Shown here: positions 1-64,000 of the stretch, piece after piece
Layout: every line of letters starts with the position of its first letter
How positions within the stretch are numbered: position 1 is the first letter of the stretch
NCBI GenBank assembly: GCA_965227315.1
Contig: OZ245737.1
Span: 859,517 to 923,516, forward strand
Length of the DNA: 64,000 bases
Reading direction: 5' to 3'
Source of the DNA: Cytophagales bacterium
GTDB taxonomy: Bacteria > Bacteroidota > Bacteroidia > Cytophagales > CCMP332
The notes under the pieces: model-generated
Databases searched by the model: none
What the model saw: the letters and a program-made list of their open reading frames with translations, nothing else
What the model was told of the DNA's origin: nothing
Position numbers and translations under genes: made by a program

Positions 1-488
1 TAAGCCTTCAAACCACTATCGACCCGATCTACATGAAGTTGACAAACCATTCTTTCAACGAATTGATATACGGGATCAGATCTCGCTTTGGAGGGCAGCC
101 CATAGAGATGTCGGAGTCCGGATTAAAATATGCAAGAGCCATTAAATCAGGGCATGCGATTGCCAATGTCGGAGATCAAATACCGCCCAAAACCGGTGCT
201 GATGTACTCTGGATCCCTTTTTTTGGAATTGATACCGCATGGTTCACCGGTCAGGAGCAGCTGAGCAAAATGTTCAAAATGACTCCGCTCTTCCTCTGGG
301 TTGAAAATCCCAAAAGGGGATTTTATGAGATCGAGTTTATTCCCCTGGCAGATCCCCGGAAGCCCTACAAGCAAGGTGAGGTGACAAGAAATTATGTTGA
401 AAAACTTGAGCAAATGATCCGCAGAACACCTACCGATTGGCTCTGGTCGCATAAAAGATGGAAGCATAACAGAGCAGATTTTCAATAA
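1..488 (+). CDS. Lipid A biosynthesis (lauroyl/myristoyl) acyltransferase family protein, C-terminal part; 5' end lies outside the window
   Basis: The frame is open from nt 3 with no stop before the ATG at 33, so the gene starts upstream. The C-terminal motif TPTDWLWSHKRWKH resembles the YLWLHRRFK tail of LpxL/HtrB-family acyltransferases. Confidence 0.65.
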   Translation, partial: SLQTTIDPIYMKLTNHSFNELIYGIRSRFGGQPIEMSESGLKYARAIKSGHAIANVGDQIPPKTGADVLWIPFFGIDTAWFTGQEQLSKMFKMTPLFLWVENPKRGFYEIEFIPLADPRKPYKQGEVTRNYVEKLEQMIRRTPTDWLWSHKRWKHNRADFQ

Positions 489-570
489 CCAGGGGGCACA
501 CAGAAGGGTTTTGGCTTCAGATTAGGTTTGGCTTTATGCATTAACTTGGGTTTTGCAAAATCCAAAGTTT

Positions 571-1242
571 ATGAGGCCATTATTTGTCCCTTTCTTGATC
601 ATATTTCTGCTTTGTTTTACAGGGCCCGATCTCCATGCTCAATCTGATACGGATTCCGTTTACCTTCCCATCAAAAAGGGAAACTGGTTAGCGGTGCTCA
701 ACGGAAATCTATCTTCTGTGAACCTGGATCGCTTTGCCGGCTCGCAATCCCAGATAAACCTTACCAACGAATATGACTTTAATATTTCCTCCGGTTATTT
801 CTTCGTTGATCGACTTGCTTTTGGGATCACCTTTGACGCCTCCAGGGCCGAAACCAGGAGAATTTCAGAAGTGATCACCGAAAGATTTTCGATCGGCCCG
901 TTCGTGCGCTTCTACCTCAAAAAGAATCCCAACGGATCCATGTTCATCACCGGGGGATTGCTTTACGGACAAATCACAGAGACCAACAGGGTCAATATAC
1001 CTCAATCGGATTTTGAAGTTTTGCTATTTGGCAAGGGGCCCGGGGTTTTCGGCGGGCTTGGCTACTCTCATTTTTTGACCAAGCATATAGGTCTTGATGT
1101 CAGCCTCAGGTATGACTTCCTGTACCTTCAGACCGAGGTACATGATAGTAGCACAAATACCAAGACCATAGAAGACATCAGCGCATTAAGGTCATATTTT
1201 GGCTTTGGGTTCGTCATCATCATTCCGGAATTCGCTTTTTAG
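571..1242 (+). CDS. Outer-membrane beta-barrel protein (small porin-like OMP)
   Basis: The ATG at 571 gives signal peptide MRPLFVPFLIIFLLCFTGPDLHAQ. The sequence shows alternating hydrophobic beta-strand patterns and a C-terminal aromatic residue (..PEFAF). The TTG at 553 is an alternative start. Confidence 0.6.
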   Translation: MRPLFVPFLIIFLLCFTGPDLHAQSDTDSVYLPIKKGNWLAVLNGNLSSVNLDRFAGSQSQINLTNEYDFNISSGYFFVDRLAFGITFDASRAETRRISEVITERFSIGPFVRFYLKKNPNGSMFITGGLLYGQITETNRVNIPQSDFEVLLFGKGPGVFGGLGYSHFLTKHIGLDVSLRYDFLYLQTEVHDSSTNTKTIEDISALRSYFGFGFVIIIPEFAF

Positions 1243-2349
1243 ATGAACAGGTTTTTCAAGGCGATACTGTTTCTTCTCTTGTGTGCCGATGTGTTTGGAC
1301 AGGATCCCGACATGGAATATTTCAAAACCGATACTATCGGTTCAGATAAGAATGTACAACTGCTGGGAATACCGGTGGCCTTCTACACGCCCGAAACAGA
1401 TTTCGGATTTGGTGCCGGTGCGCAATGGTTCTTTTACCATAAGAAAAACGTATATAATCAACGTGTTTCCAATCTTTTGGTGACGGCTGTATATACTACC
1501 AAAAATCAGATCCTGATCGACGCCAAGCCTCAAATGTATTTTTTGCGGGGAGACTATTTTCTTGATGGGATCTTCAAATTCAAGATATTCCCAAACACCT
1601 TTTGGGGAATTGGGAACGATACGCCTGAGGAAGCCGCCGAGAGCTACAATATGAAAACCATCATTGTCAAGGCGGCTTTTCTGAAGAGGCTCCCTCCGGA
1701 CCTGAATTTTGGATTTGAATATAATTATGAGCAGGATATCATGCTCGAAGTAGAGCCGGAAGGGCAACTGGCCACAGATACGATTCCCGGTTCCAGGGGA
1801 GCGATCATCTCAGGGGTTTCGGTCATCTTCAATCTCGATGACAGGAGCGATCAATTCAACCCCAAGTCAGGTCAATTGCTTCAGTTCAACGGAGGGTTTT
1901 CAAGTAAGGCCATGGGAGCGACATTCGGATATTCCAAATTCATCATCGATTTCAGAAAGTTCTGGCCTATCGGCAAGAAGTTCGTCTTCGCAGGCCAGGC
2001 ATATCTGGAGAATACTTTTGGAGAGGTTCCCTTTCAAACGATGGCCTGGCTGGGAGGCGGCGAAAGAATGAGGGGCTACTTCCGTGGCAGATACATCGAC
2101 AAAAACATGCTTGTCCTGCAGACCGAGATCAGACATCAATTTCTGCCCCGTTTTCAATGGGCTGCCTTTGCAGCCATGGGAGATGTGGTTCCAACCCCTT
2201 CACAGTACCTGAGAACCGCCAAATACTCCTTCGGAGGGGGAATCAGGTTCCAGGTGTTGAAATCCACCCCTACGTTGATCAGGCTTGACTTTGGAATCAA
2301 TGGTGAAGGAAATTCCGGGGTCTACTTTGGCGTAAACCAGGCCTTCTGA
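1243..2349 (+). CDS. Omp85/BamA-family outer-membrane barrel (surface antigen D15-like), no POTRA region
   Basis: Signal peptide MNRFFKAILFLLLCADVFGQ, the Omp85-type motif GGGERMRGYFRGRY, and a terminal ..GVNQAF. The ATG directly follows the TAG of the preceding OMP gene. Confidence 0.65.
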   Translation: MNRFFKAILFLLLCADVFGQDPDMEYFKTDTIGSDKNVQLLGIPVAFYTPETDFGFGAGAQWFFYHKKNVYNQRVSNLLVTAVYTTKNQILIDAKPQMYFLRGDYFLDGIFKFKIFPNTFWGIGNDTPEEAAESYNMKTIIVKAAFLKRLPPDLNFGFEYNYEQDIMLEVEPEGQLATDTIPGSRGAIISGVSVIFNLDDRSDQFNPKSGQLLQFNGGFSSKAMGATFGYSKFIIDFRKFWPIGKKFVFAGQAYLENTFGEVPFQTMAWLGGGERMRGYFRGRYIDKNMLVLQTEIRHQFLPRFQWAAFAAMGDVVPTPSQYLRTAKYSFGGGIRFQVLKSTPTLIRLDFGINGEGNSGVYFGVNQAF

Positions 2350-4794
2350 TCACTCATCACGAATAATATCCGCCGGGTTGGAGATCGATGAACGATAGGT
2401 TTGTAACCCTATGGTCAACATGACGGAAAGCAGGGTAATACCTATTCCAAGTGCATAATCGGTGAACTGCCAATGAACCCTGATCGCATATTCGGATAGC
2501 ACTTCATTGCTCAAAATAATGCTCAAAGGAAGAGCAACAACCATAGCAAGAACAAAGGGAAGTGCGTATCCCCTGGTCAACAGGTAGGCAATTGAAAGAG
2601 TTGAAGCACCAAGAACCTTCCTTATCCCGATCTCCTTTTCACGCTGCCTGGCAATGAAGCGGATCAGGCCATAGGAGCCAAGCGCTGCTACGATCAATGC
2701 AAGCAATGACAATATTCGAACGATCACGGCCAGGTTTTGATCCGAGCTATATTCTTCGGCCAGAAGATCTTCTAAAAACCTGTAATCAAAAACTTTCTCA
2801 GGGAACAACTCTTCCCATATTTCGCCGATCTTGACGATTTCTCCCTGCAATTCATCTCCCGCCAGGTTAATTGAAAAATTGGTAAAGTGTGGAACCCCGA
2901 TATACATGATCAATGGACCGATCTCCGAGCGGAGCGACTGATAATAAAAATCTGAATAAACCCCGATCACCTTTCCTTCTCTGCCTTCCATGTTGATCAT
3001 TTTTCCAATGGCATTTTCAGGGTTTCCCCAATTAAAGTACTCAACAGCGGTTTCATTGATCAGGAAAGCATCAAGATGGTCCGTACCCCTACCCTTATCC
3101 ATGTCTCTTCCGGCGATAATCTGGATCTCGTAGGTTTGAAGAAAGTCGTAGTCTATGGAAATGGAAGGAATGAACTCCACTTCCTCTGATTCCTTTCCAT
3201 CATAATCTGTCATCCTGGACACCGCCCCAAGTCCGGGCAGAATCGAAGAAATGGTGACTCCCTTGACCTGAGAAATCTCAGCCAACTCTTCCTCAAAAGA
3301 ATTCATCTTTGATCTGAGTTCGCCTGTAACACCACCAAAAATATTGTTGAGGTTCTGGCTGAAGATCGGTACGGTCATCACGCTTTTTGTTTCAAAACCC
3401 AATGGTTTATCGATCATAAAGTTCAGTTGCCTGAACAGGAGAAAAGATCCTGAGACCAGAAGGATGGAAATCGTGAACTGAACCCAAAGCAAAAACTGCC
3501 TGAAAGGAACTTTCCTGGTCCGGTAAGTCCATCCCTTGTCGGCTTTGAGGTTACTGACTATTTCTGTCGATGAGAGCTGTATTGCCGGATATATTCCACC
3601 TGAAATGGACAGAATAAGAAAAAGAAATATCACCCCGGTAATCGCAAGCGGAGACCAAAGGAATGAGAACCTCAGATCACTCTGCATCACCTCATTGATA
3701 CTTGGTATGGCCAGGGCAAACAGAATCAACCCACCGATCAGAGCTGCAAGAAACAGAAGGAAGGATTCACCCATGAATTGAATGGTCAGTGAGGTTCTGC
3801 TGGCCCCCATAGCCTTCTTGAGCGCGACCTCTCTGACCCTCCGAAAGGTTTGGGCCGTACTCAGGCTGATAAAATTTAAAGTTGCCATCAGCATGGTCAC
3901 CAATGCAATGAGCCCAAGCAAGGCTAGCGTCTGAATATCGTTTTGGGGCTCAGGATCAAGATGAGCATCCGAAAGCAGGTGGATGTCCAGAATAGGCTCT
4001 ACATAAAAGGACTGTCCGACCTGAAGTTGTTCCGGAGCAAAGTTCTCCAGCAGGAGATCAAGTTTCTTGTTGATCTCTTTTGGTCTGGCGCCCTTGTTCA
4101 AAAGCATATACGTTGCAGAATGGCTTATCACCCAGTTTTGAGCCAAATTCTTTGACATGAATTCATTGGCTTTGTCGTTTTCCATCTTGAACATGGCCTC
4201 ATAGGGCAAGAGCATGGAAAAATGGAGGTGAGATTGGTCCGGAAAATCCTCAACCACTCCAATGACATTCATATTCAATCTGCCAGCAACCCTGATCACT
4301 TTGCCAAGAGCATTTTCACTCCCAAAGTACTTTAAGGCTGTTTCACGGGTCAGCACTACACCAAACGGATCTTTTAAAAAATCACTTTCATTTCCCTGAA
4401 GACGTTGAATGGTGAAAATGTTCCAAAAGGCAGAGTCCACGAACAATACCCCTTCCTCCTCAAAATCAAGCTTCTCATTATTCTTGGTGATGGAAATTCC
4501 AAGATCGCGCGAATAAACCCTTGAAGAATACTGACACTCCTCTATATTCTCCGCGATCAGGGGCTGAATCGGTGGTGGCACCTGGGCATAGTGATTCCCA
4601 CTGGTTGCCTTGTAAATGATCCGGTAGATCCTGTCCGAATTCTCGTTGAACCTGTCGTAGCTGAATTCATTGTCGACATAGACAATGACGAAAAAGCAAC
4701 AACCAAGTCCAATCGACAATCCAATCACGTTGAGAGCAGTAAAAACCCTGTCTCTCCAGTGATTTCTCAACGCGGATTTAAAGAAAAATTCCAT
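2350..4794 (-). CDS. ABC transporter permease, MacB/FtsX-like with two FtsX domains
   Basis: 814 aa. An N-terminal TM helix is followed by a large periplasmic domain and a 3-TM FtsX block, and this arrangement repeats once. This is the typical Bacteroidota architecture of about 800 aa. Confidence 0.8.
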   Translation of the reverse strand: MEFFFKSALRNHWRDRVFTALNVIGLSIGLGCCFFVIVYVDNEFSYDRFNENSDRIYRIIYKATSGNHYAQVPPPIQPLIAENIEECQYSSRVYSRDLGISITKNNEKLDFEEEGVLFVDSAFWNIFTIQRLQGNESDFLKDPFGVVLTRETALKYFGSENALGKVIRVAGRLNMNVIGVVEDFPDQSHLHFSMLLPYEAMFKMENDKANEFMSKNLAQNWVISHSATYMLLNKGARPKEINKKLDLLLENFAPEQLQVGQSFYVEPILDIHLLSDAHLDPEPQNDIQTLALLGLIALVTMLMATLNFISLSTAQTFRRVREVALKKAMGASRTSLTIQFMGESFLLFLAALIGGLILFALAIPSINEVMQSDLRFSFLWSPLAITGVIFLFLILSISGGIYPAIQLSSTEIVSNLKADKGWTYRTRKVPFRQFLLWVQFTISILLVSGSFLLFRQLNFMIDKPLGFETKSVMTVPIFSQNLNNIFGGVTGELRSKMNSFEEELAEISQVKGVTISSILPGLGAVSRMTDYDGKESEEVEFIPSISIDYDFLQTYEIQIIAGRDMDKGRGTDHLDAFLINETAVEYFNWGNPENAIGKMINMEGREGKVIGVYSDFYYQSLRSEIGPLIMYIGVPHFTNFSINLAGDELQGEIVKIGEIWEELFPEKVFDYRFLEDLLAEEYSSDQNLAVIVRILSLLALIVAALGSYGLIRFIARQREKEIGIRKVLGASTLSIAYLLTRGYALPFVLAMVVALPLSIILSNEVLSEYAIRVHWQFTDYALGIGITLLSVMLTIGLQTYRSSISNPADIIRDE

Positions 4795-4909
4795 TTGTGG
4801 CTTGGGCTACAAAGAAAATACTGAGTAACTTTTGCACCTTGATTTAAATGATAAAAGGGCTCTTACCCCCATAAGTGGAAAGTCTACCTTTTTCTGACCA
4901 GTTACTAAA

Positions 4910-5158
4910 TTGACCGTACCTAGCAAAACCGAGTTCGATGCCAAAAAAAGGGAACAGAAGATCGATATCCTTTTAAAGATGGGCTCATATCTGTACTGGA
5001 AGCGGGAAGAAGGTTATAATCTCTATCTCTACTCCCTCGGGGATTTCTATGTACAGCTCTGGCTTTCGCGCACAACGGCGAAAATCGTGAAGCTGGAGTC
5101 ATTTTCCTCTGACGATGCCCTGCTCCCATTTGTGGATGACATCGAACTACCCGAATAA
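4910..5158 (+). CDS. Hypothetical small protein (82 aa)
   Basis: It is the only ORF in this gap and does not overlap neighbours. It has a non-ATG (TTG) start and no recognisable motif. Confidence 0.35.
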   Translation: MTVPSKTEFDAKKREQKIDILLKMGSYLYWKREEGYNLYLYSLGDFYVQLWLSRTTAKIVKLESFSSDDALLPFVDDIELPE

Positions 5159-5159
5159 A

Positions 5160-6467
5160 CTAACCCTCTTTTTTGAATCGCAGCAGGGGAAGAACAACCA
5201 TTCCCCGATCTCTGAAGCTTTGAAGAACATCGATCACCTCAGCAAACCTTGGGTCTTCAGTATCGAAAGGGTTATCCTGAAAATAGACCCTCTGGATTTT
5301 CTTTAAGTCCAATAAGCAGGAATCGAGGTATTCCATTGAGTTGAAGGACAGGTCCAACTCTTCAAGATCCGCCAGCTGGCAGATCTCATTAGAGAAGAAC
5401 TGAATGTTGTTATGATTCAGATCCAATACCCTCAATTTACCCAGGGATGAGATATTATTGGGGATCTCGGAAAGATGATTGTGGTGAGCATACAGGAATT
5501 CAAGGGAATCACAGAACATTAAGCCCAAAGGCAGTTCGTAGAGCTCGTTGAATGAAAGGTAGATCTTCTTCAGGTTGATCAGCTTTTCTATACCCTCATC
5601 CAGATAGCGTATTTTGTTATAGTAAATATCCAGCTCGGTGAGGTTTGGAAAATCGTATAAATAAGCCGGGTATGTGCTGATCTGATTCTTGTAGAGGATC
5701 AATCGCTCCAAAGACTGCAGTTGGACCAGCTTATGAGGCAACTCTACGATCCGGTTTTCTGCAAGTACCAATTCCTCAAGGGTCATGATCTCGAAGATGG
5801 GTTCCGGAACCTTATCTATGTTAGAACGAGCAAGATTCAGAGATCTCAAATTCCTACCATACCATAAGAATTCATATTGTCCGTGTAATGTATCTCCCAT
5901 CATGGATAGCTTTTCCAGTCGGAGTATATCCCTACCATTAATCTTTCCCGGCACCATTGGATTATAGTTCATAGAAAGGGATCTTAATGCTCTCAGCTTC
6001 CTGAGTCCTTTTGGAAAGGAAACATGATCTGCATTGTTCAAAAGCAATTGGGAAACAGAGCGATTTTTACGAAAACGATATCTACCCTTTGCCGGATCAT
6101 TGAATGAAAGATTCAGGTATTCGAGCGAGTCAAGCTTAAAGAACCACCGGGGTATTTTTTCGATGCTATTTTCAGCAAGGTTCAATCTTTTTAATCGGGT
6201 AAACTTTTTCAGTGATCTGGGAATCTCCTTCAGATCTCCGCCGCTGAGATCAAGATAAACTGTGCTGTCCGGGTTGCTTGCCGACAGGGCTTCCAGAACC
6301 TCAATTTTTCGAATCGAATCCTGCTTTGCCTTTTTTTTCAGGTACAGGGCCCTTCTTTGGGCATCAAGAGAATCCTGGGAGTTGGAGACCCTATCCTGTG
6401 AAAACAGGTTCCCAAGAATAAAAAAGGAGCATAAAGAAAGTAAAACCCTTGCCTGCATGTAGTCCAA
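5160..6467 (-). CDS. Secreted leucine-rich repeat (LRR) protein
   Basis: Signal peptide ..LLSLCSFFILGNLFSQ, followed by about 14 repeats of LxxLxLxxNxIxxIP type, e.g. LKRLNLAENSIEKIP, LEELVLAENRIVELP, LRVLDLNHNNIQFF. Confidence 0.8.
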   Translation of the reverse strand: MDYMQARVLLSLCSFFILGNLFSQDRVSNSQDSLDAQRRALYLKKKAKQDSIRKIEVLEALSASNPDSTVYLDLSGGDLKEIPRSLKKFTRLKRLNLAENSIEKIPRWFFKLDSLEYLNLSFNDPAKGRYRFRKNRSVSQLLLNNADHVSFPKGLRKLRALRSLSMNYNPMVPGKINGRDILRLEKLSMMGDTLHGQYEFLWYGRNLRSLNLARSNIDKVPEPIFEIMTLEELVLAENRIVELPHKLVQLQSLERLILYKNQISTYPAYLYDFPNLTELDIYYNKIRYLDEGIEKLINLKKIYLSFNELYELPLGLMFCDSLEFLYAHHNHLSEIPNNISSLGKLRVLDLNHNNIQFFSNEICQLADLEELDLSFNSMEYLDSCLLDLKKIQRVYFQDNPFDTEDPRFAEVIDVLQSFRDRGMVVLPLLRFKKEG

Positions 6468-6502
6468 AAAAAGTCCAAGGTCTCTCAGTAAACAAATCCG
6501 AT

Positions 6503-6510
6503 TACTTTTG
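6503..6510 (+). promoter_or_regulatory. Candidate Bacteroidota sigma-A -7 element (TAnnTTTG)
   Basis: TACTTTTG is a perfect match to TAnnTTTG and lies 21 nt upstream of the ATG at 6531. No -33 element was checked. Confidence 0.25.
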
Positions 6511-6530
6511 CGGCTCGATTTTGATGTAGG

Positions 6531-7301
6531 ATGAAAAAGATCATCAGTTATCTGATTAGGTTCGTTCCAAGACCATTTTTACAGAGAATTAGTCCGATCG
6601 GTCTGAAGATCGTTGGGATCTTTTATGCCGGGAACAATGTGGAATGTCCGATCATCGAAAAAAAATACAGGAAATTTCTTCCCTATGGAAGGTTGCATCC
6701 GAGGGATAATGCCTTGTGTCCCGGAAGTCTGTCGCTTGAAAGGCACCGGCTGCTTTGGTTGTTCCTGAAAAACGAAACCGATTTTTTCAGCGCCCAAAAG
6801 AAATTCCTTCATGTGGCTCCTGAGCAATGCTACCTCAAACCATTCCGTGCATCAAGAAATTTGGAATATATAACCGCGGACATCGTCTCTCCCCTTGCTG
6901 ATGTCAAAATGGATCTTCATGATATTCCTTTCGGGGAAAGTGAATTTGATGTTCTCATGGCGAATCATGTTATGGAACATGTTAAAGATGATCACAGATG
7001 CATGAGTGAGATCTATCGTGTGTTAAAGCCGAACGGCTTTGCGATCATGCAGGTACCGATCGATTACAACAACCCAAAAACCGAGGAGGATCCTAACATC
7101 ACCGATCCGGCAGAGCGGGAAAGACTTTATTGGCAAAGAGATCATGTTCGCTTGTACGGGCTTGATTATGCGGAAAAGCTCCGTTCCGTAGGTTTTGACG
7201 TCGATGAGATCCCCTATGCAAAAAAACTTGGAGAGGAGGCGATCCGAAGGTATGCCCTTCCGGCTGAAGAAATTATCTACTTCTGTAGAAAACCCGCTTA
7301 A
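6531..7301 (+). CDS. Class I SAM-dependent methyltransferase (Methyltransf_11-like)
   Basis: The motifs LHVAPE...ADI...DLHDIPF...FDVLMANHVMEHV...VLKPNGFAIMQVP match type-11 methyltransferase spacing. Confidence 0.7.
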   Translation: MKKIISYLIRFVPRPFLQRISPIGLKIVGIFYAGNNVECPIIEKKYRKFLPYGRLHPRDNALCPGSLSLERHRLLWLFLKNETDFFSAQKKFLHVAPEQCYLKPFRASRNLEYITADIVSPLADVKMDLHDIPFGESEFDVLMANHVMEHVKDDHRCMSEIYRVLKPNGFAIMQVPIDYNNPKTEEDPNITDPAERERLYWQRDHVRLYGLDYAEKLRSVGFDVDEIPYAKKLGEEAIRRYALPAEEIIYFCRKPA

Positions 7302-8260
7302 AGACCGACTCTTTCACCGATCTGGTATTCGCTCTTGTTATTGGAATCCAGGTTGATCAATTCGGCCAGATAACCCGCAAGGAAGAGTTGGACCCCGACT
7401 ATGATCCCTACCAAAGCGATATAGAACAGGGGTTGATCGACAATATCCCTGACCTTCAGGCCTTGTGAAATACCATAGATCTTTTGAAAAATGATGGTGA
7501 GACTGATGATAAAACCCACCAGGAAAGAAAGCGAGCCCAAAGTACCAAAGAAATGCATTGGTCTCCTCTTGAACTTGGTGATAAACGAAATGGAAAGCAG
7601 ATCCAAAAATCCATAAACAAATCGCTCCAAGCCAAACTTGGTTGAGCCAAATTTCCTGGCACGATGTTCAACCACCTTTTCCCCGATCTTTTTGAATCCC
7701 TTCCACTTTGCCAGAAAGGGAATATAACGATGCATCTCACCATATACATCTATTGACTGCACCACCTCTAACCTGTAAGCCTTGAGTCCGCAGTTAAAAT
7801 CATGGAGTTTTATTCCGGAAAATCCTCTGGCCACCTTATTGAAAAGCTTTGTGGGAATGGTTTTCGTGATCGGGTCAAATCGCTTTTTCTTCCAGCCGGA
7901 TACCATGTCATACCCATCCTTTCGGATCATCCTGTATAATTCAGGGATCTCGTCAGGGCTGTCCTGCATATCGGCATCCATGGTGATCACCACGTTCCCG
8001 GTACAGACTTTGAAACCTTCGTTCAAAGCAGCCGACTTGCCATAATTTCTTCTGAATTTTATTCCCTTGATATTGGGATCCTGTTCCGCCTGCTGCCGAA
8101 TCACTTCCCATGACCTGTCCTCACTCCCGTCATCAACGAGAATGATCTCGTAGGCCAGGCCATTTTCGGAAAGCACACGCTTATTCCAGGCGATCAGTTC
8201 AGGAAGGCTTTCCTCCTCGTTATACAAGGGAACAACAATGGAGATATCAGGATTCGGCAT
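7298..8260 (-). CDS. Family 2 glycosyltransferase (polyprenol-phosphate sugar transferase-like, with C-terminal TM helices)
   Basis: SIVVPLYNEEESL, ILVDDGSEDRS and the DADMQD (DxD) motif, plus two C-terminal TM helices. Confidence 0.85.
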   Translation of the reverse strand: MPNPDISIVVPLYNEEESLPELIAWNKRVLSENGLAYEIILVDDGSEDRSWEVIRQQAEQDPNIKGIKFRRNYGKSAALNEGFKVCTGNVVITMDADMQDSPDEIPELYRMIRKDGYDMVSGWKKKRFDPITKTIPTKLFNKVARGFSGIKLHDFNCGLKAYRLEVVQSIDVYGEMHRYIPFLAKWKGFKKIGEKVVEHRARKFGSTKFGLERFVYGFLDLLSISFITKFKRRPMHFFGTLGSLSFLVGFIISLTIIFQKIYGISQGLKVRDIVDQPLFYIALVGIIVGVQLFLAGYLAELINLDSNNKSEYQIGERVGL

Positions 8261-8803
8261 CTATATGTCTCTCTCCTGCTCTTTTCTTTTCACAATAGCA
8301 CCGACGATCAGAGCGACGATCCCGTAGAAGACCCAAGCGATGAAATACCCCTTGATCATTCCCAGTGCCGTAAATCGGTCATAGGTATCCTGCTCTGCCT
8401 GGTCCAATGCCTCATCTATAGCATCATCCGGGGTATCAAATCTTTCCATAAGAGCTTCCGTATTGTCCAATGAAGCCTGCACTATGACATCCACCGCACC
8501 AGGATCGATCACAACGAAGAGCAAAAGATTGAAAAGTGTGCCGATCAGGCCAGCGACGGCCAGTATCCCAAAAGAGTAGATGAAAGCATTCTTGAAGGAA
8601 ATATAACCCCCCAGTGCTTTCCGGTTCCGGACCGAAAAAACAAATACCATGGCAAAGGAAAAAACGAGGATAAAGGCCAGGTATTTAAGACTGGCAAAGG
8701 CAGTCACATCAACGATGTATGACAACAATCCTATGATCACGCTCAAGAGACCAAAAATGGCTCCATCCTTGATGATCTGTTTCATTGAATCATTTGACTC
8801 CAT
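8261..8803 (-). CDS. DUF4199-like small polytopic membrane protein
   Basis: It has 4-5 TM helices with an acidic helical insert (DNTEALMERFDTPDDAIDEALDQAEQD). The start is taken at MESNDS (8803) rather than 8839 to reduce overlap with the upstream gene. Its stop abuts the GT2 start. Confidence 0.5.
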   Translation of the reverse strand: MESNDSMKQIIKDGAIFGLLSVIIGLLSYIVDVTAFASLKYLAFILVFSFAMVFVFSVRNRKALGGYISFKNAFIYSFGILAVAGLIGTLFNLLLFVVIDPGAVDVIVQASLDNTEALMERFDTPDDAIDEALDQAEQDTYDRFTALGMIKGYFIAWVFYGIVALIVGAIVKRKEQERDI

Positions 8804-9341
8804 GGCTATTTTTTTTACGAAAGTAATTGGGCAGAGCAAAAAATAAAAGCATGAACAAAATGGTAAAAGGAAACCCGATGAGAACTTTTTTGATCAGATC
8901 ATCCATTAGGATCACTCCTACCCCTGTTTTCTCAAGGTTTTGCCTGGCCAATGCAAACTCTTCTTCCCCCGAGAACCGAATGTAGACCTCCTTGTTGCTT
9001 TCCAAAAATTCCATGGCCTCAAGCAAATAGGAATCCACCGTTCCCGGAAATGCCTTGAGGAAAAGCGAAAAGATCATCAGATAAAGAAGGGGGCCTGTAA
9101 TGGCAATACCCAATCCAAAAACGCCCATTTCCAGGATCTTTCGTTTCCCCAGAGTAGAATAATGAAAATGAGCAATGCTACCGCCGACCACAAATGGAAC
9201 AAAGAGCGCCTGAAGAGGACTGTATTGCCGCCCCAGCGGATTGAACCCAAGAAAATAGGTGCCAAAGAGAATAACAGCGTAAACAAGGGCCCCCACCAGG
9301 GAGTATGCCAAAATGGTCTTAAACAGGTTTTGGCTTTTCAA
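8790..9341 (-). CDS. DUF4199-like small polytopic membrane protein (second copy)
   Basis: It has the same architecture as the neighbouring gene: N-terminal TM helices, a helical soluble insert and a terminal TM helix. Confidence 0.45.
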   Translation of the reverse strand: MKSQNLFKTILAYSLVGALVYAVILFGTYFLGFNPLGRQYSPLQALFVPFVVGGSIAHFHYSTLGKRKILEMGVFGLGIAITGPLLYLMIFSLFLKAFPGTVDSYLLEAMEFLESNKEVYIRFSGEEEFALARQNLEKTGVGVILMDDLIKKVLIGFPFTILFMLLFFALPNYFRKKNSHGVK

Positions 9342-9346
9342 TGGCT

Positions 9347-10597
9347 TTAGAGATTGGATTTTAGGCCATTGATCGTTCCCAACAGTCTGGCATGAAATTC
9401 TGATCCTGCAAACGGATCATCATACTCATGCCCCCTGGTACCGGAATACTCCCAGGTGAATCGATTTTGAAATATGGTCAGCTCTGCGTTCTCATCCTTC
9501 TCGATGATTGGCATATCCAACCCAAGGATCCTGGCAGGGCCAAGAGAAAAGAGCTCAGCTATTTTGACCTTTTTCAGGTCCTGCGATGTGCTGGTCCAAA
9601 AAGAAGGGAAACATGTTTCCAGTGTCCTTCCACCAAAGGAAGCAAGATCAAATTCCAGATCCCGGGATTCCGAATCCTGTGGAGAATGAGCCGAACTGAT
9701 CGCATCGATGGTTCCGTCTTCGGCGAATCTTGAAAGTCCCCTGATCGTCTTTTTCGATCTTAAGGGAGGGTCTAGCTTGTACCTAGTGGCATATCCTTCA
9801 AGATGACTCTCATCCAGACAGAAAAGATATGCGGGAACATCACAGCTCACCTTTAAGCCCTCGGATTTGGCCCTCTTAATAAGCCTCAGGCCCTCAAGAG
9901 TACTCAGCTTGGGAAAATGCACCCTGCCTCCATTCATTCTGAGCAGGTCAAGATCTCTTCTGATATGGACGGTCTCTGCTTCCTCTGAGAACCCCTTCAT
10001 GCCAAGTTTGGTACTGATCAACCCCTCGTTGACCTGAGCTCCACGTGATAGTTCCGGGTCCTTGGTCTGGCTAAAGATCGTAGCTTCACGATCATTCAAA
10101 TATCTCAATCCATTTGCGAACATTTCAGGATCTGCCTTTTGCCTTCCATCAATGAAGCCAACTGCTCCAGCTGTTAAGAGATCCTGAAGATCATTTAGCC
10201 GCTCATCCTGAAAATCCTGAGATAAGGCAGCCAGAGGGTGGACATGTATGCCAAAAGATCTCCCCTTCTCGATCAGGCTCAATATCAGATCTCTTGATTG
10301 AATGATCGGATCGGTAAACGGAAGTGTAACCAATCGCGTAAACCCACCTTTTGAAGCCAGCTCAAAGGTTTTGGCGATGCTTTCCTTGAACTCATAGCCG
10401 GGATCATTGATCCTGACATTCATGTCGATCCAACCCGGGCTGAGGCAAAGGCCCTTTTCGGCAATGACCTTGCCTTTCTTTTTAAGATCTTTTGAAATAT
10501 CCCTGATCTTACCCTTGTCTATAAAAACATCAACTCTCTTTTGAAAAAACCTGGACCTGGGGTCCAGGATGAGAGCGTCCTTTAGGGTGTAAGGCAT
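9347..10597 (-). CDS. Dihydroorotase-like amidohydrolase, probably non-catalytic (PyrC-prime-like)
   Basis: 416 aa with a class I DHOase-like layout. The metal-binding D-x-H-x-H is replaced by GWIDMNVRINDPG, and the TDHAPH region reads SSAHSPQ. Confidence 0.7.
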   Translation of the reverse strand: MPYTLKDALILDPRSRFFQKRVDVFIDKGKIRDISKDLKKKGKVIAEKGLCLSPGWIDMNVRINDPGYEFKESIAKTFELASKGGFTRLVTLPFTDPIIQSRDLILSLIEKGRSFGIHVHPLAALSQDFQDERLNDLQDLLTAGAVGFIDGRQKADPEMFANGLRYLNDREATIFSQTKDPELSRGAQVNEGLISTKLGMKGFSEEAETVHIRRDLDLLRMNGGRVHFPKLSTLEGLRLIKRAKSEGLKVSCDVPAYLFCLDESHLEGYATRYKLDPPLRSKKTIRGLSRFAEDGTIDAISSAHSPQDSESRDLEFDLASFGGRTLETCFPSFWTSTSQDLKKVKIAELFSLGPARILGLDMPIIEKDENAELTIFQNRFTWEYSGTRGHEYDDPFAGSEFHARLLGTINGLKSNL

Positions 10598-12613
10598 TTA
10601 GAGAAATCTAATGATCAGTGTTTCAGCGAGTAAAAAAACCAAGGCAAAAATAAGGCAATATTTCCAAAGGGGTCTACCCACAAAATCCATGTTATAGGAT
10701 TTGGAAATTTGCACACCAGACCCGCCTTCAAAGAATCTTACATTATCCCTGCTTTCGGAAAAAGCCTTAAGTTTCGAATAATCGATCACGGATATCTCGG
10801 ATTCCCTGGATGCCGTGTTGATCGCAATGGAACCACACACGGTGTCATTAAGGACCAGGTTAAAAAAGCCAGGCTTCAAGGGCCTTCCTTCCGTTGAGAG
10901 CAAAGCATACTTCCCGACTATCCTTTGATTGGGAATGATCTCCATACCCTCTCCTGACAGGCGGAATAGCTGGTCATCCGGCAATACCGATATCTTCACT
11001 TTCAAGAATTCCCTGTTGTATCTCTGAAACAGGGCCTGATCCTCTGATGAGGTGGAAAAAGCAGCCAAACGGAAAAATACCGGAACAAAAATCGAATGTT
11101 TGACAAAATTTCCATACTCGGGCAGCAAGGGCGAACCCATCATATAGAGCCTCCCCTGACCAACATTTGCATAGGCCAATAAGGGCTTTTCGTTGCGCAA
11201 ATTCAGAATTGATCTGTCCCATCCTTCCAGATCCCTTGTCAACTGAATATAGGGAAGGTCCATGCGCCTATCGAACTCGTCAAATACCCCTTCAAAAAAA
11301 GGATCTCCTTCTGATAAAGGGGCTATTTTGATATCCTGATCGGATTTGACCCTTGAACTGGATAATCCGTTTGACCTCATAAAGGATCGAAGGGCGAGTG
11401 AAGAAGAATCGCCTTCGGGCAAGAGCATCACATGTCCGCCCGATTCCAGGAACTCCTGTAAAAATCCATTTGGAAGATCCTGATAGTCAAGCCCGTCATG
11501 AACAATCAAAAGATCGGTTCTTTCCAAAACAGATAGATCCGGATTTCCGTAAGGCATAAAAGTCAGATCAAAGGCGGGTTCAGAATGGAAGAGGGCTGCC
11601 AGGTAGGGATTTGGCCTCACTCCTATTTCACTGACCCTGATATCACTCAATGGGGTCAGGATAAATCTAAAATGATTATCGCTTGAAATCCCTTCATCAT
11701 TGATCTCAATTGTGCAATTGAAATCCTTGGGGTTTTCCAGGCTTAGCTCAAAGACAAACTCCTCCTGTAGTCGATCTTCAAAGATGATGGTCTTGGAAGC
11801 TCTTTGGTTGCCATCAACGATCAGTCTAAGGCTTGCTTCCAGTCCCGAAAAGTCGCCCGATGCCTTCAGTATTCCTCTCAATTCGAAGCTATTTCCGACC
11901 TCAATAAAAGGTTTGGACAACCATACAGTATCTACATAGAAATTGGCCTTGGTCGTTGTGCTCAGGGGATAAAGGAAGTACTCGTTGAGGCTATCCATTG
12001 CCCATTCCTCAAGATCCCCAAAAGTATTTTCCTGAAAGTCGGAAAACATCCAGACCTCCTTTCTTCGGGATGTTGGCGGAAAAGAGTTGGCTTTCCGAAC
12101 GACCTCGTTTCCCTTCCTGAAATGAAGGGAATAATCCAGATCAGAAAACCGATCCAACAGGGAAGATCTTTCATAGGGGTATTCATCCGCGGAGGAAAAG
12201 GAATTGTCAAAAAAGAAGTAATCCCCGGAAAAATTGGTCTTGTCAATGATCTCACCCATGATGTTTCTTCCGGTGCTCAACCCATCGGCCCCTTCTCCGG
12301 CAACCTCCATGGAAAAAGAATTGTCCAGATAAAATACCCGATCCCAATTGCCGGGATCAGCTTTGTGCACAGCAGGTGGCAGAACAGGCTGAGAAAAAGC
12401 CAGCACCACCATAGAAATGGAAAGGATCCTTGCGAGAAGAACGAGCAAGTGTTTAAGATTCCTCGATTTTGATGAGGTTGTTTTAATTTCCTCAAGCCAA
12501 CGGACATTGGTAAAGGATATCTTTTTTAATCTTTGAAAATTAAAAAGATGGATCAGGATTGGAATCGAGATCAGGCCCAAGGCCCAAAGAATACCTGGAT
12601 TAAGGAATTGCAT
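10598..12613 (-). CDS. BatA-N (N-terminal double-transmembrane domain) membrane protein
   Basis: The N-terminus MQFLNPGILWALGLISIPILIHLFNFQRLKKISF matches the aerotolerance-regulator N-terminal signature. A C-terminal TM helix is present. Confidence 0.7.
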   Translation of the reverse strand: MQFLNPGILWALGLISIPILIHLFNFQRLKKISFTNVRWLEEIKTTSSKSRNLKHLLVLLARILSISMVVLAFSQPVLPPAVHKADPGNWDRVFYLDNSFSMEVAGEGADGLSTGRNIMGEIIDKTNFSGDYFFFDNSFSSADEYPYERSSLLDRFSDLDYSLHFRKGNEVVRKANSFPPTSRRKEVWMFSDFQENTFGDLEEWAMDSLNEYFLYPLSTTTKANFYVDTVWLSKPFIEVGNSFELRGILKASGDFSGLEASLRLIVDGNQRASKTIIFEDRLQEEFVFELSLENPKDFNCTIEINDEGISSDNHFRFILTPLSDIRVSEIGVRPNPYLAALFHSEPAFDLTFMPYGNPDLSVLERTDLLIVHDGLDYQDLPNGFLQEFLESGGHVMLLPEGDSSSLALRSFMRSNGLSSSRVKSDQDIKIAPLSEGDPFFEGVFDEFDRRMDLPYIQLTRDLEGWDRSILNLRNEKPLLAYANVGQGRLYMMGSPLLPEYGNFVKHSIFVPVFFRLAAFSTSSEDQALFQRYNREFLKVKISVLPDDQLFRLSGEGMEIIPNQRIVGKYALLSTEGRPLKPGFFNLVLNDTVCGSIAINTASRESEISVIDYSKLKAFSESRDNVRFFEGGSGVQISKSYNMDFVGRPLWKYCLIFALVFLLAETLIIRFL

Positions 12614-12710
12614 TTATTCTTCTAGCGGGTGTGAAAATAATTTGAATCAGGAATTAAAACGAATACCGGGCCAACTTGATATCCCCTGAAATAAATTGAA
12701 CAGATAATTT

Positions 12711-13301
12711 ATGAGCAATCCCGAAGATTTAAACCGTTTTATCAGGACAAGACGAAGCCTGTATCCCAAGCAATACACTGAAGAAAGGGTGAGTGATGAG
12801 ATCATCAATGAGATCCTGGAAAACGCCATCTGGGCTCCCACACACAAACTAACACAGCCCTGGAAGTTCAGGGTATTCACCGGTGATGGCCGGAAGGTTT
12901 TGGCGGATTTCCAAAGTGAGCTTTACCGCAAAGTGAGTATGGACAAGGGGATCTACAGGGAAGAGAACTTTCAAAAACTCAAGGAAAAGCCCCTGATGGC
13001 ATCGCATATTATTTCCATCGGCATGGTGCGCGATGAAAAAGAAAGGGTTCCGGAGATCGAAGAGATCAGTGCCGTAGCATGCGCGGTACAAAATATCTAT
13101 CTCAGTGTATCGGCATACGGCCTGGGCGGATATTGGGGCACCGGAGGCATTACCTACTTCGAAGAGGCCAAATCCTTTTTCGGTCTTGAAGAAAAGGATC
13201 GATTCATGGGCTTCTTCTACATAGGGATCCCGAATATTCAAAGAGAAATACCTGCCAGAAGGATACCAAAGGAAGATAAGGTGACCTGGGTGGAAAACTA
13301 A
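12711..13301 (+). CDS. Nitroreductase family protein
   Basis: RRSLYPKQY...ILENAIWAPTHKLTQPWKFRVF is a typical FMN nitroreductase N-terminus. Confidence 0.8.
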   Translation: MSNPEDLNRFIRTRRSLYPKQYTEERVSDEIINEILENAIWAPTHKLTQPWKFRVFTGDGRKVLADFQSELYRKVSMDKGIYREENFQKLKEKPLMASHIISIGMVRDEKERVPEIEEISAVACAVQNIYLSVSAYGLGGYWGTGGITYFEEAKSFFGLEEKDRFMGFFYIGIPNIQREIPARRIPKEDKVTWVEN

Positions 13302-14053
13302 ACCCCTTCTTCGGTAATCAATGCCGGTGATAAGCCCCTGGCCTGATCGATCTCTTCCATGATATCCATAAGAATATCCTCCACGGCCATGTTGGTATAT
13401 TTCCTGGGTTCCTTAAAGGCTACCAGAAGTCTCATCCCCTTCTTTTTAACCCAAAGCCCCTTTTTTTCAAATCCTTTTCTGAATCCTTCCACTTTCACGG
13501 GAACCACTATGGGATCGGCCTCAAGTATGATCTTGGCGGTGCCCTTTCTTGGAGGCGAAAAGGGCTTGGTTGTACCCTGCGGGAAGGTCACGACCCAGCC
13601 CGCCCCAAGTGCTTTTACGATCTTTTGTTGATCCTCTGGATTCACCTGCCTTTTCACGTCCTTTCCCTTTTCTCTCCAGGTCCTTCTCACGGTGATCGCA
13701 CCGGCCAGAGAAAACAAAAATGGTATGATGCCTCCTTTTTTCATGGTCTCACGAGCGGCCACATAATAACTTGTGACAAATGGCGGAAAAAGGTAAAACG
13801 GGTATTTCAGATTTGCCCTGGGCCTGTTCTTCATCATATTAAAACCATGATTGATGGCCGTGACATCCGCGAAATATGTCTGATGGTTGGATACAAAGAG
13901 CACATTGGATTTTGGCAATGACTCCAGATTTTTCAGCCCCGAAAAGCGGATCCTTTGCATCCTGGAGAATACATACCAGCTGATCGTCCCAAATACGACA
14001 ACAAGAATCCCTTTCAGAAAGTAGATATTGCCAAATGGATCTCTAAGTTTCAA
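13298..14053 (-). CDS. PlsC-family 1-acyl-sn-glycerol-3-phosphate acyltransferase-like protein
   Basis: An N-terminal TM helix, the HX4D motif in VSNHQTYFAD, and FPQGTT as block III. Confidence 0.7.
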   Translation of the reverse strand: MKLRDPFGNIYFLKGILVVVFGTISWYVFSRMQRIRFSGLKNLESLPKSNVLFVSNHQTYFADVTAINHGFNMMKNRPRANLKYPFYLFPPFVTSYYVAARETMKKGGIIPFLFSLAGAITVRRTWREKGKDVKRQVNPEDQQKIVKALGAGWVVTFPQGTTKPFSPPRKGTAKIILEADPIVVPVKVEGFRKGFEKKGLWVKKKGMRLLVAFKEPRKYTNMAVEDILMDIMEEIDQARGLSPALITEEGV

Positions 14054-14403
14054 GTCGATTGATCGGGTAGGTTTGGAAAGCCTATAAAAATGCCTTCTTC
14101 GCTTTCTTTAATTGGAAAAAACACTAGTTCGGTTGTTCGATTCTCAAGTTCGGAGCCTGTGCCTAAATCATAAATATACGAATGGAGATAACAAACGATC
14201 TCTCCTTTGTTGGTACAATAACCCCTTGAAAGCGGAACCCGACTATGAGGGCATTCGTCAAAAAATGCTCTGAGTTTATCGCCATTCCTGACAAGACATA
14301 CCCGCTGCTCCTTATACCTTAAGGCTCTTGGTTTCAGGTCATCCAGCTTCTCCCGTGCCTCTTCAAAACTCCTGAATACCCTGACCCACTTAAGCGCTTC
14401 CAA
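14050..14403 (-). CDS. Small Rieske [2Fe-2S] domain protein
   Basis: The CxH ... CxxH pair is present: ECPHSRV and IVCYLHSY. Confidence 0.7.
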   Translation of the reverse strand: MEALKWVRVFRSFEEAREKLDDLKPRALRYKEQRVCLVRNGDKLRAFFDECPHSRVPLSRGYCTNKGEIVCYLHSYIYDLGTGSELENRTTELVFFPIKESEEGIFIGFPNLPDQST

Positions 14404-15304
14404 TTCCCATATACTTTTCCAGGTACGAAACGATCAAGTCCCCTTCATCCGGATCGAACCATTTAATCTCTTTGTCCTTCCTAAACCAGGTCATTTGCTT
14501 TTTGGCGAAGTTCCTTGTGTTGGCCTTGATCTGTTCTCTGGCCTCATCGAATGATGTATTTCCCTCCAATGCCTCAAATATCTCAACATATCCCACAGAA
14601 TTCAGGGCCTTGGCCTCCTTAAAAGGTAAAAGAGTCCGGACCTCATTCACCAGCCCCTCCGCGAACATCCTATCTACCCTTTGACCGATCCTATGATTCA
14701 AAATATCCCTGTCCATTCTCAAGCCCACCTTCACCACCTTATAGTCTTTCTTTTTTGTTCTTTTCGCAGCTGTCAATTCGGAAAATGAAACTCCGGTTTG
14801 CCTCATCACCTCGAGTGCACGGATAACCCTTCTGGGATTCTTCCGGTCTATCTTCTCATAATAGATCGGATCCTTTTCGCGCAACTCTTCATTGAGCGTA
14901 TCCAGACCCTGATTGATCAGTATGGATTCCAGATCTTCTCTGATCTCCTGGTTCTCAGGTGGAAGATCATGAAATCCGTTTAAAACGGCATCAATAAACA
15001 AACCCGAACCTCCCACCATGATCAATCGCTCATTTGACCGGAAGTAATCTTGAATAAAATCATCCGCCAACTTCGCATAAGATGCTGCACTCAGGTGATC
15101 CTCCGGTTTTCTGAAAGCCACAAAATGGTGCTTTACGTTCTTTTTTTCCAGATCAGTGGGAGCAGCGGTACCGATTTCCATCCCGGAATACAATTGTCTT
15201 GAGTCCGCCGATATGATCTCAGCGCCAAACCTTTTGCCAAGGAGAATGGCCATTTCGGTTTTTCCAACCGCGGTGGGTCCAACAATGAGGATGAGGACTT
15301 TCAA
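14390..15304 (-). CDS. miaA: tRNA dimethylallyltransferase
   Basis: P-loop IVGPTAVGKTEMAI, DSRQLYSGMEIGTA, and a length of 304 aa. The start codon is TTG. Confidence 0.9.
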   Translation of the reverse strand: MKVLILIVGPTAVGKTEMAILLGKRFGAEIISADSRQLYSGMEIGTAAPTDLEKKNVKHHFVAFRKPEDHLSAASYAKLADDFIQDYFRSNERLIMVGGSGLFIDAVLNGFHDLPPENQEIREDLESILINQGLDTLNEELREKDPIYYEKIDRKNPRRVIRALEVMRQTGVSFSELTAAKRTKKKDYKVVKVGLRMDRDILNHRIGQRVDRMFAEGLVNEVRTLLPFKEAKALNSVGYVEIFEALEGNTSFDEAREQIKANTRNFAKKQMTWFRKDKEIKWFDPDEGDLIVSYLEKYMGIGSA

Positions 15305-15400
15305 AATCTAGAAGACAATGGGAAGTACAGCGGAATAATATTGAAATCCAATGGTTAAAATCACAAATTTCGTTCATTTGTGTTGTCCAAATTGTCAATT

Positions 15401-15769
15401 ATGGCTGGTAAAGTTCTTGTATTGGAAGATAGTCTGGTGGTCCAAAAACTGATCAGGCAGGTGCTTGTATTGCAGGGCTATGAGGTAAGTCCTGCAAAGG
15501 ATGGTCGGGAAGGACTTGATATCGCCAAAAAAGAGGAGTTTGATTTCATTTTGGTAGACCTTTTGATGCCGGTTATGGATGGCCTTGAGTTCCTCAAAAA
15601 GCTTCGATCTTCAAAAGGAAAGAATGCAAATACCGTTGCGATCGTCATTTCCGGAAATGAGTCCAATTTGAAACTGGAAGACCTGAAGGAGCTTCATGTA
15701 CTGGAGATCCTGGAAAAGCCAATTGATTTTGACAAGCTGAGTATAATCCTGAAAAACCTTAAAAGTTAA
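15401..15769 (+). CDS. Single-domain response regulator (CheY-like receiver)
   Basis: VLVLEDS...FDFILVDLLMPVMDG...ISG, with the phospho-acceptor Asp in context. The ATG at 15401 is preferred over the GTG at 15380. Confidence 0.8.
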   Translation: MAGKVLVLEDSLVVQKLIRQVLVLQGYEVSPAKDGREGLDIAKKEEFDFILVDLLMPVMDGLEFLKKLRSSKGKNANTVAIVISGNESNLKLEDLKELHVLEILEKPIDFDKLSIILKNLKS

Positions 15770-15774
15770 AGTTC

Positions 15775-16050
15775 TTGCCGGTTAAGTTCTCCAATCATTA
15801 TTTGAATAAACTTGAAGATCTTTTTTCCGAGACGGAATATATTCTTCGCTACGAAAAAGGAAATTTTAAATCCGGGTATTGTCTACTCAAAGATGACAAA
15901 GTGGCTCTGATCAATAAATTTCACCCGCTGGAAAGAAAAATTTCAAATCTCATCGACATTATTCGGCAGATCGAGGTCGATCCTGAGATATTCTCCGACA
16001 AGAACAAGGTGCTCTACCGCCAATTGATGCAAGCTGAAATAAAGCTTTGA
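15775..16050 (+). CDS. Hypothetical protein (91 aa)
   Basis: An ORF with a TTG start that overlaps the next gene's start by 4 nt. No motif was recognised. Confidence 0.4.
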   Translation: MPVKFSNHYLNKLEDLFSETEYILRYEKGNFKSGYCLLKDDKVALINKFHPLERKISNLIDIIRQIEVDPEIFSDKNKVLYRQLMQAEIKL

Positions 16051-16808
16051 GAATTACATTTCTGGGTACCGGAACTTCACAGGGCGTTCCTGTAATTGCC
16101 TGCGATTGCAGGGTCTGCCAAAGCGATGATCCCAGAGACAAGAGGCTCAGAACATCCATCCTGGTGGAATGGGGCGATCTGAATCTTGTGGTGGACACCG
16201 GACCTGACTTCAGGGAACAAATGCTGAGGAACAAGGTGAAAAGACTTGACGCCATATTGATTACCCATGGTCATCGGGACCATATTGCCGGATTGGATGA
16301 AGTAAGATCTTTCAATTTCAAACAGGGCTCTTCCATTCCCCTATTTGCACAACTCATCACCACGGATAAGCTGAAAAAGGATTTTTCATACATATTCTCG
16401 GAACATGATTATCCCGGCTTGCCAAGGATAGAATTGGAACCCCGAGAGAATGAGATCTTTATGATCGGAGACAAGCCAATTATACCAGTTGAGGTCATGC
16501 ATTATAAATTGCCGGTTTGGGGATTTCGCTTCGACGATTTCACCTATATCACCGATGCGAAGAGCATATCGGATCAAGAACTCGACAAGATCAGGGGTTC
16601 AAAAACCCTGGTACTCAACGCCCTGCAAAAAGAGTCGCATATTTCACATTTGACCTTGAGCGAAGCCCTGGAACTTATTCGGGTTCTAAAGCCAGAAAAG
16701 GCGTATCTGACCCATATCAGTCATAATCTCGGGCTTCATAAAGAGGTGTCGAAAGAGTTACCCATAGGAGTGGAACTCGCCTATGATGGATTAAGTATCG
16801 AGGCATAA
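16047..16808 (+). CDS. MBL-fold metallo-hydrolase (PhnP/GPMetallo-like)
   Basis: MRITFLGTGTSQGVP and the THGHRDHIAG motif (HxHxDH). Confidence 0.8.
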   Translation: MRITFLGTGTSQGVPVIACDCRVCQSDDPRDKRLRTSILVEWGDLNLVVDTGPDFREQMLRNKVKRLDAILITHGHRDHIAGLDEVRSFNFKQGSSIPLFAQLITTDKLKKDFSYIFSEHDYPGLPRIELEPRENEIFMIGDKPIIPVEVMHYKLPVWGFRFDDFTYITDAKSISDQELDKIRGSKTLVLNALQKESHISHLTLSEALELIRVLKPEKAYLTHISHNLGLHKEVSKELPIGVELAYDGLSIEA

Positions 16809-18352
16809 TGGCCTATTCCTACCTTGTATTGAAAAAGTTTGTCCCCGGCATCAATAGGGCATTATCGGGTTCGATCTTCCGGACCAGCCTCTCTTATAAG
16901 AAGAATTGCCTGGCCCTCCTTTTTGAAGGCGAAAAGGGAAAAGATATTGCCTTGCTCGTTGAATTAAATCCGGGCAGGGAGATCATTGAGATCCGGGATC
17001 AATATAACCCTCCGAAAAAGAATTACTCGGAGCTCTTCCTCCCCCTGCGCGGATCAAAAAATCAAGGAGCATATCTCCAACACCTGGAGCGGGTGATCAA
17101 TCTGAAATTTGAAAATGGTTTTCTCCTCTCCATACAATTGTTTGGCAGCAACTCAAACCTGAGACTTTCCCAATCGGGAAAACAGGTGGAGGGCTTTAAA
17201 ACCAAGGAAGAAAGATCAGGCGTTAGGCTGGATCAACGGCCTGTTAGTATCACCATAGATCACATGATCTCCGACACCGCAGCTTTGAAAAAGAGCTTTC
17301 CCTTTGTAGATAAATGGACCGCCCAATATTTGGAGTCAAAGGATTTTTTTGGACTTTCCCTTGAAAGACAACAAACAGCACTTAACGAAATCTTTCTAAG
17401 TGAAGATCCATCATCAGAGCTTTTCATCCATCCTGAGGACCCTCCTCAGCTGAGCCCTTTTCAGCTCGGGGGTTGGGTGAGCCTTGGAGCTGATCCCGTG
17501 ATTTCATTCAGGGAATATGCCTGGCGGTCAAGAAATTATTTCGAATTCAAAAAACCCCGGGAATCAGAGATCAAAAAACGAAAGAAGGAGATCCAAAAAC
17601 TCGACGAACTACTGATTAGATTAGAAAAGGATCTGAGTCAAAAACTGGAAAGCGATCCATTTTCAAAAAAAGCAGATCTGCTCATGGCCAACCTGCACAT
17701 CTTCCAGGAAGGTATCAACGAGGCGGAGGTGGACGATTTTTATACCGGAAAGAAGATCAAACTGAAGATCAAGGAAAATATCAGTCCACAGAAGCAGGCA
17801 GAAAAATGGTATTCAAAGTCGAAAAACAGAAATCTGGAGATCGAACAACTGGAAGATCGGCTGAGAAAAAACAAAGAGCTCCTGTTAAAAAAAGAAGAGG
17901 ATCTCAAAATGATCTCATCGGTCCACAGTATTCGTGAATTCAATAAAATGTCAAAAAAGGCTGAAAAAAGGCCTTCACCATCGCAGGAACAACAAACCCT
18001 TCCTTACAAGGTTCATAATTTCCAGGGCTTTGAGATCAGGGTTGGAAGAAGCGGAGCCAAAAATGACCTGCTTCTCAGTTCGTTCTCAAAAAGGTCCGAT
18101 CTGTGGTTTCACGTCAGAGATGCAGCGGGATCACATGTGATCCTGGTCCGGGCTCAGGAGGAAAGCATCCCGGAGGAGGTTATACAAAGGGCAGCCGGGC
18201 TGGCCATATACAATTCGAAACGAAGAAATGAGATGAATTGTCCGGTGATCATGACCGAAAGAAAGTACGTCAGAAAAATAAAAGGAGCCGCCCCCGGCCT
18301 TGTCAAGGTCGAGAGAGAAAAGGTGGTTTTTGCTAATCCCGTGAATTCTTGA
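16808..18352 (+). CDS. NFACT-family RNA-binding protein (RqcH/FbpA-like, with DUF814/NFACT-R)
   Basis: An NFACT-N-like LERVINLKF...GSNSNLRL, a long coiled-coil K/E-rich middle, and the NFACT-R motif WFHVRDAAGSHVILV. Confidence 0.7.
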   Translation: MAYSYLVLKKFVPGINRALSGSIFRTSLSYKKNCLALLFEGEKGKDIALLVELNPGREIIEIRDQYNPPKKNYSELFLPLRGSKNQGAYLQHLERVINLKFENGFLLSIQLFGSNSNLRLSQSGKQVEGFKTKEERSGVRLDQRPVSITIDHMISDTAALKKSFPFVDKWTAQYLESKDFFGLSLERQQTALNEIFLSEDPSSELFIHPEDPPQLSPFQLGGWVSLGADPVISFREYAWRSRNYFEFKKPRESEIKKRKKEIQKLDELLIRLEKDLSQKLESDPFSKKADLLMANLHIFQEGINEAEVDDFYTGKKIKLKIKENISPQKQAEKWYSKSKNRNLEIEQLEDRLRKNKELLLKKEEDLKMISSVHSIREFNKMSKKAEKRPSPSQEQQTLPYKVHNFQGFEIRVGRSGAKNDLLLSSFSKRSDLWFHVRDAAGSHVILVRAQEESIPEEVIQRAAGLAIYNSKRRNEMNCPVIMTERKYVRKIKGAAPGLVKVEREKVVFANPVNS

Positions 18353-19349
18353 TCTGTCCCTTGCTGGCAGGGTTTATCAGGAACAGGATATAGGCGATCA
18401 ATCCAAGGAACAGGGTAATGATCAATGTGCCTCCATTGTCTACAATTGCAAAATCCTTTCCATCCTGGCCAGGGAGTCCAAAGGCAATGAACAACTGCCA
18501 AACCACATAGTGAAAAGGCCCCATACCATTTGGCACTGGTAAAACCCAACCGAGGCCACCGATAAAAAACACCACAAAGGCAAAATAGAAACTCAGGCTC
18601 TCTGTTTCCTTCAGAGAGAGAAAGAAGGCGTAGGTCAGCAGTACCAGGAAGGCCCAAAGAAAAAACGTGTAGACGGTAAACCGCAGAGGGTGCTTGAGTG
18701 TTCGAACGCTTTTCGCCGACTTCCACAACTCGTCGGCAAAATCATAAACCTTCTGTCCGACTTTTCCACCTTTGGATTTGATCCTGGTATTCTTGAGTAT
18801 CCAAAAACCGATCAAGCCCAAGAACACAAAGACCCCGATCCCAAACCAAAGTCTGGTCGATCCAACCATGCCGGATAGTCTTGAGAACACATTGTATATG
18901 AGGTCTTTCAATAGGGAAAATTCCAGGAAAAAGATCACCAGGATACCCATACCCAAAACAAACAGGTCCGCTACCCTTTCTATGATAACCGTACCAAGAG
19001 ATTTGGCCACTGGCACATCCTCACTTCGGTATAGTGTTGAACAGCGGGCGATCTCACCCAGTCTTGGTGTAAGGCTATTTACACCATAGCATATGAGTAC
19101 TGAGTTCAGTGTATTGAGAAAAGAGACTTTGTTCCCGGCTTCCTCCAGCAATAATTGCCACCTAAGCGTGCGAAATACATGACTGAAAAAGAGGAATAAA
19201 CCGGCCAACAGCACATAACCCCAACGGACATCCTTAAGGTCATCTATAATAACCCCAATCGGTCTATCCCTGAGTGTAATGATGAGAAAGAAGGCGGCGA
19301 TGCCGGCTCCCACCAAAAATTTTAGTACCTCCCTGAGCCAGTTTTTCAT
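18333..19349 (-). CDS. UPF0104 / lysylphosphatidylglycerol-synthase-TM-like (flippase-like) membrane protein
   Basis: About 8 TM helices and an RTLRWQLLL motif after TM2. Confidence 0.55.
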   Translation of the reverse strand: MKNWLREVLKFLVGAGIAAFFLIITLRDRPIGVIIDDLKDVRWGYVLLAGLFLFFSHVFRTLRWQLLLEEAGNKVSFLNTLNSVLICYGVNSLTPRLGEIARCSTLYRSEDVPVAKSLGTVIIERVADLFVLGMGILVIFFLEFSLLKDLIYNVFSRLSGMVGSTRLWFGIGVFVFLGLIGFWILKNTRIKSKGGKVGQKVYDFADELWKSAKSVRTLKHPLRFTVYTFFLWAFLVLLTYAFFLSLKETESLSFYFAFVVFFIGGLGWVLPVPNGMGPFHYVVWQLFIAFGLPGQDGKDFAIVDNGGTLIITLFLGLIAYILFLINPASKGQIKNSRD

Positions 19350-19403
19350 GAAAGCCGCAAAGAAAAGATAATTAGGAAACTAATTCCTCTTTGAGATGTA
19401 TGA

Positions 19404-22247
19404 TTAGTTTGAAGAATCGCGAACTTTTAGCACCATTCCGGAATAGAGAACATTGCTGTCAAGTCCGTTCATTTGGCGAAGCCTTGAAACACTTAGGTTA
19501 TATTTTTTGGCGATATCAAACATAGTATCACCCTCTTTGACCACATATTTCCCCGGGCTGACCTCACCGTATGCGGTCTCCTGAGGCTCAACGATCAGCC
19601 TCCATCCGATCTGGATCCTGTTGGAACTGAGACCATTGATCTCCTTGAGCTGGTCAACACTCATCCCATGCATTTTCGCGATACTGTAAAGCGTGTTCAG
19701 GGGTTCAACCACATAGTATTCCTGCCCCTCCTTTAAGGGTGGTAATTGAAGTTGCTCCGTTTTCAACATAGAACCGGAACTGGCCCGCTGAGCCGATGCC
19801 ATGGTCACCGGTGCTATCAACCCGTTATCTCCGGTTCTCCTGACCCTCAATGGCGTCAGTGCATCGATCTGATCTTTGTCCAGATTGTTCACCCTCATCA
19901 ATTCTTCCTTGGGCATGTTAAATAATTCCGCAACGTCAGCAAGGCTGGATTGGGATTCCACTACGTAGGTCATCATCAGGGTTTCGTATCTATGCCCTCC
20001 GGTCACCATGAATTCAGCCCTTCGGTTGATCCTTCTTCCAACTGCGCTTTCATTGCTTCCAAGAGGTTGTAACTCACCCATTGCATTGATCACAAGAGAG
20101 CTTGGCTTTGCTCCTCTGTTCTCAAGATACTTCTCAATCTCTTCACCTCTTTTCTGGGAAAGATCCTTGTTGTAATCTTCTCCCCCAATGGCATCCGCAT
20201 AAGCTGATATTTCCACTTTTGAATCGGGATTGTCCTTTAAATAGGTCGCCAATTCATCCAGGGTCATTTCTGCCTCTCTCCGGATCTTATAATCGTTAAA
20301 GTCAAAATAGATATTCTCGAATACCGTTGCTCCCATCGGGGCTTCGGCTTTTGTCCAGATCAGCTTGGTTTCACCACTGATGTATTTTACATCAGAGATC
20401 AGGGAAAGAAAATCCTCATCTACCACAATGTTGTAATTCCTATCTGAATCAAGATTCTCAAACCTAACGGCACCCAAATGATCGGTCGTAGTCCTTTTCA
20501 GGATATTTCCTTCATCATCAACCAGAAGCACAGGTACATCAACAGCAGGCTCACCGGATTCTGCGACCATAATGGTCGATAGAATGGCAAACTTTCCGAT
20601 CTCTTGCAGTTGGTCTCTCAGGATCACAGCGAGAACCTTCCCATGTCTTGTTTCGGAAAGGTCAATATCCCCGTTAGCGCCGGAATAGAAAACAGTGGAA
20701 TTCAGATCATCGCGTTCCTCCTCAAGCATGACCTGATAACCTTTATCGGAGGTTAGGTCATCAAACTCCACCTGTCCATACTGGTCTGTTTGAGCTCTTT
20801 TTATCAGGTTACCCACCTCATCCGTCAGAAGAACAGGTACATCATGTGCAGGATCTCCGGATTCCGAATAGGTCAGGGTGGCTAAAACCTTAAAAACATC
20901 CTTAAAATTGACACTATCACTATTGACCTTGGCAAGAATGATCTCCTTGGATTCAATATTGAAGTAATAGATATCATCACTACCTGCTCCACCTTCCCTA
21001 TTGCTGGCCATAAGGCCCTTTTTATCTCCCAAATGGAAGTAAAAATCATCCCTGTTCGAATTAAAAGGAAGTCCCAGGTTCCGTGGCTCTCCGCCATCTT
21101 CGAAGAAATACTCAAAGATGTCCAACCCGCCGAAACCCTTTTGTCCGTTACTCACAAAGAACAAAAGCTTCTCCTTGGCATAATACTGAGGAGCCATGTC
21201 AAGAAACGGGGTATTCACCTTCGGGCCAAGATTCCTTGCAGGATTCCAATCTTCCCCAGGGCCTGACTTCGTGCTATACCAGATATCATTGTTCCCAAGA
21301 CCATCGGGTCGATCACTCACAAAGAAGATCGTATCGCCTGTTGGCGTGAGGGTCGGTTGCTTGGTTTCAAAGCCTGGTGTGTTGATCTCATCCGGTAACC
21401 TTTGAGGTTGGATCCACTTCCCGTCCTTTAGTTCGGAAACATAAATTGCGCATGGGTATTCATCTTCAAGGCAACTCGTATAGTATATCTTCTGGCCCCC
21501 ATTTGTAAATTCTGCTGCACCATCGTTCCTAACAGTATTGATATCCGAGAAGTTATCCCGGTCGTCATATTGCTCCCATTTATTGGGACCCGTCTTCTTG
21601 AATCGAAAGATGTCGGTGTATTGACCTCCGAGTCTTACATCGATCTCATTTCCCTTGGTTCCCTCCCTTGAAGAGGCAAGAATGATGGACGAGTCGTTCT
21701 CAAAAAAGGCCGGGGCATATTCCGAAAATTCCGTGTTTACAGGGCTTGGAAGCAGCTCAAACTTATAGTCTCGTAAAGGTTTTTTAAGCTCGTTCATGGC
21801 AAGTTCACAGCCCGCCTGCTCCAGTTTTGCCTCAGTTGTATAGATGGTATCCTCCTCCACTTCCGGCTGATAAGCGGAAAGGAATTTGTCAAATTCTCCC
21901 ACCGCTCGTTGGTATCTTCCATTGCTCTTCAACATCATGGCATACCAGAACCTGACCAGCGGATATTCTTTGTCCGCTCCCAATTTGCCAGCCTGCAGAT
22001 ACTGCTTTTCGGCCTTCAGATAGTCAAAATACAACCTGTAGCATTCGGCAAGCCTGTAGTTCAGATAGTAGTTATTGGGATCATCCTTTAGGGCCCGATT
22101 GTAATAATCTGATGCCAGGTAATACTCTCCGTTTTCGAAGTACTTATCTGCAACTTCAATTTCCGCATCCGACTTTTTTTGAGCCAAAGCCCCGGAGAAG
22201 GGCATGGATACAATGATAAAGAACAGCAGCGCGATTATATTTTTCAT
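19404..22247 (-). CDS. PorE-like OmpA-family protein: TPR, PD40 beta-propeller, 2x CarboxypepD_reg-like, OmpA_C, 3x LysM
   Basis: Signal peptide ..SMPFSGALAQ. TPR region (YYNRALKDDPNNYYLNYRLAECY). PD40-type repeats (TGDTIFFVSDRPDGLGNNDIWYS). Two VPVLL(T/V)D(E/D)xGN units. OmpA motifs (NIYFDFNDY...NRRAEF). Three LysM units (YVVKEGDTMFDIAKKYNLSVSRLRQMNGL and two more). Confidence 0.85.
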   Translation of the reverse strand: MKNIIALLFFIIVSMPFSGALAQKKSDAEIEVADKYFENGEYYLASDYYNRALKDDPNNYYLNYRLAECYRLYFDYLKAEKQYLQAGKLGADKEYPLVRFWYAMMLKSNGRYQRAVGEFDKFLSAYQPEVEEDTIYTTEAKLEQAGCELAMNELKKPLRDYKFELLPSPVNTEFSEYAPAFFENDSSIILASSREGTKGNEIDVRLGGQYTDIFRFKKTGPNKWEQYDDRDNFSDINTVRNDGAAEFTNGGQKIYYTSCLEDEYPCAIYVSELKDGKWIQPQRLPDEINTPGFETKQPTLTPTGDTIFFVSDRPDGLGNNDIWYSTKSGPGEDWNPARNLGPKVNTPFLDMAPQYYAKEKLLFFVSNGQKGFGGLDIFEYFFEDGGEPRNLGLPFNSNRDDFYFHLGDKKGLMASNREGGAGSDDIYYFNIESKEIILAKVNSDSVNFKDVFKVLATLTYSESGDPAHDVPVLLTDEVGNLIKRAQTDQYGQVEFDDLTSDKGYQVMLEEERDDLNSTVFYSGANGDIDLSETRHGKVLAVILRDQLQEIGKFAILSTIMVAESGEPAVDVPVLLVDDEGNILKRTTTDHLGAVRFENLDSDRNYNIVVDEDFLSLISDVKYISGETKLIWTKAEAPMGATVFENIYFDFNDYKIRREAEMTLDELATYLKDNPDSKVEISAYADAIGGEDYNKDLSQKRGEEIEKYLENRGAKPSSLVINAMGELQPLGSNESAVGRRINRRAEFMVTGGHRYETLMMTYVVESQSSLADVAELFNMPKEELMRVNNLDKDQIDALTPLRVRRTGDNGLIAPVTMASAQRASSGSMLKTEQLQLPPLKEGQEYYVVEPLNTLYSIAKMHGMSVDQLKEINGLSSNRIQIGWRLIVEPQETAYGEVSPGKYVVKEGDTMFDIAKKYNLSVSRLRQMNGLDSNVLYSGMVLKVRDSSN

Positions 22248-22313
22248 AATGCTGGTTGAAGAGATCAGCCTATTTTTTCTAAAGAAATAAAAAAAAATCC
22301 AGCCGAGAAAGTT

Positions 22314-24653
22314 CTATTCCTCGTCCTCAGGAGCCTTTACTATGTAAAATTCCACCCTACGACTATATGCAGAGCCCTTTTCTTCAGGGTCGGTTACACC
22401 GGGAATACTCACGGTACTGAGGTCAATTGTTACTTTGGTTTCCTCTCCCATCGGGTATAGTACAAGGGAACTTTCATCTACCTGGCGAAGTCTTAGGTAT
22501 TCCAAAACCGAATTAGCCCGGGCAGCGGATAGCTTGCGGTTGAACTCGGCATTTCCGACCGTGTCCGTATAGGCTGAAATATCCACCTGGATAGTCGAAT
22601 TGTCCTTATAATACCTACCTAGGTCATCCAGAGTCTGCTTTGCATATTGATTCAGATCCTTGGAGCCAAAATCAAAATAAATGTTCTCGAACTTCACGTT
22701 CTCGATCACCGATTCATAGCGCTTGAGGTTCAATTCATTGAATACCACGGAATTATCCGGATTATAATTTGGATCTTCCCGATCCAGGATCACTTTGTAA
22801 TTCCTGTCCGTATCAAGATTTTCGAACCTCATAAAGCCCTTTTGGTTTGTTCTTCCTTTCTTGATGACATTTCCATCTTCATCTAAAAGCAAAACAGGAA
22901 CTCCACCCGCCGGTTCTCCTCCCTCTTCATAGGAGATACTTCCCAAGAGGGCAAAACCTTTAAAATCACCCAATGAATAGTCGGAACCCTTGTTATCCAT
23001 TTTTAAGGTCGCCTGTGGCTGATCCTTGAAATACACCAGACTCAGGTTATCGACGACCTCAATATCATTGATGAAATACCTCATGTCCGCTTGTAGTGCC
23101 GGATCATCAGAATCGATGACAATCCGATAACTTCTATCCGTGGGGATCTCTTCGAAGCGAACGAGTCCATCCGAATCCGTGGTAGTGGTTTTCAGGATCT
23201 TGCCGTTGTCATCGACCAACATCACCTTGACATTAGAGGCCGGATTGTCTCCTGATCCCGAATAATGGATCCTGGTCAGAGCGGTATACTGTTTGAAATC
23301 GTCGAGATACTCGTTCGCAACCATTTTGATGAATTTCTTCCGGCTGGCATATTCAAAAGCATAGATATCGGTCTTTCCCTTACCACCCTCACGGTCGGAT
23401 GAAAAGTAACCCTTTCGTTTTCCCAGAACCAGATAAAAGTCATTTCTACTTGAGTTGAATGGCATTCCAAGATCCTTCACAAAATCCAGGTTATCCCCTG
23501 TGGCCATATAGAGATCAACACCGCCAAATCCCTCGCGTCCGTCAGAGGCAAAAAAGAACGTATGCTCCTTTGGATAATAAGATGGAGAAATATCGGCAAA
23601 CGGAGTGTTGATCCTCGGGCCCATGTTTTTAGCGGCTCCCCATTCCTCGGCCTTGGTTTTGGTAGAGTACCAAATATCCTGCATCCCCTCACCACCTGGT
23701 CTCTCCGAAACGAAAAACAGGGTATCGCCCTTGGGAGTGATAAAGGGGTGTTTATTCTCGGTTTTTGGTGGGTTGATGTTCTCGTTCAGTTTTTCGGTGT
23801 ACCAGGATTTACCCTTTTTCTTGGCCACGAAAATGGCGCAGTTCCCGTCTTCCTCCTGACAGGCTGTGTAATAGAATTTCTTTCCTCCTTTAACAAAGGA
23901 TCCCGGACCATCATTTTTAAAGGTATTCGATACCGATAGGAAGGCTGAACCATTGCTGATTGACCATCTGTTGGTCCTTTTGTTCCATTTCACATAGAAA
24001 TTATCGGAATAGAAGATCTCAGCTTCCTTGTCTTTATTGTCCTGTTTTACCCCTTTTCGATCGGAAGTCAATACAAACATCGAATCGGATACGAGTCCCG
24101 GCGCATACTCATCCGCACCGGTATTAATTGGTCTGTCAAGATTCTCAAAACGAATATCCCTTTCCTTTTTCTGAAGTTCCTTTAATGCGATCCTGCAACC
24201 TTCGGCTTCAAGCACCGCCTTCTCCTTCAGGATCTGGTCCTGCTCCGAGCTTCCATGAAAATTTTCCACAAAGTGATCAAGGATCCCCTTGGCCTCTTCG
24301 AATTGGCCGTTCATCTTGGTGGTCACCCCATACCAGAAATACGCATGAGGAAATTCATCAGCAGCCCCTTTTGCTACGACCTCATAATATTTCTCGGCCT
24401 TGGGGTAGTCGAAAAGCTCATAGTACAATTCCGCCAATTGATAGTTGGCATAGTAATTTTTGGGGTTTTCGTCTATTTCCTTTTCATAGTATTCAAGCGC
24501 ACTGTAACCCTCACCCATTTTCAGGTATTTGTCTGCGATCTTTACATTCTGGGTTAGATATTCCTTTTTAACCTGGTTATCCTGGCCGACCGAAGAGGTC
24601 ACGACGAATAGAACTGCTACCATGGGCAGCAGAAGTCTAAGGTAAACTTTCAT
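22314..24653 (-). CDS. PorE-like OmpA-family protein: TPR, PD40 beta-propeller, 2x CarboxypepD_reg-like, OmpA_C
   Basis: A paralog of the downstream gene: TPR (YYEKEIDENPKNYYANYQLAELY), PD40 repeats (KGDTLFFVSERPGGEGMQDIWYS), VPVLLLDEDGNVIKK, and OmpA (NIYFDFGSKDL...SRRVEFYIV). Confidence 0.85.
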   Translation of the reverse strand: MKVYLRLLLPMVAVLFVVTSSVGQDNQVKKEYLTQNVKIADKYLKMGEGYSALEYYEKEIDENPKNYYANYQLAELYYELFDYPKAEKYYEVVAKGAADEFPHAYFWYGVTTKMNGQFEEAKGILDHFVENFHGSSEQDQILKEKAVLEAEGCRIALKELQKKERDIRFENLDRPINTGADEYAPGLVSDSMFVLTSDRKGVKQDNKDKEAEIFYSDNFYVKWNKRTNRWSISNGSAFLSVSNTFKNDGPGSFVKGGKKFYYTACQEEDGNCAIFVAKKKGKSWYTEKLNENINPPKTENKHPFITPKGDTLFFVSERPGGEGMQDIWYSTKTKAEEWGAAKNMGPRINTPFADISPSYYPKEHTFFFASDGREGFGGVDLYMATGDNLDFVKDLGMPFNSSRNDFYLVLGKRKGYFSSDREGGKGKTDIYAFEYASRKKFIKMVANEYLDDFKQYTALTRIHYSGSGDNPASNVKVMLVDDNGKILKTTTTDSDGLVRFEEIPTDRSYRIVIDSDDPALQADMRYFINDIEVVDNLSLVYFKDQPQATLKMDNKGSDYSLGDFKGFALLGSISYEEGGEPAGGVPVLLLDEDGNVIKKGRTNQKGFMRFENLDTDRNYKVILDREDPNYNPDNSVVFNELNLKRYESVIENVKFENIYFDFGSKDLNQYAKQTLDDLGRYYKDNSTIQVDISAYTDTVGNAEFNRKLSAARANSVLEYLRLRQVDESSLVLYPMGEETKVTIDLSTVSIPGVTDPEEKGSAYSRRVEFYIVKAPEDEE

Positions 24654-24671
24654 ATGTCGAAATTAGGAAAT

Positions 24672-25715
24672 TTAGATTTTCGGAGTAGAGAATCTTCTCC
24701 GTTTCTTTTCCTTGGCCTGACGTAGGGTCAATGTGATCTCATATGCGCCCAATCCTCCGGTAACACGCGAAAGAGAACTGGCATTAAAATCATAGCTGAA
24801 TCCCAGGGTATAGTATTGATTGTCGAGCCCGATCGAAAGGATAGCGGCATCTCCTACCCTATACCAGCCTCCAAGGACGAGGTCGGTCTTTGCCAATAGA
24901 CCAAGGGGCGTATCGAACATCCTATAGGTATAATACAGACCTGCATTGACCTGCATAAGGCCTGCAGTATACTGGACAAGGATATTGGGAGAAATATCGG
25001 ATTTTGAATTCATATGGATCTCAAATCCACCATGGTATTTAAAAAGCAAGGGAACCCTAGATGTTTGCCCATCGATGAAGGACTCATTGGGCATATTAAC
25101 ATTGCTGATCACCAATCCATTATAGGCACTCATACCGGTAAACAGATATGATTGTTTGGGATTATAATAAAAGAGTACTCCCAGGTTAAACACCGGGTAT
25201 ATCACATTATCCTTTAATGTGCCTTCTCCTGAATTCAGGTTTGGATTAAACCCGGAATGAGGGTCAAATTGGCTACCAAATTCAAGGCTGGCAAAGTCAA
25301 AGTTCTTCTGCACAACGCCGATCTGTCCCCCGAAAGAGAACACTCTCAGCTTCTTCCTGTCCAGGGGAAGGTTATAGGCAAATGAGCCCATCACCATGTT
25401 GGTTGTAAAGTTTCCATCACCGGCCCTGTCCTTAAAAAAGGTCAAACCAGCTCCGCCATAATGCTTCTTGCGGAACCCTCTTTGCCTTAACGGAGCGATC
25501 AGCGATACCTGAGTGGTGATATAGGGCTGAACCGCGGTCGCCCATTGGGATCGAAAGGCCGAATTCAAGGCAAGCGTCTCGTAATTGCCAACAAGCGCGG
25601 GGTTGAGAAACAATGATGAGGCATAGTATTGCGAAAAAGTAGCTTGCTGCGCCCTCGCACCCAGGGAGAAGATCCCCAACAGCAGAAAAAGCAATATCGT
25701 TTTTCTCAATCTCAT
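24672..25715 (-). CDS. PorP/SprF-family type IX secretion system membrane protein
   Basis: Signal peptide, then AQQATFSQYYASSLFLNPALVGN (the PorP/SprF N-terminal signature), followed by a beta-barrel-like remainder. The ATG at 25715-25713 directly abuts the TAG of the adhesin gene at 25718-25716. Confidence 0.85.
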   Translation of the reverse strand: MRLRKTILLFLLLGIFSLGARAQQATFSQYYASSLFLNPALVGNYETLALNSAFRSQWATAVQPYITTQVSLIAPLRQRGFRKKHYGGAGLTFFKDRAGDGNFTTNMVMGSFAYNLPLDRKKLRVFSFGGQIGVVQKNFDFASLEFGSQFDPHSGFNPNLNSGEGTLKDNVIYPVFNLGVLFYYNPKQSYLFTGMSAYNGLVISNVNMPNESFIDGQTSRVPLLFKYHGGFEIHMNSKSDISPNILVQYTAGLMQVNAGLYYTYRMFDTPLGLLAKTDLVLGGWYRVGDAAILSIGLDNQYYTLGFSYDFNASSLSRVTGGLGAYEITLTLRQAKEKKRRRFSTPKI

Positions 25716-28700
25716 CTATCTGATCAGGTTCACAGTTCCGGCCTTTTCAAACGACTCTCCGGATCGGAATTTGCCTTTAATATAGTAAGTATAAACGCCT
25801 TGTGGCACATTTCCTCCACCAAGGCTGGTGCTTGTTCCATCCCAGCCCACAAATTTGGCTTCTCCGATATCGGTTGTGCTATAGACCTTGGTTCCCCATC
25901 TGTTGTAGATGGTCAATTCGAATTCCGATGCCTGAACATTGTATCCGTAAACCTTGAACGTGCGGTTTTCAGCGTTTGAACTGTTTGGTGAGAAGGCATT
26001 CGGCAAATAGACCTGTTCGTTGTTTGTTACCGTAAACGGCAGGAAGAAGGTATCGGTACAGCCATTGGCGTTCTCTGCAAGGACACCTGTCATGAATTCA
26101 CCGGCTGAAGCATAAACATGAACAGGATCTACTCCAACACCTGTAGCATCACCGAAATCCCAGAAATATTCAAATGCTGTTTTATCCTCCAGTACAAACT
26201 GTACCGGTTGATCGATCTCACCAACAGGCACCGAAGTCACATACCTCGCTGAGGGAGCATCCAGGAAGCTGATCACCGTATCATCTTCAACCACCAGGCA
26301 TGGATTCGACACTTCCACATTGAAATTCACGGCACCCTGATCCAGGTCAGATGGCACATAGAATGCGGTATCCTGATCAGGATTGATCAGATTGCCCAAA
26401 CCATCGGTGGTCCAAAGTATGCTAATGCTATCACCAGTAAAGAGTCCTGTGAGGAGGACGGTGTCGTTGTTACAATAGGTGTTGGTGTCTACAAGGATGA
26501 CCACCCCGGGATTTTGCAATTCATACACTTCAAAAACTTCAGATGTGTCTTTGCAGTCATCTCCGTTGATCAGAATCAATTGCCATAGCCCTGGTTCATC
26601 TACCGTCACAGTACTGCTTGGGAATGAATCTTGTGTAAACAGATTTCTCCATAGATAGGAAATAACATTGTTATCAGCACTGCTCAGAACCGTGGAATCT
26701 CCCGGACAAATAATACTATCTCCCAAGATCGTGGCATTTGGTATTCCAAACACGGTCATAAAGGCAGAATTCGAAAGTTCCGAGCATCCCCCTAGAGTGG
26801 TGACCCGGACGCTGTAATCGCCGGTGCTGTCTACTACATAAACCGAATCAGTCGCGCCCTGGATAGAATCTCCATCTCTGAACCATTGATAGGTATAGCT
26901 GGTATCCTGAGGAGTAGCGATGAGGATCACGGGCTCATTCGCGCAGAAACTCTGAGGATTGGTTGGCAACATGATCACCTCTGCCAATGTATCCACCTGA
27001 ATAAAGAAGGTATCGAACCTGGTACAGGTTTCAAGTGTGGCTTCAAGGACCACATAAGAGTTTTGCTTGGCCAAGCCCCAGTTCACCAATAACTGACTAC
27101 CGGTCCATGTAATATTGTTGGGGCCATTTGGCTGCTGATCGTTGATAAATGGAGTGATCAGAGTATTCGGTTTCACATTGCTGAGCGTATAGCTTCTGGT
27201 GCTGCCATCGGCACAGGCAGCAACCGGCCAGTCGTCGATCACGATATTTCCGGGATCTTCAGAAATATGAATTGCCAGAAGCGAATCGGTACGACAACCC
27301 GCAGCATTTGTTTGCTGAAGCTCGACGGTGAATGATCCGTTTTGCTGAATAACAAGGACCAGGGTATCATTTGTTACCCCGCCAAGCTGAGATACCACGG
27401 TAACACCCTGTTGTACATCCCAGAAATAAGTATGAGTCGGATCAGGATTGGTGCTCCAGAAAGAGATGGTATCAAATTCCAATTCACAGATGGTATCCCC
27501 GGGAATTGAGCTGGCAATACCTGTAACAGGAGCCGGTGTTAAGGTAACATCCTTGTAAACCGAATCGTAGCAGGGTCCGTTGGTCACGCTGAATGCAACC
27601 CAACCTGTAGGCCCGGTTCCCCATTGAACCGTGACAGTACCCTGACCTGAACTGATGATGGTTCCATTCGGAGAAACATATGAATTATAATTCACTGTCG
27701 ACCATGGACTGAGGCTGTCAACATTGTAAACAACCACCGAACCTTCGCAGGTATCGGTACTACCGCTGAACTCCGCGAATACATTCCTGAATGTCTTAAT
27801 AACTATGGTATCCGTGGATTCACAATTCGCAGAATTGGGGTCTATTCTGGATACCACCAGCGTATCCTGACCGAAATTGCTGAATTGTATGGTATCACGG
27901 AATCCAAGGAAGCCCACACCTGAGAAATTATGCGGCTGGTTCGCAGAACCAGCAGTCAGGTTCCAATCATAACTATCGCCAACTCCAAGGGAGGCTTCAA
28001 AAATTCCCGTACTATCCTGACATATCTCTACCGGTCCTGTTATGGTTACGCCGGGTTTGTTAAAGATCCTGATCGTGGTATCCGTATCAACAGGGCAAAG
28101 CACCACACCGGAAGGATCAGGGCTGAATGTCAGGACAGAAGCCACAGGACTTATCCAGTCAATTGTTACAGTAGCCGTACCCGTGGCAGGAGGCTGGATC
28201 GAGCCATTCGCATTGCTCAAACTCCATGAGCCCGGCACATCAGCCGTATATACCTCAGCTTCCGGCGCACAGACGGTATCCAAACCTGTGATATTATATT
28301 GTTGAAGGGTATCTACGATTACCGTCACCTGGGTGGAGGTATCTGTACATCCGTTGCTGTTGATGATCATCAAAGAGTAATCTCCAGCAGAATCGGTCAC
28401 CATATTGGAGGATCCGAGTGTAGGTCCGAATACAGTATCCACACCATTGTAAACCCATGTATAGATGCTGGTCGGGAATACACTGTCAGCAGCCAGGGTT
28501 ACCGAATTGCCAGGATAAGCACAGAATCGTGCTGTTCCGGCTATGGTATCGACTCCAACCCATGGAAGCGGGTTCAACTCCAGATACACCGTATCAGAAA
28601 CGGCATCGCAACTTCCATCATTGATACTCACATAGTATCCATCTTCCACGAAGATGTCTATTTCATCAAAAGGAGGACTTGGATTAGGAATAGCTCCCTG

Positions 28701-29363
28701 TGCTATACCGAACCAGGAGTATGTAATTATACCACTGGCGGTGGCAGATAAGGTAAATGTATCACCATCGCAAATCGAAACCGTTCCGAAAGTATCCAGG
28801 GTTACAATTGGCAATGCCCTAACTGTGATCGCCAATGAATCAGATATTCCCAAACATCCAAGCGGAGTTTCATAGGTCGCAAAATACCTTCCGGAGTCCT
28901 GTGCAAAGATCTGGAATTGACCATTGGTCAGTAAGGTGTCATAAGGCGTCACCACACCGAGGGAATCTCTGAACCAACGGATACTTGCGGTATCGTAGTT
29001 GGAGAAATTATTCAATTGGATCAACGGCGGAGTTGGGCTTCCGAAGCAAATATCCGTTGAGCCGGATATCACGGATATACCTTCCTGTGCGACGATCTGA
29101 ACTTCAACATTCACAGTATCGGACAGTGTGAAGCAACCGTTAAGTCCAACAACAACGCAATGGAAATCTCCGTCGATCACAAATCCACCATTGCCGAATA
29201 CGATCTTACTCGAATCAATACCACGGAATACGGTATCAGGCTGTACACCAGCTGTATTGATCCAATAATAGGTTTGCCCTGCCACTTGTGGTACCTCCAA
29301 ACTATCACGTTCAATATCGCAAATGGCAATGTCCGTATTATCTACCAGGGTAGCATCCGGCAC
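25716..29363 (-). CDS. C-terminal segment of the giant adhesin: Ig-like Cys-framed modules, a PKD-like domain and a T9SS type B (gliding-motility-associated) C-terminal sorting domain. It has no signal peptide of its own.
   Basis: The C-terminus VYLPNAFSPNSSNAENRTFKV...LTIYNRWGTKVY...WDGT...PQGVYTYYIKG...GTVNLIR matches the type B CTD. A PKD-like YFWDFGDATG..PVHVY lies upstream of it. The called start is a GTG and the frame stays open upstream into the 7010-aa ORF. Confidence 0.85.
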   Translation of the reverse strand: MPDATLVDNTDIAICDIERDSLEVPQVAGQTYYWINTAGVQPDTVFRGIDSSKIVFGNGGFVIDGDFHCVVVGLNGCFTLSDTVNVEVQIVAQEGISVISGSTDICFGSPTPPLIQLNNFSNYDTASIRWFRDSLGVVTPYDTLLTNGQFQIFAQDSGRYFATYETPLGCLGISDSLAITVRALPIVTLDTFGTVSICDGDTFTLSATASGIITYSWFGIAQGAIPNPSPPFDEIDIFVEDGYYVSINDGSCDAVSDTVYLELNPLPWVGVDTIAGTARFCAYPGNSVTLAADSVFPTSIYTWVYNGVDTVFGPTLGSSNMVTDSAGDYSLMIINSNGCTDTSTQVTVIVDTLQQYNITGLDTVCAPEAEVYTADVPGSWSLSNANGSIQPPATGTATVTIDWISPVASVLTFSPDPSGVVLCPVDTDTTIRIFNKPGVTITGPVEICQDSTGIFEASLGVGDSYDWNLTAGSANQPHNFSGVGFLGFRDTIQFSNFGQDTLVVSRIDPNSANCESTDTIVIKTFRNVFAEFSGSTDTCEGSVVVYNVDSLSPWSTVNYNSYVSPNGTIISSGQGTVTVQWGTGPTGWVAFSVTNGPCYDSVYKDVTLTPAPVTGIASSIPGDTICELEFDTISFWSTNPDPTHTYFWDVQQGVTVVSQLGGVTNDTLVLVIQQNGSFTVELQQTNAAGCRTDSLLAIHISEDPGNIVIDDWPVAACADGSTRSYTLSNVKPNTLITPFINDQQPNGPNNITWTGSQLLVNWGLAKQNSYVVLEATLETCTRFDTFFIQVDTLAEVIMLPTNPQSFCANEPVILIATPQDTSYTYQWFRDGDSIQGATDSVYVVDSTGDYSVRVTTLGGCSELSNSAFMTVFGIPNATILGDSIICPGDSTVLSSADNNVISYLWRNLFTQDSFPSSTVTVDEPGLWQLILINGDDCKDTSEVFEVYELQNPGVVILVDTNTYCNNDTVLLTGLFTGDSISILWTTDGLGNLINPDQDTAFYVPSDLDQGAVNFNVEVSNPCLVVEDDTVISFLDAPSARYVTSVPVGEIDQPVQFVLEDKTAFEYFWDFGDATGVGVDPVHVYASAGEFMTGVLAENANGCTDTFFLPFTVTNNEQVYLPNAFSPNSSNAENRTFKVYGYNVQASEFELTIYNRWGTKVYSTTDIGEAKFVGWDGTSTSLGGGNVPQGVYTYYIKGKFRSGESFEKAGTVNLIR

Positions 29364-29374
29364 AGGTAGAACAG

Positions 29375-29435
29375 TTACACTGATGGTTGCCGTATCCGTA
29401 AAACACCCATTGTTGCAAGTCCTACCACCTGGTAA
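29375..29435 (-). other. Frameshift junction joining the 7010-aa and 1215-aa ORFs (apparent 1-nt deletion, most plausibly at about 29408-29413)
   Basis: The upstream frame reads ..DYQVVGLATMGVLRIRQPSV*. The downstream frame, read 5' of its called start, gives ..NNGCFTDTATISVTVLPVPDATLV. That supplies the conserved second Cys and the V.V..P end of the module begun in the upstream ORF. The span 25716-50407 is 24692 nt, which is 2 mod 3. Confidence 0.75.
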
Positions 29436-32400
29436 TCGGTATCTACCAATGGCACCACAGGCTCAATACCATTGGTATTGACCGTACCGGTACTCCAGTA
29501 GAATGAATCCGCCACCAAAGGTGCATTGATCGAAGCCGATAGCTCGGTGGTATCGCCAAGGCAAACAGGATTTGGAACTGCTCCTGAAGTCAGTTTTGGT
29601 TTTGGCAAGACGATCAGCGTATCATAAAGAATGCTGTTACAGGTTCCTTCCACAAAGGTCCACTCATATACAATTTCAAGAGGCTTGGTCAGCGTATCAG
29701 GGAGAGACTGAGAACTCAATATGCCTATTGAATCAAGTCCGCCATTATAGATGAAAATGGAGAATGGTCCGGGCTGAACCCTGAAAACCGTATGGTTAAA
29801 GGTCGGTCCCGCCGGCAGGTTGACCAGGTAGAGAGAGGTAGAATCACCATAACATACCGTATCGTCAGCAAGCCTGATCCTCACATTTGGATATTGTGTC
29901 AATAGTATGGTCACCGTGTCATAGTTCACGCAATCATTGAAGTCTCTGATCTTCAAGGCAAGATTCGATGGAGAGTTTCCGGCGCCGGGCAAATAGGTCG
30001 TAGGGTTGAGTAGCTCGGCTCCCGGTGCTATGAAACCAGGAGGATCAAGAGCGCTCCAGAAGAAGGTATCAATTCCAATAGGGTTTCCGGCATCCGGTAC
30101 GGAATGAACATTCACCAGCGGATTTGATGGACTAGCCGGACAATAGGCCAGGGTGTCGTTCAGGCTGATTGAGCTTCCATCGGTGGAGAAATTCTGAAGA
30201 GGCAGTGGATTCACAAAAACCTGGACCGAATCCATACTTGAGCAGGTATTTTGGTTATTGGTCAAAGCGATATAGAAGATCGTATCCGTTGAAGCCCGGT
30301 AATGAATGGTATCGGTCGTTTTGCCGTTAGACCACAGGATATCCAGCATCCCATAGCTTTGGTAATTGACAGTATCCGTGATCCTCAACACTGTATCCAG
30401 CCCAAAACACATATCAAAGGAATCATTCTGGATGTTGAATGAAGGAAGTTGCAGGGATCTTACGAACTGTGAATCGATCGCAACACAACCGATCGGATCT
30501 GTTACGGTGAGGTAAACCATGGTGTCACCTATATAATTCGCGGTGAAATTCGGGAACTGAAGGGTGTCATCATCAAACAATCCTGAAGGAGCCCATTGGA
30601 AATCGAATGTTCCGTCAAATCCACCTCCCGCGGTAAAGAAACCTCCCATTTGAACAGTCGAGAATTGGCAGAGGGAATCCACAATTGCATTTGGATCGAA
30701 TGTGATTGGTGGATTCACCGTAATGGTCACGGTTCTGACCTCAACGCAAATTCCCAGGCTATCACGGATTGTAACCGAGAACTGATGCGGGATCTGATTC
30801 GCATTGCCAAGAGGATTGAACAGCGGATTTCTTGCATTCGGATCATCCAGGAAGTTGACGGAAGTAGAGGGTATCGAGGACCATACAAAAGTATATGGTT
30901 CGGTTCCGCCTGTTACGGTCACAGATCCATCATATAGCGTATCACCCAGATAAATGGAATCTCCAAAACACAGGGTTGTATCATTGATCAGACCCGCCGA
31001 GATCGAATCATTGACAAAAACGAATAAGCTATCCTCATCGGTACAACCAAAGCTATCACTCACCACCACGTTGTATTGCAATCTCATAGCAGAGTCAGCA
31101 GTCAATGCCGGGTTTGCCAGGCTGGCATCATCCAGCTTGATATTTGGAGTCCAGGTATAACTCAATGGTCCTCCCGGAATACCTGGCAGGTTATTTCCTG
31201 TAGGATTACCGCCTAAGGACGAATCCTGACCATAACAGAGGTAAAGCGTATCAAATACTCCTGGTGCGGTCAAACGATTCGCATCGGCAATGATCCTGTT
31301 GGAGACAGCAATATGAACCGTATCGAAATTATCGCAGAGGAAGCCATTGTCCTGAACCCTGATCACATAATCATACAAGCCAGCTATGATACCATCCATA
31401 GTAGCGGTGTCGTTCAACAGAGTACCACCCAGGTTAGTACCCGGCGTCCAGGTGTAGGTGAATGGTCCTTCATCGCTGATCACATCCGCGATCAATAAGA
31501 GTGAATCCTGGAAGCATGCGATGGAATCAGCATTGCCGAGCAGATCTATGGACCTGGCGTTTACCATCAGAGTATCCCTGACACGGATCTGGATCACCGA
31601 ATCAACAATGCAACTCGCCATGAAGGGGTCCATGTCATCAGTGACCGAAAGAGTCAGCAAGTGAACCCCGGAAGAGTCACCATAGAAATCAGGTTGAAGA
31701 AGTGTATCGTCGTTCAAATAGGTGTTTGGACTCCACAGGTAGCTGAAGTTACCTGATCCTCCAACCACATTGGCCGGGATAGGTTGAATCGTATCCTCGA
31801 AACAGATCACCGTTGAATCGCCTGGGAAAGATGAGATAGAAATCTGTGGGTTCAGTCGAATAACCACCTGATCAACTACCTCACAGATCTGCATACTGGC
31901 AGTATCATAGACGGTCAGCGTAAATGTCACGTCAACCGGCCCGGGCAACGGAGTCACATTATGGATCAATATCGGGTTGGCCGAATCTCCGGAATTGATC
32001 AGGCCGGGGAAATTCGGGATATAAGTCCACTGATATTTAAATGCACCCTGTCCCCCACTTGCTGTCGGCAAACCACCCAGGATCATTGTATCTCCGTAAC
32101 AAACCACGGTATCGACACCGGCATCAACCATGATAGTATCATTCACCCGCATTTGGATGGTATCCCTTCCAATACATCCTATGCTGTCCGTACCGGTCAA
32201 ATAAACCTGATAGAGTCCGGATTGGATTCCCTTGAAGTATGGGTCAGCAATGGTATCGCTTGGGCTGAAAATACCGGCGATCACAGGGTTAGATTCCCAC
32301 TGGTAACTATGCATTCCGATTCCACCCGAATCTCTTGGCTGAACATCGAGCTGAAGGCTGTCCATAAAACAGACTATTGAATCGGGTGCCACCGCGTTTG

Positions 32401-35400
32401 CAACCACTTTGGGGTTATAGACTATCCGTACGGTGTCATATACCTGGCATCCCGCCACGGTATCGGTGATCTCGACCACATAGGTGACATCATCTCCTAC
32501 ATCGATGCTATTGATCACCAATGGGTTAAAAGAAGTGCTATCCGCAGGATCATCGAAATAGGTTGTCGGTCTCCAAATCGGAGTCAGGTTGATGTTCCCT
32601 GAGCCTCCCATGGCTGTGGGGGTTCCGCCAAGCACAGCGCTATCCTCAAAACAGATAATCGTATCATTTCCTGCAAATGGAATGATCTCAGGATTAACCT
32701 GAACCATAACCGTATCTATATCGAAGCACAGGCTATCATCCGTAACCTCGACGATGAAATTGAATGTGTTGACCGTATCTCCAGAGAAAATCGGGTTAGC
32801 AGCATTGGTATCGCTTAGTAAGCCATCATCATCCAGTCCCGTGGACAGTGTCCATGAGTAGGTATATGGAGGATTACCACCGGAGGCAGTCACAGAATCG
32901 GGTACAATACCACCCAGCGTATGCGCCTGGTCGAAGCAGATCAATGTATCATACCCGGCAAAGGCCATCGGATTCTCAAGTTCGATCACATGGAACAGCC
33001 TTGTGGTATCTGTACAGGTGATCACGTTTCCTCCAAATTGTGGGAAAGTGGTGTAGGATTTAGTCAGCACGGCATAATACACACCGGTGGTATCGATCCA
33101 TACCTGATGGGTATCAGCGGCAATGAGGGTGTTTCCAACCGTATCATACCAGTCTACCCTCAGCTCCGGACCCTGGTTATTGTCGATTGAGATCAGGGCG
33201 GAATCCGTATCATCACAGAAAACCGTATCGTGTACAAGGTCGAAGATCAATGAATCATCCAGGAAGTTCACTTTGATTCCGACCGTGTCGGTAAACTGAG
33301 CACAGGTAGCGGGATTCAATCCATTCAGTACTTCCGCATAGTAATTTCCTTCGGTAGTGACTACAAGGGTGTCTGTATTTGCACCTACAATGATGCCATT
33401 GTCATCATACCATTGATAGGAAGGTGCATTATCAGGTTGGTAGAAACCGCCTTTCGCAAACACATGACCATTGTTTTTAAGCTCCAGGTTGAAGGAATTG
33501 GAAGTTGCATCTCCGATGAGATCACCGTCATCGAATATCCCGACCGAATCCATTTGCCATAAGGCAAGCAATCCATGCTCCGTTCCGGAAAGCGGCACAA
33601 GGCTGTTGTTGGCAAAGAATACCCTTGGATGGGCATTTTCCCAGAACCTCACCTCATCAATACTTCCGGGGAATTCGCTCGCCGGCAATGTGGCACATCC
33701 GAAATTCTGATCGATGCCTACCACCAGATCACAGGCAGGCCCCGGAGTGAAGTCGGGCATCACAATATTTTCAGTGGAGTCATAGGCAGATCCTACGCCA
33801 ACCACATGAATGGCCTTGCCTCTGATATTGTCCCACGAAACCGCTACATGGAACCAGTCGCTGGTATTCCAATTGCCATTACTTCCGGTAAGGATAAGTT
33901 GATCGGTACCAGCACCATTGGCGGCGACATCGGTTTCAAACATAATGTCTCCGTTTACATCAAATGCAATTCTGAAATAATCGTTTGCATCCTGATTCTT
34001 CATCATCAAGACGGAGTTTGCTAGCGAGGCGAGGTTATCAATCTTAAAGAAGAGTTCTACGGAGAAACCATTATCTGGTACGAGGTCAAGAAGATTGTTG
34101 GCCTCACCATAACCGGCACCAGTTGTTGACCAATAATTGGTATTCACGGAATTGATCACCAACTCAACAGACCCGTCCTCACAAATGGTGTCCGTCTCAT
34201 AGCGAACGCTATCATCAAATTGTGGTGCATTCCGGATCACCTGGCTGCGACTTGGCTCGGTACACTCTTCCTTGGTGATGGCCACGGTATAAATTCCTGT
34301 CTTGGTAGACCCAAAGTCCCTGCTTGTTGCTCCGGGGATGGTATCCCAGCCGTAGAACCACTGGTAGGTTACGGCAGGAGGTCCGATTTCATTGCTTTCG
34401 AAGGCGACGGAATCACCAAAACATCCCACGGCGATCGGAGATCCCGAACCGAGGAGCAGGTTCAGCGTGGTGTCGATGATCACTTCCCTTAATGGAAGGA
34501 CGTTCGAAGTAGCTGCACAGTTGCCATTTGACACTTCAACCGTTACATCACCGGTGGTATCATAAACAAAGAAATTGCTTGTAAACAATGGTTGAATCGT
34601 GCCATCGACCCTCCATACATATCCCGGGTTGGAAAGTGGAGCTCTGTAATATCCCGAATCAATTCCAAAGAAGGAATTCACAAATGATCCTCCTGCAAAT
34701 CCGGTAACCACTTCTTTTGGTGTGGACCCGGTAGTATCCTCAAAGTTCCACAGTGCAAACAGGTTGGGCTCGGTTCCCCTTAACGGTGTATTCCTGTTAT
34801 GAGCTATCGAGATCGAATCCATAGCATAATCCCAAATTCTCACCTCATCGATCAAGCCGGTCATGAAATAAGGATTTGCTCCTGGTCCCTGTGAGCGCAA
34901 TCCCATATAAATGGTATTTGCTCCCGGACTAACCGCCGTATTATTAAATACACCCGCCATCTCCTTTTGTCCGTCGACATACAGGGTCACTCCATCCAAA
35001 TTAGTGTTGATTGCGGAGTCATAGACAACCGCGATATGATGATACTGATAGTCCCTGAGGTCCGTTGTACCAGTGATCCGGTTGTTACCCGCCTGGTTCA
35101 AGGACAATTCAAGAGCACCATTTGCCCCATTGATCCGGACGATCCAGTTGTTCGTTCCGCCTGTACCCCAGGAAATTATTCCCATGGCCGTATCGGTTTT
35201 CACCCAGGCTTCAACCGATTTGGATCCCGGGCCCCCAAGACCATTGATTCCGGTGTTGATGTATCCGGCCCTGCTTCCTGCAGCATGCCCCTGGACTCCC
35301 GGCACCCAGAGCAATACACTATCGTCTTTGCAAAGGATGCTATCGCCTAATCTGATACTCAACAGAGAATCAATTCTTGGCTTGATGCTGACCTGAGCAT

Positions 35401-38400
35401 AACCCATGGTGTCAATACATGAAGCGTTGGCAGCAAGAATTTGATAAACCCCGGTCCATCCTGCCTCATATGTGGAATCGTTGGCCCCCGCAATGGTATC
35501 ATTTCCATACATCCAGGTCAGGTTGTAATCGGCCGCGACCGAAGGCCCGACAAGGCTTAGCGTGATCGTCTCACCAAAACAGGTATCCGCAACTGCCGCA
35601 ACCGTGCTATCGGCAAATGGAAGCGGTGTTTCTACGATGATGGCCCTGGAAGAATCCGCACAGCCCCTTCCATTATCCACCTTCAGATAGTAATTGCCTG
35701 CCGTATCTACACGCAATGAATCGGCCGTTCCCACAATCTGACCTGAAATGGCCTCTATCCATGTGAAACTGACTCCACCCGAACTGTCTTGGGCAAAGAA
35801 AGTAACAGCCGTATCGCCATAGCAGAAGGTCGTATCCCCTACGATCAGCACACTTGGATCTGTTTCCAGGATGGTGATGGAATCATAGGCGAATGTCTGC
35901 GTGGCACAACTGGCGCTGGAATTCAATTCCAGGCTTACGACATCAAATCCTTTTAGCTCATTGGTCGCATATGTTGTTCCGATATGTCTTAGGGTATCAT
36001 TGACATACCAGCGATATCCCGGATTGGCTCCTTGTCCTCTTACACTATCAACTTCAAATGTGATCAGCTCATCAGGGCAGATCGGATTCATGGGATCCAT
36101 GCTCAGGAACACCTCAGGAGTAACACTACCCGGTAGTGTATTCACTCCATAGGTGAAGAAGACGGAATCCGTTGGGGCCAGACAACCACTTGAGGCATTG
36201 GTAACGGTTACCCTGTAAGTTTCCCCGGCATTTACACCGGTCTGAATACTTGTGAGGTCTGCACCTGCTGCAACCAACTGAACAGAAGGTGAAATTCTTC
36301 TCCAGACATATTGAGAACCAAATCCAAGTCCTACGACATTGGCGCTAAGGTTCGTCAGATCACCATTACATGTCGGATCAGGATCCTGGGTAATGGTCAC
36401 CGAAGGAGTGTTGTTGATCGTAATGGTATCAAAATCTATAGCTGTGGCGGTTCCTGCACCACAGGCAAGACCCTTATTCAGTTCCACGGAAATGAAGAAC
36501 GGACCAGCTCCGGTAAAGGAACGAATGATGGTATCACCGTTGCCGAAGAATGTTCCATTTTCCCTCCAGGCATAGCTTGGGTTATCTCCTTCTCCGGTAG
36601 AAAGCGCTACAAGTCTTACCAGGGACCCGCTACAGATCTCTGTTCCCGGAGTCACCTCGATATCAACCGTTGGGATAATTGGGTCTTGAAGGTCAATTAC
36701 AAGTGTATCCCTATCCGTTGGGACAGCTCCGCATCCGTTTGAGACCAGTTCTACAACCACTTCGTCGCCATCAGCAAGCATGTTCGAGTTGTAGGTTCCA
36801 GATGAATTGGTTGCCACAAGCCCACCGTTGACAAACCAGTTGTAAACCGGGCTGGTGCCCTCACCGGATACCGTGGTTGAGAAAGTGACATTGTCACCCG
36901 AACAAACAGGGTTTGCAGGAGACTGGGCAAGGCTTACGCTTGGTGTCACAACAGGATCTACCGTAGTCGACTGGAATGCAAGGAAGCTCTGTCCGGTGTT
37001 GCACGAGTTCGGGTCAGCAGTCAGGTTCAGGGTGATCAGGTTGGTCCCCGGACCGATCTCAAATGAGTTCGATGGTGCGCCCGCCACGGTTGTCAATGTG
37101 ATCTGATCAAGATTTGAGATCGGTGGTCCGGCGGGTGGAATGACATTCCATTGATAACTTGGATTTGCACCCCCGCCAATGACATTGGCAGTATAGGTTA
37201 CAGTCTGTCCGATACATAGATCTCCTGAAGGGCTTTGGTCTATAGATACCTGCAGTGGAACCGTAAGGCTGCCCTGAATAAAGATCGTATCAGCTGCGGT
37301 TGGCATGGAGGCGCAGCCTGGAGGATTGCTTGAAGTCATGATGACCGCCACTTCATCTCCATCCTGAATGTTGACGAAGGTTACATTGTCTAAGCCTGTT
37401 CCCTGAGCCTGAAGCCCTCCGTTGAGAAACCATTGATAAGAAGGAGAAGTACCGCCACCGGAAGGATTAGCAGTGAAATCCACATCATCACCAATACAAA
37501 CGGGGTTGTCAGGGCTTTGTGAGATCGAAACCTCAGGAGTAATTGGGTCCTGGATCTGGATGATATAGGAATCATTAACGATTGCTCCTGAAGATTTACA
37601 AGAAGCGTTGCTATTGAGCTGGACTGAGATTGAGTCGCCGCTTACAGTATTTCCAGGGTAGAGGTAGCTGGTTCCAAAGGCAACCGGGTTTGTACCCAGG
37701 TACCAGGTCGGAACCGCTGTTCCCTGTCCAACCATGATAGCTTCAAATTCCACATCCTCATTTGGACAAACAGGTCCGTTAGGATTGGCGCTGATAGAGA
37801 TCGAGGGCGTTACTGAATTGTCAACAACAACCAAAACCGAATCAAGCACTACATCCGGGGAATAGCAACTTGGCGCTTTGGACATCCTCACTTTCACATA
37901 ATAGCTTCCGGCCGGGGTGAAAGTGGTATCGAATATTGTACTGTCCGTACCAGCGGGATTATTATCAATAAACCACTCATAAACCGGATTTGCGCCCCCA
38001 CCCACATTGGAAGCCTCAAACTGAACCGGGTCATTGATACAAACCGGTGAAGCCGGACTTTGAACAATACTCACCGTAGTCGTACCGCCTGTTGTGGTAT
38101 TGATCGTAACCTGATCCGTAACCGAACCGACAGTTGCACAGGCAGCTGTGGTAGTGAGTGTGAAGCTAAATTCGTCACCATCATTCCAATTTGTGGACAG
38201 GACAGTCAAGGAGTCATCGGTACCGATTACAGCGCCTCCGTTTCTTCTCCAGGCATAGGTATCCGAAGGTCCAGCTCCGGTGATGTTGGCAACAAGGAGC
38301 AGATCGTCGGTGGCACAAACAGGATTTGCCGGGAACTGATCAATGCTCACCACAGGAGTAATTGAGTCTACCACGATCATCAGGGTGGTATCTTCCACGA

Positions 38401-41400
38401 TCCCCGCAGGTGCAGGAATACATCCCATTCCGGTCACATCCAGTGTAACTCTAACAAGATCTCCATCCGTTGGTGAATATGAATAAGAGTTGCCGGTTGA
38501 AACGATCGGACCACCATTCACCGTCCATGCCCATACAGGAGCGTTTCCTGTATCAGTAGCAACTACCGTGAAGTCTACCAATTCCCCATCACAAACCGAG
38601 CCCGGAGGATCCTGAACCAGGGAAACGGTTGGCGGCACATTGGGATTCACCAGGACTTCAGCCGAATCTGTGATGTTGGCATCAGGTGCGGCCACTCCGC
38701 AGCCATTGGCATCGGATATGGAATCGATATAGTAAGTGGTATTGACAGTGGGGTTTACAACGATATTGTCTCCCGAAGTATAGGGGAATATGTCTGTTGT
38801 ATTTGTTCCGTCGGTGTACCTGACAAAATATGGTGCGGTTCCGGTAGTAAAATTCACCTGAATGTTTGCAGAAGAACCATCACAAATGGATTGGTTCAAA
38901 GGCGTCATATTAGCAGCAGCGGTTGGATTCACAAGGGAAGTGGCATTGCTGGTGATAACTGTAGCCGCACAGAATGGTGGCGTACTGGTCGTAGCTGAGA
39001 CAAGCGTATAAGTGGTCAATGCCGGATTTGTTGGCACATGCCAGATCGTATCCCCTGAAGTATAGGGAGAAGGAACGACAGGATTAGCGCCTATATCCGC
39101 AACAATGGTGATCAGATATGGCCCTGCTCCTCCTACGAAATTCACAACCAATGGAATAGAGTCACCTTCGCAGATCACCGCACCACCGGTCAAGTTGGCC
39201 GAATCTACAGGGTCAAAGAACTCAACATCCATTTCATCAAATGAGTCAGCACAGGTTCCGTTGGAAATCGTCCACCTCAAAGTATGCGTTCCAAGGAATC
39301 CGTTGGAATAGGCTGAGGAATTGAATTGAGAGCTATCACTGAAGGTCACCTGTCCAGGGCCCGATTGCCATGTCCAAACTCCATTTCCTACACCTGGGTC
39401 CGGGTTGTTGGCCGCAAGTATCGCCGAATCTCCGCAGAGTCCCAATTGGTCTCCTCCCGCATTCGCAGTTGTTGGGTTCGCAAAGAACCAAACCAGGATC
39501 TGATCCCTGAGGGTATCACAGGATCCGTTAAAGGATTTCCATTCCAACAATACCTCCACTGTATCCTCCGTACCGGTGAAAACCACTGAGGCCGTGGCGT
39601 TCGGCAAAGTAGGATCGTTAAACGACACTCTCGGGATAGCACTGATATCCTTCCACCTACCCTGCCCTGAGGTAATGTTATTTGCAGAAAGAACAATTGA
39701 ATTAGAACATATTTCAGCACTGTCGGGGCCGGCATCGGGTATCGTCGGATCGGCAAAGAAGTCCACCGTGATCGAACTTGCACTTGGGGTACATGAACCG
39801 GAACTGATCGTCCAGGTCAACTGATACTGCCCGTAAACTCCATTATGCCTTGCAATGGTGTTGAACAGTGTATCATCATCAAAGGTGATCACTCCACCGG
39901 CGGGAGCAAGAGTTGTTGTCCATTGTCCCGTTCCTACTATAGGATTATTAGCTGCCAGTTCTACGGTATCGGCACAAATACTATCTGTAACCGCACCGGC
40001 AACCGAGGTAGTTGGGTCCTCATCAAAAGTGATCAGAACGGTATCACCCACCGATGGGCATGGATCATTGGCAACCGTCCATGATAATTTGTAGGTGCCA
40101 TACAATCCCGGACCCGTTGTATGAACTACGGAAGTCGGACTGTTTCCATTAACAAAATTGATATTTCCTGATACGGGATGCTCAGTCCAAAAAGAGGAGA
40201 ATGGACCAGGATTTGATGCCGCCAGGGTTGTGAACGTGTCGCAAACCGATTGGTCCGGGCCTGCAAAAACCGGAATTAAAACCCGATCTCTGAATCCAAC
40301 CGTAACCGAATCCTGATCCACGGGGCAATTACCGTTGCTGGTGGTCCACATCAAAATGTAATTTCCATCCGTAGATCCATAAGCTTCAGATTTTGGATCT
40401 GCAGGATTATCAAAGGTCACAACTGCAGGACCTGAAACAAACGACCACATTCCTGATCCAACAGTGACTATATCGGCGTTCAAACCCACGGTGTCACCGC
40501 AAACGGAGGTATCGTTTCCGGCAAATGCAGGAGTCGGATTATCAAAGAAGGTGATCTGAACCGTATCGGCTGAGTCGAGGCATACTCCGTTGCCAAGGCT
40601 CCAGCTCAATTCATATACTCCGAAACCACCTGCCGTAAAGTCTGTGTTGAATACCGTGCTGTCCACAAAGACGTGACCTGCCGGACCGCTCACTACCTGC
40701 CAGTAACCATACTCACCTGCTGCAGGCATGTTACCAGCCAATGTGGTGGTCAGCTGACAGACCGAATCAGGGGTACCTGCGTTCGGAACCGTAGGATCAT
40801 CGAAGAAGGTGATCTGAACCGTATCGGCTGAATCCAGGCATACTCCGTTGCCAAGGCTCCAGCTCAATTCATATACTCCGAAACCACCTGCCGTAAAGTC
40901 TGTGTTGAATACCGTGCTGTCCACAAAGACGTGACCTGCCGGACCGCTCACTACCTGCCAGTAACCATACTCACCTGCTGCAGGCATGTTACCAGCCAAT
41001 GTGGTGGTCAGCTGACAGACCGAATCAGGTGTGCCTGCATTCGGAACCGTAGGATCATCGAAGAAGGTGATCTGAACCGTATCGGCTGAATCCAGGCATA
41101 CTCCGTTGCCAAGGCTCCAGCTCAATTCATATACTCCGAAACCACCTGCCGTAAAGTCTGTGTTGAATACCGTGCTGTCCACAAAGACGTGACCTGCCGG
41201 ACCGCTCACTACCTGCCAGTAACCATACTCGCCTGCTGCAGGCATGTTACCAGCCAATGTGGTGGTCAGCTGACAGACCGAATCAGGTGTGCCTGCATTC
41301 GGAACCGTAGGATCATCGAAGAAGGTGATCTGAACCGTATCGGCTGAATCCAGGCATACTCCGTTGCCAAGGCTCCAGCTCAATTCATATACTCCGAAAC

Positions 41401-44400
41401 CACCTGCCGTAAAGTCTGTGTTGAATACCGTGCTGTCCACAAAGACGTGACCTGCCGGACCGCTCACTACCTGCCAGTAACCATACTCACCTGCTGCAGG
41501 CATATTACCAGCCAATGTGGTGGTCAGCTGACAGACCGAATCAGGTGTGCCTGCATTCGGAACCGTAGGATCATCGAAGAAGGTGATCTGAACCGTGTCG
41601 GCTGAATCCAGGCATACTCCGTTGCCAAGGCTCCAGCTCAGTTCATATACTCCAAAACCACCTGCCGTAAAGTCTGTGTTGAATACCGTGCTGTCCACAA
41701 AGACGTGACCTGCCGGACCGCTCACTACCTGCCAGTAACCATACTCACCTGCTGCAGGCATGTTACCAGCCAATGTGGTGGTCAGCTGACAGACCGAATC
41801 AGGTGTGCCTGCATTCGGAACTGTAGCAATGTCAAAATAGGTAATCTCTACGGTATCCGCTCTATCAACGCAAGCACCGTTTGTAACCCTCCATTCAATT
41901 TCATAAACGCCGAAAACACTGGCCGTTGCTGTTGTATTGGGGAGAGAACTATCTCCAAATGTGATTATACCCGGGCCTGATATCTGTGACCACTGGGTTG
42001 TTCCCGCACTTGGGGTATTTCCCATTAAGTTGTAAACCAATCCACAGATTGAATCATCAGCACCAGCGATAGCTGTATCGGGTTGCTCGAAGAACTCGAA
42101 GATGACCGAATCAACCGAAGGGGTGCAAGGTCCGTTGCTTACGGTCCAATAAAATTTGTATACCCCGTATGCATCTACATTGACCGTTGCTGCTGGGTTG
42201 AGGCTATCATTGCTGAAATTGGCATTTCCGGGGTTTCCGACAATGTCAGCCGTCCAGATACCAGAGCCAATAGTCGGTGGAACCGCTTGAAGCGCCGTCG
42301 AAAACCCGCAGGCAGAATCAGGATCGGGGCCAGCATCAGCCGTACTCGGGTTATCAAAGAATGACAATTCAACAGTGTCAATACTAGGAGTACAGTTGCC
42401 GTTAGTAATTGTCCAGGTGACCAAATAAACTCCAAAATCAGATGCGGTTATTGGGGTATTCGGGTCATTTGGGAAAAAGAAAGTAATGTCATTGGGTCCC
42501 GGCGGAGTGGATATTGTATCCCATACACCAATACCTACTGTAGGGGTATTGCCATCCATGGTATAGTTTGTCCCACATAGACTTGTATCCGACCCGGCAT
42601 TAGAAGTCGTCGGATCTTGATCAAAACGAACAAAGACGGTATCTGCAGAATCAAGGCAGACACCATTTCCTATACTCCAACTCAGCTCATACAATCCATA
42701 GTTTCCTCCTGTAAAGTCTGTGTTGAATACCGTGCTGTCTACAAAGGCGTGACCAGCCGGACCGCTCAATACCTGCCAGTAGCCATATTCACCCGCCCCA
42801 GCCGGATTTGCTCCCAGCGTTGCGGTGAGACCACAAACAGTGTCGTTCATTCCTGCATTGGGCACGGTCGCAAAATCAAAGAAGGTGATCTGAACCGTGT
42901 CGGCTGAATCCAGGCATACTCCGTTGCCAAGGCTCCAGCTCAATTCATATACTCCGAAGCCGCCAGCTGTAAAGTCTGTGTTGAATACCGTGCTGTCTAC
43001 AAAGACGTGACCTGCCGGACCGCTCACTACCTGCCAGTAACCATACTCGCCTGCTGCAGGCATATTACCAGCCAATGTCGTGGTCAGCTGACAGACCGAA
43101 TCAGGGGTACCTGCATTCGGAATCGTAGGATCATCAAAGAAGGTGATCTGAACCGTGTCGGCTGAGTCAAGGCATACTCCGTTGCCAAGGCTCCAGCTCA
43201 ATTCATATACTCCGAAGCCGCCAGCTGTAAAGTCTGTGTTGAATACCGTGCTGTCTACAAAGACGTGACCTGCCGGACCGCTCACTACCTGCCAGTAACC
43301 ATACTCGCCTGCTGCAGGCATATTACCAGCCAATGTCGTGGTCAACTGACAGACCGAATCAGGTGTGCCTGCATTCGGAATCGTAGGATCATCAAAGAAG
43401 GTGATCTGAACCGTGTCGGCTGAGTCGAGGCATACTCCGTTGCCAAGGCTCCAGCTCAATTCATATACTCCGAAGCCGCCAGCTGTAAAGTCTGTGTTGA
43501 ATACCGTGCTGTCTACAAAGACGTGACCTGCAGGACCGCTCACTACCTGCCAGTAACCATACTCAGCCGGTCCTGGCATATTACCAGCCAATGTCGTGGT
43601 CAGCTGACAGACCGAATCAGGGGTACCTGCGTTCGGAATCGTAGGATCATCAAAGAAGGTGATCTGAACCGTGTCGGCTGAGTCAAGGCATACTCCGTTG
43701 CCAAGGCTCCAGCTCAATTCATATACTCCGAAGCCGCCAGCTGTAAAGTCTGTGTTGAATACCGTGCTGTCTACAAAGACGTGACCTGCCGGACCGCTCA
43801 CTACCTGCCAGTAACCATACTCAGCCGGTCCTGGCATATTACCAGCCAATGTCGTGGTCAGCTGACAGACCGAATCAGGGGTACCTGCGTTCGGAATCGT
43901 AGGATCATCAAAGAAGGTGATCTGAACCGTGTCGGCTGAGTCAAGGCATACTCCGTTGCCAAGGCTCCAGCTCAATTCATATACTCCGAAGCCGCCAGCT
44001 GTAAAGTCTGTGTTGAATACCGTGCTGTCTACAAAGACGTGACCTGCCGGACCGCTCACTACCTGCCAGTAACCATACTCAGCCGGTCCTGGCATATTAC
44101 CAGCCAATGTCGTGGTCAGCTGACAGACCGAATCAGGGGTACCTGCGTTCGGAATCGTAGGATCATCAAAGAAGGTGATCTGAACCGTGTCGGCTGAGTC
44201 AAGGCATACTCCGTTGCCAAGGCTCCAGCTCAATTCATATACTCCGAAGCCGCCAGCTGTAAAGTCTGTGTTGAATACCGTGCTGTCTACAAAGACGTGA
44301 CCTGCCGGACCGCTCACTACCTGCCAGTAACCATACTCGCCTGCTGCAGGCATATTACCAGCCAATGTCGTGGTCAGCTGACAGACCGAATCAGGGGTAC

Positions 44401-47400
44401 CTGCGTTCGGAATCGTAGGATCATCAAAGAAGGTGATCTGAACCGTGTCGGCTGAGTCGAGGCATACTCCGTTGCCAAGGCTCCAGCTCAATTCATATAC
44501 TCCGAAACCACCTGCCGTAAAGTCTGTGTTGAATACCGTGCTGTCCACAAAGACGTGACCTGCCGGACCGCTCACTACCTGCCAGTAACCATACTCACCT
44601 GCTGCAGGCATGTTACCAGCCAATGTGGTGGTCAGCTGACAGACCGAATCAGGGGTACCTGCGTTCGGAACCGTAGGATCATCGAAGAAGGTGATCTGAA
44701 CCGTATCGGCTGAATCCAGGCATACTCCGTTGCCAAGGCTCCAGCTCAATTCATATACTCCGAAACCACCTGCCGTAAAGTCTGTGTTGAATACCGTGCT
44801 GTCCACAAAGACGTGACCTGCCGGACCGCTCACTACCTGCCAGTAACCATACTCACCTGCTGCAGGCATGTTACCAGCCAATGTGGTGGTCAGCTGACAG
44901 ACCGAATCAGGTGTGCCTGCATTCGGAACCGTAGGATCATCGAAGAAGGTGATCTGAACCGTATCGGCTGAATCCAGGCATACTCCGTTGCCAAGGCTCC
45001 AGCTCAATTCATATACTCCGAAACCACCTGCCGTAAAGTCTGTGTTGAATACCGTGCTGTCCACAAAGACGTGACCTGCCGGACCGCTCACTACCTGCCA
45101 GTAACCATACTCGCCTGCTGCAGGCATGTTACCAGCCAATGTCGTGGTCAGCTGACAGACCGAATCAGGTGTGCCTGCATTCGGAACTGTAGGATCACCG
45201 AAAAAGACCAACTGCATCACATCCTGTGATTCAGGACAAGTACCATTTTGTGAATTCCAAAACACTGAGAAAGTATCAGGGCTTGAAACAATACCCGCAA
45301 CGTCTACCCGCACATTCGGATCCGTCGTATCATTTCCAAAGAAAAATAATGTTGAAGGCCCTGTAGCCGTCCAGTACCCCAAGCCGGTACCTATGGGAGT
45401 TCCGGACAGAAAGGCCGTCGTGCCGCAAGAATCGATATCAGGACCCGCATCAGGCGGTGAAGGAGAATCATGGAAAACTATCTGCACGATATCACTGCTG
45501 GTATCACAATCACCGATAATTGTCCACTCCAATTCAAAAGTGTCGGAGCTCTGAGTGAATCCACCAACGAGATCAACAATTGTGGTATCACTCAACGGAT
45601 CGACAATGTTAATTGTAAGAGGGCCGCTGATCTGTGTCCAGGTTCCTGCTCCAAATGTTGGTGCGTTTGCGGTCATTCGGATCAGGGTTCCGCACGAATC
45701 GATGTCCGTTCCGGCATCGGCAGGAGTAACCGTTGGCAATGTATCTACATAAAAACTATCCACGGAGAAACAGCCTGGAGACCTTGTAACGGTAAGGAAA
45801 TAGATCTCAGGGCCTGTGTTTGTGATTAGGGCAGTTGCAGAATTGGAAATCTGAAGGCCTCCGGGCGATCCCACATTCCAGCTATAGCTAAAGGTAAATG
45901 TCGGGTCAATCGAAACAGAATCCGCATAAACCAGGGTATCGCTTCCCAGGCAATAAACGATGGTATCATTGGTTGGAGGATTCAAATAGGAAATGACCGG
46001 CTCAAAACAAACCAGTACCGGGTCGGCAAACTCAGAACTATTCCCTCCCGACTCCTGGGTCACAGTGAGGCTGTCCAATCCGGCAATAATTGCTCCGGGA
46101 TTGATCTGCTTGCTCCAAAACCCTCCTGCGTTGGCTACAATTGTGGTATCCAAAAATTGTCTGCCTTGCTCGGATCCGTCAGCAAACAGGGATACGATTG
46201 CCCCCAACGAGGCATCTTTACCATAGAGAATTCCTGTAATACCAAGGCTATCAATAGTCGGAGCTGCAATACCAGACTGCACATCCCCGATCAAAGAAAT
46301 TCCCTCAACCGCATTATCATAAATTGAATTGTTTCTCCAAGCGTTTTGAGCTATTCCACCGCTGTTCGCTTCTATGCCGGGGCCCAGGTTGTTGGCAATA
46401 ATATTGGAGGTATCGGTGTTAAAAGAACCGAAGGTATTGAGACTTGCCCCTGCCCCGTTCAACAAAATGCCCGCCGCACCATTGGCACGCGGAGTGAAAG
46501 CGTCAATGCCGACACCGATCCAGTTCCTAAAAAAGAAGTTGTTATTGGCATTGACAAAAATTCCATTGTTCGTGTTCGATGAGATGATATTTCTGCGATT
46601 AGGGAGCGTGTCTCCCACAACATGATTCAGGCCATTGAGCCTAATACCAATATCATTCGCTGCAGCGTTTCCAAGAGTATCAATTCCAATGAAATTTCCG
46701 TAGATACTGTCGTTTGTCCCAGTCAATGTTTCGATTCCTGCATTTCCACCTAGGAAATTGATGATCGCCAATCCTCTGACCGCAACTCCGCTGGCGTCAA
46801 GTACAATTCCCGAGAAGCTTCCACCCTGTCCATCAAGCTGTATATCCGGAATCCCATCGTTGTCATATCCCGGTTGCGACCAACCATCGATGAGCGTGTT
46901 GGCGCCTGTTACGTTGGGCAGGGCAGAATCGAGAACAATTTCATGAGGTCCCCCACCGGGAATTGAAAATGAAATGATCGAACCTGGAGTCAAATTTGCC
47001 TCTCTAATCGCATTTCTGAAGGTACCACAGGTATTGTCATCAACCGTTTTACTCACCGCGAGACCGCCGTCAACTGTGATCTCTATAAATGCCGAATCCC
47101 AGCAGGTGGTTGCTGTTTCCTGAAAGATCGCCCAAACCGTATCCACAAATCCTACAATTTCCACAGAAGGGTCATAATCTGCGGTGTTGGTGGAAATATT
47201 AATAAGAGAAGAACTACCAACAATCTGTTTCCATGACCAGGTCCCGGGATTAGCAGGAAGGACAGTACTACTCATTCCGAACAGACCGCCGCTGATACAA
47301 ACAATTTGATTGCTTCCCTGATCGATGCCAACGGAAGGGTTGGCATTAATTGTAATCGTTGTTCCAACCAGAGCTGTATCGGTACATCCAAATGGAGTGG

Positions 47401-50400
47401 TTACCACAACATTATAAAGATGTGTTCCAATCGAATCGGCATAAAGGGTATCGGTTGTAGCACCGGCAATCGGGTTTCCATTGATCAGCCATTGGAAAGT
47501 CTCACCGTCCAATGAATCCTCGGAAAGAATTGCAAATCCATTTTCACAGTACGGCCCGGAAGATTGCTCGGTGATCGTCACAACCGGAAGTGGCTCTGCC
47601 TCGATCCATACTGAGTCGTATTCGAAACAGCTCGGATCATCAAAATCCGAAACCCTGACCGTATAGAATTGAGAACTTGCCGGGTTGACCGAGATAAAGG
47701 ATTTTGTTTGACCAACCAATACCGGGTCGGTGCGCCCACCATCATACCATTCGAAAAGCAGACCATTGCTTCCCAGGATAGTCCCAGCAACAGTGGCAGA
47801 ATCAACCCGAACTACAGTATCTCTGGTTGAGCAATTGTAGATACTGTCATGCGGGAGGGATACAACAGTATTTAGAAAATTGATATCGGGGCGTGAACAA
47901 ATTGCGAAGGGGGCAGAAAAATCTGATGATCTGTCTCCATCATCCTGTATGGCCGTGAGGTTTGTTAATCCGGGATTGATCCCTCCAAGGTTTAGGTCAA
48001 ACTCCCAGTTACCTCCGGCGGTTGCCACAGTATCTCCAAGATATTGCTCTCCTTCTTCGGCGGCATCGGCAAAAACCTGGATCCTGGCATTTGGTTGGGA
48101 AGTTCCTTCCAGGATAGTTCCCACCGGATTAAGATCATTAATCACCGGGGAATCAATGTCGTTTTGAACGCCCGGATCTACGAAATCTATTCCCAGTCCA
48201 CCATTTGAATAGATCTGGTTCTCAAAAAAGCGGTTGTCGTCTGCGCTACCCCTAACTCCTATGCCTTCATTGGCTGAATTGGCAATATCATTTGCAATGA
48301 TCGAATCGTTTTGTGCAGTACCCGAAAGATTGATACCGGCAGTCGATCCGGCAAGCGGGGTCCCGCCGGTGCTAATTCCAATACTATTGTTCTTTACGTC
48401 ATTGGCGCTTCCTGACTCGAGGCTGATCTCGTAGGTACCATGTCCTCCAATGTAGTTTCGCCCTCCAGCGGTTCCATCTCCGATCTGATTATTGGATGCT
48501 CCACCATCCACCCTGATACCATAGGCAGCATTGGCAACGGTGGCGTTTCCAAGATTATCCGTACCGATATAATTCCCTAATATTTGGTTGCCTTGTCCGG
48601 CTCCTCCGGATATTCGAATGTCCGAATCTCCATTTCCGGAGATCACATTTAGCCCTGAAGGGGTTCCGTCTCCAATCGAATTGTTTGCCGAGCCATCAAT
48701 AAAAACCCCGTTTACCCCATTGGGTATTGCTGCATTTCCGCTAGCGTTAAGCCCTATATAGTTTCCGATTACGAAATGAACACCAACACCCTCAATCTCA
48801 ATTCCATCATCGGAATTCCCAGAAATTATATTTCTTTCAGCAGGCGTTGTGCCGCCAATTCTGCAATTTGTTGCTAGCGAAGTGATGTTTACACCTTCTA
48901 TATTGGCAGAGGCCGCAACCGCAGTACCTGCAAGGTTGGTCCCGATCCTGTTGCCAATCGCAACCGCATTTGCTCCTTCAACCCAAATGGCCGAAACAAA
49001 GTTGAATAGGTGGAGATATTGGAAAGTGATATTATCTCCATCGGCTCTCATTTTCGATACAGCACCACCATCGATCGATACGGAAGGAATGTCATCTCCG
49101 TCAATATCACCGTCAATTACGGTTCCATTTCCATTTCCTGCCGAGACGATCAACTCATTGCCCAAAACCACTGTCTGACCGGTCATCACAGGATCAAAAC
49201 GTATGGTGTCCGCTCCCAAATTGCTATTGGCATATGCGGCCGCCACACTGAGGCATCCACAAGAATCCGGATCATCGGCCGTATTGATGACGATCCTTGG
49301 GTCATTGATCTGAATACTCAGTGAGTCCTGGGCTTCACAACCATCGTCATCGATCTTCCTGGCAAAGATCTTATCGGGACCTGTGGCAATATTGGTAAAG
49401 GTGTAGGTCACAGTATCCTGGTTGCCAACGGCAAGATTTCCATTCGCCAGGGTATGGCTCCAGATCAGGGAATCCGTAGGACTGGAAATAGGAAGCACAT
49501 AAAAATCCTGCACTTCATCCCAGCAATAAGGACCGGGATCGTCAACAGTAAGTGTCAAAGGGATCTGATTCTTAACAAAAAGATCTACCGTGCTGGTAAA
49601 GTGATTGGCCGGTATGGTATGTGTACATCCATTGGAATCGGTCACAGAAACCACAGCATAATCGGTGTATTGAATTCCAGCCGGTCGCGGAGGCATCATG
49701 AGGGTGTCAGTACCTTTCACATTATTGAAAACGAAACCGCCGGGGTTGAGAACAACCGTGAACCCTCCGGCAACGGTATCTGCTTCCCCTGTCACCCTGA
49801 TCCCGATGGGAATGGAATCGCCATCACAAATGGAATCCTTAACCGTATATAGGGTTGCCCCTATAGAGTCCTTATAAAAGAAATTGGATGGAGCAATATT
49901 TCTTGCCGAAACGCTTGCTACTCCTCCTGTAAATGTCAGTATGGTACCTGTTGGCGGGTTGGTTCTCCAGGAAAGCACACTTGAGTCGCATTTGTCAAGA
50001 ATGGGGATAACAATAGTACCAACCGTGGTATAGGTCAATGGAACCTGTACAGCAGCTCCCGGCGTAAGACTTTTAACCACATTGATCCCGACAACATTTA
50101 ATAAGGTGTTTCGGGATATGGTCATAGGATCATAACCTCCAACGTTATGCCACGCACCTCCGGTCGGGTCTAGTCTGGCATTATCAATATCAAGGTCAGG
50201 GGCGGTCGAGTCTACATTTGGTCTTAACCAAAAGTTTGAACTTCCAAGATCATCGGCAATACCGATTCGGCGTATTTCAATTAATACTCTGATGGAGTCT
50301 TTGGAAGCATCCAGGGATTGAGTGGCCCTAAGCTCCAGGTCAAGCTGAGAATATGCCCCAATGGAGCACAGCAGAAGTATGGATATCAGGTAGAGTTTCC

Positions 50401-50407
50401 TCAGCAT
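29375..50407 (-). CDS. N-terminal segment of the giant T9SS adhesin (7010 aa): signal peptide, N-terminal domain, 2x parallel beta-helix segments, about 25 Ig-like 87-aa modules, about 12 Ig-like modules of 95-100 aa, 2x LamG-like domains and 13 SprB-repeat-like modules. It has no CTD.
   Basis: An uninterrupted 21-kb ORF. Signal peptide MLRKLYLISILLLCSIGAYSQ. Beta-helix repeats (NxIGGN..DGIxI). LamG signatures GLIDEVRIWDY and GSIDEVRFWEN. Modules are framed by paired Cys residues. Confidence 0.9.
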   Translation of the reverse strand: MLRKLYLISILLLCSIGAYSQLDLELRATQSLDASKDSIRVLIEIRRIGIADDLGSSNFWLRPNVDSTAPDLDIDNARLDPTGGAWHNVGGYDPMTISRNTLLNVVGINVVKSLTPGAAVQVPLTYTTVGTIVIPILDKCDSSVLSWRTNPPTGTILTFTGGVASVSARNIAPSNFFYKDSIGATLYTVKDSICDGDSIPIGIRVTGEADTVAGGFTVVLNPGGFVFNNVKGTDTLMMPPRPAGIQYTDYAVVSVTDSNGCTHTIPANHFTSTVDLFVKNQIPLTLTVDDPGPYCWDEVQDFYVLPISSPTDSLIWSHTLANGNLAVGNQDTVTYTFTNIATGPDKIFARKIDDDGCEAQDSLSIQINDPRIVINTADDPDSCGCLSVAAAYANSNLGADTIRFDPVMTGQTVVLGNELIVSAGNGNGTVIDGDIDGDDIPSVSIDGGAVSKMRADGDNITFQYLHLFNFVSAIWVEGANAVAIGNRIGTNLAGTAVAASANIEGVNITSLATNCRIGGTTPAERNIISGNSDDGIEIEGVGVHFVIGNYIGLNASGNAAIPNGVNGVFIDGSANNSIGDGTPSGLNVISGNGDSDIRISGGAGQGNQILGNYIGTDNLGNATVANAAYGIRVDGGASNNQIGDGTAGGRNYIGGHGTYEISLESGSANDVKNNSIGISTGGTPLAGSTAGINLSGTAQNDSIIANDIANSANEGIGVRGSADDNRFFENQIYSNGGLGIDFVDPGVQNDIDSPVINDLNPVGTILEGTSQPNARIQVFADAAEEGEQYLGDTVATAGGNWEFDLNLGGINPGLTNLTAIQDDGDRSSDFSAPFAICSRPDINFLNTVVSLPHDSIYNCSTRDTVVRVDSATVAGTILGSNGLLFEWYDGGRTDPVLVGQTKSFISVNPASSQFYTVRVSDFDDPSCFEYDSVWIEAEPLPVVTITEQSSGPYCENGFAILSEDSLDGETFQWLINGNPIAGATTDTLYADSIGTHLYNVVVTTPFGCTDTALVGTTITINANPSVGIDQGSNQIVCISGGLFGMSSTVLPANPGTWSWKQIVGSSSLINISTNTADYDPSVEIVGFVDTVWAIFQETATTCWDSAFIEITVDGGLAVSKTVDDNTCGTFRNAIREANLTPGSIISFSIPGGGPHEIVLDSALPNVTGANTLIDGWSQPGYDNDGIPDIQLDGQGGSFSGIVLDASGVAVRGLAIINFLGGNAGIETLTGTNDSIYGNFIGIDTLGNAAANDIGIRLNGLNHVVGDTLPNRRNIISSNTNNGIFVNANNNFFFRNWIGVGIDAFTPRANGAAGILLNGAGASLNTFGSFNTDTSNIIANNLGPGIEANSGGIAQNAWRNNSIYDNAVEGISLIGDVQSGIAAPTIDSLGITGILYGKDASLGAIVSLFADGSEQGRQFLDTTIVANAGGFWSKQINPGAIIAGLDSLTVTQESGGNSSEFADPVLVCFEPVISYLNPPTNDTIVYCLGSDTLVYADSVSIDPTFTFSYSWNVGSPGGLQISNSATALITNTGPEIYFLTVTRSPGCFSVDSFYVDTLPTVTPADAGTDIDSCGTLIRMTANAPTFGAGTWTQISGPLTINIVDPLSDTTIVDLVGGFTQSSDTFELEWTIIGDCDTSSDIVQIVFHDSPSPPDAGPDIDSCGTTAFLSGTPIGTGLGYWTATGPSTLFFFGNDTTDPNVRVDVAGIVSSPDTFSVFWNSQNGTCPESQDVMQLVFFGDPTVPNAGTPDSVCQLTTTLAGNMPAAGEYGYWQVVSGPAGHVFVDSTVFNTDFTAGGFGVYELSWSLGNGVCLDSADTVQITFFDDPTVPNAGTPDSVCQLTTTLAGNMPAAGEYGYWQVVSGPAGHVFVDSTVFNTDFTAGGFGVYELSWSLGNGVCLDSADTVQITFFDDPTVPNAGTPDSVCQLTTTLAGNMPAAGEYGYWQVVSGPAGHVFVDSTVFNTDFTAGGFGVYELSWSLGNGVCLDSADTVQITFFDDPTIPNAGTPDSVCQLTTTLAGNMPAAGEYGYWQVVSGPAGHVFVDSTVFNTDFTAGGFGVYELSWSLGNGVCLDSADTVQITFFDDPTIPNAGTPDSVCQLTTTLAGNMPGPAEYGYWQVVSGPAGHVFVDSTVFNTDFTAGGFGVYELSWSLGNGVCLDSADTVQITFFDDPTIPNAGTPDSVCQLTTTLAGNMPGPAEYGYWQVVSGPAGHVFVDSTVFNTDFTAGGFGVYELSWSLGNGVCLDSADTVQITFFDDPTIPNAGTPDSVCQLTTTLAGNMPGPAEYGYWQVVSGPAGHVFVDSTVFNTDFTAGGFGVYELSWSLGNGVCLDSADTVQITFFDDPTIPNAGTPDSVCQLTTTLAGNMPAAGEYGYWQVVSGPAGHVFVDSTVFNTDFTAGGFGVYELSWSLGNGVCLDSADTVQITFFDDPTIPNAGTPDSVCQLTTTLAGNMPAAGEYGYWQVVSGPAGHVFVDSTVFNTDFTAGGFGVYELSWSLGNGVCLDSADTVQITFFDFATVPNAGMNDTVCGLTATLGANPAGAGEYGYWQVLSGPAGHAFVDSTVFNTDFTGGNYGLYELSWSIGNGVCLDSADTVFVRFDQDPTTSNAGSDTSLCGTNYTMDGNTPTVGIGVWDTISTPPGPNDITFFFPNDPNTPITASDFGVYLVTWTITNGNCTPSIDTVELSFFDNPSTADAGPDPDSACGFSTALQAVPPTIGSGIWTADIVGNPGNANFSNDSLNPAATVNVDAYGVYKFYWTVSNGPCTPSVDSVIFEFFEQPDTAIAGADDSICGLVYNLMGNTPSAGTTQWSQISGPGIITFGDSSLPNTTATASVFGVYEIEWRVTNGACVDRADTVEITYFDIATVPNAGTPDSVCQLTTTLAGNMPAAGEYGYWQVVSGPAGHVFVDSTVFNTDFTAGGFGVYELSWSLGNGVCLDSADTVQITFFDDPTVPNAGTPDSVCQLTTTLAGNMPAAGEYGYWQVVSGPAGHVFVDSTVFNTDFTAGGFGVYELSWSLGNGVCLDSADTVQITFFDDPTVPNAGTPDSVCQLTTTLAGNMPAAGEYGYWQVVSGPAGHVFVDSTVFNTDFTAGGFGVYELSWSLGNGVCLDSADTVQITFFDDPTVPNAGTPDSVCQLTTTLAGNMPAAGEYGYWQVVSGPAGHVFVDSTVFNTDFTAGGFGVYELSWSLGNGVCLDSADTVQITFFDDPTVPNAGTPDSVCQLTTTLAGNMPAAGEYGYWQVVSGPAGHVFVDSTVFNTDFTAGGFGVYELSWSLGNGVCLDSADTVQITFFDNPTPAFAGNDTSVCGDTVGLNADIVTVGSGMWSFVSGPAVVTFDNPADPKSEAYGSTDGNYILMWTTSNGNCPVDQDSVTVGFRDRVLIPVFAGPDQSVCDTFTTLAASNPGPFSSFWTEHPVSGNINFVNGNSPTSVVHTTGPGLYGTYKLSWTVANDPCPSVGDTVLITFDEDPTTSVAGAVTDSICADTVELAANNPIVGTGQWTTTLAPAGGVITFDDDTLFNTIARHNGVYGQYQLTWTISSGSCTPSASSITVDFFADPTIPDAGPDSAEICSNSIVLSANNITSGQGRWKDISAIPRVSFNDPTLPNATASVVFTGTEDTVEVLLEWKSFNGSCDTLRDQILVWFFANPTTANAGGDQLGLCGDSAILAANNPDPGVGNGVWTWQSGPGQVTFSDSSQFNSSAYSNGFLGTHTLRWTISNGTCADSFDEMDVEFFDPVDSANLTGGAVICEGDSIPLVVNFVGGAGPYLITIVADIGANPVVPSPYTSGDTIWHVPTNPALTTYTLVSATTSTPPFCAATVITSNATSLVNPTAAANMTPLNQSICDGSSANIQVNFTTGTAPYFVRYTDGTNTTDIFPYTSGDNIVVNPTVNTTYYIDSISDANGCGVAAPDANITDSAEVLVNPNVPPTVSLVQDPPGSVCDGELVDFTVVATDTGNAPVWAWTVNGGPIVSTGNSYSYSPTDGDLVRVTLDVTGMGCIPAPAGIVEDTTLMIVVDSITPVVSIDQFPANPVCATDDLLLVANITGAGPSDTYAWRRNGGAVIGTDDSLTVLSTNWNDGDEFSFTLTTTAACATVGSVTDQVTINTTTGGTTTVSIVQSPASPVCINDPVQFEASNVGGGANPVYEWFIDNNPAGTDSTIFDTTFTPAGSYYVKVRMSKAPSCYSPDVVLDSVLVVVDNSVTPSISISANPNGPVCPNEDVEFEAIMVGQGTAVPTWYLGTNPVAFGTSYLYPGNTVSGDSISVQLNSNASCKSSGAIVNDSYIIQIQDPITPEVSISQSPDNPVCIGDDVDFTANPSGGGTSPSYQWFLNGGLQAQGTGLDNVTFVNIQDGDEVAVIMTSSNPPGCASMPTAADTIFIQGSLTVPLQVSIDQSPSGDLCIGQTVTYTANVIGGGANPSYQWNVIPPAGPPISNLDQITLTTVAGAPSNSFEIGPGTNLITLNLTADPNSCNTGQSFLAFQSTTVDPVVTPSVSLAQSPANPVCSGDNVTFSTTVSGEGTSPVYNWFVNGGLVATNSSGTYNSNMLADGDEVVVELVSNGCGAVPTDRDTLVIDLQDPIIPTVDIEVTPGTEICSGSLVRLVALSTGEGDNPSYAWRENGTFFGNGDTIIRSFTGAGPFFISVELNKGLACGAGTATAIDFDTITINNTPSVTITQDPDPTCNGDLTNLSANVVGLGFGSQYVWRRISPSVQLVAAGADLTSIQTGVNAGETYRVTVTNASSGCLAPTDSVFFTYGVNTLPGSVTPEVFLSMDPMNPICPDELITFEVDSVRGQGANPGYRWYVNDTLRHIGTTYATNELKGFDVVSLELNSSASCATQTFAYDSITILETDPSVLIVGDTTFCYGDTAVTFFAQDSSGGVSFTWIEAISGQIVGTADSLRVDTAGNYYLKVDNGRGCADSSRAIIVETPLPFADSTVAAVADTCFGETITLSLVGPSVAADYNLTWMYGNDTIAGANDSTYEAGWTGVYQILAANASCIDTMGYAQVSIKPRIDSLLSIRLGDSILCKDDSVLLWVPGVQGHAAGSRAGYINTGINGLGGPGSKSVEAWVKTDTAMGIISWGTGGTNNWIVRINGANGALELSLNQAGNNRITGTTDLRDYQYHHIAVVYDSAINTNLDGVTLYVDGQKEMAGVFNNTAVSPGANTIYMGLRSQGPGANPYFMTGLIDEVRIWDYAMDSISIAHNRNTPLRGTEPNLFALWNFEDTTGSTPKEVVTGFAGGSFVNSFFGIDSGYYRAPLSNPGYVWRVDGTIQPLFTSNFFVYDTTGDVTVEVSNGNCAATSNVLPLREVIIDTTLNLLLGSGSPIAVGCFGDSVAFESNEIGPPAVTYQWFYGWDTIPGATSRDFGSTKTGIYTVAITKEECTEPSRSQVIRNAPQFDDSVRYETDTICEDGSVELVINSVNTNYWSTTGAGYGEANNLLDLVPDNGFSVELFFKIDNLASLANSVLMMKNQDANDYFRIAFDVNGDIMFETDVAANGAGTDQLILTGSNGNWNTSDWFHVAVSWDNIRGKAIHVVGVGSAYDSTENIVMPDFTPGPACDLVVGIDQNFGCATLPASEFPGSIDEVRFWENAHPRVFFANNSLVPLSGTEHGLLALWQMDSVGIFDDGDLIGDATSNSFNLELKNNGHVFAKGGFYQPDNAPSYQWYDDNGIIVGANTDTLVVTTEGNYYAEVLNGLNPATCAQFTDTVGIKVNFLDDSLIFDLVHDTVFCDDTDSALISIDNNQGPELRVDWYDTVGNTLIAADTHQVWIDTTGVYYAVLTKSYTTFPQFGGNVITCTDTTRLFHVIELENPMAFAGYDTLICFDQAHTLGGIVPDSVTASGGNPPYTYSWTLSTGLDDDGLLSDTNAANPIFSGDTVNTFNFIVEVTDDSLCFDIDTVMVQVNPEIIPFAGNDTIICFEDSAVLGGTPTAMGGSGNINLTPIWRPTTYFDDPADSTSFNPLVINSIDVGDDVTYVVEITDTVAGCQVYDTVRIVYNPKVVANAVAPDSIVCFMDSLQLDVQPRDSGGIGMHSYQWESNPVIAGIFSPSDTIADPYFKGIQSGLYQVYLTGTDSIGCIGRDTIQMRVNDTIMVDAGVDTVVCYGDTMILGGLPTASGGQGAFKYQWTYIPNFPGLINSGDSANPILIHNVTPLPGPVDVTFTLTVYDTASMQICEVVDQVVIRLNPQISISSFPGDSTVICFEDTIQPIPANVVGGSGNFSYLWSPNTYLNDDTLLQPDFYGDSSGVHLLTLSVTDDMDPFMASCIVDSVIQIRVRDTLMVNARSIDLLGNADSIACFQDSLLLIADVISDEGPFTYTWTPGTNLGGTLLNDTATMDGIIAGLYDYVIRVQDNGFLCDNFDTVHIAVSNRIIADANRLTAPGVFDTLYLCYGQDSSLGGNPTGNNLPGIPGGPLSYTWTPNIKLDDASLANPALTADSAMRLQYNVVVSDSFGCTDEDSLFVFVNDSISAGLINDTTLCFGDSIYLGDTLYDGSVTVTGGTEPYTFVWSSIPSTSVNFLDDPNARNPLFNPLGNANQIPHQFSVTIRDSLGICVEVRTVTITVNPPITFDPNAIVDSLCQFSTVQMGGFFTAGGGFDGTFDFQWAPSGLFDDDTLQFPNFTANYIGDTMVYLTVTDPIGCVAIDSQFVRSLQLPSFNIQNDSFDMCFGLDTVLRITDTVNYQSYGMLDILWSNGKTTDTIHYRASTDTIFYIALTNNQNTCSSMDSVQVFVNPLPLQNFSTDGSSISLNDTLAYCPASPSNPLVNVHSVPDAGNPIGIDTFFWSALDPPGFIAPGAELLNPTTYLPGAGNSPSNLALKIRDFNDCVNYDTVTILLTQYPNVRIRLADDTVCYGDSTSLYLVNLPAGPTFNHTVFRVQPGPFSIFIYNGGLDSIGILSSQSLPDTLTKPLEIVYEWTFVEGTCNSILYDTLIVLPKPKLTSGAVPNPVCLGDTTELSASINAPLVADSFYWSTGTVNTNGIEPVVPLVDTDYQVVGLATMGVLRIRQPSV
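40541..41830 (-). repeat. In-frame tandem array A: 5 near-identical copies of a 258-bp (86-aa) unit
   Basis: The anchor gtgatctgaacc recurs at 40551, 40809, 41067, 41325 and 41583, exactly 258 nt apart. Unit peptide: DPTVPNAGTPDSVCQLTTTLAGNMPAAGEYGYWQVVSGPAGHVFVDSTVFNTDFTAGGFGVYELSWSLGNGVCLDSADTVQITFFD. Confidence 0.95.
42875..45196 (-). repeat. In-frame tandem array B: 9 near-identical copies of the same 258-bp unit
   Basis: The anchor gtgatctgaacc recurs at 42885, 43143, 43401, 43659, 43917, 44175, 44433, 44691 and 44949, exactly 258 nt apart. In N-to-C order the copies are three V/AAG, one I/AAG, three I/GPA and two I/AAG. Confidence 0.95.
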
Positions 50408-50502
50408 ACCGGCTTAGTACGTATTAATATTTTCTTCCAATGGCCAAAATAAAGATATTCTCATATCCAATTCTCAATTTCTTTTACTCCCCGGAATGTT
50501 GA

Positions 50503-51768
50503 TTATTTACTTGCCTCTATCAGGGTGGTGGTGTACACCCGCCCGTCTGCAAAAAGTTTAATTATATAGGCTCCGGATGGCAAGCCCAGATCAACGGTTT
50601 CGAACCTCCACTCGTAGGCACCCGAGAACAAATGCTGATCCTCGATCTCCTGAACCTTGATCCCCTTGAGGTCATATACCTCGATCAAAACATCCGATTC
50701 CTTCACCAGGTCGAGATAAATATTGGTATTGCCAAAATATGGGTTGGGATAAACACCTACTCTCGATGCAATTACGCCTTGCCCTAAGGTATTGGCTGTA
50801 TAGTTGAAAGGATCAGAAACAGATTTCCCACAAGTGTTTGAAACCTCCACAGTATAGGACCCGCTTTGCGTGGGAACCAAAGTTTGCTCTGTGGAGCCGG
50901 TCAATACATTTCCGTTTAAGTACCATTGATTGCCTTCCTCGGAAGAGCTGGTAAGGGTGCCTTGATTTTCTGCGATAAATGGTTTTTCAGGTTGTTGCAC
51001 AACGTTGATCACGAGAGGATCTGAGAATTTTTCCACCGAACAGCTTCTATGTCCCACCCTATATGAACCAGTCGCATTCACTGAAAATGTAGAGTCAGTT
51101 CCGGAGATCAGTACAACACCATCCTTTTCCCAAATGACTTCATGATTTTTTGGATTCTGCGTTGCCAGGGTCACAGTGGTGCCCGCACAGACCTTAACAG
51201 GGCCGTCATAGATCAGCGAAGGTTCGGCAGGTGCTTCAAACAATGGCAAACTCGGATTGCTCATCACAAAGCTCAGCTCCGACTTGATGGATTTTGGCCA
51301 TGGGCTGATCTCATATTCCGTAACCTGGCCCCATTTGGTATCCCACTCTATATGACTTTCCGAACAGGTATTCAGTATAGGTATCCTTACTGTACCGACG
51401 GGTTTGGCGACCGTTTCGACGAATACACCGGAGCCGTTTCCGTTGTTGTTTTCATTGATGCGAAGAACAAGAAGATTATTGGCATGAAGGCTCATGGCGA
51501 TGTATGAAGACGGATCGGAGGAAACATCAAATGACCTGGGTTGACTCATATCTATATATGCACCTCCCAGATCCAATACACCGGGCAAAACCCTGAACGG
51601 AATATCTGTACCACCCAAAGCCACCTGAGGACCATTCACCACCTTGGCCGACACCTGCAATACGATCTCATTGCCATCTCTGCTTTGCTGCGCCTCAAAC
51701 ACGACCTCTGCCATCGAAGGCAAGGACAGGAACAGTACAAATGCAAGCAGTGAGTAAAGTCTTTTCAT
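50503..51768 (-). CDS. Secreted protein with a T9SS type A (Por) C-terminal sorting domain. Its N-terminal domain is homologous to that of the giant adhesin.
   Basis: Signal peptide ..LFLSLPSMAE. The type A CTD is VYPNPYFGNTNIYLDL...IEVYDLKGIKV...LPSGAYIIKLFADGRVYTTTLI. Ig-like Cys-framed modules lie in the middle. Confidence 0.85.
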   Translation of the reverse strand: MKRLYSLLAFVLFLSLPSMAEVVFEAQQSRDGNEIVLQVSAKVVNGPQVALGGTDIPFRVLPGVLDLGGAYIDMSQPRSFDVSSDPSSYIAMSLHANNLLVLRINENNNGNGSGVFVETVAKPVGTVRIPILNTCSESHIEWDTKWGQVTEYEISPWPKSIKSELSFVMSNPSLPLFEAPAEPSLIYDGPVKVCAGTTVTLATQNPKNHEVIWEKDGVVLISGTDSTFSVNATGSYRVGHRSCSVEKFSDPLVINVVQQPEKPFIAENQGTLTSSSEEGNQWYLNGNVLTGSTEQTLVPTQSGSYTVEVSNTCGKSVSDPFNYTANTLGQGVIASRVGVYPNPYFGNTNIYLDLVKESDVLIEVYDLKGIKVQEIEDQHLFSGAYEWRFETVDLGLPSGAYIIKLFADGRVYTTTLIEASK

Positions 51769-51774
51769 ATTTAC

Positions 51775-53586
51775 TTATATCCCCGGAACAGCTGAAAAGT
51801 AAATCCAATTATTGCCCAAAGTCACTCTTTGATAGTCCATGGTATTGATCCGCACCGCAGCATCGGTCATATCAACATCTTCATTCCTGTACCCGACCTG
51901 CAAATTGGTCAAACCATCAAAAATTCCATAGATCGTTTGAATAGCATTCAGATCAGCGGCGTTGACCTCTCTGTCATAATTTGTATTGCCTTCCCATAGA
52001 TAAGAAACCGACATATTGTAACCGGATCCACCTACTCCATAAATATTTGCAGGATTGCCAAAATCAACATCCAGACCGACCGGAACCGTATTGCTCAATG
52101 GCACCGCCGTCGCCGACATCACGGCAAGATGGTTCCTATGAGTCACCACGACATAAAATGGTCCGTCAGCAGCTCTGGCATTTGCAAAAGTCACATAATC
52201 CTTCACCCCACTTGCAAAATCCCGAATCGAACCATCGGTCATCAACCATGCACTGATTGAATCAATGGTGGTGTTGGCCTGTATTCCCGTCCTCAAATAG
52301 ATCTTGATACTGTCTACTGCGGTGTCAGCCGCGCTCAGGGGAATAGTATATCCCGGGATCATGGGCACGCCATAACCGGGTTGTTCGAATCTGCTTTCCA
52401 TGGTATCGCGGATATGGAACATCAATCTGGCATCCATTTGGGTATCGTTGTCCCCTGACAAAGCACCACCAAGGAAGGCCCTGATCCTTAAGTTCAACTG
52501 TGTAGCCTTACCAATGGCTACAATCACATTGTCAGGCGATCTGAGCTCTGCCTCAACAGCCATGGAATCCCCGGAGGTGGTGATATTGGATCTTCCCATG
52601 GAGTAAAAAATATTGACTCCGTCATTTCTGGTTTGCGCCACCACTGCCGCGGAAGAATTCGGTATATCATTGGTATCGATCGTCGGGCGGGCAAAGAAAC
52701 TATCAAGGTCGCTGACAAAATCTTGAACAACCCAAAAGTTGGAAAAATCAACGCTTCCAAGGCCAAGGGAATCATATGATACGATCCCGGGATCGGTGTA
52801 TTTTACCTTGATCCAAGGCTCAGATCCGGAGTAGCTCGTGGAAACCATTTCCATAGGTCTGAATTGATTTGCCAATCCGGTATTACCCACAGGAAAATAA
52901 AGATTATCACCTGATGAACTGGGTTGTCTATATAAGGAGTCGGCATAACTTCTTTTGTTTCCTCCTACAATCGTTCCGCCCTGATTCACGCGCAGGGAAT
53001 CGTGCCCATCGCTATTTTCCATATCGATCCGGCCATTGGTGAGGGTAAGCTGATCGGTATGAACGGCACTCCAAAACCTTGTGGTGTTGAATCCGGCTGT
53101 TGCCATTTCGAGATTTCCCAGATCCAATAATCCAAGGAGGTCTGTTCTTACGCTTTTGTTTCCCGTACCGAAAAAGCCAAGCGTTCCCGAAGTGGAACGG
53201 AAGTTTGCTGTATCATTTACAGAACCCCTTTTAACCCTGAAAATATTGGAGACCTCAACCAAACCAAGATTATTTGTTGAAGCAGAATCGAAAATGGCCA
53301 CTCGGTCACCGGAAAGGACTCCGGTACCCGAATTGAGAAAAAACGTTCCCGCATTTCTCAGTGCGAAAGTGTCATTGATCACAATGGAGCCTTCATTGGT
53401 CAGCTGAGCGCTGTCAATGACAAACATTCGATCCGTAGAGAGTAGTGCATTAGAACCCCTTAAAACAAAGGTCCCTCCCCTGATGGTCAACTGAGCACAA
53501 GCTTCATGGACCATGGTAAGGCAGGTCAAGCTAAGTATTAAGAACAGGCTCGGCAGCGGCCGTATTCCTATGTAATTTTTTTGCAT
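51775..53586 (-). CDS. Secreted hypothetical protein (603 aa) with an N-terminal beta-helix-like repeat region and a C-terminal dockerin-like segment
   Basis: The start is taken at ATG 53586, giving MQKNYIGIRPLPSLFLILSLTCLTMVHEACAQ (a signal peptide). The longer ORF start at 53724 would overlap the divergent plsC-like gene. The stop lies 6 nt from the next gene's start. Confidence 0.6.
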   Translation of the reverse strand: MQKNYIGIRPLPSLFLILSLTCLTMVHEACAQLTIRGGTFVLRGSNALLSTDRMFVIDSAQLTNEGSIVINDTFALRNAGTFFLNSGTGVLSGDRVAIFDSASTNNLGLVEVSNIFRVKRGSVNDTANFRSTSGTLGFFGTGNKSVRTDLLGLLDLGNLEMATAGFNTTRFWSAVHTDQLTLTNGRIDMENSDGHDSLRVNQGGTIVGGNKRSYADSLYRQPSSSGDNLYFPVGNTGLANQFRPMEMVSTSYSGSEPWIKVKYTDPGIVSYDSLGLGSVDFSNFWVVQDFVSDLDSFFARPTIDTNDIPNSSAAVVAQTRNDGVNIFYSMGRSNITTSGDSMAVEAELRSPDNVIVAIGKATQLNLRIRAFLGGALSGDNDTQMDARLMFHIRDTMESRFEQPGYGVPMIPGYTIPLSAADTAVDSIKIYLRTGIQANTTIDSISAWLMTDGSIRDFASGVKDYVTFANARAADGPFYVVVTHRNHLAVMSATAVPLSNTVPVGLDVDFGNPANIYGVGGSGYNMSVSYLWEGNTNYDREVNAADLNAIQTIYGIFDGLTNLQVGYRNEDVDMTDAAVRINTMDYQRVTLGNNWIYFSAVPGI

Positions 53587-53686
53587 TATCCGACGACTAA
53601 AAATAAGCAAAAATCGATGCAAGGATACCCCTTGTACGGGAAATAAACCAAAAAGTTTAGGCTTAAATCCTGGTCTTACGATTATT

Positions 53687-54472
53687 TTGCCGCTGATGGC
53701 TTGGTTATTCACAGTTTGGGTCATACTTACCTTCGTGGCGGTTTTTCTGTTGCTGCTTCCGGCATACTATGTATTCCTCCTAAATCCGAAATGGAACCGC
53801 ATGGCTCACAAAATCACACGACTATGGGGAATTATCCATTTCAGCATCGCTGGCATCAGAACCAAGGCGCTTTGGGAATTCGAACCTGAGCCCAAAAAAA
53901 ACTATATCTATTGCCCGAACCACTTTTCATACGTAGATATTCCCATCATGGCCCGAACCCTGCCCGGCTACTACCAATTTGTTGGTAAGAGGTCGCTGTC
54001 CAAAATTCCGGTCTTCGGTTATATGTACCGCAAACTTTACATTCTCGTCGAAAGGGAAAGCCGGATAGACAGTTACAGGGCTTTGCAGAATTGTCTTGAC
54101 GCCCTGGACAAGAAGATCAGCATAGTCATTTTTCCCGAAGGAGGTATTCTGACCCCAAATCCTCCGCAAATGACGAGATTAAAGGATGGTGCATTCAGAA
54201 TGGCCATCGAAAAAAAGGTACCCATAGTGCCTGTATCCATTCCATTCAATTGGATATTTTTGCAGGGAAGCAAGCTTGACCCTTCTGTTCTTCCATTGAA
54301 GATCACATATCATAAACCCATAGAGACCAGGGAAATGAACATGGGTGATATTGCAGAACTTAAGGAGCGAACTAGAAAAATAATCCAGGATTCGCTGGAC
54401 AGTGAATTTCAAAATGAAGATCGACAAGGAAACAGTAGAGAAGTTAGCCCATCTGGCAAGATTGAAGCTTGA
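53687..54472 (+). CDS. PlsC-family 1-acyl-sn-glycerol-3-phosphate acyltransferase
   Basis: An N-terminal TM helix, HX4D in CPNHFSYVDIP, and the FPEGG block. The start is either TTG 53687 or ATG 53696. Confidence 0.8.
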   Translation: MPLMAWLFTVWVILTFVAVFLLLLPAYYVFLLNPKWNRMAHKITRLWGIIHFSIAGIRTKALWEFEPEPKKNYIYCPNHFSYVDIPIMARTLPGYYQFVGKRSLSKIPVFGYMYRKLYILVERESRIDSYRALQNCLDALDKKISIVIFPEGGILTPNPPQMTRLKDGAFRMAIEKKVPIVPVSIPFNWIFLQGSKLDPSVLPLKITYHKPIETREMNMGDIAELKERTRKIIQDSLDSEFQNEDRQGNSREVSPSGKIEA

Positions 54473-54707
54473 TGAAGAGAGTTCTGAAAAAATGACCGAG
54501 GATCTTAACCAGATCCTTGAATGGGTAGAACAATTGAAAGCAATCGATACCGAAGGGGTAGAGCCACTGACCGGCATGTCTGAAGAAGAGAATGTGATGA
54601 GAGAGGACGTGGCAAAGGATACCCTCTCCCATGAAGAGGCTTTGAAAAACGCTCCAAAGAAAGATTCCAACTATTTCCGCGTTCCTAAAGTTCTGGGATC
54701 AGAATAA
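54414..54707 (+). CDS. gatC: Asp-tRNA(Asn)/Glu-tRNA(Gln) amidotransferase subunit C
   Basis: MKIDKETVEKLAHLARLKLDEESSEKMTEDLNQILEWVEQLKAIDTEGVEPL is a typical GatC sequence, and the protein is about 97 aa. ATG 54402 is an alternative start. Confidence 0.85.
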   Translation: MKIDKETVEKLAHLARLKLDEESSEKMTEDLNQILEWVEQLKAIDTEGVEPLTGMSEEENVMREDVAKDTLSHEEALKNAPKKDSNYFRVPKVLGSE

Positions 54708-54710
54708 CAC

Positions 54711-57524
54711 TTGTCTAATTTGAACAGAGAGCAGTATTTGTTCGGAGGGGTGATCCTCCTGGGATTGGTGTATATCCTTATCTCATCCCTAGAGCCATTC
54801 TATACCTTGCTTAGGTTTGAGAATGTCTATGAAACCCTATCTATTCCGATCTACCCCATACCCTACCCTTTTCTCGAGGAATGGGTAGGCATTGATGCGA
54901 TCCTGAACTGGAAAAAAGCCGTTGCACAAAAACCAGGTTTTTCATCGGAAGCAGTATTGATCAGCTATCTGTTGTTGTCTTTGGGGTTAGGCTCAATTCA
55001 TGTTTCAGGTCTTAAAATGAAGACCTGGCCTTCTCTGATATCCCTGGGATTGATCATTCTGTTTTTCGGGACTATCCCCTATGAAGAAATCGATCTGCAA
55101 AATGCCCCGAGTCGTTGGCCGGTGATCCTTGTGCTTCTGGTTGGATCCCTGACCTTTTTGCTAAGAAACCGCCTGGCAAACCGTACCCTTCCTGGCTTTT
55201 TATTGTTAAGCCTCTTCTATGGCCTGACCTTTTTTCTGATCCAAGAACTTTCCGGTGCAGATCAGCCCGCATTCTTTCTTCTTCAACTCGTGACCCCCGG
55301 CATGCTGATCTCAGCCCTGCTTCTCCTGATATTGGTGGCTCATGAACCCCTACATCTTTTTGCCAGATTGACATCCAGAAAAGGCAGCCTAAGATCCAAC
55401 GGTTTCCTTCATTTTTCCTTTTTTACCCTGTTGTATTTGGGCAACCTGCTCCTGTACTATCTCTCTACCAACACCGCTCTTATCGCAGGTTTTGACCTGA
55501 TCGACCCGGCATACTTCCTTCTTCTTTCAGGCATCATCGGCTTTTTTCTTTTTGATTTCCTCGCCAGGGGTTTTGGCATCTGGCATGATGATTCGGGACC
55601 GAGGATGTTTTTTACGGGACTGGCGCTCATCGCCATTTCTTTTTATAGCTGGGCTGTTCAGAATTTTAATGACGCATACCTCGATGTCATATCCGACCTG
55701 AGCCTTTTCACCATGCTCGGGGTGGGATTTTTGTTCGCCATATATATAGGAGTCAATTTCGGGAATATCTATGGGTCCAGGGTTGCGTTTGAGGCCGTAC
55801 TTCTGAAGGGCAGAACATTTCCCCTATTCATGGTTTGGGTTGGCGGCCTGACCATCGTCATTCTTCTGGTCCTCAGATCCGGGAAGTTTCAACTCTACCA
55901 GGCCCAGGGAGCATATTATACCGCACTTGCCGATGCCTATTCCCAGGAAGGAGAGGATAAGTTTGCGAAGATCTTTCATGAGAGGTCGGCGGGATTTGCC
56001 TACAGGAATCATAAGGCATTGTATTCGCTTGCCTGGGGTGAACTGCAAAAAAACAAACCAAGGCAGGCCTTGATCTATATCGAGCAGGCAATTCAAAAGG
56101 AAGCCTATGAAGAGGATTATATTCTCGCCGCTGAGATCTACGGAAGGTCCGATGCCCCCTTTGATGAAAACTTCCGACTGAGAGAAGGGTTCAGCCAAAG
56201 CCCGGGCTCCGCTCCCATTACGGTCAATTTAGGCTTGTCCCATTTTTCCATGGGACTCATTGACTCGGCTGCGTACTACTTTATGCAAGCGGGTGAACCT
56301 GGGACTGAAAACCTCAAGGCTCTGGAAATCAAATCCAAAAGGGTTTTTGTTCAGGATCCTCCCGGGTTCCAGTCCTCAAATGCCAATGACTGGCTTCAAG
56401 CATTTTATGGGCGAGAAGTGCCGCCGGAAGCCTATGAAACCGAGAACCTGACTTTCCCGGCCTATTATAATCAGTCTCTTTTCGGTGCGCTGAAAGAAGG
56501 TCGCTATCCATTGGCCTTTCCAGATACATTACAAAAAAATGACCCCTTAAACCGGGCCAACCTGGATCTGGTATATGCCTTGAAATACATCAGAGAATCC
56601 AGATTTGATTCTGCTTCTTACCGTATCATGAAGGCCAACCAAAGATCAGGTGATGCCTATTTCATGAATTTTGCTGCCAGAGCCTTCCTATCCCTCGGGG
56701 CATATCATTGGGCCGCCGATTGGATCTTGAAACTGCGGGAAAAGGGAAATCTTGATCTTGAAGAAGCCTATCTGTTCTGTCTCATCGAACAGGGGAAAAT
56801 GGAAGAAGCGGAAAAGTATTATATCGATCTGGTCAGAACCGCAAATGATGAAAGAAGTGCCAGGCTTTCCGATCCCGATCTTCAGGCTGGTCTTAGGATC
56901 TTTTCAAATGAGAATCAGGATCCTTACCTGCTTCTCTCGGATGTCAAAGATCAGGAAAAAAGAAACCGGGTTGCGATCTGGTTAATGAGAGAAATGGAAC
57001 CGGAGACAGCATTGGAGTTTTTGAATTCAATATCAATTCCCCAAACAACTGGTATAGAGTTGATCGATGGCTTATTGCTTCAATACCTTCGTTCCGGAGA
57101 TACAATTGGTTTTCTTGAAGCCCTCCCGGATCAGGAATTCGAGTCCGGCCTCTTGCACCTCGGAAATTCCATCTCCCGACAAAAAGAGAATAAACCCGAA
57201 GCAGCTCTGACAGAAGCAAGACTGGCCTATGCAAGAAAACCCTGGATCGATGAGGTTGTGATCCAATTGAATACCTGCCTGCTTGATATTGACAGTATAG
57301 GGTTGGCCTATGATCTTATGCTGAACCATGTTGGGAATTTTGGACGCAGCCCAAAGACAAGTATAGCATTGGCGGTAACTTCCCTGCATTATGGCTTGGA
57401 AGAAAATCTCAAAACCGAACTGGCATACCTTGAAAACCATTTAGGATCTGGGGAGTATAAAGAAGCGGAAGCTTCCCTTGAACAACTGAAAATGGAACTG
57501 AGGAATTGGGATGAAAACCGATAA
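54711..57524 (+). CDS. Large polytopic membrane protein with a C-terminal TPR-like soluble region (function unknown)
   Basis: 937 aa. There are about 10 hydrophobic helices in the first 400 aa or so, then a helical-repeat region. The start codon is TTG. Confidence 0.55.
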   Translation: MSNLNREQYLFGGVILLGLVYILISSLEPFYTLLRFENVYETLSIPIYPIPYPFLEEWVGIDAILNWKKAVAQKPGFSSEAVLISYLLLSLGLGSIHVSGLKMKTWPSLISLGLIILFFGTIPYEEIDLQNAPSRWPVILVLLVGSLTFLLRNRLANRTLPGFLLLSLFYGLTFFLIQELSGADQPAFFLLQLVTPGMLISALLLLILVAHEPLHLFARLTSRKGSLRSNGFLHFSFFTLLYLGNLLLYYLSTNTALIAGFDLIDPAYFLLLSGIIGFFLFDFLARGFGIWHDDSGPRMFFTGLALIAISFYSWAVQNFNDAYLDVISDLSLFTMLGVGFLFAIYIGVNFGNIYGSRVAFEAVLLKGRTFPLFMVWVGGLTIVILLVLRSGKFQLYQAQGAYYTALADAYSQEGEDKFAKIFHERSAGFAYRNHKALYSLAWGELQKNKPRQALIYIEQAIQKEAYEEDYILAAEIYGRSDAPFDENFRLREGFSQSPGSAPITVNLGLSHFSMGLIDSAAYYFMQAGEPGTENLKALEIKSKRVFVQDPPGFQSSNANDWLQAFYGREVPPEAYETENLTFPAYYNQSLFGALKEGRYPLAFPDTLQKNDPLNRANLDLVYALKYIRESRFDSASYRIMKANQRSGDAYFMNFAARAFLSLGAYHWAADWILKLREKGNLDLEEAYLFCLIEQGKMEEAEKYYIDLVRTANDERSARLSDPDLQAGLRIFSNENQDPYLLLSDVKDQEKRNRVAIWLMREMEPETALEFLNSISIPQTTGIELIDGLLLQYLRSGDTIGFLEALPDQEFESGLLHLGNSISRQKENKPEAALTEARLAYARKPWIDEVVIQLNTCLLDIDSIGLAYDLMLNHVGNFGRSPKTSIALAVTSLHYGLEENLKTELAYLENHLGSGEYKEAEASLEQLKMELRNWDENR

Positions 57525-57576
57525 TCATATAAGTCTCAACACAGGAATGTTATTTTTATAGATTCGCCGCAGATTC

Positions 57577-58284
57577 ATGGAGATCATTCAAACCAGAGAT
57601 ATTGCAAAGATCTACAAGATGGGAAACCAGGTGGTCGAGGCCTTAAAGACCATCAGTATCAGCATCGACAAGGGAGAGTATGTTGCCTTCATGGGGCCTT
57701 CCGGTTCGGGAAAGTCCACATTGATGAATATTGTTGGTTGCCTGGATACGCCTTCTTCAGGAACCTATATTTTGAACAATAATGACGTGAGCCGGTTAAC
57801 GGAGAACGAACTGGCAGAGATCAGGAACAAGGAGATCGGTTTTGTTTTTCAAACTTTCAACCTTCTTCCCAGATCTTCGGCATTGGAAAACGTAGAACTG
57901 CCTCTGGTATATGCAGGGCTCAGAAAATCGGAAAGACGTGAGCGGGCAATGGCGGCATTGGAAAGTGTTGATCTGGCTGACAGAGTGACCCATAAACCCA
58001 ATGAACTTTCTGGCGGTCAGCGACAAAGGGTTGCCGTGGCCAGGGCTTTGGTCAATGATCCGAGCATAATCCTCGCAGACGAGCCAACAGGTAATTTGGA
58101 CACAAAAACTTCATATGGCATCATGGATCTTTTCCATAAATTGCATGAGATGGGCAATACCATCATCATGGTGACACACGAAGAGGATATAGCCTCCTAT
58201 GCCCACCGCGTGGTGAGGCTCCGCGATGGTTTGGTTGAGGAGGATTTCGAGAACAAGGACATTCGCAAACCAGAACCGGTCTGA
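57577..58284 (+). CDS. ABC transporter ATP-binding protein (MacB/LolD-like)
   Basis: Walker [10 protein letters not shown], signature [15 protein letters not shown], and Walker [12 protein letters not shown]. Confidence 0.9.
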
Positions 58285-58835
58285 TGAAGGTTTACACAAA
58301 AACAGGAGATAAGGGTGAAACTTCCCTTTTTGGAGGCAAAAGGGTTGCCAAATCGCATTTCCGTATCGAAGCATATGGCACCATCGATGAGTTGAATGCC
58401 TACATGGGTTTAGTGCGCGATCAGGAGGTCAACCAAAGCAGGCGGCAGATCTTGAAAAATATTCAGGACCGCCTTTTTACGATCGGATCAATACTGGCTG
58501 CCGATCCTGATAAATCAAATCTACAGGTCCCGGACCTCCACCAGGCCGATATCGATGATCTGGAAAGAGAAATGGACCTGATGGACAATCAGCTTCCTCC
58601 AATGAGGAATTTTATCTTACCCGGTGGCAATCAATCGGTTAGTTTTTGCCATATCGCCAGAACGGTTTGCCGTAGGGCAGAAAGAAGAGTTGTCATCCTT
58701 AACGAGAAGGAAAAAACATTTAATCTTGTACTACAATACCTCAACAGGCTTTCCGATTATCTTTTTGTCTTGGGCAGGAAGATGGGTCAGGAACTAGAGG
58801 CCGAAGAGGTACCCTGGACACCCAGGAAATCCTGA
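58284..58835 (+). CDS. PduO-type ATP:cob(I)alamin adenosyltransferase
   Basis: [24 protein letters not shown]...RIEAYGTIDELNA. The start overlaps the preceding stop (TGATG). Confidence 0.85.
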   Translation: MKVYTKTGDKGETSLFGGKRVAKSHFRIEAYGTIDELNAYMGLVRDQEVNQSRRQILKNIQDRLFTIGSILAADPDKSNLQVPDLHQADIDDLEREMDLMDNQLPPMRNFILPGGNQSVSFCHIARTVCRRAERRVVILNEKEKTFNLVLQYLNRLSDYLFVLGRKMGQELEAEEVPWTPRKS

Positions 58836-58880
58836 CCTGAACAGCAGCACATTTAACTGAACACTATTTACTAAGAAGAA

Positions 58881-59945
58881 ATGCAAACAACGCTTGAAAT
58901 AGACATCCGTAAAACAGAGATCTCAAGGATCGACCAGGTAGATTTCGACAATTTGCCCTTTGGGAGGATCTTCTCCGACCATATGTTCATTTCGGATTAT
59001 GAGAACGAATCCTGGAAAAACCCGCATATCATGCCATACCAGGATCTTCACTTGAGTCCAGCCAATTCAGCGATCCATTACGGACAATCCATTTTTGAAG
59101 GAATGAAGGCTTTCAAATCCGCTGATGGCAGGGTTTTGCTTTTCAGGCCTTATGAGAATTTTCAGCGCTTCAACAGATCCGCAGAAAGGATGTGCATGCC
59201 CCAGGTTTCGGAAGAGCTATTCATCGATGGATTGAGAACTTTGATCAATCTGGATAGGGATTGGGTACCGTCTCAGGAAGGTGAAGCGCTTTATGTTCGT
59301 CCATTCATGTTTGCCATGGATGATTATATCGGCATCAAACCTTCTGACACCTATAAATTCATGATCTTCACCTGTCCTGTGGGAGCATATTATGCCGACC
59401 CGGTAAGGGTAAAGATCGAAACACACTTTACCAGGGCCGTAAAAGGAGGCGTTGGATTCGCTAAAGCAGCAGGCAATTATGCCGCATCGCTCTATCCTTC
59501 CAAAATGGCCCGTGAACAAGGCTTCCACCAATTGATCTGGACCGACGGACAGGAACACAAGTATGTGGAAGAGTCCGGAACCATGAATGTCATTTTTGTG
59601 ATCGACGGAGCACTGAGAACCGCACCTACAAGTGAAACCATTCTCAAGGGCGTAACGCGGGACAGCGTATTGACCATTGCCCGCGATTGGGGGATGGAGG
59701 TCAATGAAAGTCCACTGGAGGTTGCCGAACTTGTGGAGAGCCTGAGAGCCGGAAAGGTTTCCGGGGCCTTTGGAGCAGGAACAGCTGCCACAGTTGCTCC
59801 GATATCTGCCATCGGTCATGAGGATGAGGTCTTCGACCTGGGTTATACCAAGGAGTCGGCGCTATCGACCAAACTTATGACCGAACTCGAGGCGATCAAG
59901 CGAGGCCAGATCGAAGACCGCTTTGGCTGGAATATGGTGATCTAG
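58881..59945 (+). CDS. ilvE: Branched-chain amino acid aminotransferase
   Basis: 354 aa, with class IV aminotransferase motifs (YGQSIFEGMKAFK, GGVGFAKAAGNYA, EESGTMNVF-like). Confidence 0.85.
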   Translation: MQTTLEIDIRKTEISRIDQVDFDNLPFGRIFSDHMFISDYENESWKNPHIMPYQDLHLSPANSAIHYGQSIFEGMKAFKSADGRVLLFRPYENFQRFNRSAERMCMPQVSEELFIDGLRTLINLDRDWVPSQEGEALYVRPFMFAMDDYIGIKPSDTYKFMIFTCPVGAYYADPVRVKIETHFTRAVKGGVGFAKAAGNYAASLYPSKMAREQGFHQLIWTDGQEHKYVEESGTMNVIFVIDGALRTAPTSETILKGVTRDSVLTIARDWGMEVNESPLEVAELVESLRAGKVSGAFGAGTAATVAPISAIGHEDEVFDLGYTKESALSTKLMTELEAIKRGQIEDRFGWNMVI

Positions 59946-59962
59946 ATTATTTTTGCTTCCAT

Positions 59963-61049
59963 ATGACAGGAGAACAACTGAAAGACTTGAAGGCACGCAT
60001 CACGGCCTTGAGGGGGTATCTTTGACTACGATAAGCGTAAGTTCGAGGTAGAAGAAAAAGAGCAGATCAGCGCACAGCCCGGTTTCTGGGAAAACCCGGC
60101 AAAAGCCGAAGCCATGTTAAAGGAGATCAAGAATCTCAAGGTATGGACCAATGCCTATGAAGAGGTCAATACCATGGTGGAAGACCTGGAAACCCTACAG
60201 GAATTCCTAGATGCCGGTGAAGGAGATCCCGAAGAAGTACAAAGCAATTTCAACGCTGCATTGACCAAAATTGAAGACCTGGAGTTGAAGCGTATGCTGA
60301 ACAAACAGGAAGATCAATTGAATGCGGTACTTGAAATAAACCCGGGCGCCGGAGGCACGGAATCCAATGACTGGGCCGAAATGCTGTACCGCATGTACCT
60401 GATGTGGGGAGAAAAGAACGGTTACAAGGTGAAGCAGGTTGATTTCCAACCCGGTGAGGTAGCCGGAATAAAGTCTGCAAGTCTGGAATTTGAGGGTGAG
60501 TTCGCGTACGGATATTTAAAGGCGGAAAACGGTGTGCATCGTCTGGTCAGGATCTCCCCTTTCGACAGCGGAGGTCGCCGACATACCAGTTTTGCCTCGG
60601 TATATGTATATCCTGTGGTGGATGATACCATCAAGATCGAGGTCAATCCGGCCGATATCAGCTGGGATACCTTCCGATCCGGTGGCAAGGGCGGCCAGAA
60701 TGTCAACAAGGTCGAGACCGCAGTTAGATTGAGGCATGCTCCAAGTGGCCTGATCATCGAATGCCAGCAGGAAAGATCACAGTTGCAGAATAAGGAAAAA
60801 GCGATGAATCTGCTGAAATCAAAATTGTATCAGTTGGAGATCGATAAGCGGAATGCGGAAAGGGATGAGATCGAGAGCGGAAAGATGAACATCGACTTCG
60901 GCAGCCAGATCAGGAATTACGTGTTGCACCCCTACAAGCTGGTCAAGGATGCCCGAACTTCTCATGAGCGCAGCGATGTCCAGAATGTCCTCGATGGGGA
61001 TATCAATGATTACCTCAAGGCTTATCTTCTGGAACAGGCGAAGAACTAG
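59963..61049 (+). CDS. prfB: Peptide chain release factor 2, made by a programmed +1 frameshift: join(59963..60022, 60024..61049), 361 aa
   Basis: Frame 0 reads [20 protein letters not shown] then TGA at 60023. The +1 frame continues [25 protein letters not shown]... into the 311-aa ORF, which carries [14 protein letters not shown] and [12 protein letters not shown]. The span of 1087 nt is 1 mod 3. Confidence 0.9.
60011..60026 (+). promoter_or_regulatory. RF2 autoregulatory +1 recoding site (internal SD-like AGGGGG, then CTT TGA C)
   Basis: The sequence AGGGGGTATCTTTGAC is identical in layout to the classical prfB frameshift cassette. Confidence 0.85.
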
Positions 61050-61254
61050 TCCGGATATCAAATAGAAAATTTCCGGATGAAATTCACTTATTGATTATTC
61101 TTTTAATCACTCAGAATTCAAAACCGCGGTACATTATCCGGACGACCTGAACCTACCATGCTTATCAATCTCGCTCCGCGTTTCTTAATTTAGCGGTTAC
61201 CTAAATTTAAAACCGAGTATCAACCCATTGAAAAGGGTTGGCCATGATGCCACC

Positions 61255-61794
61255 ATGAAGGATGCCGAAATTCTTGACCGCATAAAAGCTGGGGATGAGA
61301 CCGCGATGGACTTCATTTATGAGAAGTATTATCGCATGATGGTGAAGATGGTCAGAAAAAACAGCGGCACCGAGGAAGAGGCGAGAGATGTCTACCAGGA
61401 CGCTGTGATCGTTTTCTGGCAGAAGGCCAGGAAACCTGAATTCGTGTTGACGTCGAGGATCAGTACATACCTTTACAGTGTATGCAACAATCTTTGGCTG
61501 AAAGAGCTGGAAAGAAAAAGCCGGCTCAGCGGGGAGACGGCAGATAGCGCAGTGGTTCATGACCACGAGCAACAGGAAAAGATCCGAGCCGTGAGAGCCT
61601 GTATCGAGGAACTAGGTGACACCTGCAAAAAAGTATTGAGCTATTACTATTTTGATGGAATGAGTATGAAGGTAATAGCGGAAAGACTGGGATTCGCGAA
61701 TGCGGAGACCGCGAAAACGAAAAAATATAAATGTAAGAAGGCCCTGGATCAGTTGATCAGGTCGAAATTCAGGGCTTCGGACTTTATGGATTAG
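61255..61794 (+). CDS. Sigma-70 family (ECF-type) RNA polymerase sigma factor
   Basis: Region 2 (RDVYQDAVIVFWQK...YLYSVCNNLW) and a region 4 helix-turn-helix (MSMKVIAERLGFANAETAKTKKYKCKKAL). The ATG at 61255 is preferred over the TTG at 61228. Confidence 0.8.
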   Translation: MKDAEILDRIKAGDETAMDFIYEKYYRMMVKMVRKNSGTEEEARDVYQDAVIVFWQKARKPEFVLTSRISTYLYSVCNNLWLKELERKSRLSGETADSAVVHDHEQQEKIRAVRACIEELGDTCKKVLSYYYFDGMSMKVIAERLGFANAETAKTKKYKCKKALDQLIRSKFRASDFMD

Positions 61795-61795
61795 T

Positions 61796-62710
61796 ATGGC
61801 AGATTTGAGTCAATTTGAAGAAAAGATGGATCAATTCCTTCGCGGAGAGATGTCTCCGACCGAAGCGGATGAATTCCGTCAATCGCTCGAATCCGATCCG
61901 TTGATGAAATCGGAGTTCGAACTCAACGATGCCGTTGTGCAGGGCATCAAAACCTTTCGTAGAGCTGAGCTTAAGGCAAGACTTGCCTCTATTCCGATAA
62001 GCCCTGTACCGGTTAATTTCTGGGCAGGTGTCGGCGGAGCCGCTGTTGTTGGGGCCATTACGGCCACCGTGGTTTACAATATTGTCGTTGACGAGCCTGA
62101 GGTCATCGAAGAGGAAACCACCATCACCGAAGAAGAGATCAGGGAACTCACGCAACCAAAGCAAGAAGCATACGACATTTCAGAAGAACTATCAGACAAT
62201 AGTCAACCGGAAGATCAGGAAACCCAAGAAGTGGTCAACCACAGTGTTACTATTGCTGAAACTCCCTCGGGAGCAGAAGCTGACAATTCCACAATAGAAT
62301 CCATTGTGGAAGAGTCGGCTGATGAAAACTTAGCACAGCCACAGACCCAGGTCATGCTGCCTCCTACTCCTGAAGAGAGTTCGGATTTTGAAACCTCAGC
62401 CCCGGTGGTTAGCGATTCCGAGGATAATGAGTCGTCCAGAATGGAAAAAATGGATGTGCAGATCAAGCAGCATCCTGAGTATAATTTCCATTATAAATAT
62501 TCTGACCATAAGCTTTTCCTCTATGGTTCCCTTCAAAAAGAACCGTACAGGTTGCTTGAACTTGATCAGAATGGCATAACCAATCTTTACCTCGCCTATG
62601 ATGGCAAGTACTACTGGTTGAAGGATCAGACCTTAACCCCTGAACCGCTCAAGCCGATCAGGGATAGAAACCTTCTGAAGAACCTCAGGGAATTGGATTC
62701 ATCAAATTAA
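61796..62710 (+). CDS. Putative anti-sigma factor-like membrane protein
   Basis: It starts 2 nt after the sigma gene. It has a short cytoplasmic helical N-domain, one TM helix (FWAGVGGAAVVGAITATVVYNIVV), an acidic low-complexity linker and a C-terminal globular domain. The assignment rests on position and topology only. Confidence 0.45.
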   Translation: MADLSQFEEKMDQFLRGEMSPTEADEFRQSLESDPLMKSEFELNDAVVQGIKTFRRAELKARLASIPISPVPVNFWAGVGGAAVVGAITATVVYNIVVDEPEVIEEETTITEEEIRELTQPKQEAYDISEELSDNSQPEDQETQEVVNHSVTIAETPSGAEADNSTIESIVEESADENLAQPQTQVMLPPTPEESSDFETSAPVVSDSEDNESSRMEKMDVQIKQHPEYNFHYKYSDHKLFLYGSLQKEPYRLLELDQNGITNLYLAYDGKYYWLKDQTLTPEPLKPIRDRNLLKNLRELDSSN

Positions 62711-62747
62711 CGACTGAGGTTTTCGGGCAAAATTCATATTCATATTT

Positions 62748-63665
62748 TTGCCCGAAATTTCACCTTCCTTGAAGCGTACATCACGGATTAAGAAAAAGAT
62801 CAGACTTGGACAGTTCCCAAGCACCAATGTGGTCGTCACCATGACCTTCGCATTGATGATGCTCGGTGCCTTTGGGCTCCTTGTCGTTCATGCCCGCAAG
62901 TTGGAAGGGGTCATCAAAAACCAACTTGAGGTCCAGCTTTTCCTCAAAAAGAACCTCCCTCAAAACCAGATAGACCAGGTTCGCCAGGTAATTGCCAGCA
63001 AACCATTCGTCTTGAAAAAAGATGGAAAACCCCAGATCAGTTTCATCTCCAAAGAGGAAGCAGCAGAAAAATTCATCGCCGAAACCGGGGAGGATTTCAC
63101 TCAGTTTTTGGGAGAAAATCCTCTTCGGGATTCCTATTCGATCCGGATCAAGGAAGAAAACCTGGAAAGCGATAACCTGTTGAGGATCAAAAAACAACTG
63201 GAGGAAATACCAGGGATTTTTGAGGTTTCATATACCGAAGACCTGATCGACAACGTTGATACCAATATTCAAAAAGCTGGAATTGTACTTTCGGGGATCT
63301 TCCTCATTATGCTGATCAGCAGTATTATGCTCATCAATAATTCGATCAAGTTGGCCCTTTTTTCCCAACGCTTCCTGATCCGCTCCATGCAACTGGTAGG
63401 CGCAAAATCCCTGTTTATACAGCGGCCGTACATCGCCAGAGGAACCATCCAGGGCCTAACATCAGGACTGATCGCCTGTATTGTGTTAAGCCTGCTTCTC
63501 CATTCGGCTTATGACCGCATCGAGGACTTGAGAATGCTTCATGATGCTCAAATGGTAGGAATAGTGTACGGTAGTCTGATCATCATCGGTATACTCGTGG
63601 GGTTGATCAGCTCTATGCGATCGGTAAGAAAATATTTAAAACTAAGTTTAGACGAACTCTATTAA
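62748..63665 (+). CDS. ftsX: Cell division protein FtsX-like permease
   Basis: A basic N-terminus, TM1 (VVVTMTFALMMLGAFGLLVVH), a periplasmic domain and a 3-TM FtsX block. The gene order ftsX-DUF3098-uppP is present. The start is uncertain (TTG at 62748 or 62769). Confidence 0.7.
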   Translation: MPEISPSLKRTSRIKKKIRLGQFPSTNVVVTMTFALMMLGAFGLLVVHARKLEGVIKNQLEVQLFLKKNLPQNQIDQVRQVIASKPFVLKKDGKPQISFISKEEAAEKFIAETGEDFTQFLGENPLRDSYSIRIKEENLESDNLLRIKKQLEEIPGIFEVSYTEDLIDNVDTNIQKAGIVLSGIFLIMLISSIMLINNSIKLALFSQRFLIRSMQLVGAKSLFIQRPYIARGTIQGLTSGLIACIVLSLLLHSAYDRIEDLRMLHDAQMVGIVYGSLIIIGILVGLISSMRSVRKYLKLSLDELY

Positions 63666-63666
63666 C

Positions 63667-63891
63667 ATGTCGAAAAAAAGCACCTTGCCTTTCGGTAAGA
63701 AAAATTATCAGCTAATGATCCTCGGGATCGTGGTGATCCTCATTGGGTTTATCCTGATGAGTCTTGATGGTCAGGATTTCGGTTTTGGATTTCTAGGGCT
63801 GACCCTTGGCCCCTTGGTTGTTTTCGCCGGATTCGTGATCGGCTTCTTCGCAATCCTGAAAAAACCGGAAGAAGCAGGTGACGATAATTGA
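63667..63891 (+). CDS. DUF3098-like small two-TM membrane protein
   Basis: 74 aa, [32 protein letters not shown], located between ftsX and uppP. Confidence 0.55.
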
Positions 63892-64000
63892 GGCCATTAT
63901 CCTTGGCCTCATCCAGGGATTAACGGAATTCCTACCCGTAAGCAGTAGCGGACATCTGGAGATCGCAAAATATCTCCTCGGGTCCAGTCAACTGCCAGAG
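63878..64000 (+). CDS. uppP: Undecaprenyl-diphosphate phosphatase, N-terminal fragment (continues beyond the window)
   Basis: The translation (V)[34 protein letters not shown] contains the UppP/BacA signature [13 protein letters not shown]. The GTG start at 63878 is tentative. Confidence 0.85.

What the first reader, a model, noticed from the sequence alone, without database searches (positions are those of the whole stretch)
19404..53586. A 34-kb T9SS cargo island: giant type B CTD adhesin with its own PorP/SprF and two PorE-like anchors
Seven ORF calls lie on the minus strand with very short gaps (6, 95, 11 at the frameshift, 0, 18 and 66 nt). In order they are a 603-aa secreted protein, a 421-aa type A CTD protein, the giant adhesin (7010 + 1215 aa), PorP/SprF, a PorE-like protein and a PorE-like protein with LysM domains. 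The adhesin-plus-PorP/SprF arrangement resembles sprB-sprF of Flavobacterium johnsoniae, where a type B CTD cargo depends on an adjacent PorP/SprF-like protein. In addition, this island carries two private copies of a protein with the four-domain architecture described for the Porphyromonas gingivalis T9SS component PorE (TPR, beta-propeller, CarboxypepD_reg-like, OmpA_C). My inference is that the island encodes a self-contained, cargo-dedicated platform of PorP-like barrel plus PorE-like peptidoglycan tethers for one giant surface filament, rather than using the general T9SS attachment machinery. A cargo-linked PorP plus duplicated PorE module would be an undescribed variant of T9SS organisation.
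Basis: partly seen in the sequence, partly recalled or inferred. Interest (0 to 1): 0.8.

Follow-up and report, generated by a model that had tools for sequence, protein, structure and literature searches.

The report
Giant adhesin with dedicated wall anchors
This gene cluster from an uncultured Cytophagales bacterium encodes an 8,230-residue surface adhesin next to its own outer-membrane carrier and two cell-wall-binding tether proteins, an arrangement already described in Flavobacterium johnsoniae, so it is a new example of a known system, not a new kind.

Summary
All seven minus-strand ORFs, the gaps between them (6, 95, 11, 0, 18 and 66 nt) and the domain calls were reproduced. These include a type A CTD, a CHU_C/type B CTD, PorP/SprF, and two TPR / beta-propeller / CRD / OmpA proteins, the second with three LysM domains. 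The "frameshift" is a 1-nt deletion relative to an intact relative. Repairing it gives one 8,230-aa ORF.

The functional reading is plausible: a cargo-linked PorP-like carrier plus PorE-like peptidoglycan tethers. The novelty claim fails. Operons of type B cargo + SprF-like carrier + PorE homolog are reported in F. johnsoniae (five or six), with the same static cell-wall-anchoring model (PMC9143113, PMC12618676).

In 80 metagenomic PorP-family loci, about 20 have a PorE-like gene directly downstream and 3 are PorP-OmpA fusions. The PorP-like protein has no cysteine, so it lacks SprF's track-linking Cys-X-Cys tail. This makes sprB-sprF the wrong analogue.

Lineage-specific features:
- The PorE-like gene is duplicated in tandem (38% identity), in the window and four related genomes only.
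- The PorE-like proteins have no lipoprotein signal.

Possibly new: a conserved PorP C-tail, ...[FY]xTP[RK]I, that tracks with PorE-like neighbours.

I could not test whether the genome also has general PorP/PorE genes.

The parts
51775..53586 (-). 603-aa secreted protein of unknown function. It has a signal peptide, and an N-terminal all-beta repeat region is predicted.
   Evidence: No Pfam or NCBIfam hit. Only 7 homologs were found, all hypothetical proteins. The AF2 model is poor (pLDDT 50), and only residues 30-190 are confident, all beta. No PDB sequence or fold match. Homologs sit upstream of type B giant genes in L006 and L007.
50503..51768 (-). 421-aa Ig-like protein with a type A T9SS C-terminal sorting domain
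   Evidence: TIGR04183 scores 37.1 bits (cutoff 23) and PF18962 scores 30.9 bits at residues 339-417. Residues 1-145 resemble residues 2-150 of the giant adhesin (28% identity, E 2e-5). Homologs lie upstream of type B cargo in L006 and L007.
25716..50407 (-). Giant adhesin gene: 8,230 aa once the 1-nt deletion is repaired (7010 + 1215 aa as it stands)
   Evidence: Ig_7, PKD-like, Laminin_G_3 and a weak SprB repeat. The N-terminus is a signal peptide, MLRKLYLISILLLCSIGAYSQ. The repaired ORF has no internal stop, and its last 1,911 aa are 97% identical, without gaps, to the relative L002.
29405..29415 (-). Frameshift site: a single missing C (GCAACCAA in the relative, GCAACAA here)
   Evidence: Three-frame translation, alignment to L002 and the repair test.
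40536..45197 (-). Array of about 18 tandem 258-nt (86-aa) repeats inside the adhesin gene; many copies are 97-100% identical
   Evidence: TRF score 5315 and the repeat families.
25755..26006 (-). Type B (CHU_C) T9SS sorting domain at the C-terminus of the adhesin
   Evidence: PF13585 scores 54 bits at residues 1120-1203 of the 1215-aa ORF. TIGR04131 scores 24.3 bits, below its cutoff of 35.
24672..25715 (-). PorP/SprF-family outer-membrane carrier, 347 aa, cysteine-free, starting 0 nt after the adhesin stop
   Evidence: TIGR03519 scores 200.6 bits and PF11751 scores 142.7 bits. No cysteine is present.
24675..24701 (-). Conserved C-terminal tail ...RRRFSTPKI of the PorP-like protein (class A tail)
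   Evidence: The same tail occurs in all 8 genomic orthologs. The consensus over 27 distinct sequences is [RK][RVI][FY]xTP[RK]I-COOH. Of 15 informative metagenomic loci with this tail, 14 are followed by a PorE-like gene.
22314..24653 (-). PorE-like tether 1 (779 aa): TPR, beta-propeller, 2 CRD-like regions, OmpA_C; no LysM and no lipobox cysteine
   Evidence: Pfam and NCBIfam hits. The best OmpA-domain match in the PDB is 6TOP, an entry titled 'OmpA family protein'. I recall this entry as the P. gingivalis PorE C-terminal domain, but that was not verified here. The NxxLSxxRA peptidoglycan-binding motif is present (alignment).
19404..22247 (-). PorE-like tether 2 (947 aa): the same architecture plus three C-terminal LysM domains
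   Evidence: Pfam LysM 114 bits, OmpA 71 bits, PD40, TPR. It is 38% identical to tether 1 over 774 aa. It belongs to a large Cytophagales family of OmpA+LysM proteins.
19413..19976 (-). LysM triple-repeat region of tether 2
   Evidence: PF23473 at residues 758-800 and two PF01476 stretches, the best at residues 901-942.

Best explanation
[quoted passage not shown] Steps 1 to 3 below are inferred from published work on P. gingivalis and F. johnsoniae. Step 4 and the conservation data are shown here.

1. The 8,230-aa adhesin is exported by Sec and passed through the T9SS translocon by its type B (CHU_C) C-terminal domain.
2. It stays bound by that domain to the cognate PorP/SprF-family beta-barrel encoded immediately downstream.
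3. The barrel is fixed in place because it is held on its periplasmic side by one or both PorE-like proteins, which bind peptidoglycan through their OmpA_C domains. The second copy also binds through three LysM domains.
4. The PorP-like protein has no cysteine, so it cannot form the disulfide link to the GldK track that moves SprF-SprB. The filament is therefore predicted to be stationary.

The two PorE-like genes are old tandem paralogs specific to this lineage. The LysM-bearing copy is the ancestral form.
For: Domains. All expected domains are present.

Conservation.
- The gene order CHU_C cargo-PorP-PorE1-PorE2(LysM) is conserved in four further uncultured Cytophagales genomes: OZ254081.1, JANQHS010000285.1, CAYGPM010000002.1 and the near-identical pair JAVJQT010000003.1 / OZ254083.1.
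- More distant genomes have cargo-PorP-single PorE-LysM (Catalinimonas alkaloidigena, L007) or at least the adjacent PorP-PorE-LysM pair (L013, cargo side not examined).
- The single-copy forms are closer to PorE2 (46% identity) than to PorE1 (36-41%).

Metagenome sample. The 80 PorP-family loci were selected without using the tail. Results are:
- Tail ...P[RK]I: 14 of 15 informative loci are followed by TPR-PD40-OmpA-LysM proteins.
- Tail ...PKSRY: 4 of 4 are followed by PD40-OmpA proteins.
- Cys-containing tails: 29 of 32 are followed by a GldK/PorK-like FGE-sulfatase protein and none by a PorE-like protein.
- Three loci encode PorP_SprF-OmpA fusion proteins. In L045, Pfam confirms a CHU_C cargo gene directly upstream (Rosetta-stone link).

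Sequence features.
- There is no cysteine in the window PorP-like protein or in the mature part of its orthologs.
- Both OmpA domains keep the D...NxxLSxxR motif.

Published basis.
- PorE-PorP-PG1035 complex, with PorE bridging to peptidoglycan (PMC9143113).
- Static Fjoh_3952/3951/3950 model (PMC12618676).
- The SprF Cys-X-Cys motif is needed for movement but not for carrier function (PMC12635249).
Against: - There are no expression or interaction data. Co-transcription is inferred only from spacing, and the consensus promoter and terminator scans were uninformative.
- As sequenced, the adhesin is split from its CTD by a frameshift. If the deletion is real, the cargo is not secreted in this strain.
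- The PorE-like proteins lack PorE's lipid anchor and miss the NCBIfam PorE cutoff.
- Several class A PorP + PorE-LysM pairs have no cargo gene directly upstream: L005 (Cytophagaceae bacterium ABcell3, at the syntenic position), L023, L026, L037 and L059. The pair therefore need not be private to one cargo.
- P. gingivalis PorP is encoded in the porPKLMN operon (my recollection, not shown by a tool here), which would probably place it in the GldK/PorK-adjacent class. It nevertheless binds PorE, so absence of cysteine is suggestive of a static fate, not proof.
Confidence: 0.7

Rival explanations
1. The PorP-like and PorE-like genes are the organism's general T9SS components. They happen to sit beside a cargo gene and serve many substrates, as PorP and PorE do in P. 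gingivalis.
For: - In Cytophagaceae bacterium ABcell3 the PorP + PorE-LysM pair occupies the syntenic position, next to the acyltransferase, TPR and Cob-adenosyltransferase genes, with no cargo gene.
- Five metagenomic loci likewise lack an adjacent same-strand cargo ORF.
- In the complete chromosome of the 80% relative, only one PorE2-type protein appeared among the top 120 hits.
Against: - A distinct PorP class, with a Cys-containing tail and 28-32% identity to the window protein, lies directly upstream of GldK/PorK-like genes in 29 loci. It looks like the general porP of the porPKLMN-type operon.
- Cargo genes directly precede the class A PorP gene in the window, in the four related genomes, in L007 and in many metagenomic loci.
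- PorP-OmpA fusions sit after CHU_C cargo.
- Catalinimonas carries a further 639-aa PorE-architecture gene 3 kb away from its cassette.
Confidence: 0.12
2. It is a SprB/SprF-type mobile gliding adhesin system: the filament is propelled along the cell surface, as the reader's sprB-sprF analogy implies.
For: - A giant repetitive type B CTD protein is followed at 0 nt by a PorP/SprF gene.
- There is a weak SprB-repeat hit.
- Two conserved accessory genes lie upstream, reminiscent of sprC-sprD in the sprCDBF operon. I know that operon only from the title of Rhodes 2011, cited. The homology was not tested.
Against: - The carrier has no cysteine, so the Cys-X-Cys tail required for SprF's disulfide link to GldK and for sustained movement is absent.
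- Mobile F. johnsoniae substrates are reported not to be encoded with porE-like genes, whereas the static one is.
- The SprB repeat hit is below the Pfam threshold (25 bits against 28).
Confidence: 0.08
3. The locus is decaying in this strain. The 1-nt deletion is genuine, the adhesin is truncated at residue 7010 without its sorting domain, and the anchor genes are left without cargo. This concerns the state of the locus, not its kind, and is compatible with the best explanation for the ancestral function.
For: - The deletion is present in the sequence and is not in a long homopolymer (CC -> C).
- Cargo-less PorP + PorE-LysM pairs exist elsewhere, so cargo loss does occur.
Against: - There is only one disruption in 24.7 kb.
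- Downstream of the shift the reading frame stays open for 1,215 codons and is 97% identical at protein level to the intact relative, as expected for an error or a very recent event.
- An array of about 18 near-identical 258-nt repeats was assembled intact. I infer from this that the assembly used long reads, for which single-base indels are the typical error.
Confidence: 0.25

Closest known systems
F. johnsoniae type B cargo / SprF-like carrier / PorE-homolog operons (e.g. Fjoh_3952-Fjoh_3951-Fjoh_3950), described by Kulkarni 2019 as cited in PMC9143113, and by Paillat 2025 (PMC12618676)
   Same: The gene order is the same: type B CTD protein, then cognate PorP/SprF-like gene, then PorE-like OmpA-family gene. 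The proposed function is the same: static anchoring of the cargo to the cell wall through a PorP-like / PorE-like complex.
   Different: - Here the PorE-like gene is duplicated in tandem (38% identity).
- One copy carries three LysM domains.
- Both copies have two CRD-like regions and no lipobox.
- The cargo is far larger (8,230 aa).
- Two conserved accessory genes lie upstream.
- The host is an uncultured Cytophagales bacterium.
- Direct sequence comparison with the Fjoh proteins was not possible because their sequences are not in the available collections.
P. gingivalis PG1035-PorP-PorE complex (Gorasia 2022, PMC9143113)
   Same: There is experimental precedent for the three-layer arrangement: type B cargo bound to the PorP barrel, which is bound to periplasmic PorE, which binds peptidoglycan. 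PorE has the TPR / beta-propeller / CRD / OmpA_C architecture.
   Different: - In P. gingivalis PorP and PorE are single-copy and PorE is essential for gingipain secretion. As I recall, the three genes are not clustered; that was not checked here.
- PorE is a lipoprotein.
- The window proteins score 208 and 262 bits against a cutoff of 600 for the NCBIfam PorE model.
SprB-SprF gliding adhesin system of F. johnsoniae (sprCDBF operon)
   Same: A giant repetitive type B CTD adhesin is followed directly by its PorP/SprF-family carrier, with accessory genes upstream.
   Different: SprF has a periplasmic Cys-X-Cys tail that is disulfide-linked to GldK and needed for movement, and it has no porE-like neighbour. 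The window carrier is cysteine-free, ends ...RRRFSTPKI and is followed by two PorE-like genes.
Pal/OmpA_C and LysM peptidoglycan-binding modules
   Same: The OmpA_C domains keep the conserved D...NxxLSxxR motif, and the LysM repeats match Pfam strongly (114 bits).
   Different: Here both module types are combined in one periplasmic protein that also has TPR and beta-propeller partner-binding domains.

Membership tests
T9SS type B CTD cargo (TIGR04131 / PF13585 CHU_C) | C-terminal sorting domain matching the family HMM above threshold | tested here: met
   PF13585 scores 54 bits (cutoff 27) at the extreme C-terminus. The narrower TIGR04131 model scores 24.3 bits, below its cutoff of 35.
T9SS type B CTD cargo (TIGR04131 / PF13585 CHU_C) | N-terminal Sec signal peptide and an intact ORF linking it to the CTD | tested here: inconclusive
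   A signal peptide is present. The ORF is interrupted by a 1-nt deletion at about 29411. It is intact in relatives and after repair.
T9SS type B CTD cargo (TIGR04131 / PF13585 CHU_C) | Secretion depends on a cognate PorP/SprF-like protein | not testable with these tools
   Only adjacency (0-nt gap) and its conservation were shown. Genetics are needed.
PorP/SprF family (TIGR03519 / PF11751) | Full-length HMM match above threshold | tested here: met
   TIGR03519 scores 200.6 bits (cutoff 90.55) and PF11751 scores 142.7 bits.
SprF subtype (track-coupled mobile carrier) | Cys-X-Cys motif in the periplasmic C-tail, forming a disulfide to GldK (PMC12635249) | tested here: not met
   The 347-aa protein has zero cysteines, and its tail is ...RQAKEKKRRRFSTPKI. 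The same holds for the mature part of eight orthologs.
SprF subtype (track-coupled mobile carrier) | No porE-like gene in the operon (as reported for sprB-sprF) | tested here: not met
   Two PorE-like genes follow, at gaps of 18 and 66 nt.
PorE family (NCBIfam NF052230, P. gingivalis PG1058 type) | Whole-protein score above the curated cutoff (600 bits) | tested here: not met
   The two proteins score 207.7 and 262.4 bits, and the CHU_0125 model scores slightly higher. The cutoff is narrow, however: even the stand-alone 639-aa Catalinimonas protein scores only 299 bits.
PorE family (NCBIfam NF052230, P. gingivalis PG1058 type) | TPR + beta-propeller + CRD + OmpA_C domain order | tested here: met
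   TPR at about residues 35-100, PD40 at about 285-330, CRD-like regions at about 465-530 and 560-625, and OmpA at about 647-743 in both proteins. There are two CRD-like regions here, whereas PorE has one.
PorE family (NCBIfam NF052230, P. gingivalis PG1058 type) | Outer-membrane-associated lipoprotein (lipobox cysteine) | tested here: not met
   The N-termini are MKVYLRLLLPMVAVLFVVTSSVGQDNQ... and MKNIIALLFFIIVSMPFSGALAQKK.... Neither has a cysteine near the cleavage site. PorE is described as a lipoprotein in PMC9143113.
PorE family (NCBIfam NF052230, P. gingivalis PG1058 type) | Binds PorP and peptidoglycan | not testable with these tools
   The support is indirect only: conserved adjacency, PorP-OmpA fusions and a conserved peptidoglycan-binding motif.
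Type B cargo / PorP-like / PorE-like static-anchor operon (F. johnsoniae Fjoh_3952-3950 type) | Three gene types adjacent on one strand, in the order cargo, carrier, PorE-like | tested here: met
   The order is conserved in relatives and is common in metagenomes.
Type B cargo / PorP-like / PorE-like static-anchor operon (F. johnsoniae Fjoh_3952-3950 type) | Cargo is immobile on the cell surface | not testable with these tools
   Live-cell imaging is required.
T9SS type A CTD cargo (TIGR04183) | C-terminal sorting domain above threshold (the 421-aa protein) | tested here: met
   TIGR04183 scores 37.1 bits (cutoff 23) and PF18962 scores 30.9 bits (cutoff 27).

The most novel reading that the evidence does not exclude
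The PorP/SprF family may carry a C-terminal "tail code" that names its periplasmic partner and so decides the fate of the cargo.

What was observed:
- A cysteine-free tail ending [RK][RVI][FY]xTP[RK]I-COOH (the window type) goes with a downstream TPR / propeller / OmpA-LysM tether.
- A ...PKSRY tail goes with a LysM-less PD40-OmpA tether.
- Cys-containing ...Px[FW] tails go with a downstream GldK/PorK-like gene.

What this would mean: the tail would be the peptide docked by the TPR or propeller domain of the PorE-like protein. In the window's lineage the two paralogous tethers, one OmpA-only and one OmpA + 3 LysM, might form a heteromeric double clamp under one very long filament.

Only the correlation is shown here. 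The binding role of the tail is inferred.
Probability: 0.3. Interest if true: 0.55.

Novelty: new member of a known kind. Interest (0 to 1): 0.25.

Why it matters
The cluster adds a clean, conserved Cytophagales example to the recently proposed split between mobile and cell-wall-anchored type B T9SS cargo. That split currently rests on a few F. johnsoniae operons and one P. gingivalis complex.

The comparative data collected here give T9SS researchers inexpensive, testable handles on how PorP-like carriers choose between a peptidoglycan tether and the moving GldK track:
- PorP-like genes with a PorE-like neighbour are common in metagenomes.
- PorP-OmpA fusion proteins exist.
- A cysteine-free conserved tail tracks with PorE-like partners.

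The cluster does not change the picture of T9SS organisation.

Tried and rejected
1. Promoter and terminator scans. The sigma-70 and terminator consensus scans and a search for the Bacteroidota -7 motif TAnnTTTG in the intergenic gaps gave counts near shuffle expectation and no intergenic motif. Nothing can be said about transcription units.

2. The 603-aa protein.
- The word-based homolog search found only 7 relatives.
- AF2 with a 6-sequence alignment gave pLDDT 50.
- Foldseek against the PDB gave nothing below E 0.02, and the weak hits were beta-helix tailspikes.
- A profile search of PDB sequences gave nothing.
- Its function remains unknown.

3. NCBIfam PorE and CHU_0125 cutoffs as a test of general versus private PorE. 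I rejected this as a discriminator because even a stand-alone 639-aa PorE-architecture protein from Catalinimonas scores about half the cutoff.

4. Looking for the window's own genome. An inventory of other PorP/PorE genes in the same genome was therefore impossible.

5. Kulkarni 2019 (PMC6755757) and Rhodes 2011 (PMC3021240) are not held in the library. Their content is cited only through papers that quote them. Homology of the two upstream genes to SprC/SprD could not be tested.

6. Mobile-island reading rejected. There are no tRNA genes, no flanking direct repeats, no GC break, and the flanks are syntenic.

7. Programmed frameshift. I considered this and set it aside. The relatives encode the protein in one frame, and there is no slippery run at the site.

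Full report
**What is in the sequence**

The seven minus-strand ORFs exist at the stated coordinates, with gaps of 6, 95, 11, 0, 18 and 66 nt. The family searches reproduce every domain call:
- The 421-aa protein has a type A CTD (TIGR04183, 37.1 bits, cutoff 23).
- The 1215-aa ORF ends in a CHU_C type B sorting domain. PF13585 scores 54 bits against a cutoff of 27. The narrower TIGR04131 model scores 24.3 bits, below its cutoff of 35.
- The 347-aa protein is a PorP/SprF family member (TIGR03519, 200.6 bits, cutoff 90.55).
- The 779- and 947-aa proteins both contain TPR, PD40 beta-propeller, two CarboxypepD_reg-like regions and OmpA_C. The 947-aa protein also has three LysM domains.
- The giant ORF is built of Ig_7, PKD-like and Laminin_G_3 domains.
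- The first ORF has no family match. Its likely start is the ATG at 53586, giving 603 aa, as in a 99%-identical database protein.

The flanking genes are housekeeping genes: miaA, an MBL hydrolase, a flippase-like protein, an acyltransferase, an ABC ATPase, PduO and IlvE. There are no tRNA genes, no flanking repeats and no GC discontinuity. "Island" therefore means only a gene cluster.

**The frameshift**

At the 7010/1215 junction, one frame ends ...DYQVVGLATMGVLRIRQPSV*. Another frame continues with the typical Ig-repeat sequence ...NNGCFTDTATISVTVLPVP. A relative with 90% nucleotide identity (JANQHS010000285.1) reads GCAACCAA where the window reads GCAACAA, a single missing C at about 29411.

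Restoring the C gives one 8,230-aa ORF. Its last 1,911 residues are 97% identical to the relative, without gaps. The gene also contains about 18 tandem 258-nt repeats, many of them 97-100% identical. I infer that such an array was resolved by long reads, which makes a single-base indel error plausible. I cannot decide between an error and a very recent mutation.

**Origin and conservation**

The closest sequences are all uncultured Cytophagales MAGs. The order giant CHU_C gene, PorP-like, PorE-like, PorE-like-LysM recurs in four further genomes. Protein identities to the window range from 99% down to 50-58%, and the flanks are largely syntenic.

The two PorE-like genes are 38% identical over 774 residues, so they are old paralogs. 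More distant genomes have a single PorE-like-LysM gene after the PorP-like gene: Catalinimonas alkaloidigena L007, L013 and L014. That single copy is closer to the window's LysM copy. The LysM form is therefore ancestral, and the LysM-less copy is a duplicate specific to this lineage. None of the 80 metagenomic loci examined has the duplication.

The LysM-tailed PorE-like family is large. There were 935 hits at E < 1e-20 among the scored candidates, and the top 120 nearly all carry OmpA + LysM. They are annotated as LysM or OmpA-family proteins of Cytophagales.

Between the window and the 80% relative, the anchors are 79-86% identical but the adhesin is only 44% identical. The cargo evolves much faster than its anchoring module.

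**How common is the module?**

I scanned JGI metagenomes with a PorP-like alignment from which the last 30 residues had been removed. The search patterns came from the N-terminal FSQYY motif and the GGWYR motif, not from the tail. I extended each PorP ORF and classified its neighbours with local HMMs. Pfam spot checks followed. Four patterns emerged:

| PorP tail | Downstream gene | Count (informative loci) |
|---|---|---|
| Ends ...P[RK]I | TPR-PD40-(CRD)-OmpA-LysM protein | 14 of 15 |
| Ends ...PKSRY | PD40-(CRD)-OmpA protein without LysM | 4 of 4 |
| Cysteine in the last 24 residues, ends Px[FW] | FGE-sulfatase-domain GldK/PorK-like protein (never a PorE-like one) | 29 of 32 |
| None: PorP_SprF-OmpA fusion protein | the L045 fusion directly follows a Pfam-confirmed CHU_C cargo gene | 3 loci |

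Cargo-linked PorP-like plus PorE-like modules are therefore widespread, and the fusion proteins independently support a functional PorP-OmpA link. The window's PorP-like protein and all eight genomic orthologs carry the first tail type...(K/R)RRF(S/Y)TP(K/R)I, and have no cysteine in the mature protein. Over 27 distinct sequences, P(-3) is invariant, I(-1) occurs in 26 of 27 and T(-4) in 23 of 27.

**Mechanism**

Published work provides the frame:
- In P. gingivalis, PorE binds the PorP barrel, PorP binds the type B cargo PG1035, and PorE's C-terminal domain binds peptidoglycan (PMC9143113).
- In F. johnsoniae, SprF carries SprB. It needs a C-tail Cys-X-Cys disulfide to GldK for movement but not for its carrier function (PMC12635249).
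- The Fjoh_3952 CTD behaves as static. It is encoded with its carrier Fjoh_3951 and the PorE homolog Fjoh_3950 (PMC12618676).

Applied here, the adhesin is held by its CTD on the cysteine-free PorP-like barrel. The barrel is pinned to the wall by the PorE-like proteins through OmpA_C, whose conserved NxxLSxxR motif is visible, and through LysM. The filament is predicted to be stationary.

Shown here are the domains, the adjacency, its conservation, the fusions and the absence of cysteine. Inferred are the contacts, the immobility and the co-transcription. The consensus promoter and terminator scans were uninformative.

**Comparison with what is known, and novelty**

[quoted passage not shown] - PMC12618676 counts five such operons and proposes the same static complex.
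- The sprB-sprF comparison is the wrong member of the family, because those papers single out sprB-sprF as lacking a porE-like gene.

What is specific to this locus:
- the tandem PorE-like duplication
- the LysM triple repeat, for which I found no paper in the library linking PorE-like proteins and LysM
- the absence of a lipoprotein signal
- two CRD-like regions in each PorE-like protein
- the very large cargo
- two conserved upstream accessory genes

The accessory genes have homologs upstream of type B giants in L006 and L007. The 421-aa protein shares its first ~145 residues with the adhesin N-terminus.

I file the cluster as a new member of a known kind.

**Open points**

It could not be tested, because the genome is not available to the tools. 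Indirect evidence points both ways:
- For a private module: a separate, Cys-tailed, gldK-adjacent PorP class exists, and Catalinimonas has an additional stand-alone PorE-architecture gene.
- Against strict privacy: several PorP + PorE-LysM pairs lack an adjacent cargo gene, including one at the syntenic position in Cytophagaceae bacterium ABcell3.

The tail-partner correlation may partly reflect clade inheritance. By my recollection P. gingivalis PorP is encoded next to porK, and it is nevertheless reported to bind PorE. I therefore give the tail code only as the most novel reading that the evidence does not exclude.

The 603-aa protein remains uncharacterised.

Noticed in passing
L045:6004-7896 (also L057:737-2527, L083:5938-7731): PorP_SprF-OmpA fusion proteins of about 600-630 aa in metagenomes. 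In L045, Pfam confirms a CHU_C type B cargo gene directly upstream; L083 has a similar 986-aa upstream ORF. The barrel and the peptidoglycan-binding domain are in one polypeptide.
   Followed up: partly
L016-L095 (PorP-family loci); window 24675-24701: C-terminal tails of PorP/SprF proteins fall into classes that track the downstream gene. ...[FY]xTP[RK]I goes with PorE-like-LysM, ...PKSRY with a PD40-OmpA protein, and Cys-containing ...Px[FW] with a GldK/PorK-like protein. A further class, ...TPRFFN, has no recognised partner.
   Followed up: partly
L005:8918-12622 (Cytophagaceae bacterium ABcell3, CP133159.1); also L023, L026, L037, L059: PorP-like + PorE-like-LysM pairs with no cargo gene directly upstream. 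In ABcell3 the pair sits at the position syntenic with the window's cluster, next to the acyltransferase gene.
   Followed up: partly
window 40536-45197: About 18 tandem 258-nt (86-aa) repeats inside the adhesin gene, many 97-100% identical to each other. This suggests recent expansion or homogenisation, and a long-read assembly.
   Followed up: partly
window 50503-51768 versus 49958-50404: The first ~145 residues of the small type A CTD protein resemble the first ~150 residues of the giant type B adhesin (28% identity, E 2e-5). One N-terminal domain is thus attached to two different T9SS sorting signals in neighbouring genes.
   Followed up: no
L006:13151-22910 and L007:22-8942: Homologs of the 603-aa unknown protein and of the type A CTD protein precede other giant type B CTD genes in distant Cytophagales. 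This suggests a conserved accessory pair. A possible analogy to sprC-sprD was not tested.
   Followed up: partly
L053:7086-12863: A 1,925-aa PorE-like protein (N-terminal region and OmpA both match) lies downstream of a PorP-like gene whose tail ends ...NISHPII. It is more than twice the usual length.
   Followed up: no
L039:6001-8633: This is the one class A exception. A PorP-like gene with the tail ...QRVFNIPKI follows a large upstream ORF, but the next gene is a 522-aa protein with no Pfam match, not a PorE-like gene.
   Followed up: no
window 54711-57524 (+): A 937-aa ORF with no NCBIfam hit. The gene in the corresponding position in ABcell3 (998 aa) shows only faint TPR matches.
   Followed up: no
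window 18333-19349 (-): A flippase-like (LPG_synthase_TM) gene lies 54 nt downstream of the LysM tether on the same strand. It is conserved there in the two closest relatives but not in the 50% relative, so it is probably not part of the module.
   Followed up: partly

Follow-up and report, generated by a model that had tools for sequence, protein, structure and literature searches.

How a very large type IX-secreted adhesin is held at the cell surface is the question raised by a gene cluster of a Cytophagales bacterium (GCA_965227315.1). Type B cargo proteins either travel on the gliding track or are held fast at the cell wall by way of PorP-like and PorE-like proteins, and the wall-fixed fate has so far rested on one Porphyromonas gingivalis complex and on gene neighbourhoods of Flavobacterium johnsoniae. 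The window that we analysed, a stretch of 64,000 nt (contig OZ245737.1, positions 859,517 to 923,516 of the forward strand), carries on its minus strand, in this order, a cargo gene (25716-50407), a porP-like gene (24672-25715) and two PorE-like genes, referred to here as A (22314-24653) and B (19404-22247); from one gene to the next, the gaps are 0, 18 and 66 nt. A and B thus come immediately after a porP/sprF-like gene on the same strand, itself preceded by a type B cargo gene, an order known from the F. johnsoniae type B operons with PorE-like genes. We consider it probable, at roughly 60%, that A and B tie the giant adhesin to the cell wall via the PorP-like barrel.

The first-pass annotation of this DNA spoke of a single cargo, and this description stands for the closest relative (locus L008), in which the cargo is one unbroken open reading frame (ORF), but not for the window itself, where a 1-nt frameshift leaves two ORFs. 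The N-terminal part (29375-50407, minus strand; 7010 aa) matches Pfam Ig_7, Ig_3, PKD-like and Laminin_G_3, and the C-terminal part (25716-29363, minus strand; 1215 aa) contains Ig_7 and PKD domains. A blastn alignment and the translations show that, compared with L008, the window lacks 1 nt near position 29412 (29405-29420, minus strand): it encodes GLATMGVLRIRQPSV followed by a stop in one frame and NNGCFTDTATISVTV and onwards in the other, where L008 has GLATNGCFTDTATVSVTV. The split would reflect either a mistake in the assembly or a gene that recently became a pseudogene. At the extreme C-terminus, where such a domain is expected, a CHU_C type B sorting domain (aa 1120-1203 of the 1215-aa ORF; window about 25755-26006) was found at 54 bits against a Pfam cut-off of 27, and TIGR04131 scored 24.3, under its cut-off of 35.

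The gene that follows encodes a 347-aa outer-membrane protein of the PorP/SprF family (24672-25715, minus strand; PF11751, 142.7 bits against 22.3; TIGR03519, 200.6 bits against 90.55), presumed to be the cognate shuttle and anchor of the type B cargo. The order cargo, PorP, A and B is kept in seven related loci, down to 50-58% protein identity (L001/L010, L002/L003/L011, L008, L009, L012 and L013). Between positions 19000 and 25800, neither promoter-like sites (12, against 11.0 +/- 3.4 in shuffled sequence) nor terminator-like sites (8, against 6.4 +/- 2.6) were in excess, and a weak hairpin with a T-run over the stop codon of A (22304-22323) was not accepted as evidence for the separate regulation of B.

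The ORFs of A and B lie exactly where the first-pass annotation placed them, and the two proteins are paralogs, with 38% identity over 774 aa (BLASTP, E=3e-172). A (22314-24653, minus strand; 779 aa) was characterised from its ORF with Pfam, NCBIfam and BLASTP, and it consists of a signal peptidase I (SPase I) signal peptide, TPR and propeller regions (aa 34-448), two CRD sandwiches (aa 462-640) and an OmpA_C domain (aa 659-772). Its Pfam scores are 51.7 bits for OmpA (cut-off 27.2), 48 for PD40, 37.2 for CarboxypepD_reg (above the cut-off of 32.3), 52 for bMG3 and 29 for TPR_19, and the Pfam search detected no LysM domain in it. B (947 aa) can be divided into a core (aa 1-750; 19998-22247, minus strand), delimited with Pfam, NCBIfam, AlphaFold2 and Foldseek, and a tail with three LysM domains (aa 751-947 plus the stop codon; 19404-19997, minus strand), recognised by Pfam, PDB matches and AlphaFold2. 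In B, modelled by AlphaFold2 with a mean pLDDT of 85.3, TPR lies at aa 25-154, the propeller at 176-441, CRD1 at 452-530, CRD2 at 552-632 and OmpA_C at about 640-750. In Pfam, the core reaches 71.3 bits for OmpA (PF00691; cut-off 27.2) and 45 for PD40, bMG3, SdrD_B and TPR_14 are above their cut-offs, and CarboxypepD_reg, at 30.1 bits, is slightly under 32.3. [quoted passage not shown]

In the tail, Pfam LysM (PF01476) scores 114.2 bits against a cut-off of 20.9, with LysM3_LYK4_5 (PF23473) at aa 758-800, and the model shows three beta-alpha-alpha-beta units, at aa 758-803 (19839-19976), 843-886 (19590-19721) and about 900-942 (19422-19550). Foldseek likewise relates the tail to LysM structures, and its PDB LysM matches are 8I2E and 4UZ2. 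Thus, the architecture read by the first-pass annotation, that is, a signal peptide, TPR, propeller, two CarboxypepD_reg-like units and OmpA_C common to both proteins, plus three terminal LysM repeats in the 947-aa copy at about 19407-19980, was borne out by Pfam and by the model of B, with the CarboxypepD_reg match of B falling just short of the threshold; in domain content, B does combine two kinds of peptidoglycan-binding module, as had been claimed.

The likeness to PorE, also proposed at that stage, was supported in part by family profiles. T9SS_PorE (NF052230) scores 262.4 bits for B and 207.7 for A, under its cut-off of 600, and the match is limited to the TPR and propeller region (profile positions ~12-431 of 648). 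Both proteins follow the domain order of PorE, namely TPR, beta-propeller (WD40/PD40), CRD and OmpA_C (Pfam for both, AlphaFold2 for B), and thus share it with P. gingivalis PorE (PG1058/PGN_1296), the partner of PorP and of the type B cargo PG1035; as with PorE, a PorP-family protein and a cargo with a type B CTD are linked to them. In PorE, Asp576 and Asn584 have been shown experimentally to be required for peptidoglycan binding (PMC12773672). The OmpA_C domains of A and B align to the PorE crystal structure 6TOP with this pair conserved: "YADAIGGEDYN" of B aligns to "HADRKGPDAYN" of 6TOP, and the corresponding stretch of A reads "YTDTVGNAEFN", both with the same spacing.

There are also clear differences. 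PorE has been described as a lipoprotein (PMC9143113), whereas the signal peptides of A and B are of the SPase I type and end in A/G-Q; their cleavage regions, "SSVG|QDN" and "GALA|QKK", respectively, contain no lipobox Cys, and throughout the family the signal peptide ends in A-Q. PorE has one CRD and no LysM, in contrast to the two CRD-like sandwiches of A and of B and the three LysM of B. It is, moreover, a single-copy core component needed for general gingipain secretion that is not located beside porP, while A and B are operon-specific and score below the family cut-off. That either of them is the true PorE of this organism was ruled out by the low scores, the lack of a lipobox and the presence of separate, shorter PorE/CHU_0125-type genes in relatives. 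These genes, of ~640-860 aa and with neither the CRD pair nor LysM, coexist with the longer ones in L005, L022, L028, L048 and L051.

The top NCBIfam family for both proteins is that of Cytophaga hutchinsonii CHU_0125, a putative Pal-like integrity protein (NF053607; 291.3 bits for B and 243.8 for A), which belongs to the same bacterial order and with which they have TPR, propeller and OmpA_C in common. The match to this family ends at about position 484 of 639, and no link of CHU_0125 to PorP or to a cargo was found in the literature examined. This "outer membrane integrity" match raises the alternative that A and B are general stabilisers that connect the outer membrane to peptidoglycan in a Tol-Pal-like manner, either as a CpoB-TolB-Pal fusion of the kind proposed for PorE or in the way of CHU_0125, so that adjacency to the adhesin would be incidental or regulatory. 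PorE itself has been proposed as a compact Tol-Pal analogue (MBE 2025, PMC12204202), and some LysM-bearing homologs, L007 among them, lack a PorP neighbour. Nevertheless, we regard this explanation as improbable. The CHU_0125 scores do not reach half of the 620-bit cut-off. Not being lipoproteins, A and B could not bridge the outer membrane to peptidoglycan by themselves, and their operons keep them tightly together with PorP and a type B cargo over 50-98% identity, as is also the case for most members of the wider family. The shorter PorE/CHU_0125-type genes found in the same genomes, which form the outgroup of the tree described below, also argue against it.

The remaining claims of the first-pass annotation concerned novelty, and here the outcome is mixed. 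The combination of OmpA and LysM was said not to be known to have been described for T9SS components, and our literature search indeed returned no paper that links LysM to PorE-like proteins or deals with this architecture, which is not proof of absence from the literature. The architecture is, however, widespread. All 120 of the best database matches to B carry both PF00691 and PF01476, and 59 of the 80 top-ranked genome loci, mostly of Cytophagales, encode a PorE-like protein with OmpA and LysM. Both rankings were queried with B, which biases them towards LysM-bearing proteins, but the LysM-less A gave the same picture as a control query, with OmpA and LysM in 45 of its 55 best non-orthologous matches, the first 36 of them in an unbroken run. 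In the database, such homologs are labelled "LysM peptidoglycan-binding domain-containing protein". According to this survey, the usual PorE-like partner in Cytophagales has one to three LysM together with OmpA_C and is a soluble periplasmic protein, not a lipoprotein. PorP was located directly upstream of 32 of the 52 LysM-bearing PorE-like genes with enough flank; in the other 20, HMM searches found no PorP in that position, so some of these proteins may act without a PorP partner.

As for the duplication beside a cargo, the tandem is rare: among the loci surveyed, it is limited to a single Cytophagales clade, with six species representatives, plus one independent case. The cultured strain sequenced as "Hyphobacterium sp. 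CCMP332" has the tandem, and Cytophaga aurantiaca DSM 3654 has the single form with LysM. A LysM tail on a PorE-like anchor is common in Cytophagales, and the doubling of the gene is the only unusual part. Kulkarni et al. 2019 is reportedly the primary source for the porE-like genes of F. johnsoniae. The set of a PorE-like gene, a porP-like gene and a type B cargo has already been published for F. johnsoniae, in which there are five or six such operons and a cell-wall anchoring model has been put forward (PMC9143113, PMC12618676). For instance, Fjoh_3952 (cargo), Fjoh_3951 (SprF-like) and Fjoh_3950 (PorE-like) have the same gene order as the genes described here, and static wall anchoring of the cargo-shuttle complex has been proposed for these operons, as we propose it here (PMC9143113, PMC12618676). 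Compared by their descriptions in these two papers, the F. johnsoniae operons have one PorE-like gene each, with no LysM mentioned, whereas the window has a tandem of which one member carries three LysM.

Outside this secretion system, LysM repeats are known from Gram-negative periplasmic proteins such as MltD, DipM and NlpD, and the repeats in the tail of B match those of DipM and MltD, as well as those of LytE and of a T. thermophilus NlpC/P60 protein. However, these proteins and the Pal/OmpA anchors, most of which either hydrolyse the wall or are lipoproteins of the outer membrane, bind the wall with a single kind of module, whereas B has both kinds on the accessory scaffold of a secretion system, with no catalytic domain.

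A neighbour-joining distance tree (515 columns, 100 bootstraps) bears on the origin of the tandem. A and B are each monophyletic (100/100 in both cases), the CHU_0125-type genes fall outside the LysM-bearing clade (99/100), and A is nested inside the LysM-bearing radiation (96/100); the two paralogs are recovered as exclusive sisters in 43/100. Given this nested position, A probably arose as a duplicate and then shed its LysM tail, and a recent gain of LysM by B was ruled out, as the whole surrounding radiation has LysM. The version with LysM would then be the ancestral and usual anchor in Cytophagales, and A would have arisen by tandem duplication in this lineage and lost the tail afterwards, with both copies retained since under strong purifying selection.

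The loss of the tail and the confinement of A orthologs to the tandem clade (in a database search with A as the query) might suggest that A is a redundant or decaying duplicate and that the tandem has no special meaning. We consider this very unlikely. A was full length in all seven loci looked at, with its signal peptide and peptidoglycan-binding residues retained, and its dN/dS relative to L008 (0.011) was the lowest of the three genes tested (B 0.016, PorP 0.018). Among its orthologs, whose overall identity falls to 57%, the domains share 66-74%. For all domains of A and B, with LysM counted in, identity between orthologs is 59-74%, and within B the dN/dS was 0.014 for the core and 0.024 for the LysM tail. 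Since both paralogs are retained under strong purifying selection, they are not redundant.

Cell-wall anchoring of the adhesin is supported by what was observed of domains, homology, gene order and distribution, of the binding residues retained and of selection; from these observations we infer that A and B bind PorP and peptidoglycan, that the anchoring is static, and any division of labour between the two. By analogy with the PorE-PorP-PG1035 complex of P. gingivalis and with Fjoh_3952/3951/3950 of F. johnsoniae, the cargo would remain on the PorP-like barrel at the cell surface. A and B may grip the periplasmic face of PorP, probably by means of the propeller, and would fasten the PorP-cargo complex to peptidoglycan non-covalently, so that the adhesin would be kept static rather than moved along a gliding track. 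Each of the two is predicted to bind the peptide stem (meso-DAP) through its intact OmpA_C site, and B would also bind the glycan strand through its three LysM. As neither has a lipoprotein Cys, attachment to the outer membrane would depend wholly on the putative interaction with PorP. The PorE and CHU_0125 scores below cut-off, the lack of a lipobox, the 20 of 52 homologs without PorP directly upstream, the frameshift in the cargo and the use of a distance tree, with its 43/100 for A and B as exclusive sisters, were all counted against the anchoring of the adhesin by A and B.

If this anchoring takes place, the existing model is extended and otherwise left unchanged: the binding of both glycan and stem peptide gives a concrete and testable handle on static anchoring, and the A/B pair provides a natural comparison, within one operon, of an anchor with LysM and an anchor without it. 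It is possible, but in our view rather doubtful, that the two paralogs act together on one PorP-cargo unit as a heteromeric anchor, joined, for example, via their OmpA_C or TPR domains. A tether with two stem-peptide and three glycan sites could plausibly have evolved against the load of a ~8200-aa adhesin. A and B are kept together in every member of the clade, adjacent, co-oriented and with a gap of 30-70 nt, and purifying selection on them is equally strong, but separate, non-interacting roles would explain this co-retention equally well. We likewise hold it unlikely that, taken together, LysM-bearing PorE-like proteins form a Cytophagales-wide class of static type B anchors binding both glycan and stem peptide and that in the tandem clade this anchor has become an obligate A-B heteromer on a single PorP, one subunit with LysM and one without, specialised for an adhesin of ~8200 aa. 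The cargos of the tandem clade are among the largest seen, reaching ~8.2k aa in the window and 5614 aa or more in L002, but single LysM-bearing PorE-like proteins elsewhere suffice for cargos of 2177, at least 2948 and at least 4193 aa, and thus a large cargo needs no second anchor.

Five co-oriented ORFs form a compact string on the minus strand of the window. The N-terminal ORF of the cargo, a giant putative T9SS adhesin (29375-50407, 7010 aa), contains Ig_7, Ig_3, PKD-like and Laminin_G_3 domains and is followed by a C-terminal ORF of 1215 aa (25716-29363) whose end is a type B sorting domain of the CHU_C family (54 bits, Pfam cut-off 27; TIGR04131 is sub-threshold, at 24.3 against 35). Next come a 347-aa outer-membrane protein of the PorP/SprF family (24672-25715; TIGR03519, 200.6 bits against a cut-off of 90.55) and two PorE-like paralogs, A (22314-24653, 779 aa) and B (19404-22247, 947 aa), placed exactly where the first-pass annotation had put them. 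The gaps measure 0 nt between the 1215-aa ORF and PorP, 18 nt between PorP and A, and 66 nt between A and B. Given that housekeeping-type genes (flippase-like, NFACT and others) follow 3′ of B, B is the last gene of the module. Directly 5′ of the adhesin gene is one for a 421-aa protein with Ig-like domains (50503-51768, minus strand), which bears a T9SS sorting domain of type A (Por_Secre_tail at 30.9 bits, cut-off 27); a 649-aa ORF with no Pfam match (51775-53724, minus strand) lies still further upstream. A weak hairpin (seven pairs, three of them G-C) with a T-rich run is located at the stop codon of A and the A-B gap (22304-22323, minus strand), but since such sites are no commoner in this region than in shuffled sequence, it gives no support to attenuation between the two genes.

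The single cargo gene that had been described is found in L008, the closest relative, while the window has two ORFs. In the region 29375-29480 (minus strand), one base is missing near 29412 relative to L008, where the frame is unbroken ('...GLATNGCFTDTATVSVTV...') at 90% nucleotide identity over 21.9 kb. The two ORFs are really one gene, and the intact cargo would have around 8200 aa. The frameshift reflects either an error of assembly or a recent pseudogene; if real, it would leave an N-terminal part without the CTD and a C-terminal part without a signal peptide.

A and B share 38% identity over 774 aa (E = 3e-172), with 41% in the TPR, 44% in the propeller, 29% and 37-42% in the sandwiches, and 41% in OmpA_C. 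In both, Pfam finds TPR, PD40, beta-sandwiches of the bMG3/SdrD_B/CarboxypepD_reg type and OmpA (71 bits in B and 52 in A, cut-off 27); for CarboxypepD_reg proper, A clears the threshold (37.2) and B falls slightly short of it (30.1 against 32.3). LysM appears only in B (114 bits against a cut-off of 20.9, with a LysM3_LYK4_5 match at aa 758-800). An AlphaFold2 model of B (76-sequence alignment, mean pLDDT 85.3) comprises a helical TPR region (aa 25-154), a beta-propeller (176-441), two beta-sandwiches (452-530 and 552-632), an OmpA-like domain (640-749) and three beta-alpha-alpha-beta LysM units (758-803, 843-886 and 900-941). In Foldseek, the OmpA-like domain superposes at 1-2 Å on Pal, OprF, AbOmpA and the PorE C-terminal domain (6TOP), and the tail matches LysM structures. 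The first-pass description of tandem PorE-like paralogs sharing TPR, PD40 propeller, sandwich pair and OmpA, with three LysM repeats ending the 947-aa copy, is thus confirmed in all particulars.

The TPR and propeller part of the two proteins matches the NCBIfam models T9SS_PorE (262 bits for B and 208 for A, curated cut-off 600) and CHU_0125_OmpA (291 for B and 244 for A, curated cut-off 620), in each case far below the cut-off. Both OmpA_C domains can be aligned with 6TOP, the crystal structure of PorE. Asp576 and Asn584, which are required for the function of P. gingivalis PorE (PMC12773672), lie in its segment HADRKGPDAYN; the D-x8-N spacing is unchanged in B (YADAIGGEDYN) and A (YTDTVGNAEFN). 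In contrast to PorE, which is a lipoprotein (PMC9143113), A and B carry SPase I-type signal peptides without Cys (ending ...SVG/QDN in A and ...ALA/QKK in B), and A-Q is the signal peptide end in nearly all of 76 family members. A and B are therefore PorE-like in architecture and ancestry without being PorE orthologs, and both are soluble proteins of the periplasm.

Gorasia et al. (2022, PMC9143113) demonstrated an association of PorE and PorP with PG1035, a type B cargo, proposed that PorP-PorE-like complexes tie non-mobile type B cargos to the wall, and pointed out that six porP-like genes of F. johnsoniae adjoin porE-like genes; a static Fjoh_3952/3951/3950 complex has also been proposed for F. 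johnsoniae (PMC12618676). The placement of a PorE-like gene next to type B cargo has thus been published, with the same mechanistic model as that of the first-pass annotation. LysM on PorE-like proteins is not mentioned in these two papers or in the other literature searched, but the combination with OmpA, which had been put forward as novel, is the common Cytophagales form. With B as query (E <= 1e-20), PF00691 and PF01476 occur together in all of the best 120 of 935 protein clusters, those with names being called "LysM peptidoglycan-binding domain-containing protein" or similar. As this ranking is biased toward LysM-bearing matches, the search was repeated with A, which has no LysM: of the 55 matches ranking behind seven A orthologs, the first 36 all bear LysM, and 45 do so in total. 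Under about 285 bits the matches give way to PorE/CHU_0125-type proteins that are shorter and lack LysM. A scan covering a single genome for each GTDB species confirmed at least 549 stretches as related to the query. At 59 of the best 80 loci, the encoded PorE-like protein combines OmpA_C with one to three LysM; Cytophaga aurantiaca DSM 3654, Sporocytophaga and Catalinimonas are among the carriers. The gene directly upstream is PorP in 32 of the 52 cases with sufficient flank. By these counts, OmpA plus LysM is a very common form of PorE-like proteins within Cytophagales. Shorter PorE/CHU_0125-type genes (TPR, propeller and OmpA_C, with neither LysM nor the two sandwiches) are found 3-8 kb or less from LysM-bearing ones in several genomes (L005:15691-17610, L022:19966-22533, L048:18936-20453 and L051:5999-8479), so the two types coexist, often close together. 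Eight other loci (L062, L063, L069, L070, L072, L074, L075 and L080) encode proteins of about 450 aa that match TPR and propeller (PorE_N) only and, having no sandwich, OmpA_C or LysM, resemble a truncated subfamily without the wall-binding module.

What is unusual is the pair itself, one LysM-less and one LysM-bearing anchor, which is clade-specific and selectively maintained. Among the best 80 loci, the order cargo, PorP, A type (about 780 aa, no LysM) and B type (about 950 aa, three LysM) is seen only in one clade, made up of the window, L008, L009, L010 (=L001), L011 (=L002/L003), L012 and L013. It covers six species representatives (98% to 50% identity for B, 99% to 57% for A), and a search with A found no A orthologs outside it. 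The window's close relatives are all Cytophagales MAGs, the best genome match being PL24a_bin.2 (B 98% identical at the protein level). Hyphobacterium is an alphaproteobacterial genus; the records of L011 (CAYGPM010000002.1) and protein P0126 bear this name and yet hold a T9SS locus of the Cytophagales type, in which A and B have orthologs at 50-58% identity, and the taxonomic label is probably wrong. The only other tandem among the best 80 loci, L050:7524-15424 from another Cytophagales MAG, is an independent duplication with two PorP genes and then two PorE-like genes of two LysM each, all of them 3′ of a single type B cargo gene whose product has at least 2478 aa. By this count, the tandem is rare.

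In a neighbor-joining tree (83 proteins, 515 trimmed columns from TPR, propeller and OmpA_C, Bacteroidales PorE-like root, 100 bootstraps), A and B are each monophyletic (100), and A sits inside the LysM-bearing radiation. The LysM-bearing clade, A and L019/L020 separate from all other LysM-less PorE/CHU_0125-type proteins (99), A is nested among LysM-bearing sequences (96), and a grouping of A and B as exclusive sisters reaches 43. The parsimonious reading of this tree is that a LysM-bearing ancestor duplicated and A then lost the tail. Relative to L008 (dS 0.36-0.66), dN/dS is 0.018 for PorP, 0.011 for A and 0.016 for B (core 0.014, LysM tail 0.024), and orthologs share 59-74% identity in every domain, each LysM included. 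By every sequence criterion, both A and B are functional.

It is well established that domains of the OmpA_C family recognize the meso-DAP stem peptide and those of the LysM family GlcNAc-containing glycan, so that B would attach multivalently and in two modes, and A in a single mode. The T9SS would export the cargo, which the cognate PorP-like barrel would retain, and A and B would grip the periplasmic face of PorP, likely through the propeller by analogy with the PorE WD40 result (PMC12773672), fastening the cargo-PorP complex to peptidoglycan. Since neither is lipidated, PorP would be their only outer-membrane link, which is easier to reconcile with a cargo-specific role than with a general, Tol-Pal-like one. 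The first-pass interpretation holds for protein identity and probably for role, and overstates novelty on two points, the operon type and the OmpA plus LysM architecture. Two anchors may form a heteromer, may both serve one PorP oligomer, or may differ in stoichiometry or timing. Cargos of the tandem clade are very large (about 8.2k aa in the window, at least 5614 aa in L002), but load alone is not a demonstrated driver because single LysM-bearing anchors elsewhere accompany cargos of >2000-4000 aa. Type B cargos near LysM-bearing PorE-like genes range from 392 to >4000 aa. In Cytophaga/Cytophagaceae, including C. aurantiaca DSM 3654, two divergently oriented genes for type B CTD proteins of about 740 aa precede PorP and a PorE-like gene with three LysM (L036, L044, L061, L066 and L068, about 4100-12700), in contrast to a single giant co-oriented cargo gene.

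Follow-up and report, generated by a model that had tools for sequence, protein, structure and literature searches.

Two adjacent open reading frames (ORFs) of 7010 and 1215 codons, located on the reverse strand of the window, i.e. the entire 64-kb stretch of DNA analysed here, very probably represent a single gene for a T9SS-secreted surface adhesin of ~8,230 aa, from which one C is missing in this assembly by a break that is not programmed. As predicted from its domains, the adhesin would comprise an N-terminal Sec signal peptide, ~50 Ig-like modules, at least one ConA-like lectin domain (Laminin_G_3) and a C-terminal domain (CTD) of type B (CHU_C). The absence of one C of a Thr codon ACC (29411/29412, -) would shift the reading frame inside one of the Ig-like modules. 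At the level of sequence, comparison with two relatives shows one gene with a one-base deletion and no decay since. The break may therefore be read either as a loss-of-function deletion that arose very recently in the clone or population sequenced, or as a single-base consensus error. Either way, the split has an ordinary cause, a broken gene or a base-call error, and does not point to a new mechanism. The features of the locus are compiled in Table 1.

Table 1. Features of the adhesin locus and its downstream neighbours
Feature	Position in the window	Strand	Basis
Proposed whole adhesin gene with the base restored (~8,230 codons plus stop)	25716..50407	-	24692-nt span; frame in L001 and L003 uninterrupted across the junction and ending at the same stop (..NLIR*)
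Upstream ORF (7010 aa, ATG start): signal peptide, >45 Ig-like modules, Laminin_G_3 ConA-like lectin domain(s), without CTD	29375..50407	-	
Predicted Sec signal peptide (MLRKLYLISILLLCSIGAYS followed by Q)	50348..50407	-	Sequence reading and hydrophobicity window 2.68
Ig_7-like module across the break (PKPKLTSG..VVGLAT / NGCFTDTATISVTVLPVP)	29358..29605	-	Pfam Ig_7, module HMM, P0001 alignment
Overlap with both frames open (88 nt), the sole stretch where recoding could act	29375..29462	-	
Missing-base site: window GCA AC/A ATG vs GCA ACC AAT/C in both relatives	29411..29412	-	Pairwise and three-way alignments
Downstream ORF as called (1215 aa, GTG start): Ig-like and PKD modules and CTD, without signal peptide	25716..29363	-	
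Type B C-terminal sorting domain CHU_C (PF13585)	25755..26006	-	54 bits vs cut-off 27
PorP/SprF-family outer-membrane partner gene, directly past the adhesin stop codon	24672..25715	-	TIGR03519, 200.6 bits vs cut-off 90.55
Two tandem PorE/CHU_0125-like genes with OmpA domains (779 and 947 aa)	19404..24653	-	NF052230 and NF053607, both under equivalog cut-offs; OmpA C-terminal domains

The reading frames at the junction

The downstream ORF begins 11 nt past the upstream ORF, and the two frames are offset by one base. In line with the initial annotation, the distance from the first start to the last stop amounts to 24692 nt (2 mod 3). Past ..VVGLAT, the upstream frame continues with MGVLRIRQPSV*, i.e. 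the eleven residues and the stop codon described before, which results in the terminus ..DTDYQVVGLATMGVLRIRQPSV*. Likewise, the downstream frame is indeed open 5′ of its called start, already from position 29462, and reads ..CNNGCFTDTATISVTVLPVPDATLV.. ahead of the GTG. In the restored frame the peptide spanning the junction would be ..VVGLATNGCFTDTATISV.. / ..YQVVGLATNGCFTDTATISVTVLPVPDATLVDNTDIAICDIER, as opposed to ..GLATMGVLR in the truncated frame. The junction DNA is unique within the window, and thus the "repeat" at this position exists at the level of the protein domain only. A public collection lists the 1215-aa product as a protein of its own (P0025), encoded on an NCBI/ENA contig of 3,565,586 nt, and likewise contains the 779-aa and 947-aa PorE-like proteins on this contig.

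Two relatives carry the missing base in one open frame

A scan of GTDB species representatives yielded contig JANQHS010000285.1 of a Cytophagales MAG (L001), which is collinear with the window from 31450 to 18562 and shares 90.6% nucleotide identity over 12.9 kb. The second relative, Logan contig SRR20820735_27481 (L003/L004), was found by exact look-up of the PorP/SprF protein encoded in the window and is 94.6% identical over 13 kb. The alignment to orthologs, which had been proposed together with the frameshift, revealed exactly one extra base at the site in both relatives. At the junction, L001 reads GGACTTGCAACCAACGGGTGT vs GGACTTGCAAC-AATGGGTGT in the window. In codons, the window reads GCA AC- AAT GGG, L001 reads GCAACCAACGGG and L003/L004 reads GCAACCAATGGG. 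The three-way alignment of the window, L001 and L003/L004 places the difference at 29411/29412, where one C of GCA-ACC-AAY is absent from the window only. The prediction that one base added in ac-aatggg restores LATNGCFTD was thus borne out, as both relatives carry this base, a C that completes the Thr codon ACC. Moreover, the gap at the junction is the sole true indel of the window against either relative in ~13 kb. The remaining BLAST gaps are compensating pairs only a few bases apart, which resolve to substitutions.

In L001, 1911 codons without interruption lead from the contig end to the stop after the CTD. In L003/L004, the gene preceding porP has a called length of 5405 aa and runs to the contig end, and translation of L003:2-10000 yielded 3333 codons without a stop, reading ..VVGLATNGCFTDTATISVTVQPVPDATLV... 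The sequence ..VVGLATNGCFTDTAT(I/V)SVTVQPVPDA is found in both relatives, within one uninterrupted frame that extends to the type B CTD stop. With one open frame up to this stop in both of them, the relatives support the original claim that the 7010-aa and 1215-aa ORFs constitute one gene of ~8230 aa interrupted by a single-base frameshift. Neither L001 nor L003/L004 contains two ORFs with a signal peptide on the second.

Further searches covered several other sources. A protein search with the junction-spanning sequence returned two distant matches only, and the proteins of the relatives, which are cut at the contig ends, are not in that database. Scans of metagenome contigs yielded either nothing or only a paralogue-like locus (L002) at 22% identity. 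A further Logan contig (L005, SRR20820736) stops at window position 29120, ~290 nt short of the junction, and a search of the literature on the accessions returned nothing relevant.

Signal peptide and sorting domain are distributed over the two ORFs

The initial annotation had placed a signal peptide only on the upstream ORF and a type B CTD only on the downstream one, and both assignments hold. The N-terminus of the upstream ORF, MLRKLYLISILLLCSIGAYSQ, combines a basic n-region with a hydrophobic core (Kyte-Doolittle mean 2.68 over 12 aa), and Pfam did not find a CTD in its 7010 aa. The downstream ORF matches CHU_C at residues 1120-1203 (Pfam PF13585, 54 bits vs a cut-off of 27). The score of TIGR04131 on the same ORF, 27.4 bits, is under its cut-off of 35. 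This ORF starts with GTG and has an acidic N-terminus, its first Met is residue 321, and it is devoid of a signal peptide. As assembled, no polypeptide carries both signals; they are united only when the missing base is restored, as in L001/L003.

The restored junction module matches Pfam Ig_7 across the break at profile positions 7-84 of 84, with a score of 22.3 bits that is under the cut-off of 27.3, a threshold that other modules of the giant protein pass. The truncated junction module gave no Pfam match. The restored module aligns with modules of the distant homologue P0001 and, according to an HMM built from it, is approximately the 48th of ~53 Ig-like modules. Thus, the initial description of a split "13th SprB-repeat-like module" is correct in that a module spans the break. 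Its number and its kind have to be revised, as the module is Ig-like and the SprB repeat is located elsewhere: Pfam SprB repeat (PF13573) gave one partial match only (profile positions 18-33 of 37), away from the junction. The wrong count and label leave the conclusion unaffected. The module types present in the giant protein are Ig_7, PKD-like and K319L-like PKD.

Two stretches of the protein match Laminin_G_3 (ConA-like lectin/glucanase superfamily, 103.8 bits), one at window ~34700-35270 (-), corresponding to residues ~5048-5198, and the second further on. These domain matches suggest a carbohydrate-binding function among the Ig-like modules. In addition, we observed a tandem array at 40536-45197 (-), in which ~18 units of 258 nt encode Ig-like modules of 86 aa (residues ~1737-3291). 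The first nine copies of the array are mutually 92-98% identical in DNA.

Purifying selection persists on both sides of the break

Comparison of the window with L001 in the restored frame yielded a dN/dS of 0.031 upstream of the break (dS 0.54) and likewise of 0.031 downstream of it (dS 0.46). With L001 as outgroup, the substitutions could be assigned to branches. Downstream of the break, the window branch carries 104 synonymous and 22 non-synonymous changes and the L004 branch 88 and 11, respectively; upstream of the break, the window branch carries 64 synonymous and 9 non-synonymous changes. Unconstrained drift would give mostly non-synonymous changes. For the downstream part, the difference between the window branch and the L004 branch is not significant (Fisher p=0.19), and hence relaxed selection was not seen there. 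Judged by these substitution counts, the downstream part is under strong purifying selection for essentially the whole window branch. The equal ratios on both sides, together with the lack of relaxation on the window branch, argue that the break would be either very recent, or an artefact, or somehow bypassed.

Programmed frameshifting, phase variation or two genes

Bypass of the break by a programmed -1 ribosomal frameshift, by transcriptional slippage or by a phase-variable on/off switch would provide full-length adhesin at some frequency or in some cells. The change required is -1, the commonest programmed type, the purifying selection on the downstream part is what would be expected were the break bypassed, and surface adhesins are classically subject to phase variation. 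However, the overlap 29462..29375 is devoid of a slippery X XXY YYZ heptamer, as had been noted from the outset, and its longest run is T4, while at the site itself the relatives have CC and the window a single C. TRF detected no tandem repeats in 29000-29800. Moreover, the predicted fold of the RNA between 29430 and 29300 is no more stable than that of shuffled sequences (MFE -33.1 kcal/mol vs a shuffle mean of -33.4, z = 0.09), which argues against a stimulatory structure. Keeping the conserved Cys of the module would demand a shift within GCAACAATGG, which is not slippery, and both relatives, at 91-95% identity, are in frame, so that the shift is not conserved. Based on motif, structure and conservation, a programmed frameshift is not supported, and neither is a slipped-strand phase switch, given that a homopolymer or short tandem repeat tract is absent at the site. 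Taken together, this group of explanations, which includes the on/off frameshift switch that the initial annotation had offered as an option, appears very unlikely. We attribute an even smaller probability to a variant in which the single-C state is real and tolerated because low-level non-canonical -1 frameshifting or reversion in the population supplies full-length adhesin, which would amount to an on/off switch without a repeat.

The least credible reading is that of two genuinely separate functional genes, one for a periplasmic or otherwise exported protein of 7010 aa and one for a CTD-bearing protein of 1215 aa. Both are called as ORFs, and the smaller product has its own entry in the public collection. 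This reading is contradicted by the position of the break, which bisects an Ig-like module, as well as by the properties of the second ORF, namely the lack of a signal peptide, the GTG start, the acidic N-terminus and the late first Met. Moreover, the 16 codons 5′ of the GTG evolve as coding sequence in the downstream frame, with 5 synonymous and 2 non-synonymous differences from L001 in the alignment read by eye. The continuous gene in both relatives, i.e. the presence of intact orthologs, refutes a pair of separate genes in practice.

Recent deletion or consensus error

Given one gene with one missing base, we asked how the break is to be interpreted. An error of the consensus or of base calling falls under the one-gene explanation and is set apart since the biology differs: the organism would truly have ACC (or another ACN), and the intact gene would be split only in the deposited sequence. 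In support of an error, both ORFs are open over their 7010 and 1215 codons without secondary decay, dN/dS is equally low on both sides, and the window branch is unrelaxed. The absence of secondary decay fits an artefact and a very recent mutation equally well. In addition, the source is a 3.57-Mb contig that runs through the array of 18 units of 258 nt, while the short-read Logan contig of a relative breaks off within that array, at a point corresponding to window ~41931. The source assembly is thus almost certainly long-read based. The deletion of one base from CC is typical of residual long-read error. Such errors are typically single-base deletions, mostly in homopolymers longer than CC. 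On the other hand, there is no other broken gene in 64 kb, all 74 of the 74 coding homopolymers of at least 6 nt are in frame and lie within intact ORFs, and the break is not located in a long homopolymer. Long ORFs cover 97.6% of the window, and the other genes have full-length domain matches. Mis-polishing driven by repeats is unlikely because no paralogous copy of the junction DNA exists in the window.

We give a genuine, very recent deletion about an even chance and consider a consensus error a serious possibility somewhat short of even, with everything else sharing the small remainder. The slight lean towards a genuine deletion would follow from the lack of broken genes in the rest of the window and from a site that is neither homopolymer nor repeat.

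T9SS cargo requires both a signal peptide at the N-terminus, for export by Sec, and a CTD, with which it passes the outer membrane (PMC9143113). In the case of a real deletion, the 7010-aa product would be exported across the inner membrane, yet would lack the CTD required by the T9SS, and the CTD-bearing remainder would have neither a signal peptide nor a credible start. Neither fragment could thus reach the surface, and the allele would be null for surface display. The lineage would then have very recently lost surface display of its largest adhesin, and it would provide a natural knockout that can be compared with its intact relatives. The main value of the finding lies in annotation: the entries of 7010 aa and 1215 aa should be merged into a single gene of ~8,230 aa that is marked as frameshifted. 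If they are left separate, the former resembles a secreted protein without a sorting signal and the latter T9SS cargo without a signal peptide.

Other genes in the window

Pfam OmpA is also assigned to the PorE-like genes in the Logan annotation, and the 947-aa PorE-like protein additionally shows C-terminal LysM-like matches. Directly upstream of the adhesin gene, the region 50503-53724 (-) encodes a protein of 421 aa, which has weak Ig-like matches and a T9SS sorting domain of type A (Por_Secre_tail/TIGR04183) and is preceded by a 649-aa ORF without a family match. At the other end of the window, the ORF 553-1242 (+), encoding 229 aa with a weak match to an outer-membrane beta-barrel, ends with a stop that is followed by the in-frame ATG of the Omp85-family ORF 1243-2349. 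The Pfam match to Omp85 in the latter begins only at profile position 40. As judged from this arrangement, the region 553-2349 (+) could contain two genes or one gene with an in-frame stop.

Comparison with known systems

The window also contains a classic programmed +1 frameshift in prfB (release factor 2; 59963-61049, +), with the shift site at ~60007-60026 and the motif AGGGGGTATCTTTGAC. A short leader ORF ends CTT TGA C after the SD-like AGGGGG, and the PCRF and RF-1 domains follow in the +1 frame. The body ORF spans 60114-61049, and its PCRF match starts from profile position 28. The adhesin junction resembles this site in that two overlapping frames encode one protein. In contrast to prfB with its conserved AGGGGG-TAT-CTT-TGA-C, it is devoid of a motif, a structure and a conserved shift. 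A further parallel is found in frameshift pseudogenes and assembly frameshifts in long repetitive genes, with which the junction shares a single-base indel, adjacent ORFs on the same strand, one split domain and an intact orthologue. Only the size of the adhesin gene and the total lack of further decay are unusual.

With respect to its architecture, the locus resembles SprB/SprF of Flavobacterium johnsoniae, a giant type B CTD adhesin system (PMC9143113): both comprise a very large, repetitive Ig-like surface protein with an N-terminal Sec signal and a C-terminal CHU_C, and a gene of the PorP/SprF family follows directly. The PorP-like protein serves as the binding partner of type B cargo (PMC9143113). 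In contrast to SprB, the modules identified here are Ig_7 and PKD-like together with Laminin_G_3, with one partial match to the SprB repeat, the porP-like gene is followed by two porE-like genes, and the adhesin is broken by a one-base deletion. The features of an SprB orthologue, namely many PF13573 repeats and an sprF without an adjacent porE-like gene (cf. Discussion, PMC9143113), are not found at this locus. Since a role in fixing non-mobile cargo to the cell wall has been postulated for porP-like genes beside porE-like genes, in contrast to the mobile SprB with SprF (PMC9143113), the protein would, by analogy, be a wall-anchored giant adhesin rather than an SprB orthologue. The order of genes for type B CTD cargo, PorP-like protein and PorE-like protein with OmpA domain would fit the anchoring complex PG1035-PorP-PorE described for Porphyromonas gingivalis (PMC9143113). 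In contrast to that complex, the predicted cargo here comprises ~8,230 aa, and there are two PorE-like paralogues, both of which score under the NCBIfam cut-off for PorE. The locus thus adds an example to each of two known kinds, namely giant adhesin loci with a type B CTD and genes that are split by an indel of a single base.

What the first reader, a model, noticed from the sequence alone, without database searches (positions are those of the whole stretch)
40541..41830. A second array of five copies matches the V-subtype of array B; the two subtypes differ almost only at synonymous sites
Array A (5 copies) is separated from array B by 1044 bp, which is four diverged modules of the same family. 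At the nucleotide level, array A units match the three V-type units at the N-terminal end of array B (gaaaccacctgccgtaaag, gtccacaaag, caatgtggtgg, gaatccagg). They do not match the six I-type units (gaagccgccagctgtaaag, gtctacaaag, caatgtcgtgg, gagtcaagg or gagtcgagg). Apart from V/I and AAG/GPA, the subtype-distinguishing positions I checked are synonymous: GGF as ggt ggt ttc versus ggc ggc ttc, VD as gtg gac versus gta gac, and LDS as ctg gat tca versus ctt gac tca. This implies that two lineages were kept under strong purifying selection on the peptide, that each then amplified, and that a segment was copied across the four diverged modules. Direct repeats of V-type units about 2.6-4.4 kb apart are substrates for in-frame deletion or duplication of whole blocks.
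Basis: seen in the sequence. Interest (0 to 1): 0.6.

Follow-up and report, generated by a model that had tools for sequence, protein, structure and literature searches.

The report
Duplicated stalk repeats, giant surface fibre
Five near-identical 86-residue modules form a second repeat block in the stalk of a giant secreted surface fibre of a marine Cytophagales bacterium; they are a recent copy of part of the neighbouring block, which is an ordinary though clean case of repeat amplification under selection to keep the peptide.

Summary
Array A (40541-41830, minus strand) is five in-frame 258-bp units. It lies 1044 bp (four diverged modules) from the nine-unit array B. Both sit in a run of 25 Ig/PKD-like modules in a gene of about 8,200 codons for a type IX-secreted fibre that resembles GhpA and SprB.

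Array A belongs to the V subtype. A4 equals B2, and A3-A5 differ from B1-B3 at 3 of 774 bases. The V and I consensus units differ at 15 synonymous sites and 1 replacement site (dN/dS 0.017, P = 5e-9).

Refinements:
- The subtypes are mosaic at their edges; A5 and B3 are V/I hybrids.
- There are 61 incompatible site pairs, so the subtypes have exchanged sequence.
- The ratio is not clearly lower than the unit's long-term value.

A relative that is 95% identical in the flanks has no such units. A more distant MAG has the same unit, repeated, also with silent-only differences between copies.

Whether V and I diverged in place or one was imported from a sister lineage stays open. I could not verify unit order or copy number with long reads. 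This is a new member of a known kind, the "periscope"-type homogenised stalk repeats, and its interest is modest.

The parts
40541..41830 (-). Array A: five 258-bp units in gene order A1 (41573-41830), A2 (41315-41572), A3 (41057-41314), A4 (40799-41056) and A5 (40541-40798). A1-A4 are V-type. A5 is a V/I hybrid that differs from B3 at 1 base.
41831..42874 (-). Four diverged modules, D1-D4, between the arrays. D1 is an old copy of the same unit (72% aa identity). D2-D4 are 33-49% identical to the unit.
   Evidence: junction contigs of X3 and X4
44423..45196 (-). Array B units B1-B3 (V-type). This is the counterpart of A3-A5, with 3 differences in 774 bases.
42875..44422 (-). Array B units B4-B9 (I-type). 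B5-B7 (43391-44164) carry the AAG>GPA patch, which is 6 base changes within 10 bases.
39212..45733 (-). Continuous run of 25 Ig/PKD-like modules (aa 1559-3732), in the order C1 C2 B1-B9 D1-D4 A1-A5 E1-E5. Cys14, Cys73, Trp33 and Trp66 are invariant.
   Evidence: AF2 model with pLDDT 96; fold match to the GhpA base with TM 0.81
29375..50407 (-). 7010-codon ORF of the giant fibre protein. It has a signal-peptide-like N terminus, module arrays, two Laminin_G_3 domains and Ig_7 and SprB-like modules.
25716..29363 (-). 1215-codon continuation of the same gene in another frame, carrying the CHU_C type B T9SS sorting domain. The two frames are joined by a one-base frameshift near 29395-29410.
   Evidence: an X3 contig agrees with the assembly across the site
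24672..25715 (-). PorP/SprF-family outer-membrane partner gene.
19404..24653 (-). Two PorE-like genes with TPR, PD40 and OmpA domains; the second also has LysM domains.

Best explanation
Array A is a real block of five nearly identical Ig/PKD-like stalk modules. It lies in one giant type IX-secreted cell-surface fibre protein, which has a type B CTD and PorP and PorE partner genes and resembles Aureispira GhpA and SprB. One 86-residue module was amplified by RecA-type unequal recombination between 258-bp direct repeats.

Two sequence sub-lineages of that module, V and I, differ by about 6% of bases, almost all silent, because replacements in this module are removed by selection. Each sub-lineage expanded recently. 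A block of two to three V units, ending in a V/I hybrid unit, was copied between the N-terminal end of array B and the C-terminal end of array A. The mechanism was duplication or gene conversion across the four old modules, probably from B to A. Short conversion tracts keep shuffling silent sites between subtypes.

Functionally, the 14 units add about 1,200 residues of uniform stalk. Their number sets how far the distal part of the fibre projects, and it can change in frame by recombination.

Shown: the anatomy, the subtype structure, the silent-to-replacement excess, the block identity, the mosaicism, the fold, and the absence of these units from a relative that is 95% identical. Inferred: the recombination mechanism, the direction of copying, the stalk-length function, and where V and I diverged. 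On the last point I put roughly even odds on divergence in place and on import of an allele from a sister lineage.
For: dN/dS is 0.017 with P = 5e-9. A3-A5 against B1-B3 shows 3 differences in 774 bases, with 12 in the next best register. There are 61 of 210 incompatible site pairs and Rm is 8.

Concerted pattern across genomes: our 14 units differ from each other by at most 26 bases but from the Cytophagales MAG unit M1 by 49-52 bases. The MAG's entry and exit copies differ at 5 of 132 bases, all silent.

The unit is more conserved than its neighbours: 85% aa identity against 33-61%.

The 95%-identical relative R1 has a different module after C2. It has only 1082 bases where this genome has 2054, and no V/I-like unit at 80-85% identity or more.

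Family context: CHU_C, PorP/SprF and OmpA-type neighbours. GhpA is the only PDB sequence relative, at E = 2.5e-61. The AF2 unit model has pLDDT 96.3, and its best fold match is the GhpA base with TM 0.81, followed by PKD domains. The ghpABC gene layout is described in bioRxiv 10.1101/2024.01.29.577165.

The known kind: long, highly identical stalk repeats that vary in number through intragenic recombination (PMC8201768).

Reads: all laid contigs agree with the assembly, and depths fit 7 V-core copies and 6 I-core copies within about 30%.
Against: - The order and number of units rest on the deposited assembly. Only k=31 contigs could be laid, and they cannot span a unit.
- X3 shows no contig with the private A1 haplotype. 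Logan contigs drop minor branches, and X4 does show that haplotype.
- The gene carries a frameshift before its sorting domain. In this strain the protein may therefore not be anchored, and present-day selection is not shown.
- No length variant was observed.
- One replacement against an expected 3-6 is only weakly lower than the unit's long-term rate.
Confidence: 0.8

Rival explanations
1. One subtype, I or V, did not diverge inside this gene. It was imported by homologous recombination from the allele of a sister lineage, so the silent-only differences are ordinary divergence between orthologs. This rival concerns only the origin of the split and is compatible with the rest of the best explanation.
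For: V against I differs at 10 of 47 four-fold sites (0.21). That is the same scale as this gene's N-terminal part between this genome and relative R1 (216/865 = 0.25), and as housekeeping genes against the JANQHS MAG (0.21-0.29). It is well above the housekeeping divergence to R1 (68/726 = 0.094).

The locus is hypervariable between lineages. The N-terminal part is 71.5% identical in bases to JANQHS, while housekeeping genes are 93.8% identical.

The unit shows less silent divergence from the distant JANQSY MAG (16/39 to 19/38) than housekeeping genes do (245/365).

The units have a patchy distribution: present here and in JANQSY, absent from R1.

The GPA patch is 6 changes in 10 bases with no donor in the window, which points to a templated import.

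Frequent exchange (Rm 8, identical copies) makes long coexistence of two subtypes in one array hard to maintain.
Against: No donor lineage carrying I-type or V-type units was found in any collection or run searched. The sample of silent sites is small, at 47 four-fold codons. The outgroup unit M1 shares states with both subtypes, 8 with V and 6 with I, which is also what divergence in place would give.
Confidence: 0.45
2. The subtype pattern, or part of the mosaicism, is an artefact of assembly or polishing. Examples would be strain variants or mis-mapped short reads written into different copies of a collapsed repeat.
For: Near-identical 258-bp repeats are hard to assemble and polish. X3 contigs do not show the private A1 haplotype. 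Depth per copy in X3 is uneven, at 83-151. The D block has 0.75 of the flank depth. The assembly also carries a one-base frameshift.
Against: All contigs of four runs laid on the array match it exactly, and no local haplotype outside the assembly appeared. The V and I cores are both present at multi-copy depth, and both occur in an independent dinoflagellate metagenome. X4 contigs confirm the A1 haplotype and both D-block junctions. The contig is 3.57 Mb, which implies long-read assembly. Random errors would not be almost all silent third-position changes.
Confidence: 0.07
3. The silent differences are themselves selected: codon diversification that lowers recombination between blocks and so stabilises the array.
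For: Differences cluster in runs of adjacent third positions, for example codons 55-58.
Against: Units within each subtype remain identical or nearly so, so no stabilisation has been achieved. The subtypes clearly still exchange tracts. The same silent-only pattern is explained more simply by purifying selection.
Confidence: 0.03

Closest known systems
Periscope proteins (Whelan et al. 2021, PMC8201768): SasG, Aap, Rib, Sgo_0707 and similar
   Same: A surface protein whose stalk is a tandem array of globular domains with very high DNA identity. Intragenic recombination is expected to add or remove whole repeats in frame and so change how far the distal part projects.
   Different: This is a Gram-negative Bacteroidota T9SS substrate about 8,200 residues long. 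Only 14 of its 25 stalk modules of this family are homogenised, in two blocks and two silent-site subtypes. Length variation between strains was not observed here.
GhpA grappling-hook protein of Aureispira sp. CCB-QB1 (PDB 9fly, 9flp; bioRxiv 10.1101/2024.01.29.577165)
   Same: It is the only solved structure related by sequence (E = 2.5e-61) and the best fold match of the unit (TM 0.81). It is also a giant T9SS type B substrate followed by PorP-like and PorE-like genes, with a stem built of successive Ig-like domains.
   Different: Identity is about 26% per module. GhpA's 52 stem repeats are described as 'slightly varying', not clonal. Heptamer formation and a hook tip are unknown here. This protein also has beta-helix-like and LamG segments.
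SprB/SprF of Flavobacterium johnsoniae (gliding adhesin; from my own knowledge and as described)
   Same: A giant repetitive T9SS type B cargo with an adjacent PorP/SprF-family gene.
   Different: The Pfam SprB repeat scores below its cutoff (17.3 against 28). No link to gliding was tested.

Membership tests
Periscope-type variable-length stalk protein | Long tandem repeats of a globular domain with very high DNA identity | tested here: met
   There are 14 units of 258 bp that are 90-100% identical. The AF2 model shows a beta-sandwich with pLDDT 96.
Periscope-type variable-length stalk protein | Repeat number differs between strains | tested here: inconclusive
   Relative R1 (95% identical in the flanks) lacks these units and has a shorter module stretch. 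No second genome of the same strain level with resolved arrays was available, and only short contigs could be laid.
Periscope-type variable-length stalk protein | Cell-surface protein with a wall or membrane anchor at one end and a functional region at the other | tested here: met
   The C terminus carries a CHU_C type B T9SS domain, reached through a frameshift, and a PorP/SprF neighbour follows. The N-terminal signal-like sequence and non-repeat domains appear. Function of the distal part was not tested.
GhpA-like T9SS fibre | Type B (CHU_C) C-terminal sorting domain | tested here: met
   PF13585 matches at 1.8e-14 in 25716-29363(-), which is out of frame with the main ORF in this assembly.
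GhpA-like T9SS fibre | PorP-like and PorE-like genes directly downstream | tested here: met
   PF11751 matches at 2.2e-41, and two OmpA/TPR/PD40 proteins follow. The ghpABC layout is described.
GhpA-like T9SS fibre | Stem of successive Ig-like domains related to those of GhpA | tested here: met
   phmmer gives E = 2.5e-61 to 9flp_A. Foldseek matches 9fly_A with TM 0.81 and rmsd 1.7 A.
GhpA-like T9SS fibre | Seven protomers form a rigid hollow stem with a distal hook | not testable with these tools
   This needs cryo-EM or cryo-ET.
SprB family | Pfam SprB repeats (PF13573) above the gathering score | tested here: not met
   The score is 17.3 bits against a cutoff of 28.
K319L-like PKD domain (PF22352) | The unit matches the Pfam model above the gathering score | tested here: inconclusive
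   The N-terminal 3500-residue piece, which includes the arrays, scored 16.6 bits against 27. The family is listed in the precomputed Pfam hits of the whole protein, and the fold matches PKD domains 2yrl and 6ihb.

The most novel reading that the evidence does not exclude
Stalk modules of these giant fibres behave as cassettes that move between Cytophagales lineages by homologous recombination. On this reading V and I are alleles from two lineages captured side by side in one gene and then amplified. That would explain three things: the unit's lower silent divergence from a distant MAG than housekeeping genes show, its absence from a 95%-identical relative, and the hypervariable N-terminal part.
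Probability: 0.3. Interest if true: 0.45.

Novelty: new member of a known kind. Interest (0 to 1): 0.25.

Why it matters
The locus is a clean natural record of how the stalk of a giant T9SS fibre grows. It holds old diverged modules, one module amplified into two blocks, a dated block copy, and visible conversion tracts. It shows that one particular module is held nearly constant in peptide while its neighbours drift. It also shows that close relatives differ in which modules they carry.

If fibre length or module content tunes contact with coral-associated or dinoflagellate-associated partners, these arrays are where fast heritable variation would arise. None of this changes current understanding of repeat evolution or of T9SS adhesins.

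Tried and rejected
I could therefore not search the window's own genome or its relatives for further unit copies.
- The genome-contig scan found the unit only in one Cytophagales MAG, with its contigs broken at the array.
- The metagenome-contig scan found nothing closer than 43%.
- Protein searches with the array region and with the D block found no close ortholog.
- I looked for a deletion variant joining the arrays. X3 shows the D block at 0.75 of flank depth, which is within ordinary coverage scatter. X5 has no D-block contig, but it also lacks 46703-48094 in the unique flank. Both are uninformative.
- The absence of the A1 private haplotype from X3 is not counted as evidence against it. 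Logan contigs drop minor branches, and X4 shows the haplotype.
- GC-biased conversion was considered as the cause of the unit's low silent divergence. GC3 is raised in the unit in both genomes: 0.52-0.535 against 0.42-0.49 here, and 0.59 against 0.39 in the MAG. That is too little to explain 0.41-0.50 against 0.67-0.72.
- No donor for the GPA patch exists in the window.
- There is no plus-strand ORF of 100 aa or more within the arrays.
Full report
**What is there**

The finding lies on the minus strand inside a 7010-codon ORF, 29375..50407. TRF reports a single 258-bp array of 18 copies at 40536-45197 and no other tandem array in the window. Cutting the translated gene at the recurring '[VI]PNAG' motif gives units in exact register.

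A profile built from the units finds an unbroken run of 25 modules at aa 1559-3732, in the order C1 C2 B1-B9 D1-D4 A1-A5 E1-E5. D1 is 72% identical to the unit. All other diverged modules are 25-51% identical to it and to each other. The 1044-bp spacer is exactly D1-D4.

**Checking the subtype claim**

Among the 14 near-identical units, 29 of 258 columns vary.
- Array A units are 0-13 bases from B1-B3 and 11-26 bases from B4-B9, so array A is V-type.
- Replacement changes fall into three events: the first two codons of A1 at its junction with D4, V/I at codon 4, and a compact AAG>GPA patch in B5-B7 (6 changes within 10 bases).
- The remaining variation is silent.
- V consensus against I consensus gives 15 synonymous and 1 non-synonymous difference, with dS 0.30, dN 0.005 and dN/dS 0.017. 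The binomial P is 5e-9 against the neutral share of replacement sites.

**Refinements**

The subtypes are clean only at column 10 and columns 135-174. At columns 18-27 and 222-255 the states are reshuffled. B3 and A5 are I-like there, B8 and B9 are partly V-like, and B1, A2 and A3 each carry one I state. Of 210 pairs of informative sites, 61 show all four combinations, and Rm is 8. Tracts have therefore moved between subtypes.

A4 is identical to B2, and A5 differs from B3 at one base. The three-unit block A3-A5 differs from B1-B3 at 3 of 774 bases, against 12 for the next best register. Both blocks end in the same V/I hybrid unit. In array B that hybrid sits at the V/I boundary, where it could have arisen. 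In array A it abuts the unrelated module E1. This favours copying from B to A, but that direction is inferred.

A1 is the most divergent V unit. Its two private silent states match D1, as expected for an array edge that homogenisation reaches least.

**Is the assembly trustworthy?**

The contig is 3.57 Mb. Only Logan k=31 contigs of public runs could be laid.
- Every contig of X3, X4, X5 and X1 that was placed on the array matched with zero differences.
- In X3, the V-core, I-core and junction contigs have depths of 760, 500, 754, 565 and 416 for 7, 6, 5, 5 and 4 assembled copies. That is 83-151 per copy, against 130-136 in the unique flanks and 99.8 in the D block.
- X4 contigs span both D-block junctions and the private A1 haplotype.
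- X3 lacks that haplotype, but such contigs drop minor branches.
- An independent dinoflagellate metagenome (X1) holds the V, I and GPA variants unchanged.

Local haplotypes are therefore confirmed. Order and copy number are only roughly supported. No structural variant could be seen or excluded.

**What the protein is**

The ORF is followed, in another frame, by 1215 codons that end in a CHU_C type B T9SS sorting domain. The two frames are joined by a one-base frameshift near 29400, and an X3 contig agrees with the assembly across that site. Next come a PorP/SprF gene and two PorE-like genes.

The only solved structure related by sequence is GhpA, the grappling-hook protein of Aureispira (E = 2.5e-61). 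The unit folds with pLDDT 96.3 into a six-strand beta-sandwich. Its best structural match is the GhpA base (TM 0.81), followed by PKD domains. GhpA is a T9SS substrate whose stem is a chain of Ig-like domains, encoded next to PorP and PorE homologs.

The V/I residue lies in the inter-module linker, and the AAG/GPA residues lie in the loop between strands 2 and 3. Both accepted replacements are therefore outside the strands.

**Relatives**

The closest deposited genome with the unit is a Cytophagales MAG, JANQSY01. One of its contigs is the ortholog of aa 1-1823 (61% identity) and stops right after the first unit. Another contig starts inside a unit, continues with a diverged 'IATIPDAG' unit and then with the E1 ortholog. 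This MAG therefore also has a collapsed array of the same module at the same place. Its entry and exit copies differ at 5 of 132 bases, all silent, so the pattern is repeated independently.

Our units differ from the MAG unit at 49-52 bases but from each other at 26 bases at most, which is the signature of concerted evolution. The unit is 85% identical in protein, while C1, C2 and E1 are 33%, 61% and 53% identical.

Unexpectedly, the unit is also less diverged at silent sites. It differs at 16/39 to 19/38 four-fold sites, against 377/522 in the N-terminal part of the same gene and 245/365 in four housekeeping genes.

A much closer relative, R1 (Logan contigs of a coral metagenome), is 94.8% identical over 15.5 kb of flank. 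It has a different module after C2 and only 1082 bases where this genome has 2054 between E3 and D3. None of four coral metagenomes holds a V/I-like unit at 80-85% identity or more. A third lineage, the JANQHS MAG, is 93.8% identical in housekeeping genes but only 71.5% identical in the N-terminal part of the fibre.

**Origin of V and I**

V against I differs at 10 of 47 four-fold sites. This equals the divergence of this gene's N-terminal part between this genome and R1 (0.25). It exceeds the housekeeping divergence to R1 (0.094).

Together with the patchy distribution, the low silent divergence to the distant MAG and the templated-looking GPA patch, this makes import of one subtype from a sister allele about as likely as divergence in place. 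No donor was found.

**Verdict**

The phenomenon is the known one of homogenised, recombining stalk repeats in a surface fibre (periscope-type, PMC8201768), here in a GhpA/SprB-like T9SS protein. Earlier notes of this scan on array B and on the 25-module run reached the same general reading. I re-derived the anatomy independently. I added the dN/dS test, the block-copy register, the mosaicism, the read checks and the comparison with three related lineages.

Noticed in passing
window 29375-29435 (minus strand): The 7010-codon and 1215-codon ORFs are one gene interrupted by a one-base frameshift just before '...NNGCFTDTATISV'. The 136x X3 contig agrees with the assembly there, so the frameshift is in the reads of that run.
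   Followed up: partly
window 40541-45196 versus L001:6001-6258: The repeated unit is less diverged at silent sites from the JANQSY Cytophagales MAG (16/39 to 19/38 four-fold sites) than the rest of the gene (377/522) or four housekeeping genes (245/365). GC3 is also raised in the unit in both genomes. The cause is unexplained.
   Followed up: partly
L011:15506-15589, and the X6 52,978-nt contig against window 40035-42090: A relative that is 94.8% identical in the flanks has another module ('APTSPIAGTDIDTCGDSAVV...') after C2. It has 1082 bases in place of 2054 and no V/I unit, so module content of the stalk differs between near-species-level relatives.
   Followed up: partly
window 48215-50407 versus L012:3975-6173: The N-terminal part of the fibre is only 71.5% identical in bases to the JANQHS MAG, whose housekeeping genes are 93.8% identical. 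The distal end is hypervariable between lineages.
   Followed up: no
window 43562-43579, 43820-43837, 44078-44095: The AAG>GPA patch in B5-B7 is 6 base changes within 10 bases, with no possible donor elsewhere in the window. It looks like a single templated replacement.
   Followed up: partly
window 41797-42738: In run X3 the unique D block has a word depth of 99.8, against 130-136 in both flanks. This may be coverage scatter or a minority of cells without the D block, and it cannot be decided with contigs.
   Followed up: partly
window 60114-61049: The release factor 2 ORF is 311 codons and starts at Pfam PCRF position 28. This is consistent with the usual programmed +1 frameshift of prfB, with the short first frame lying upstream.
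   Followed up: no
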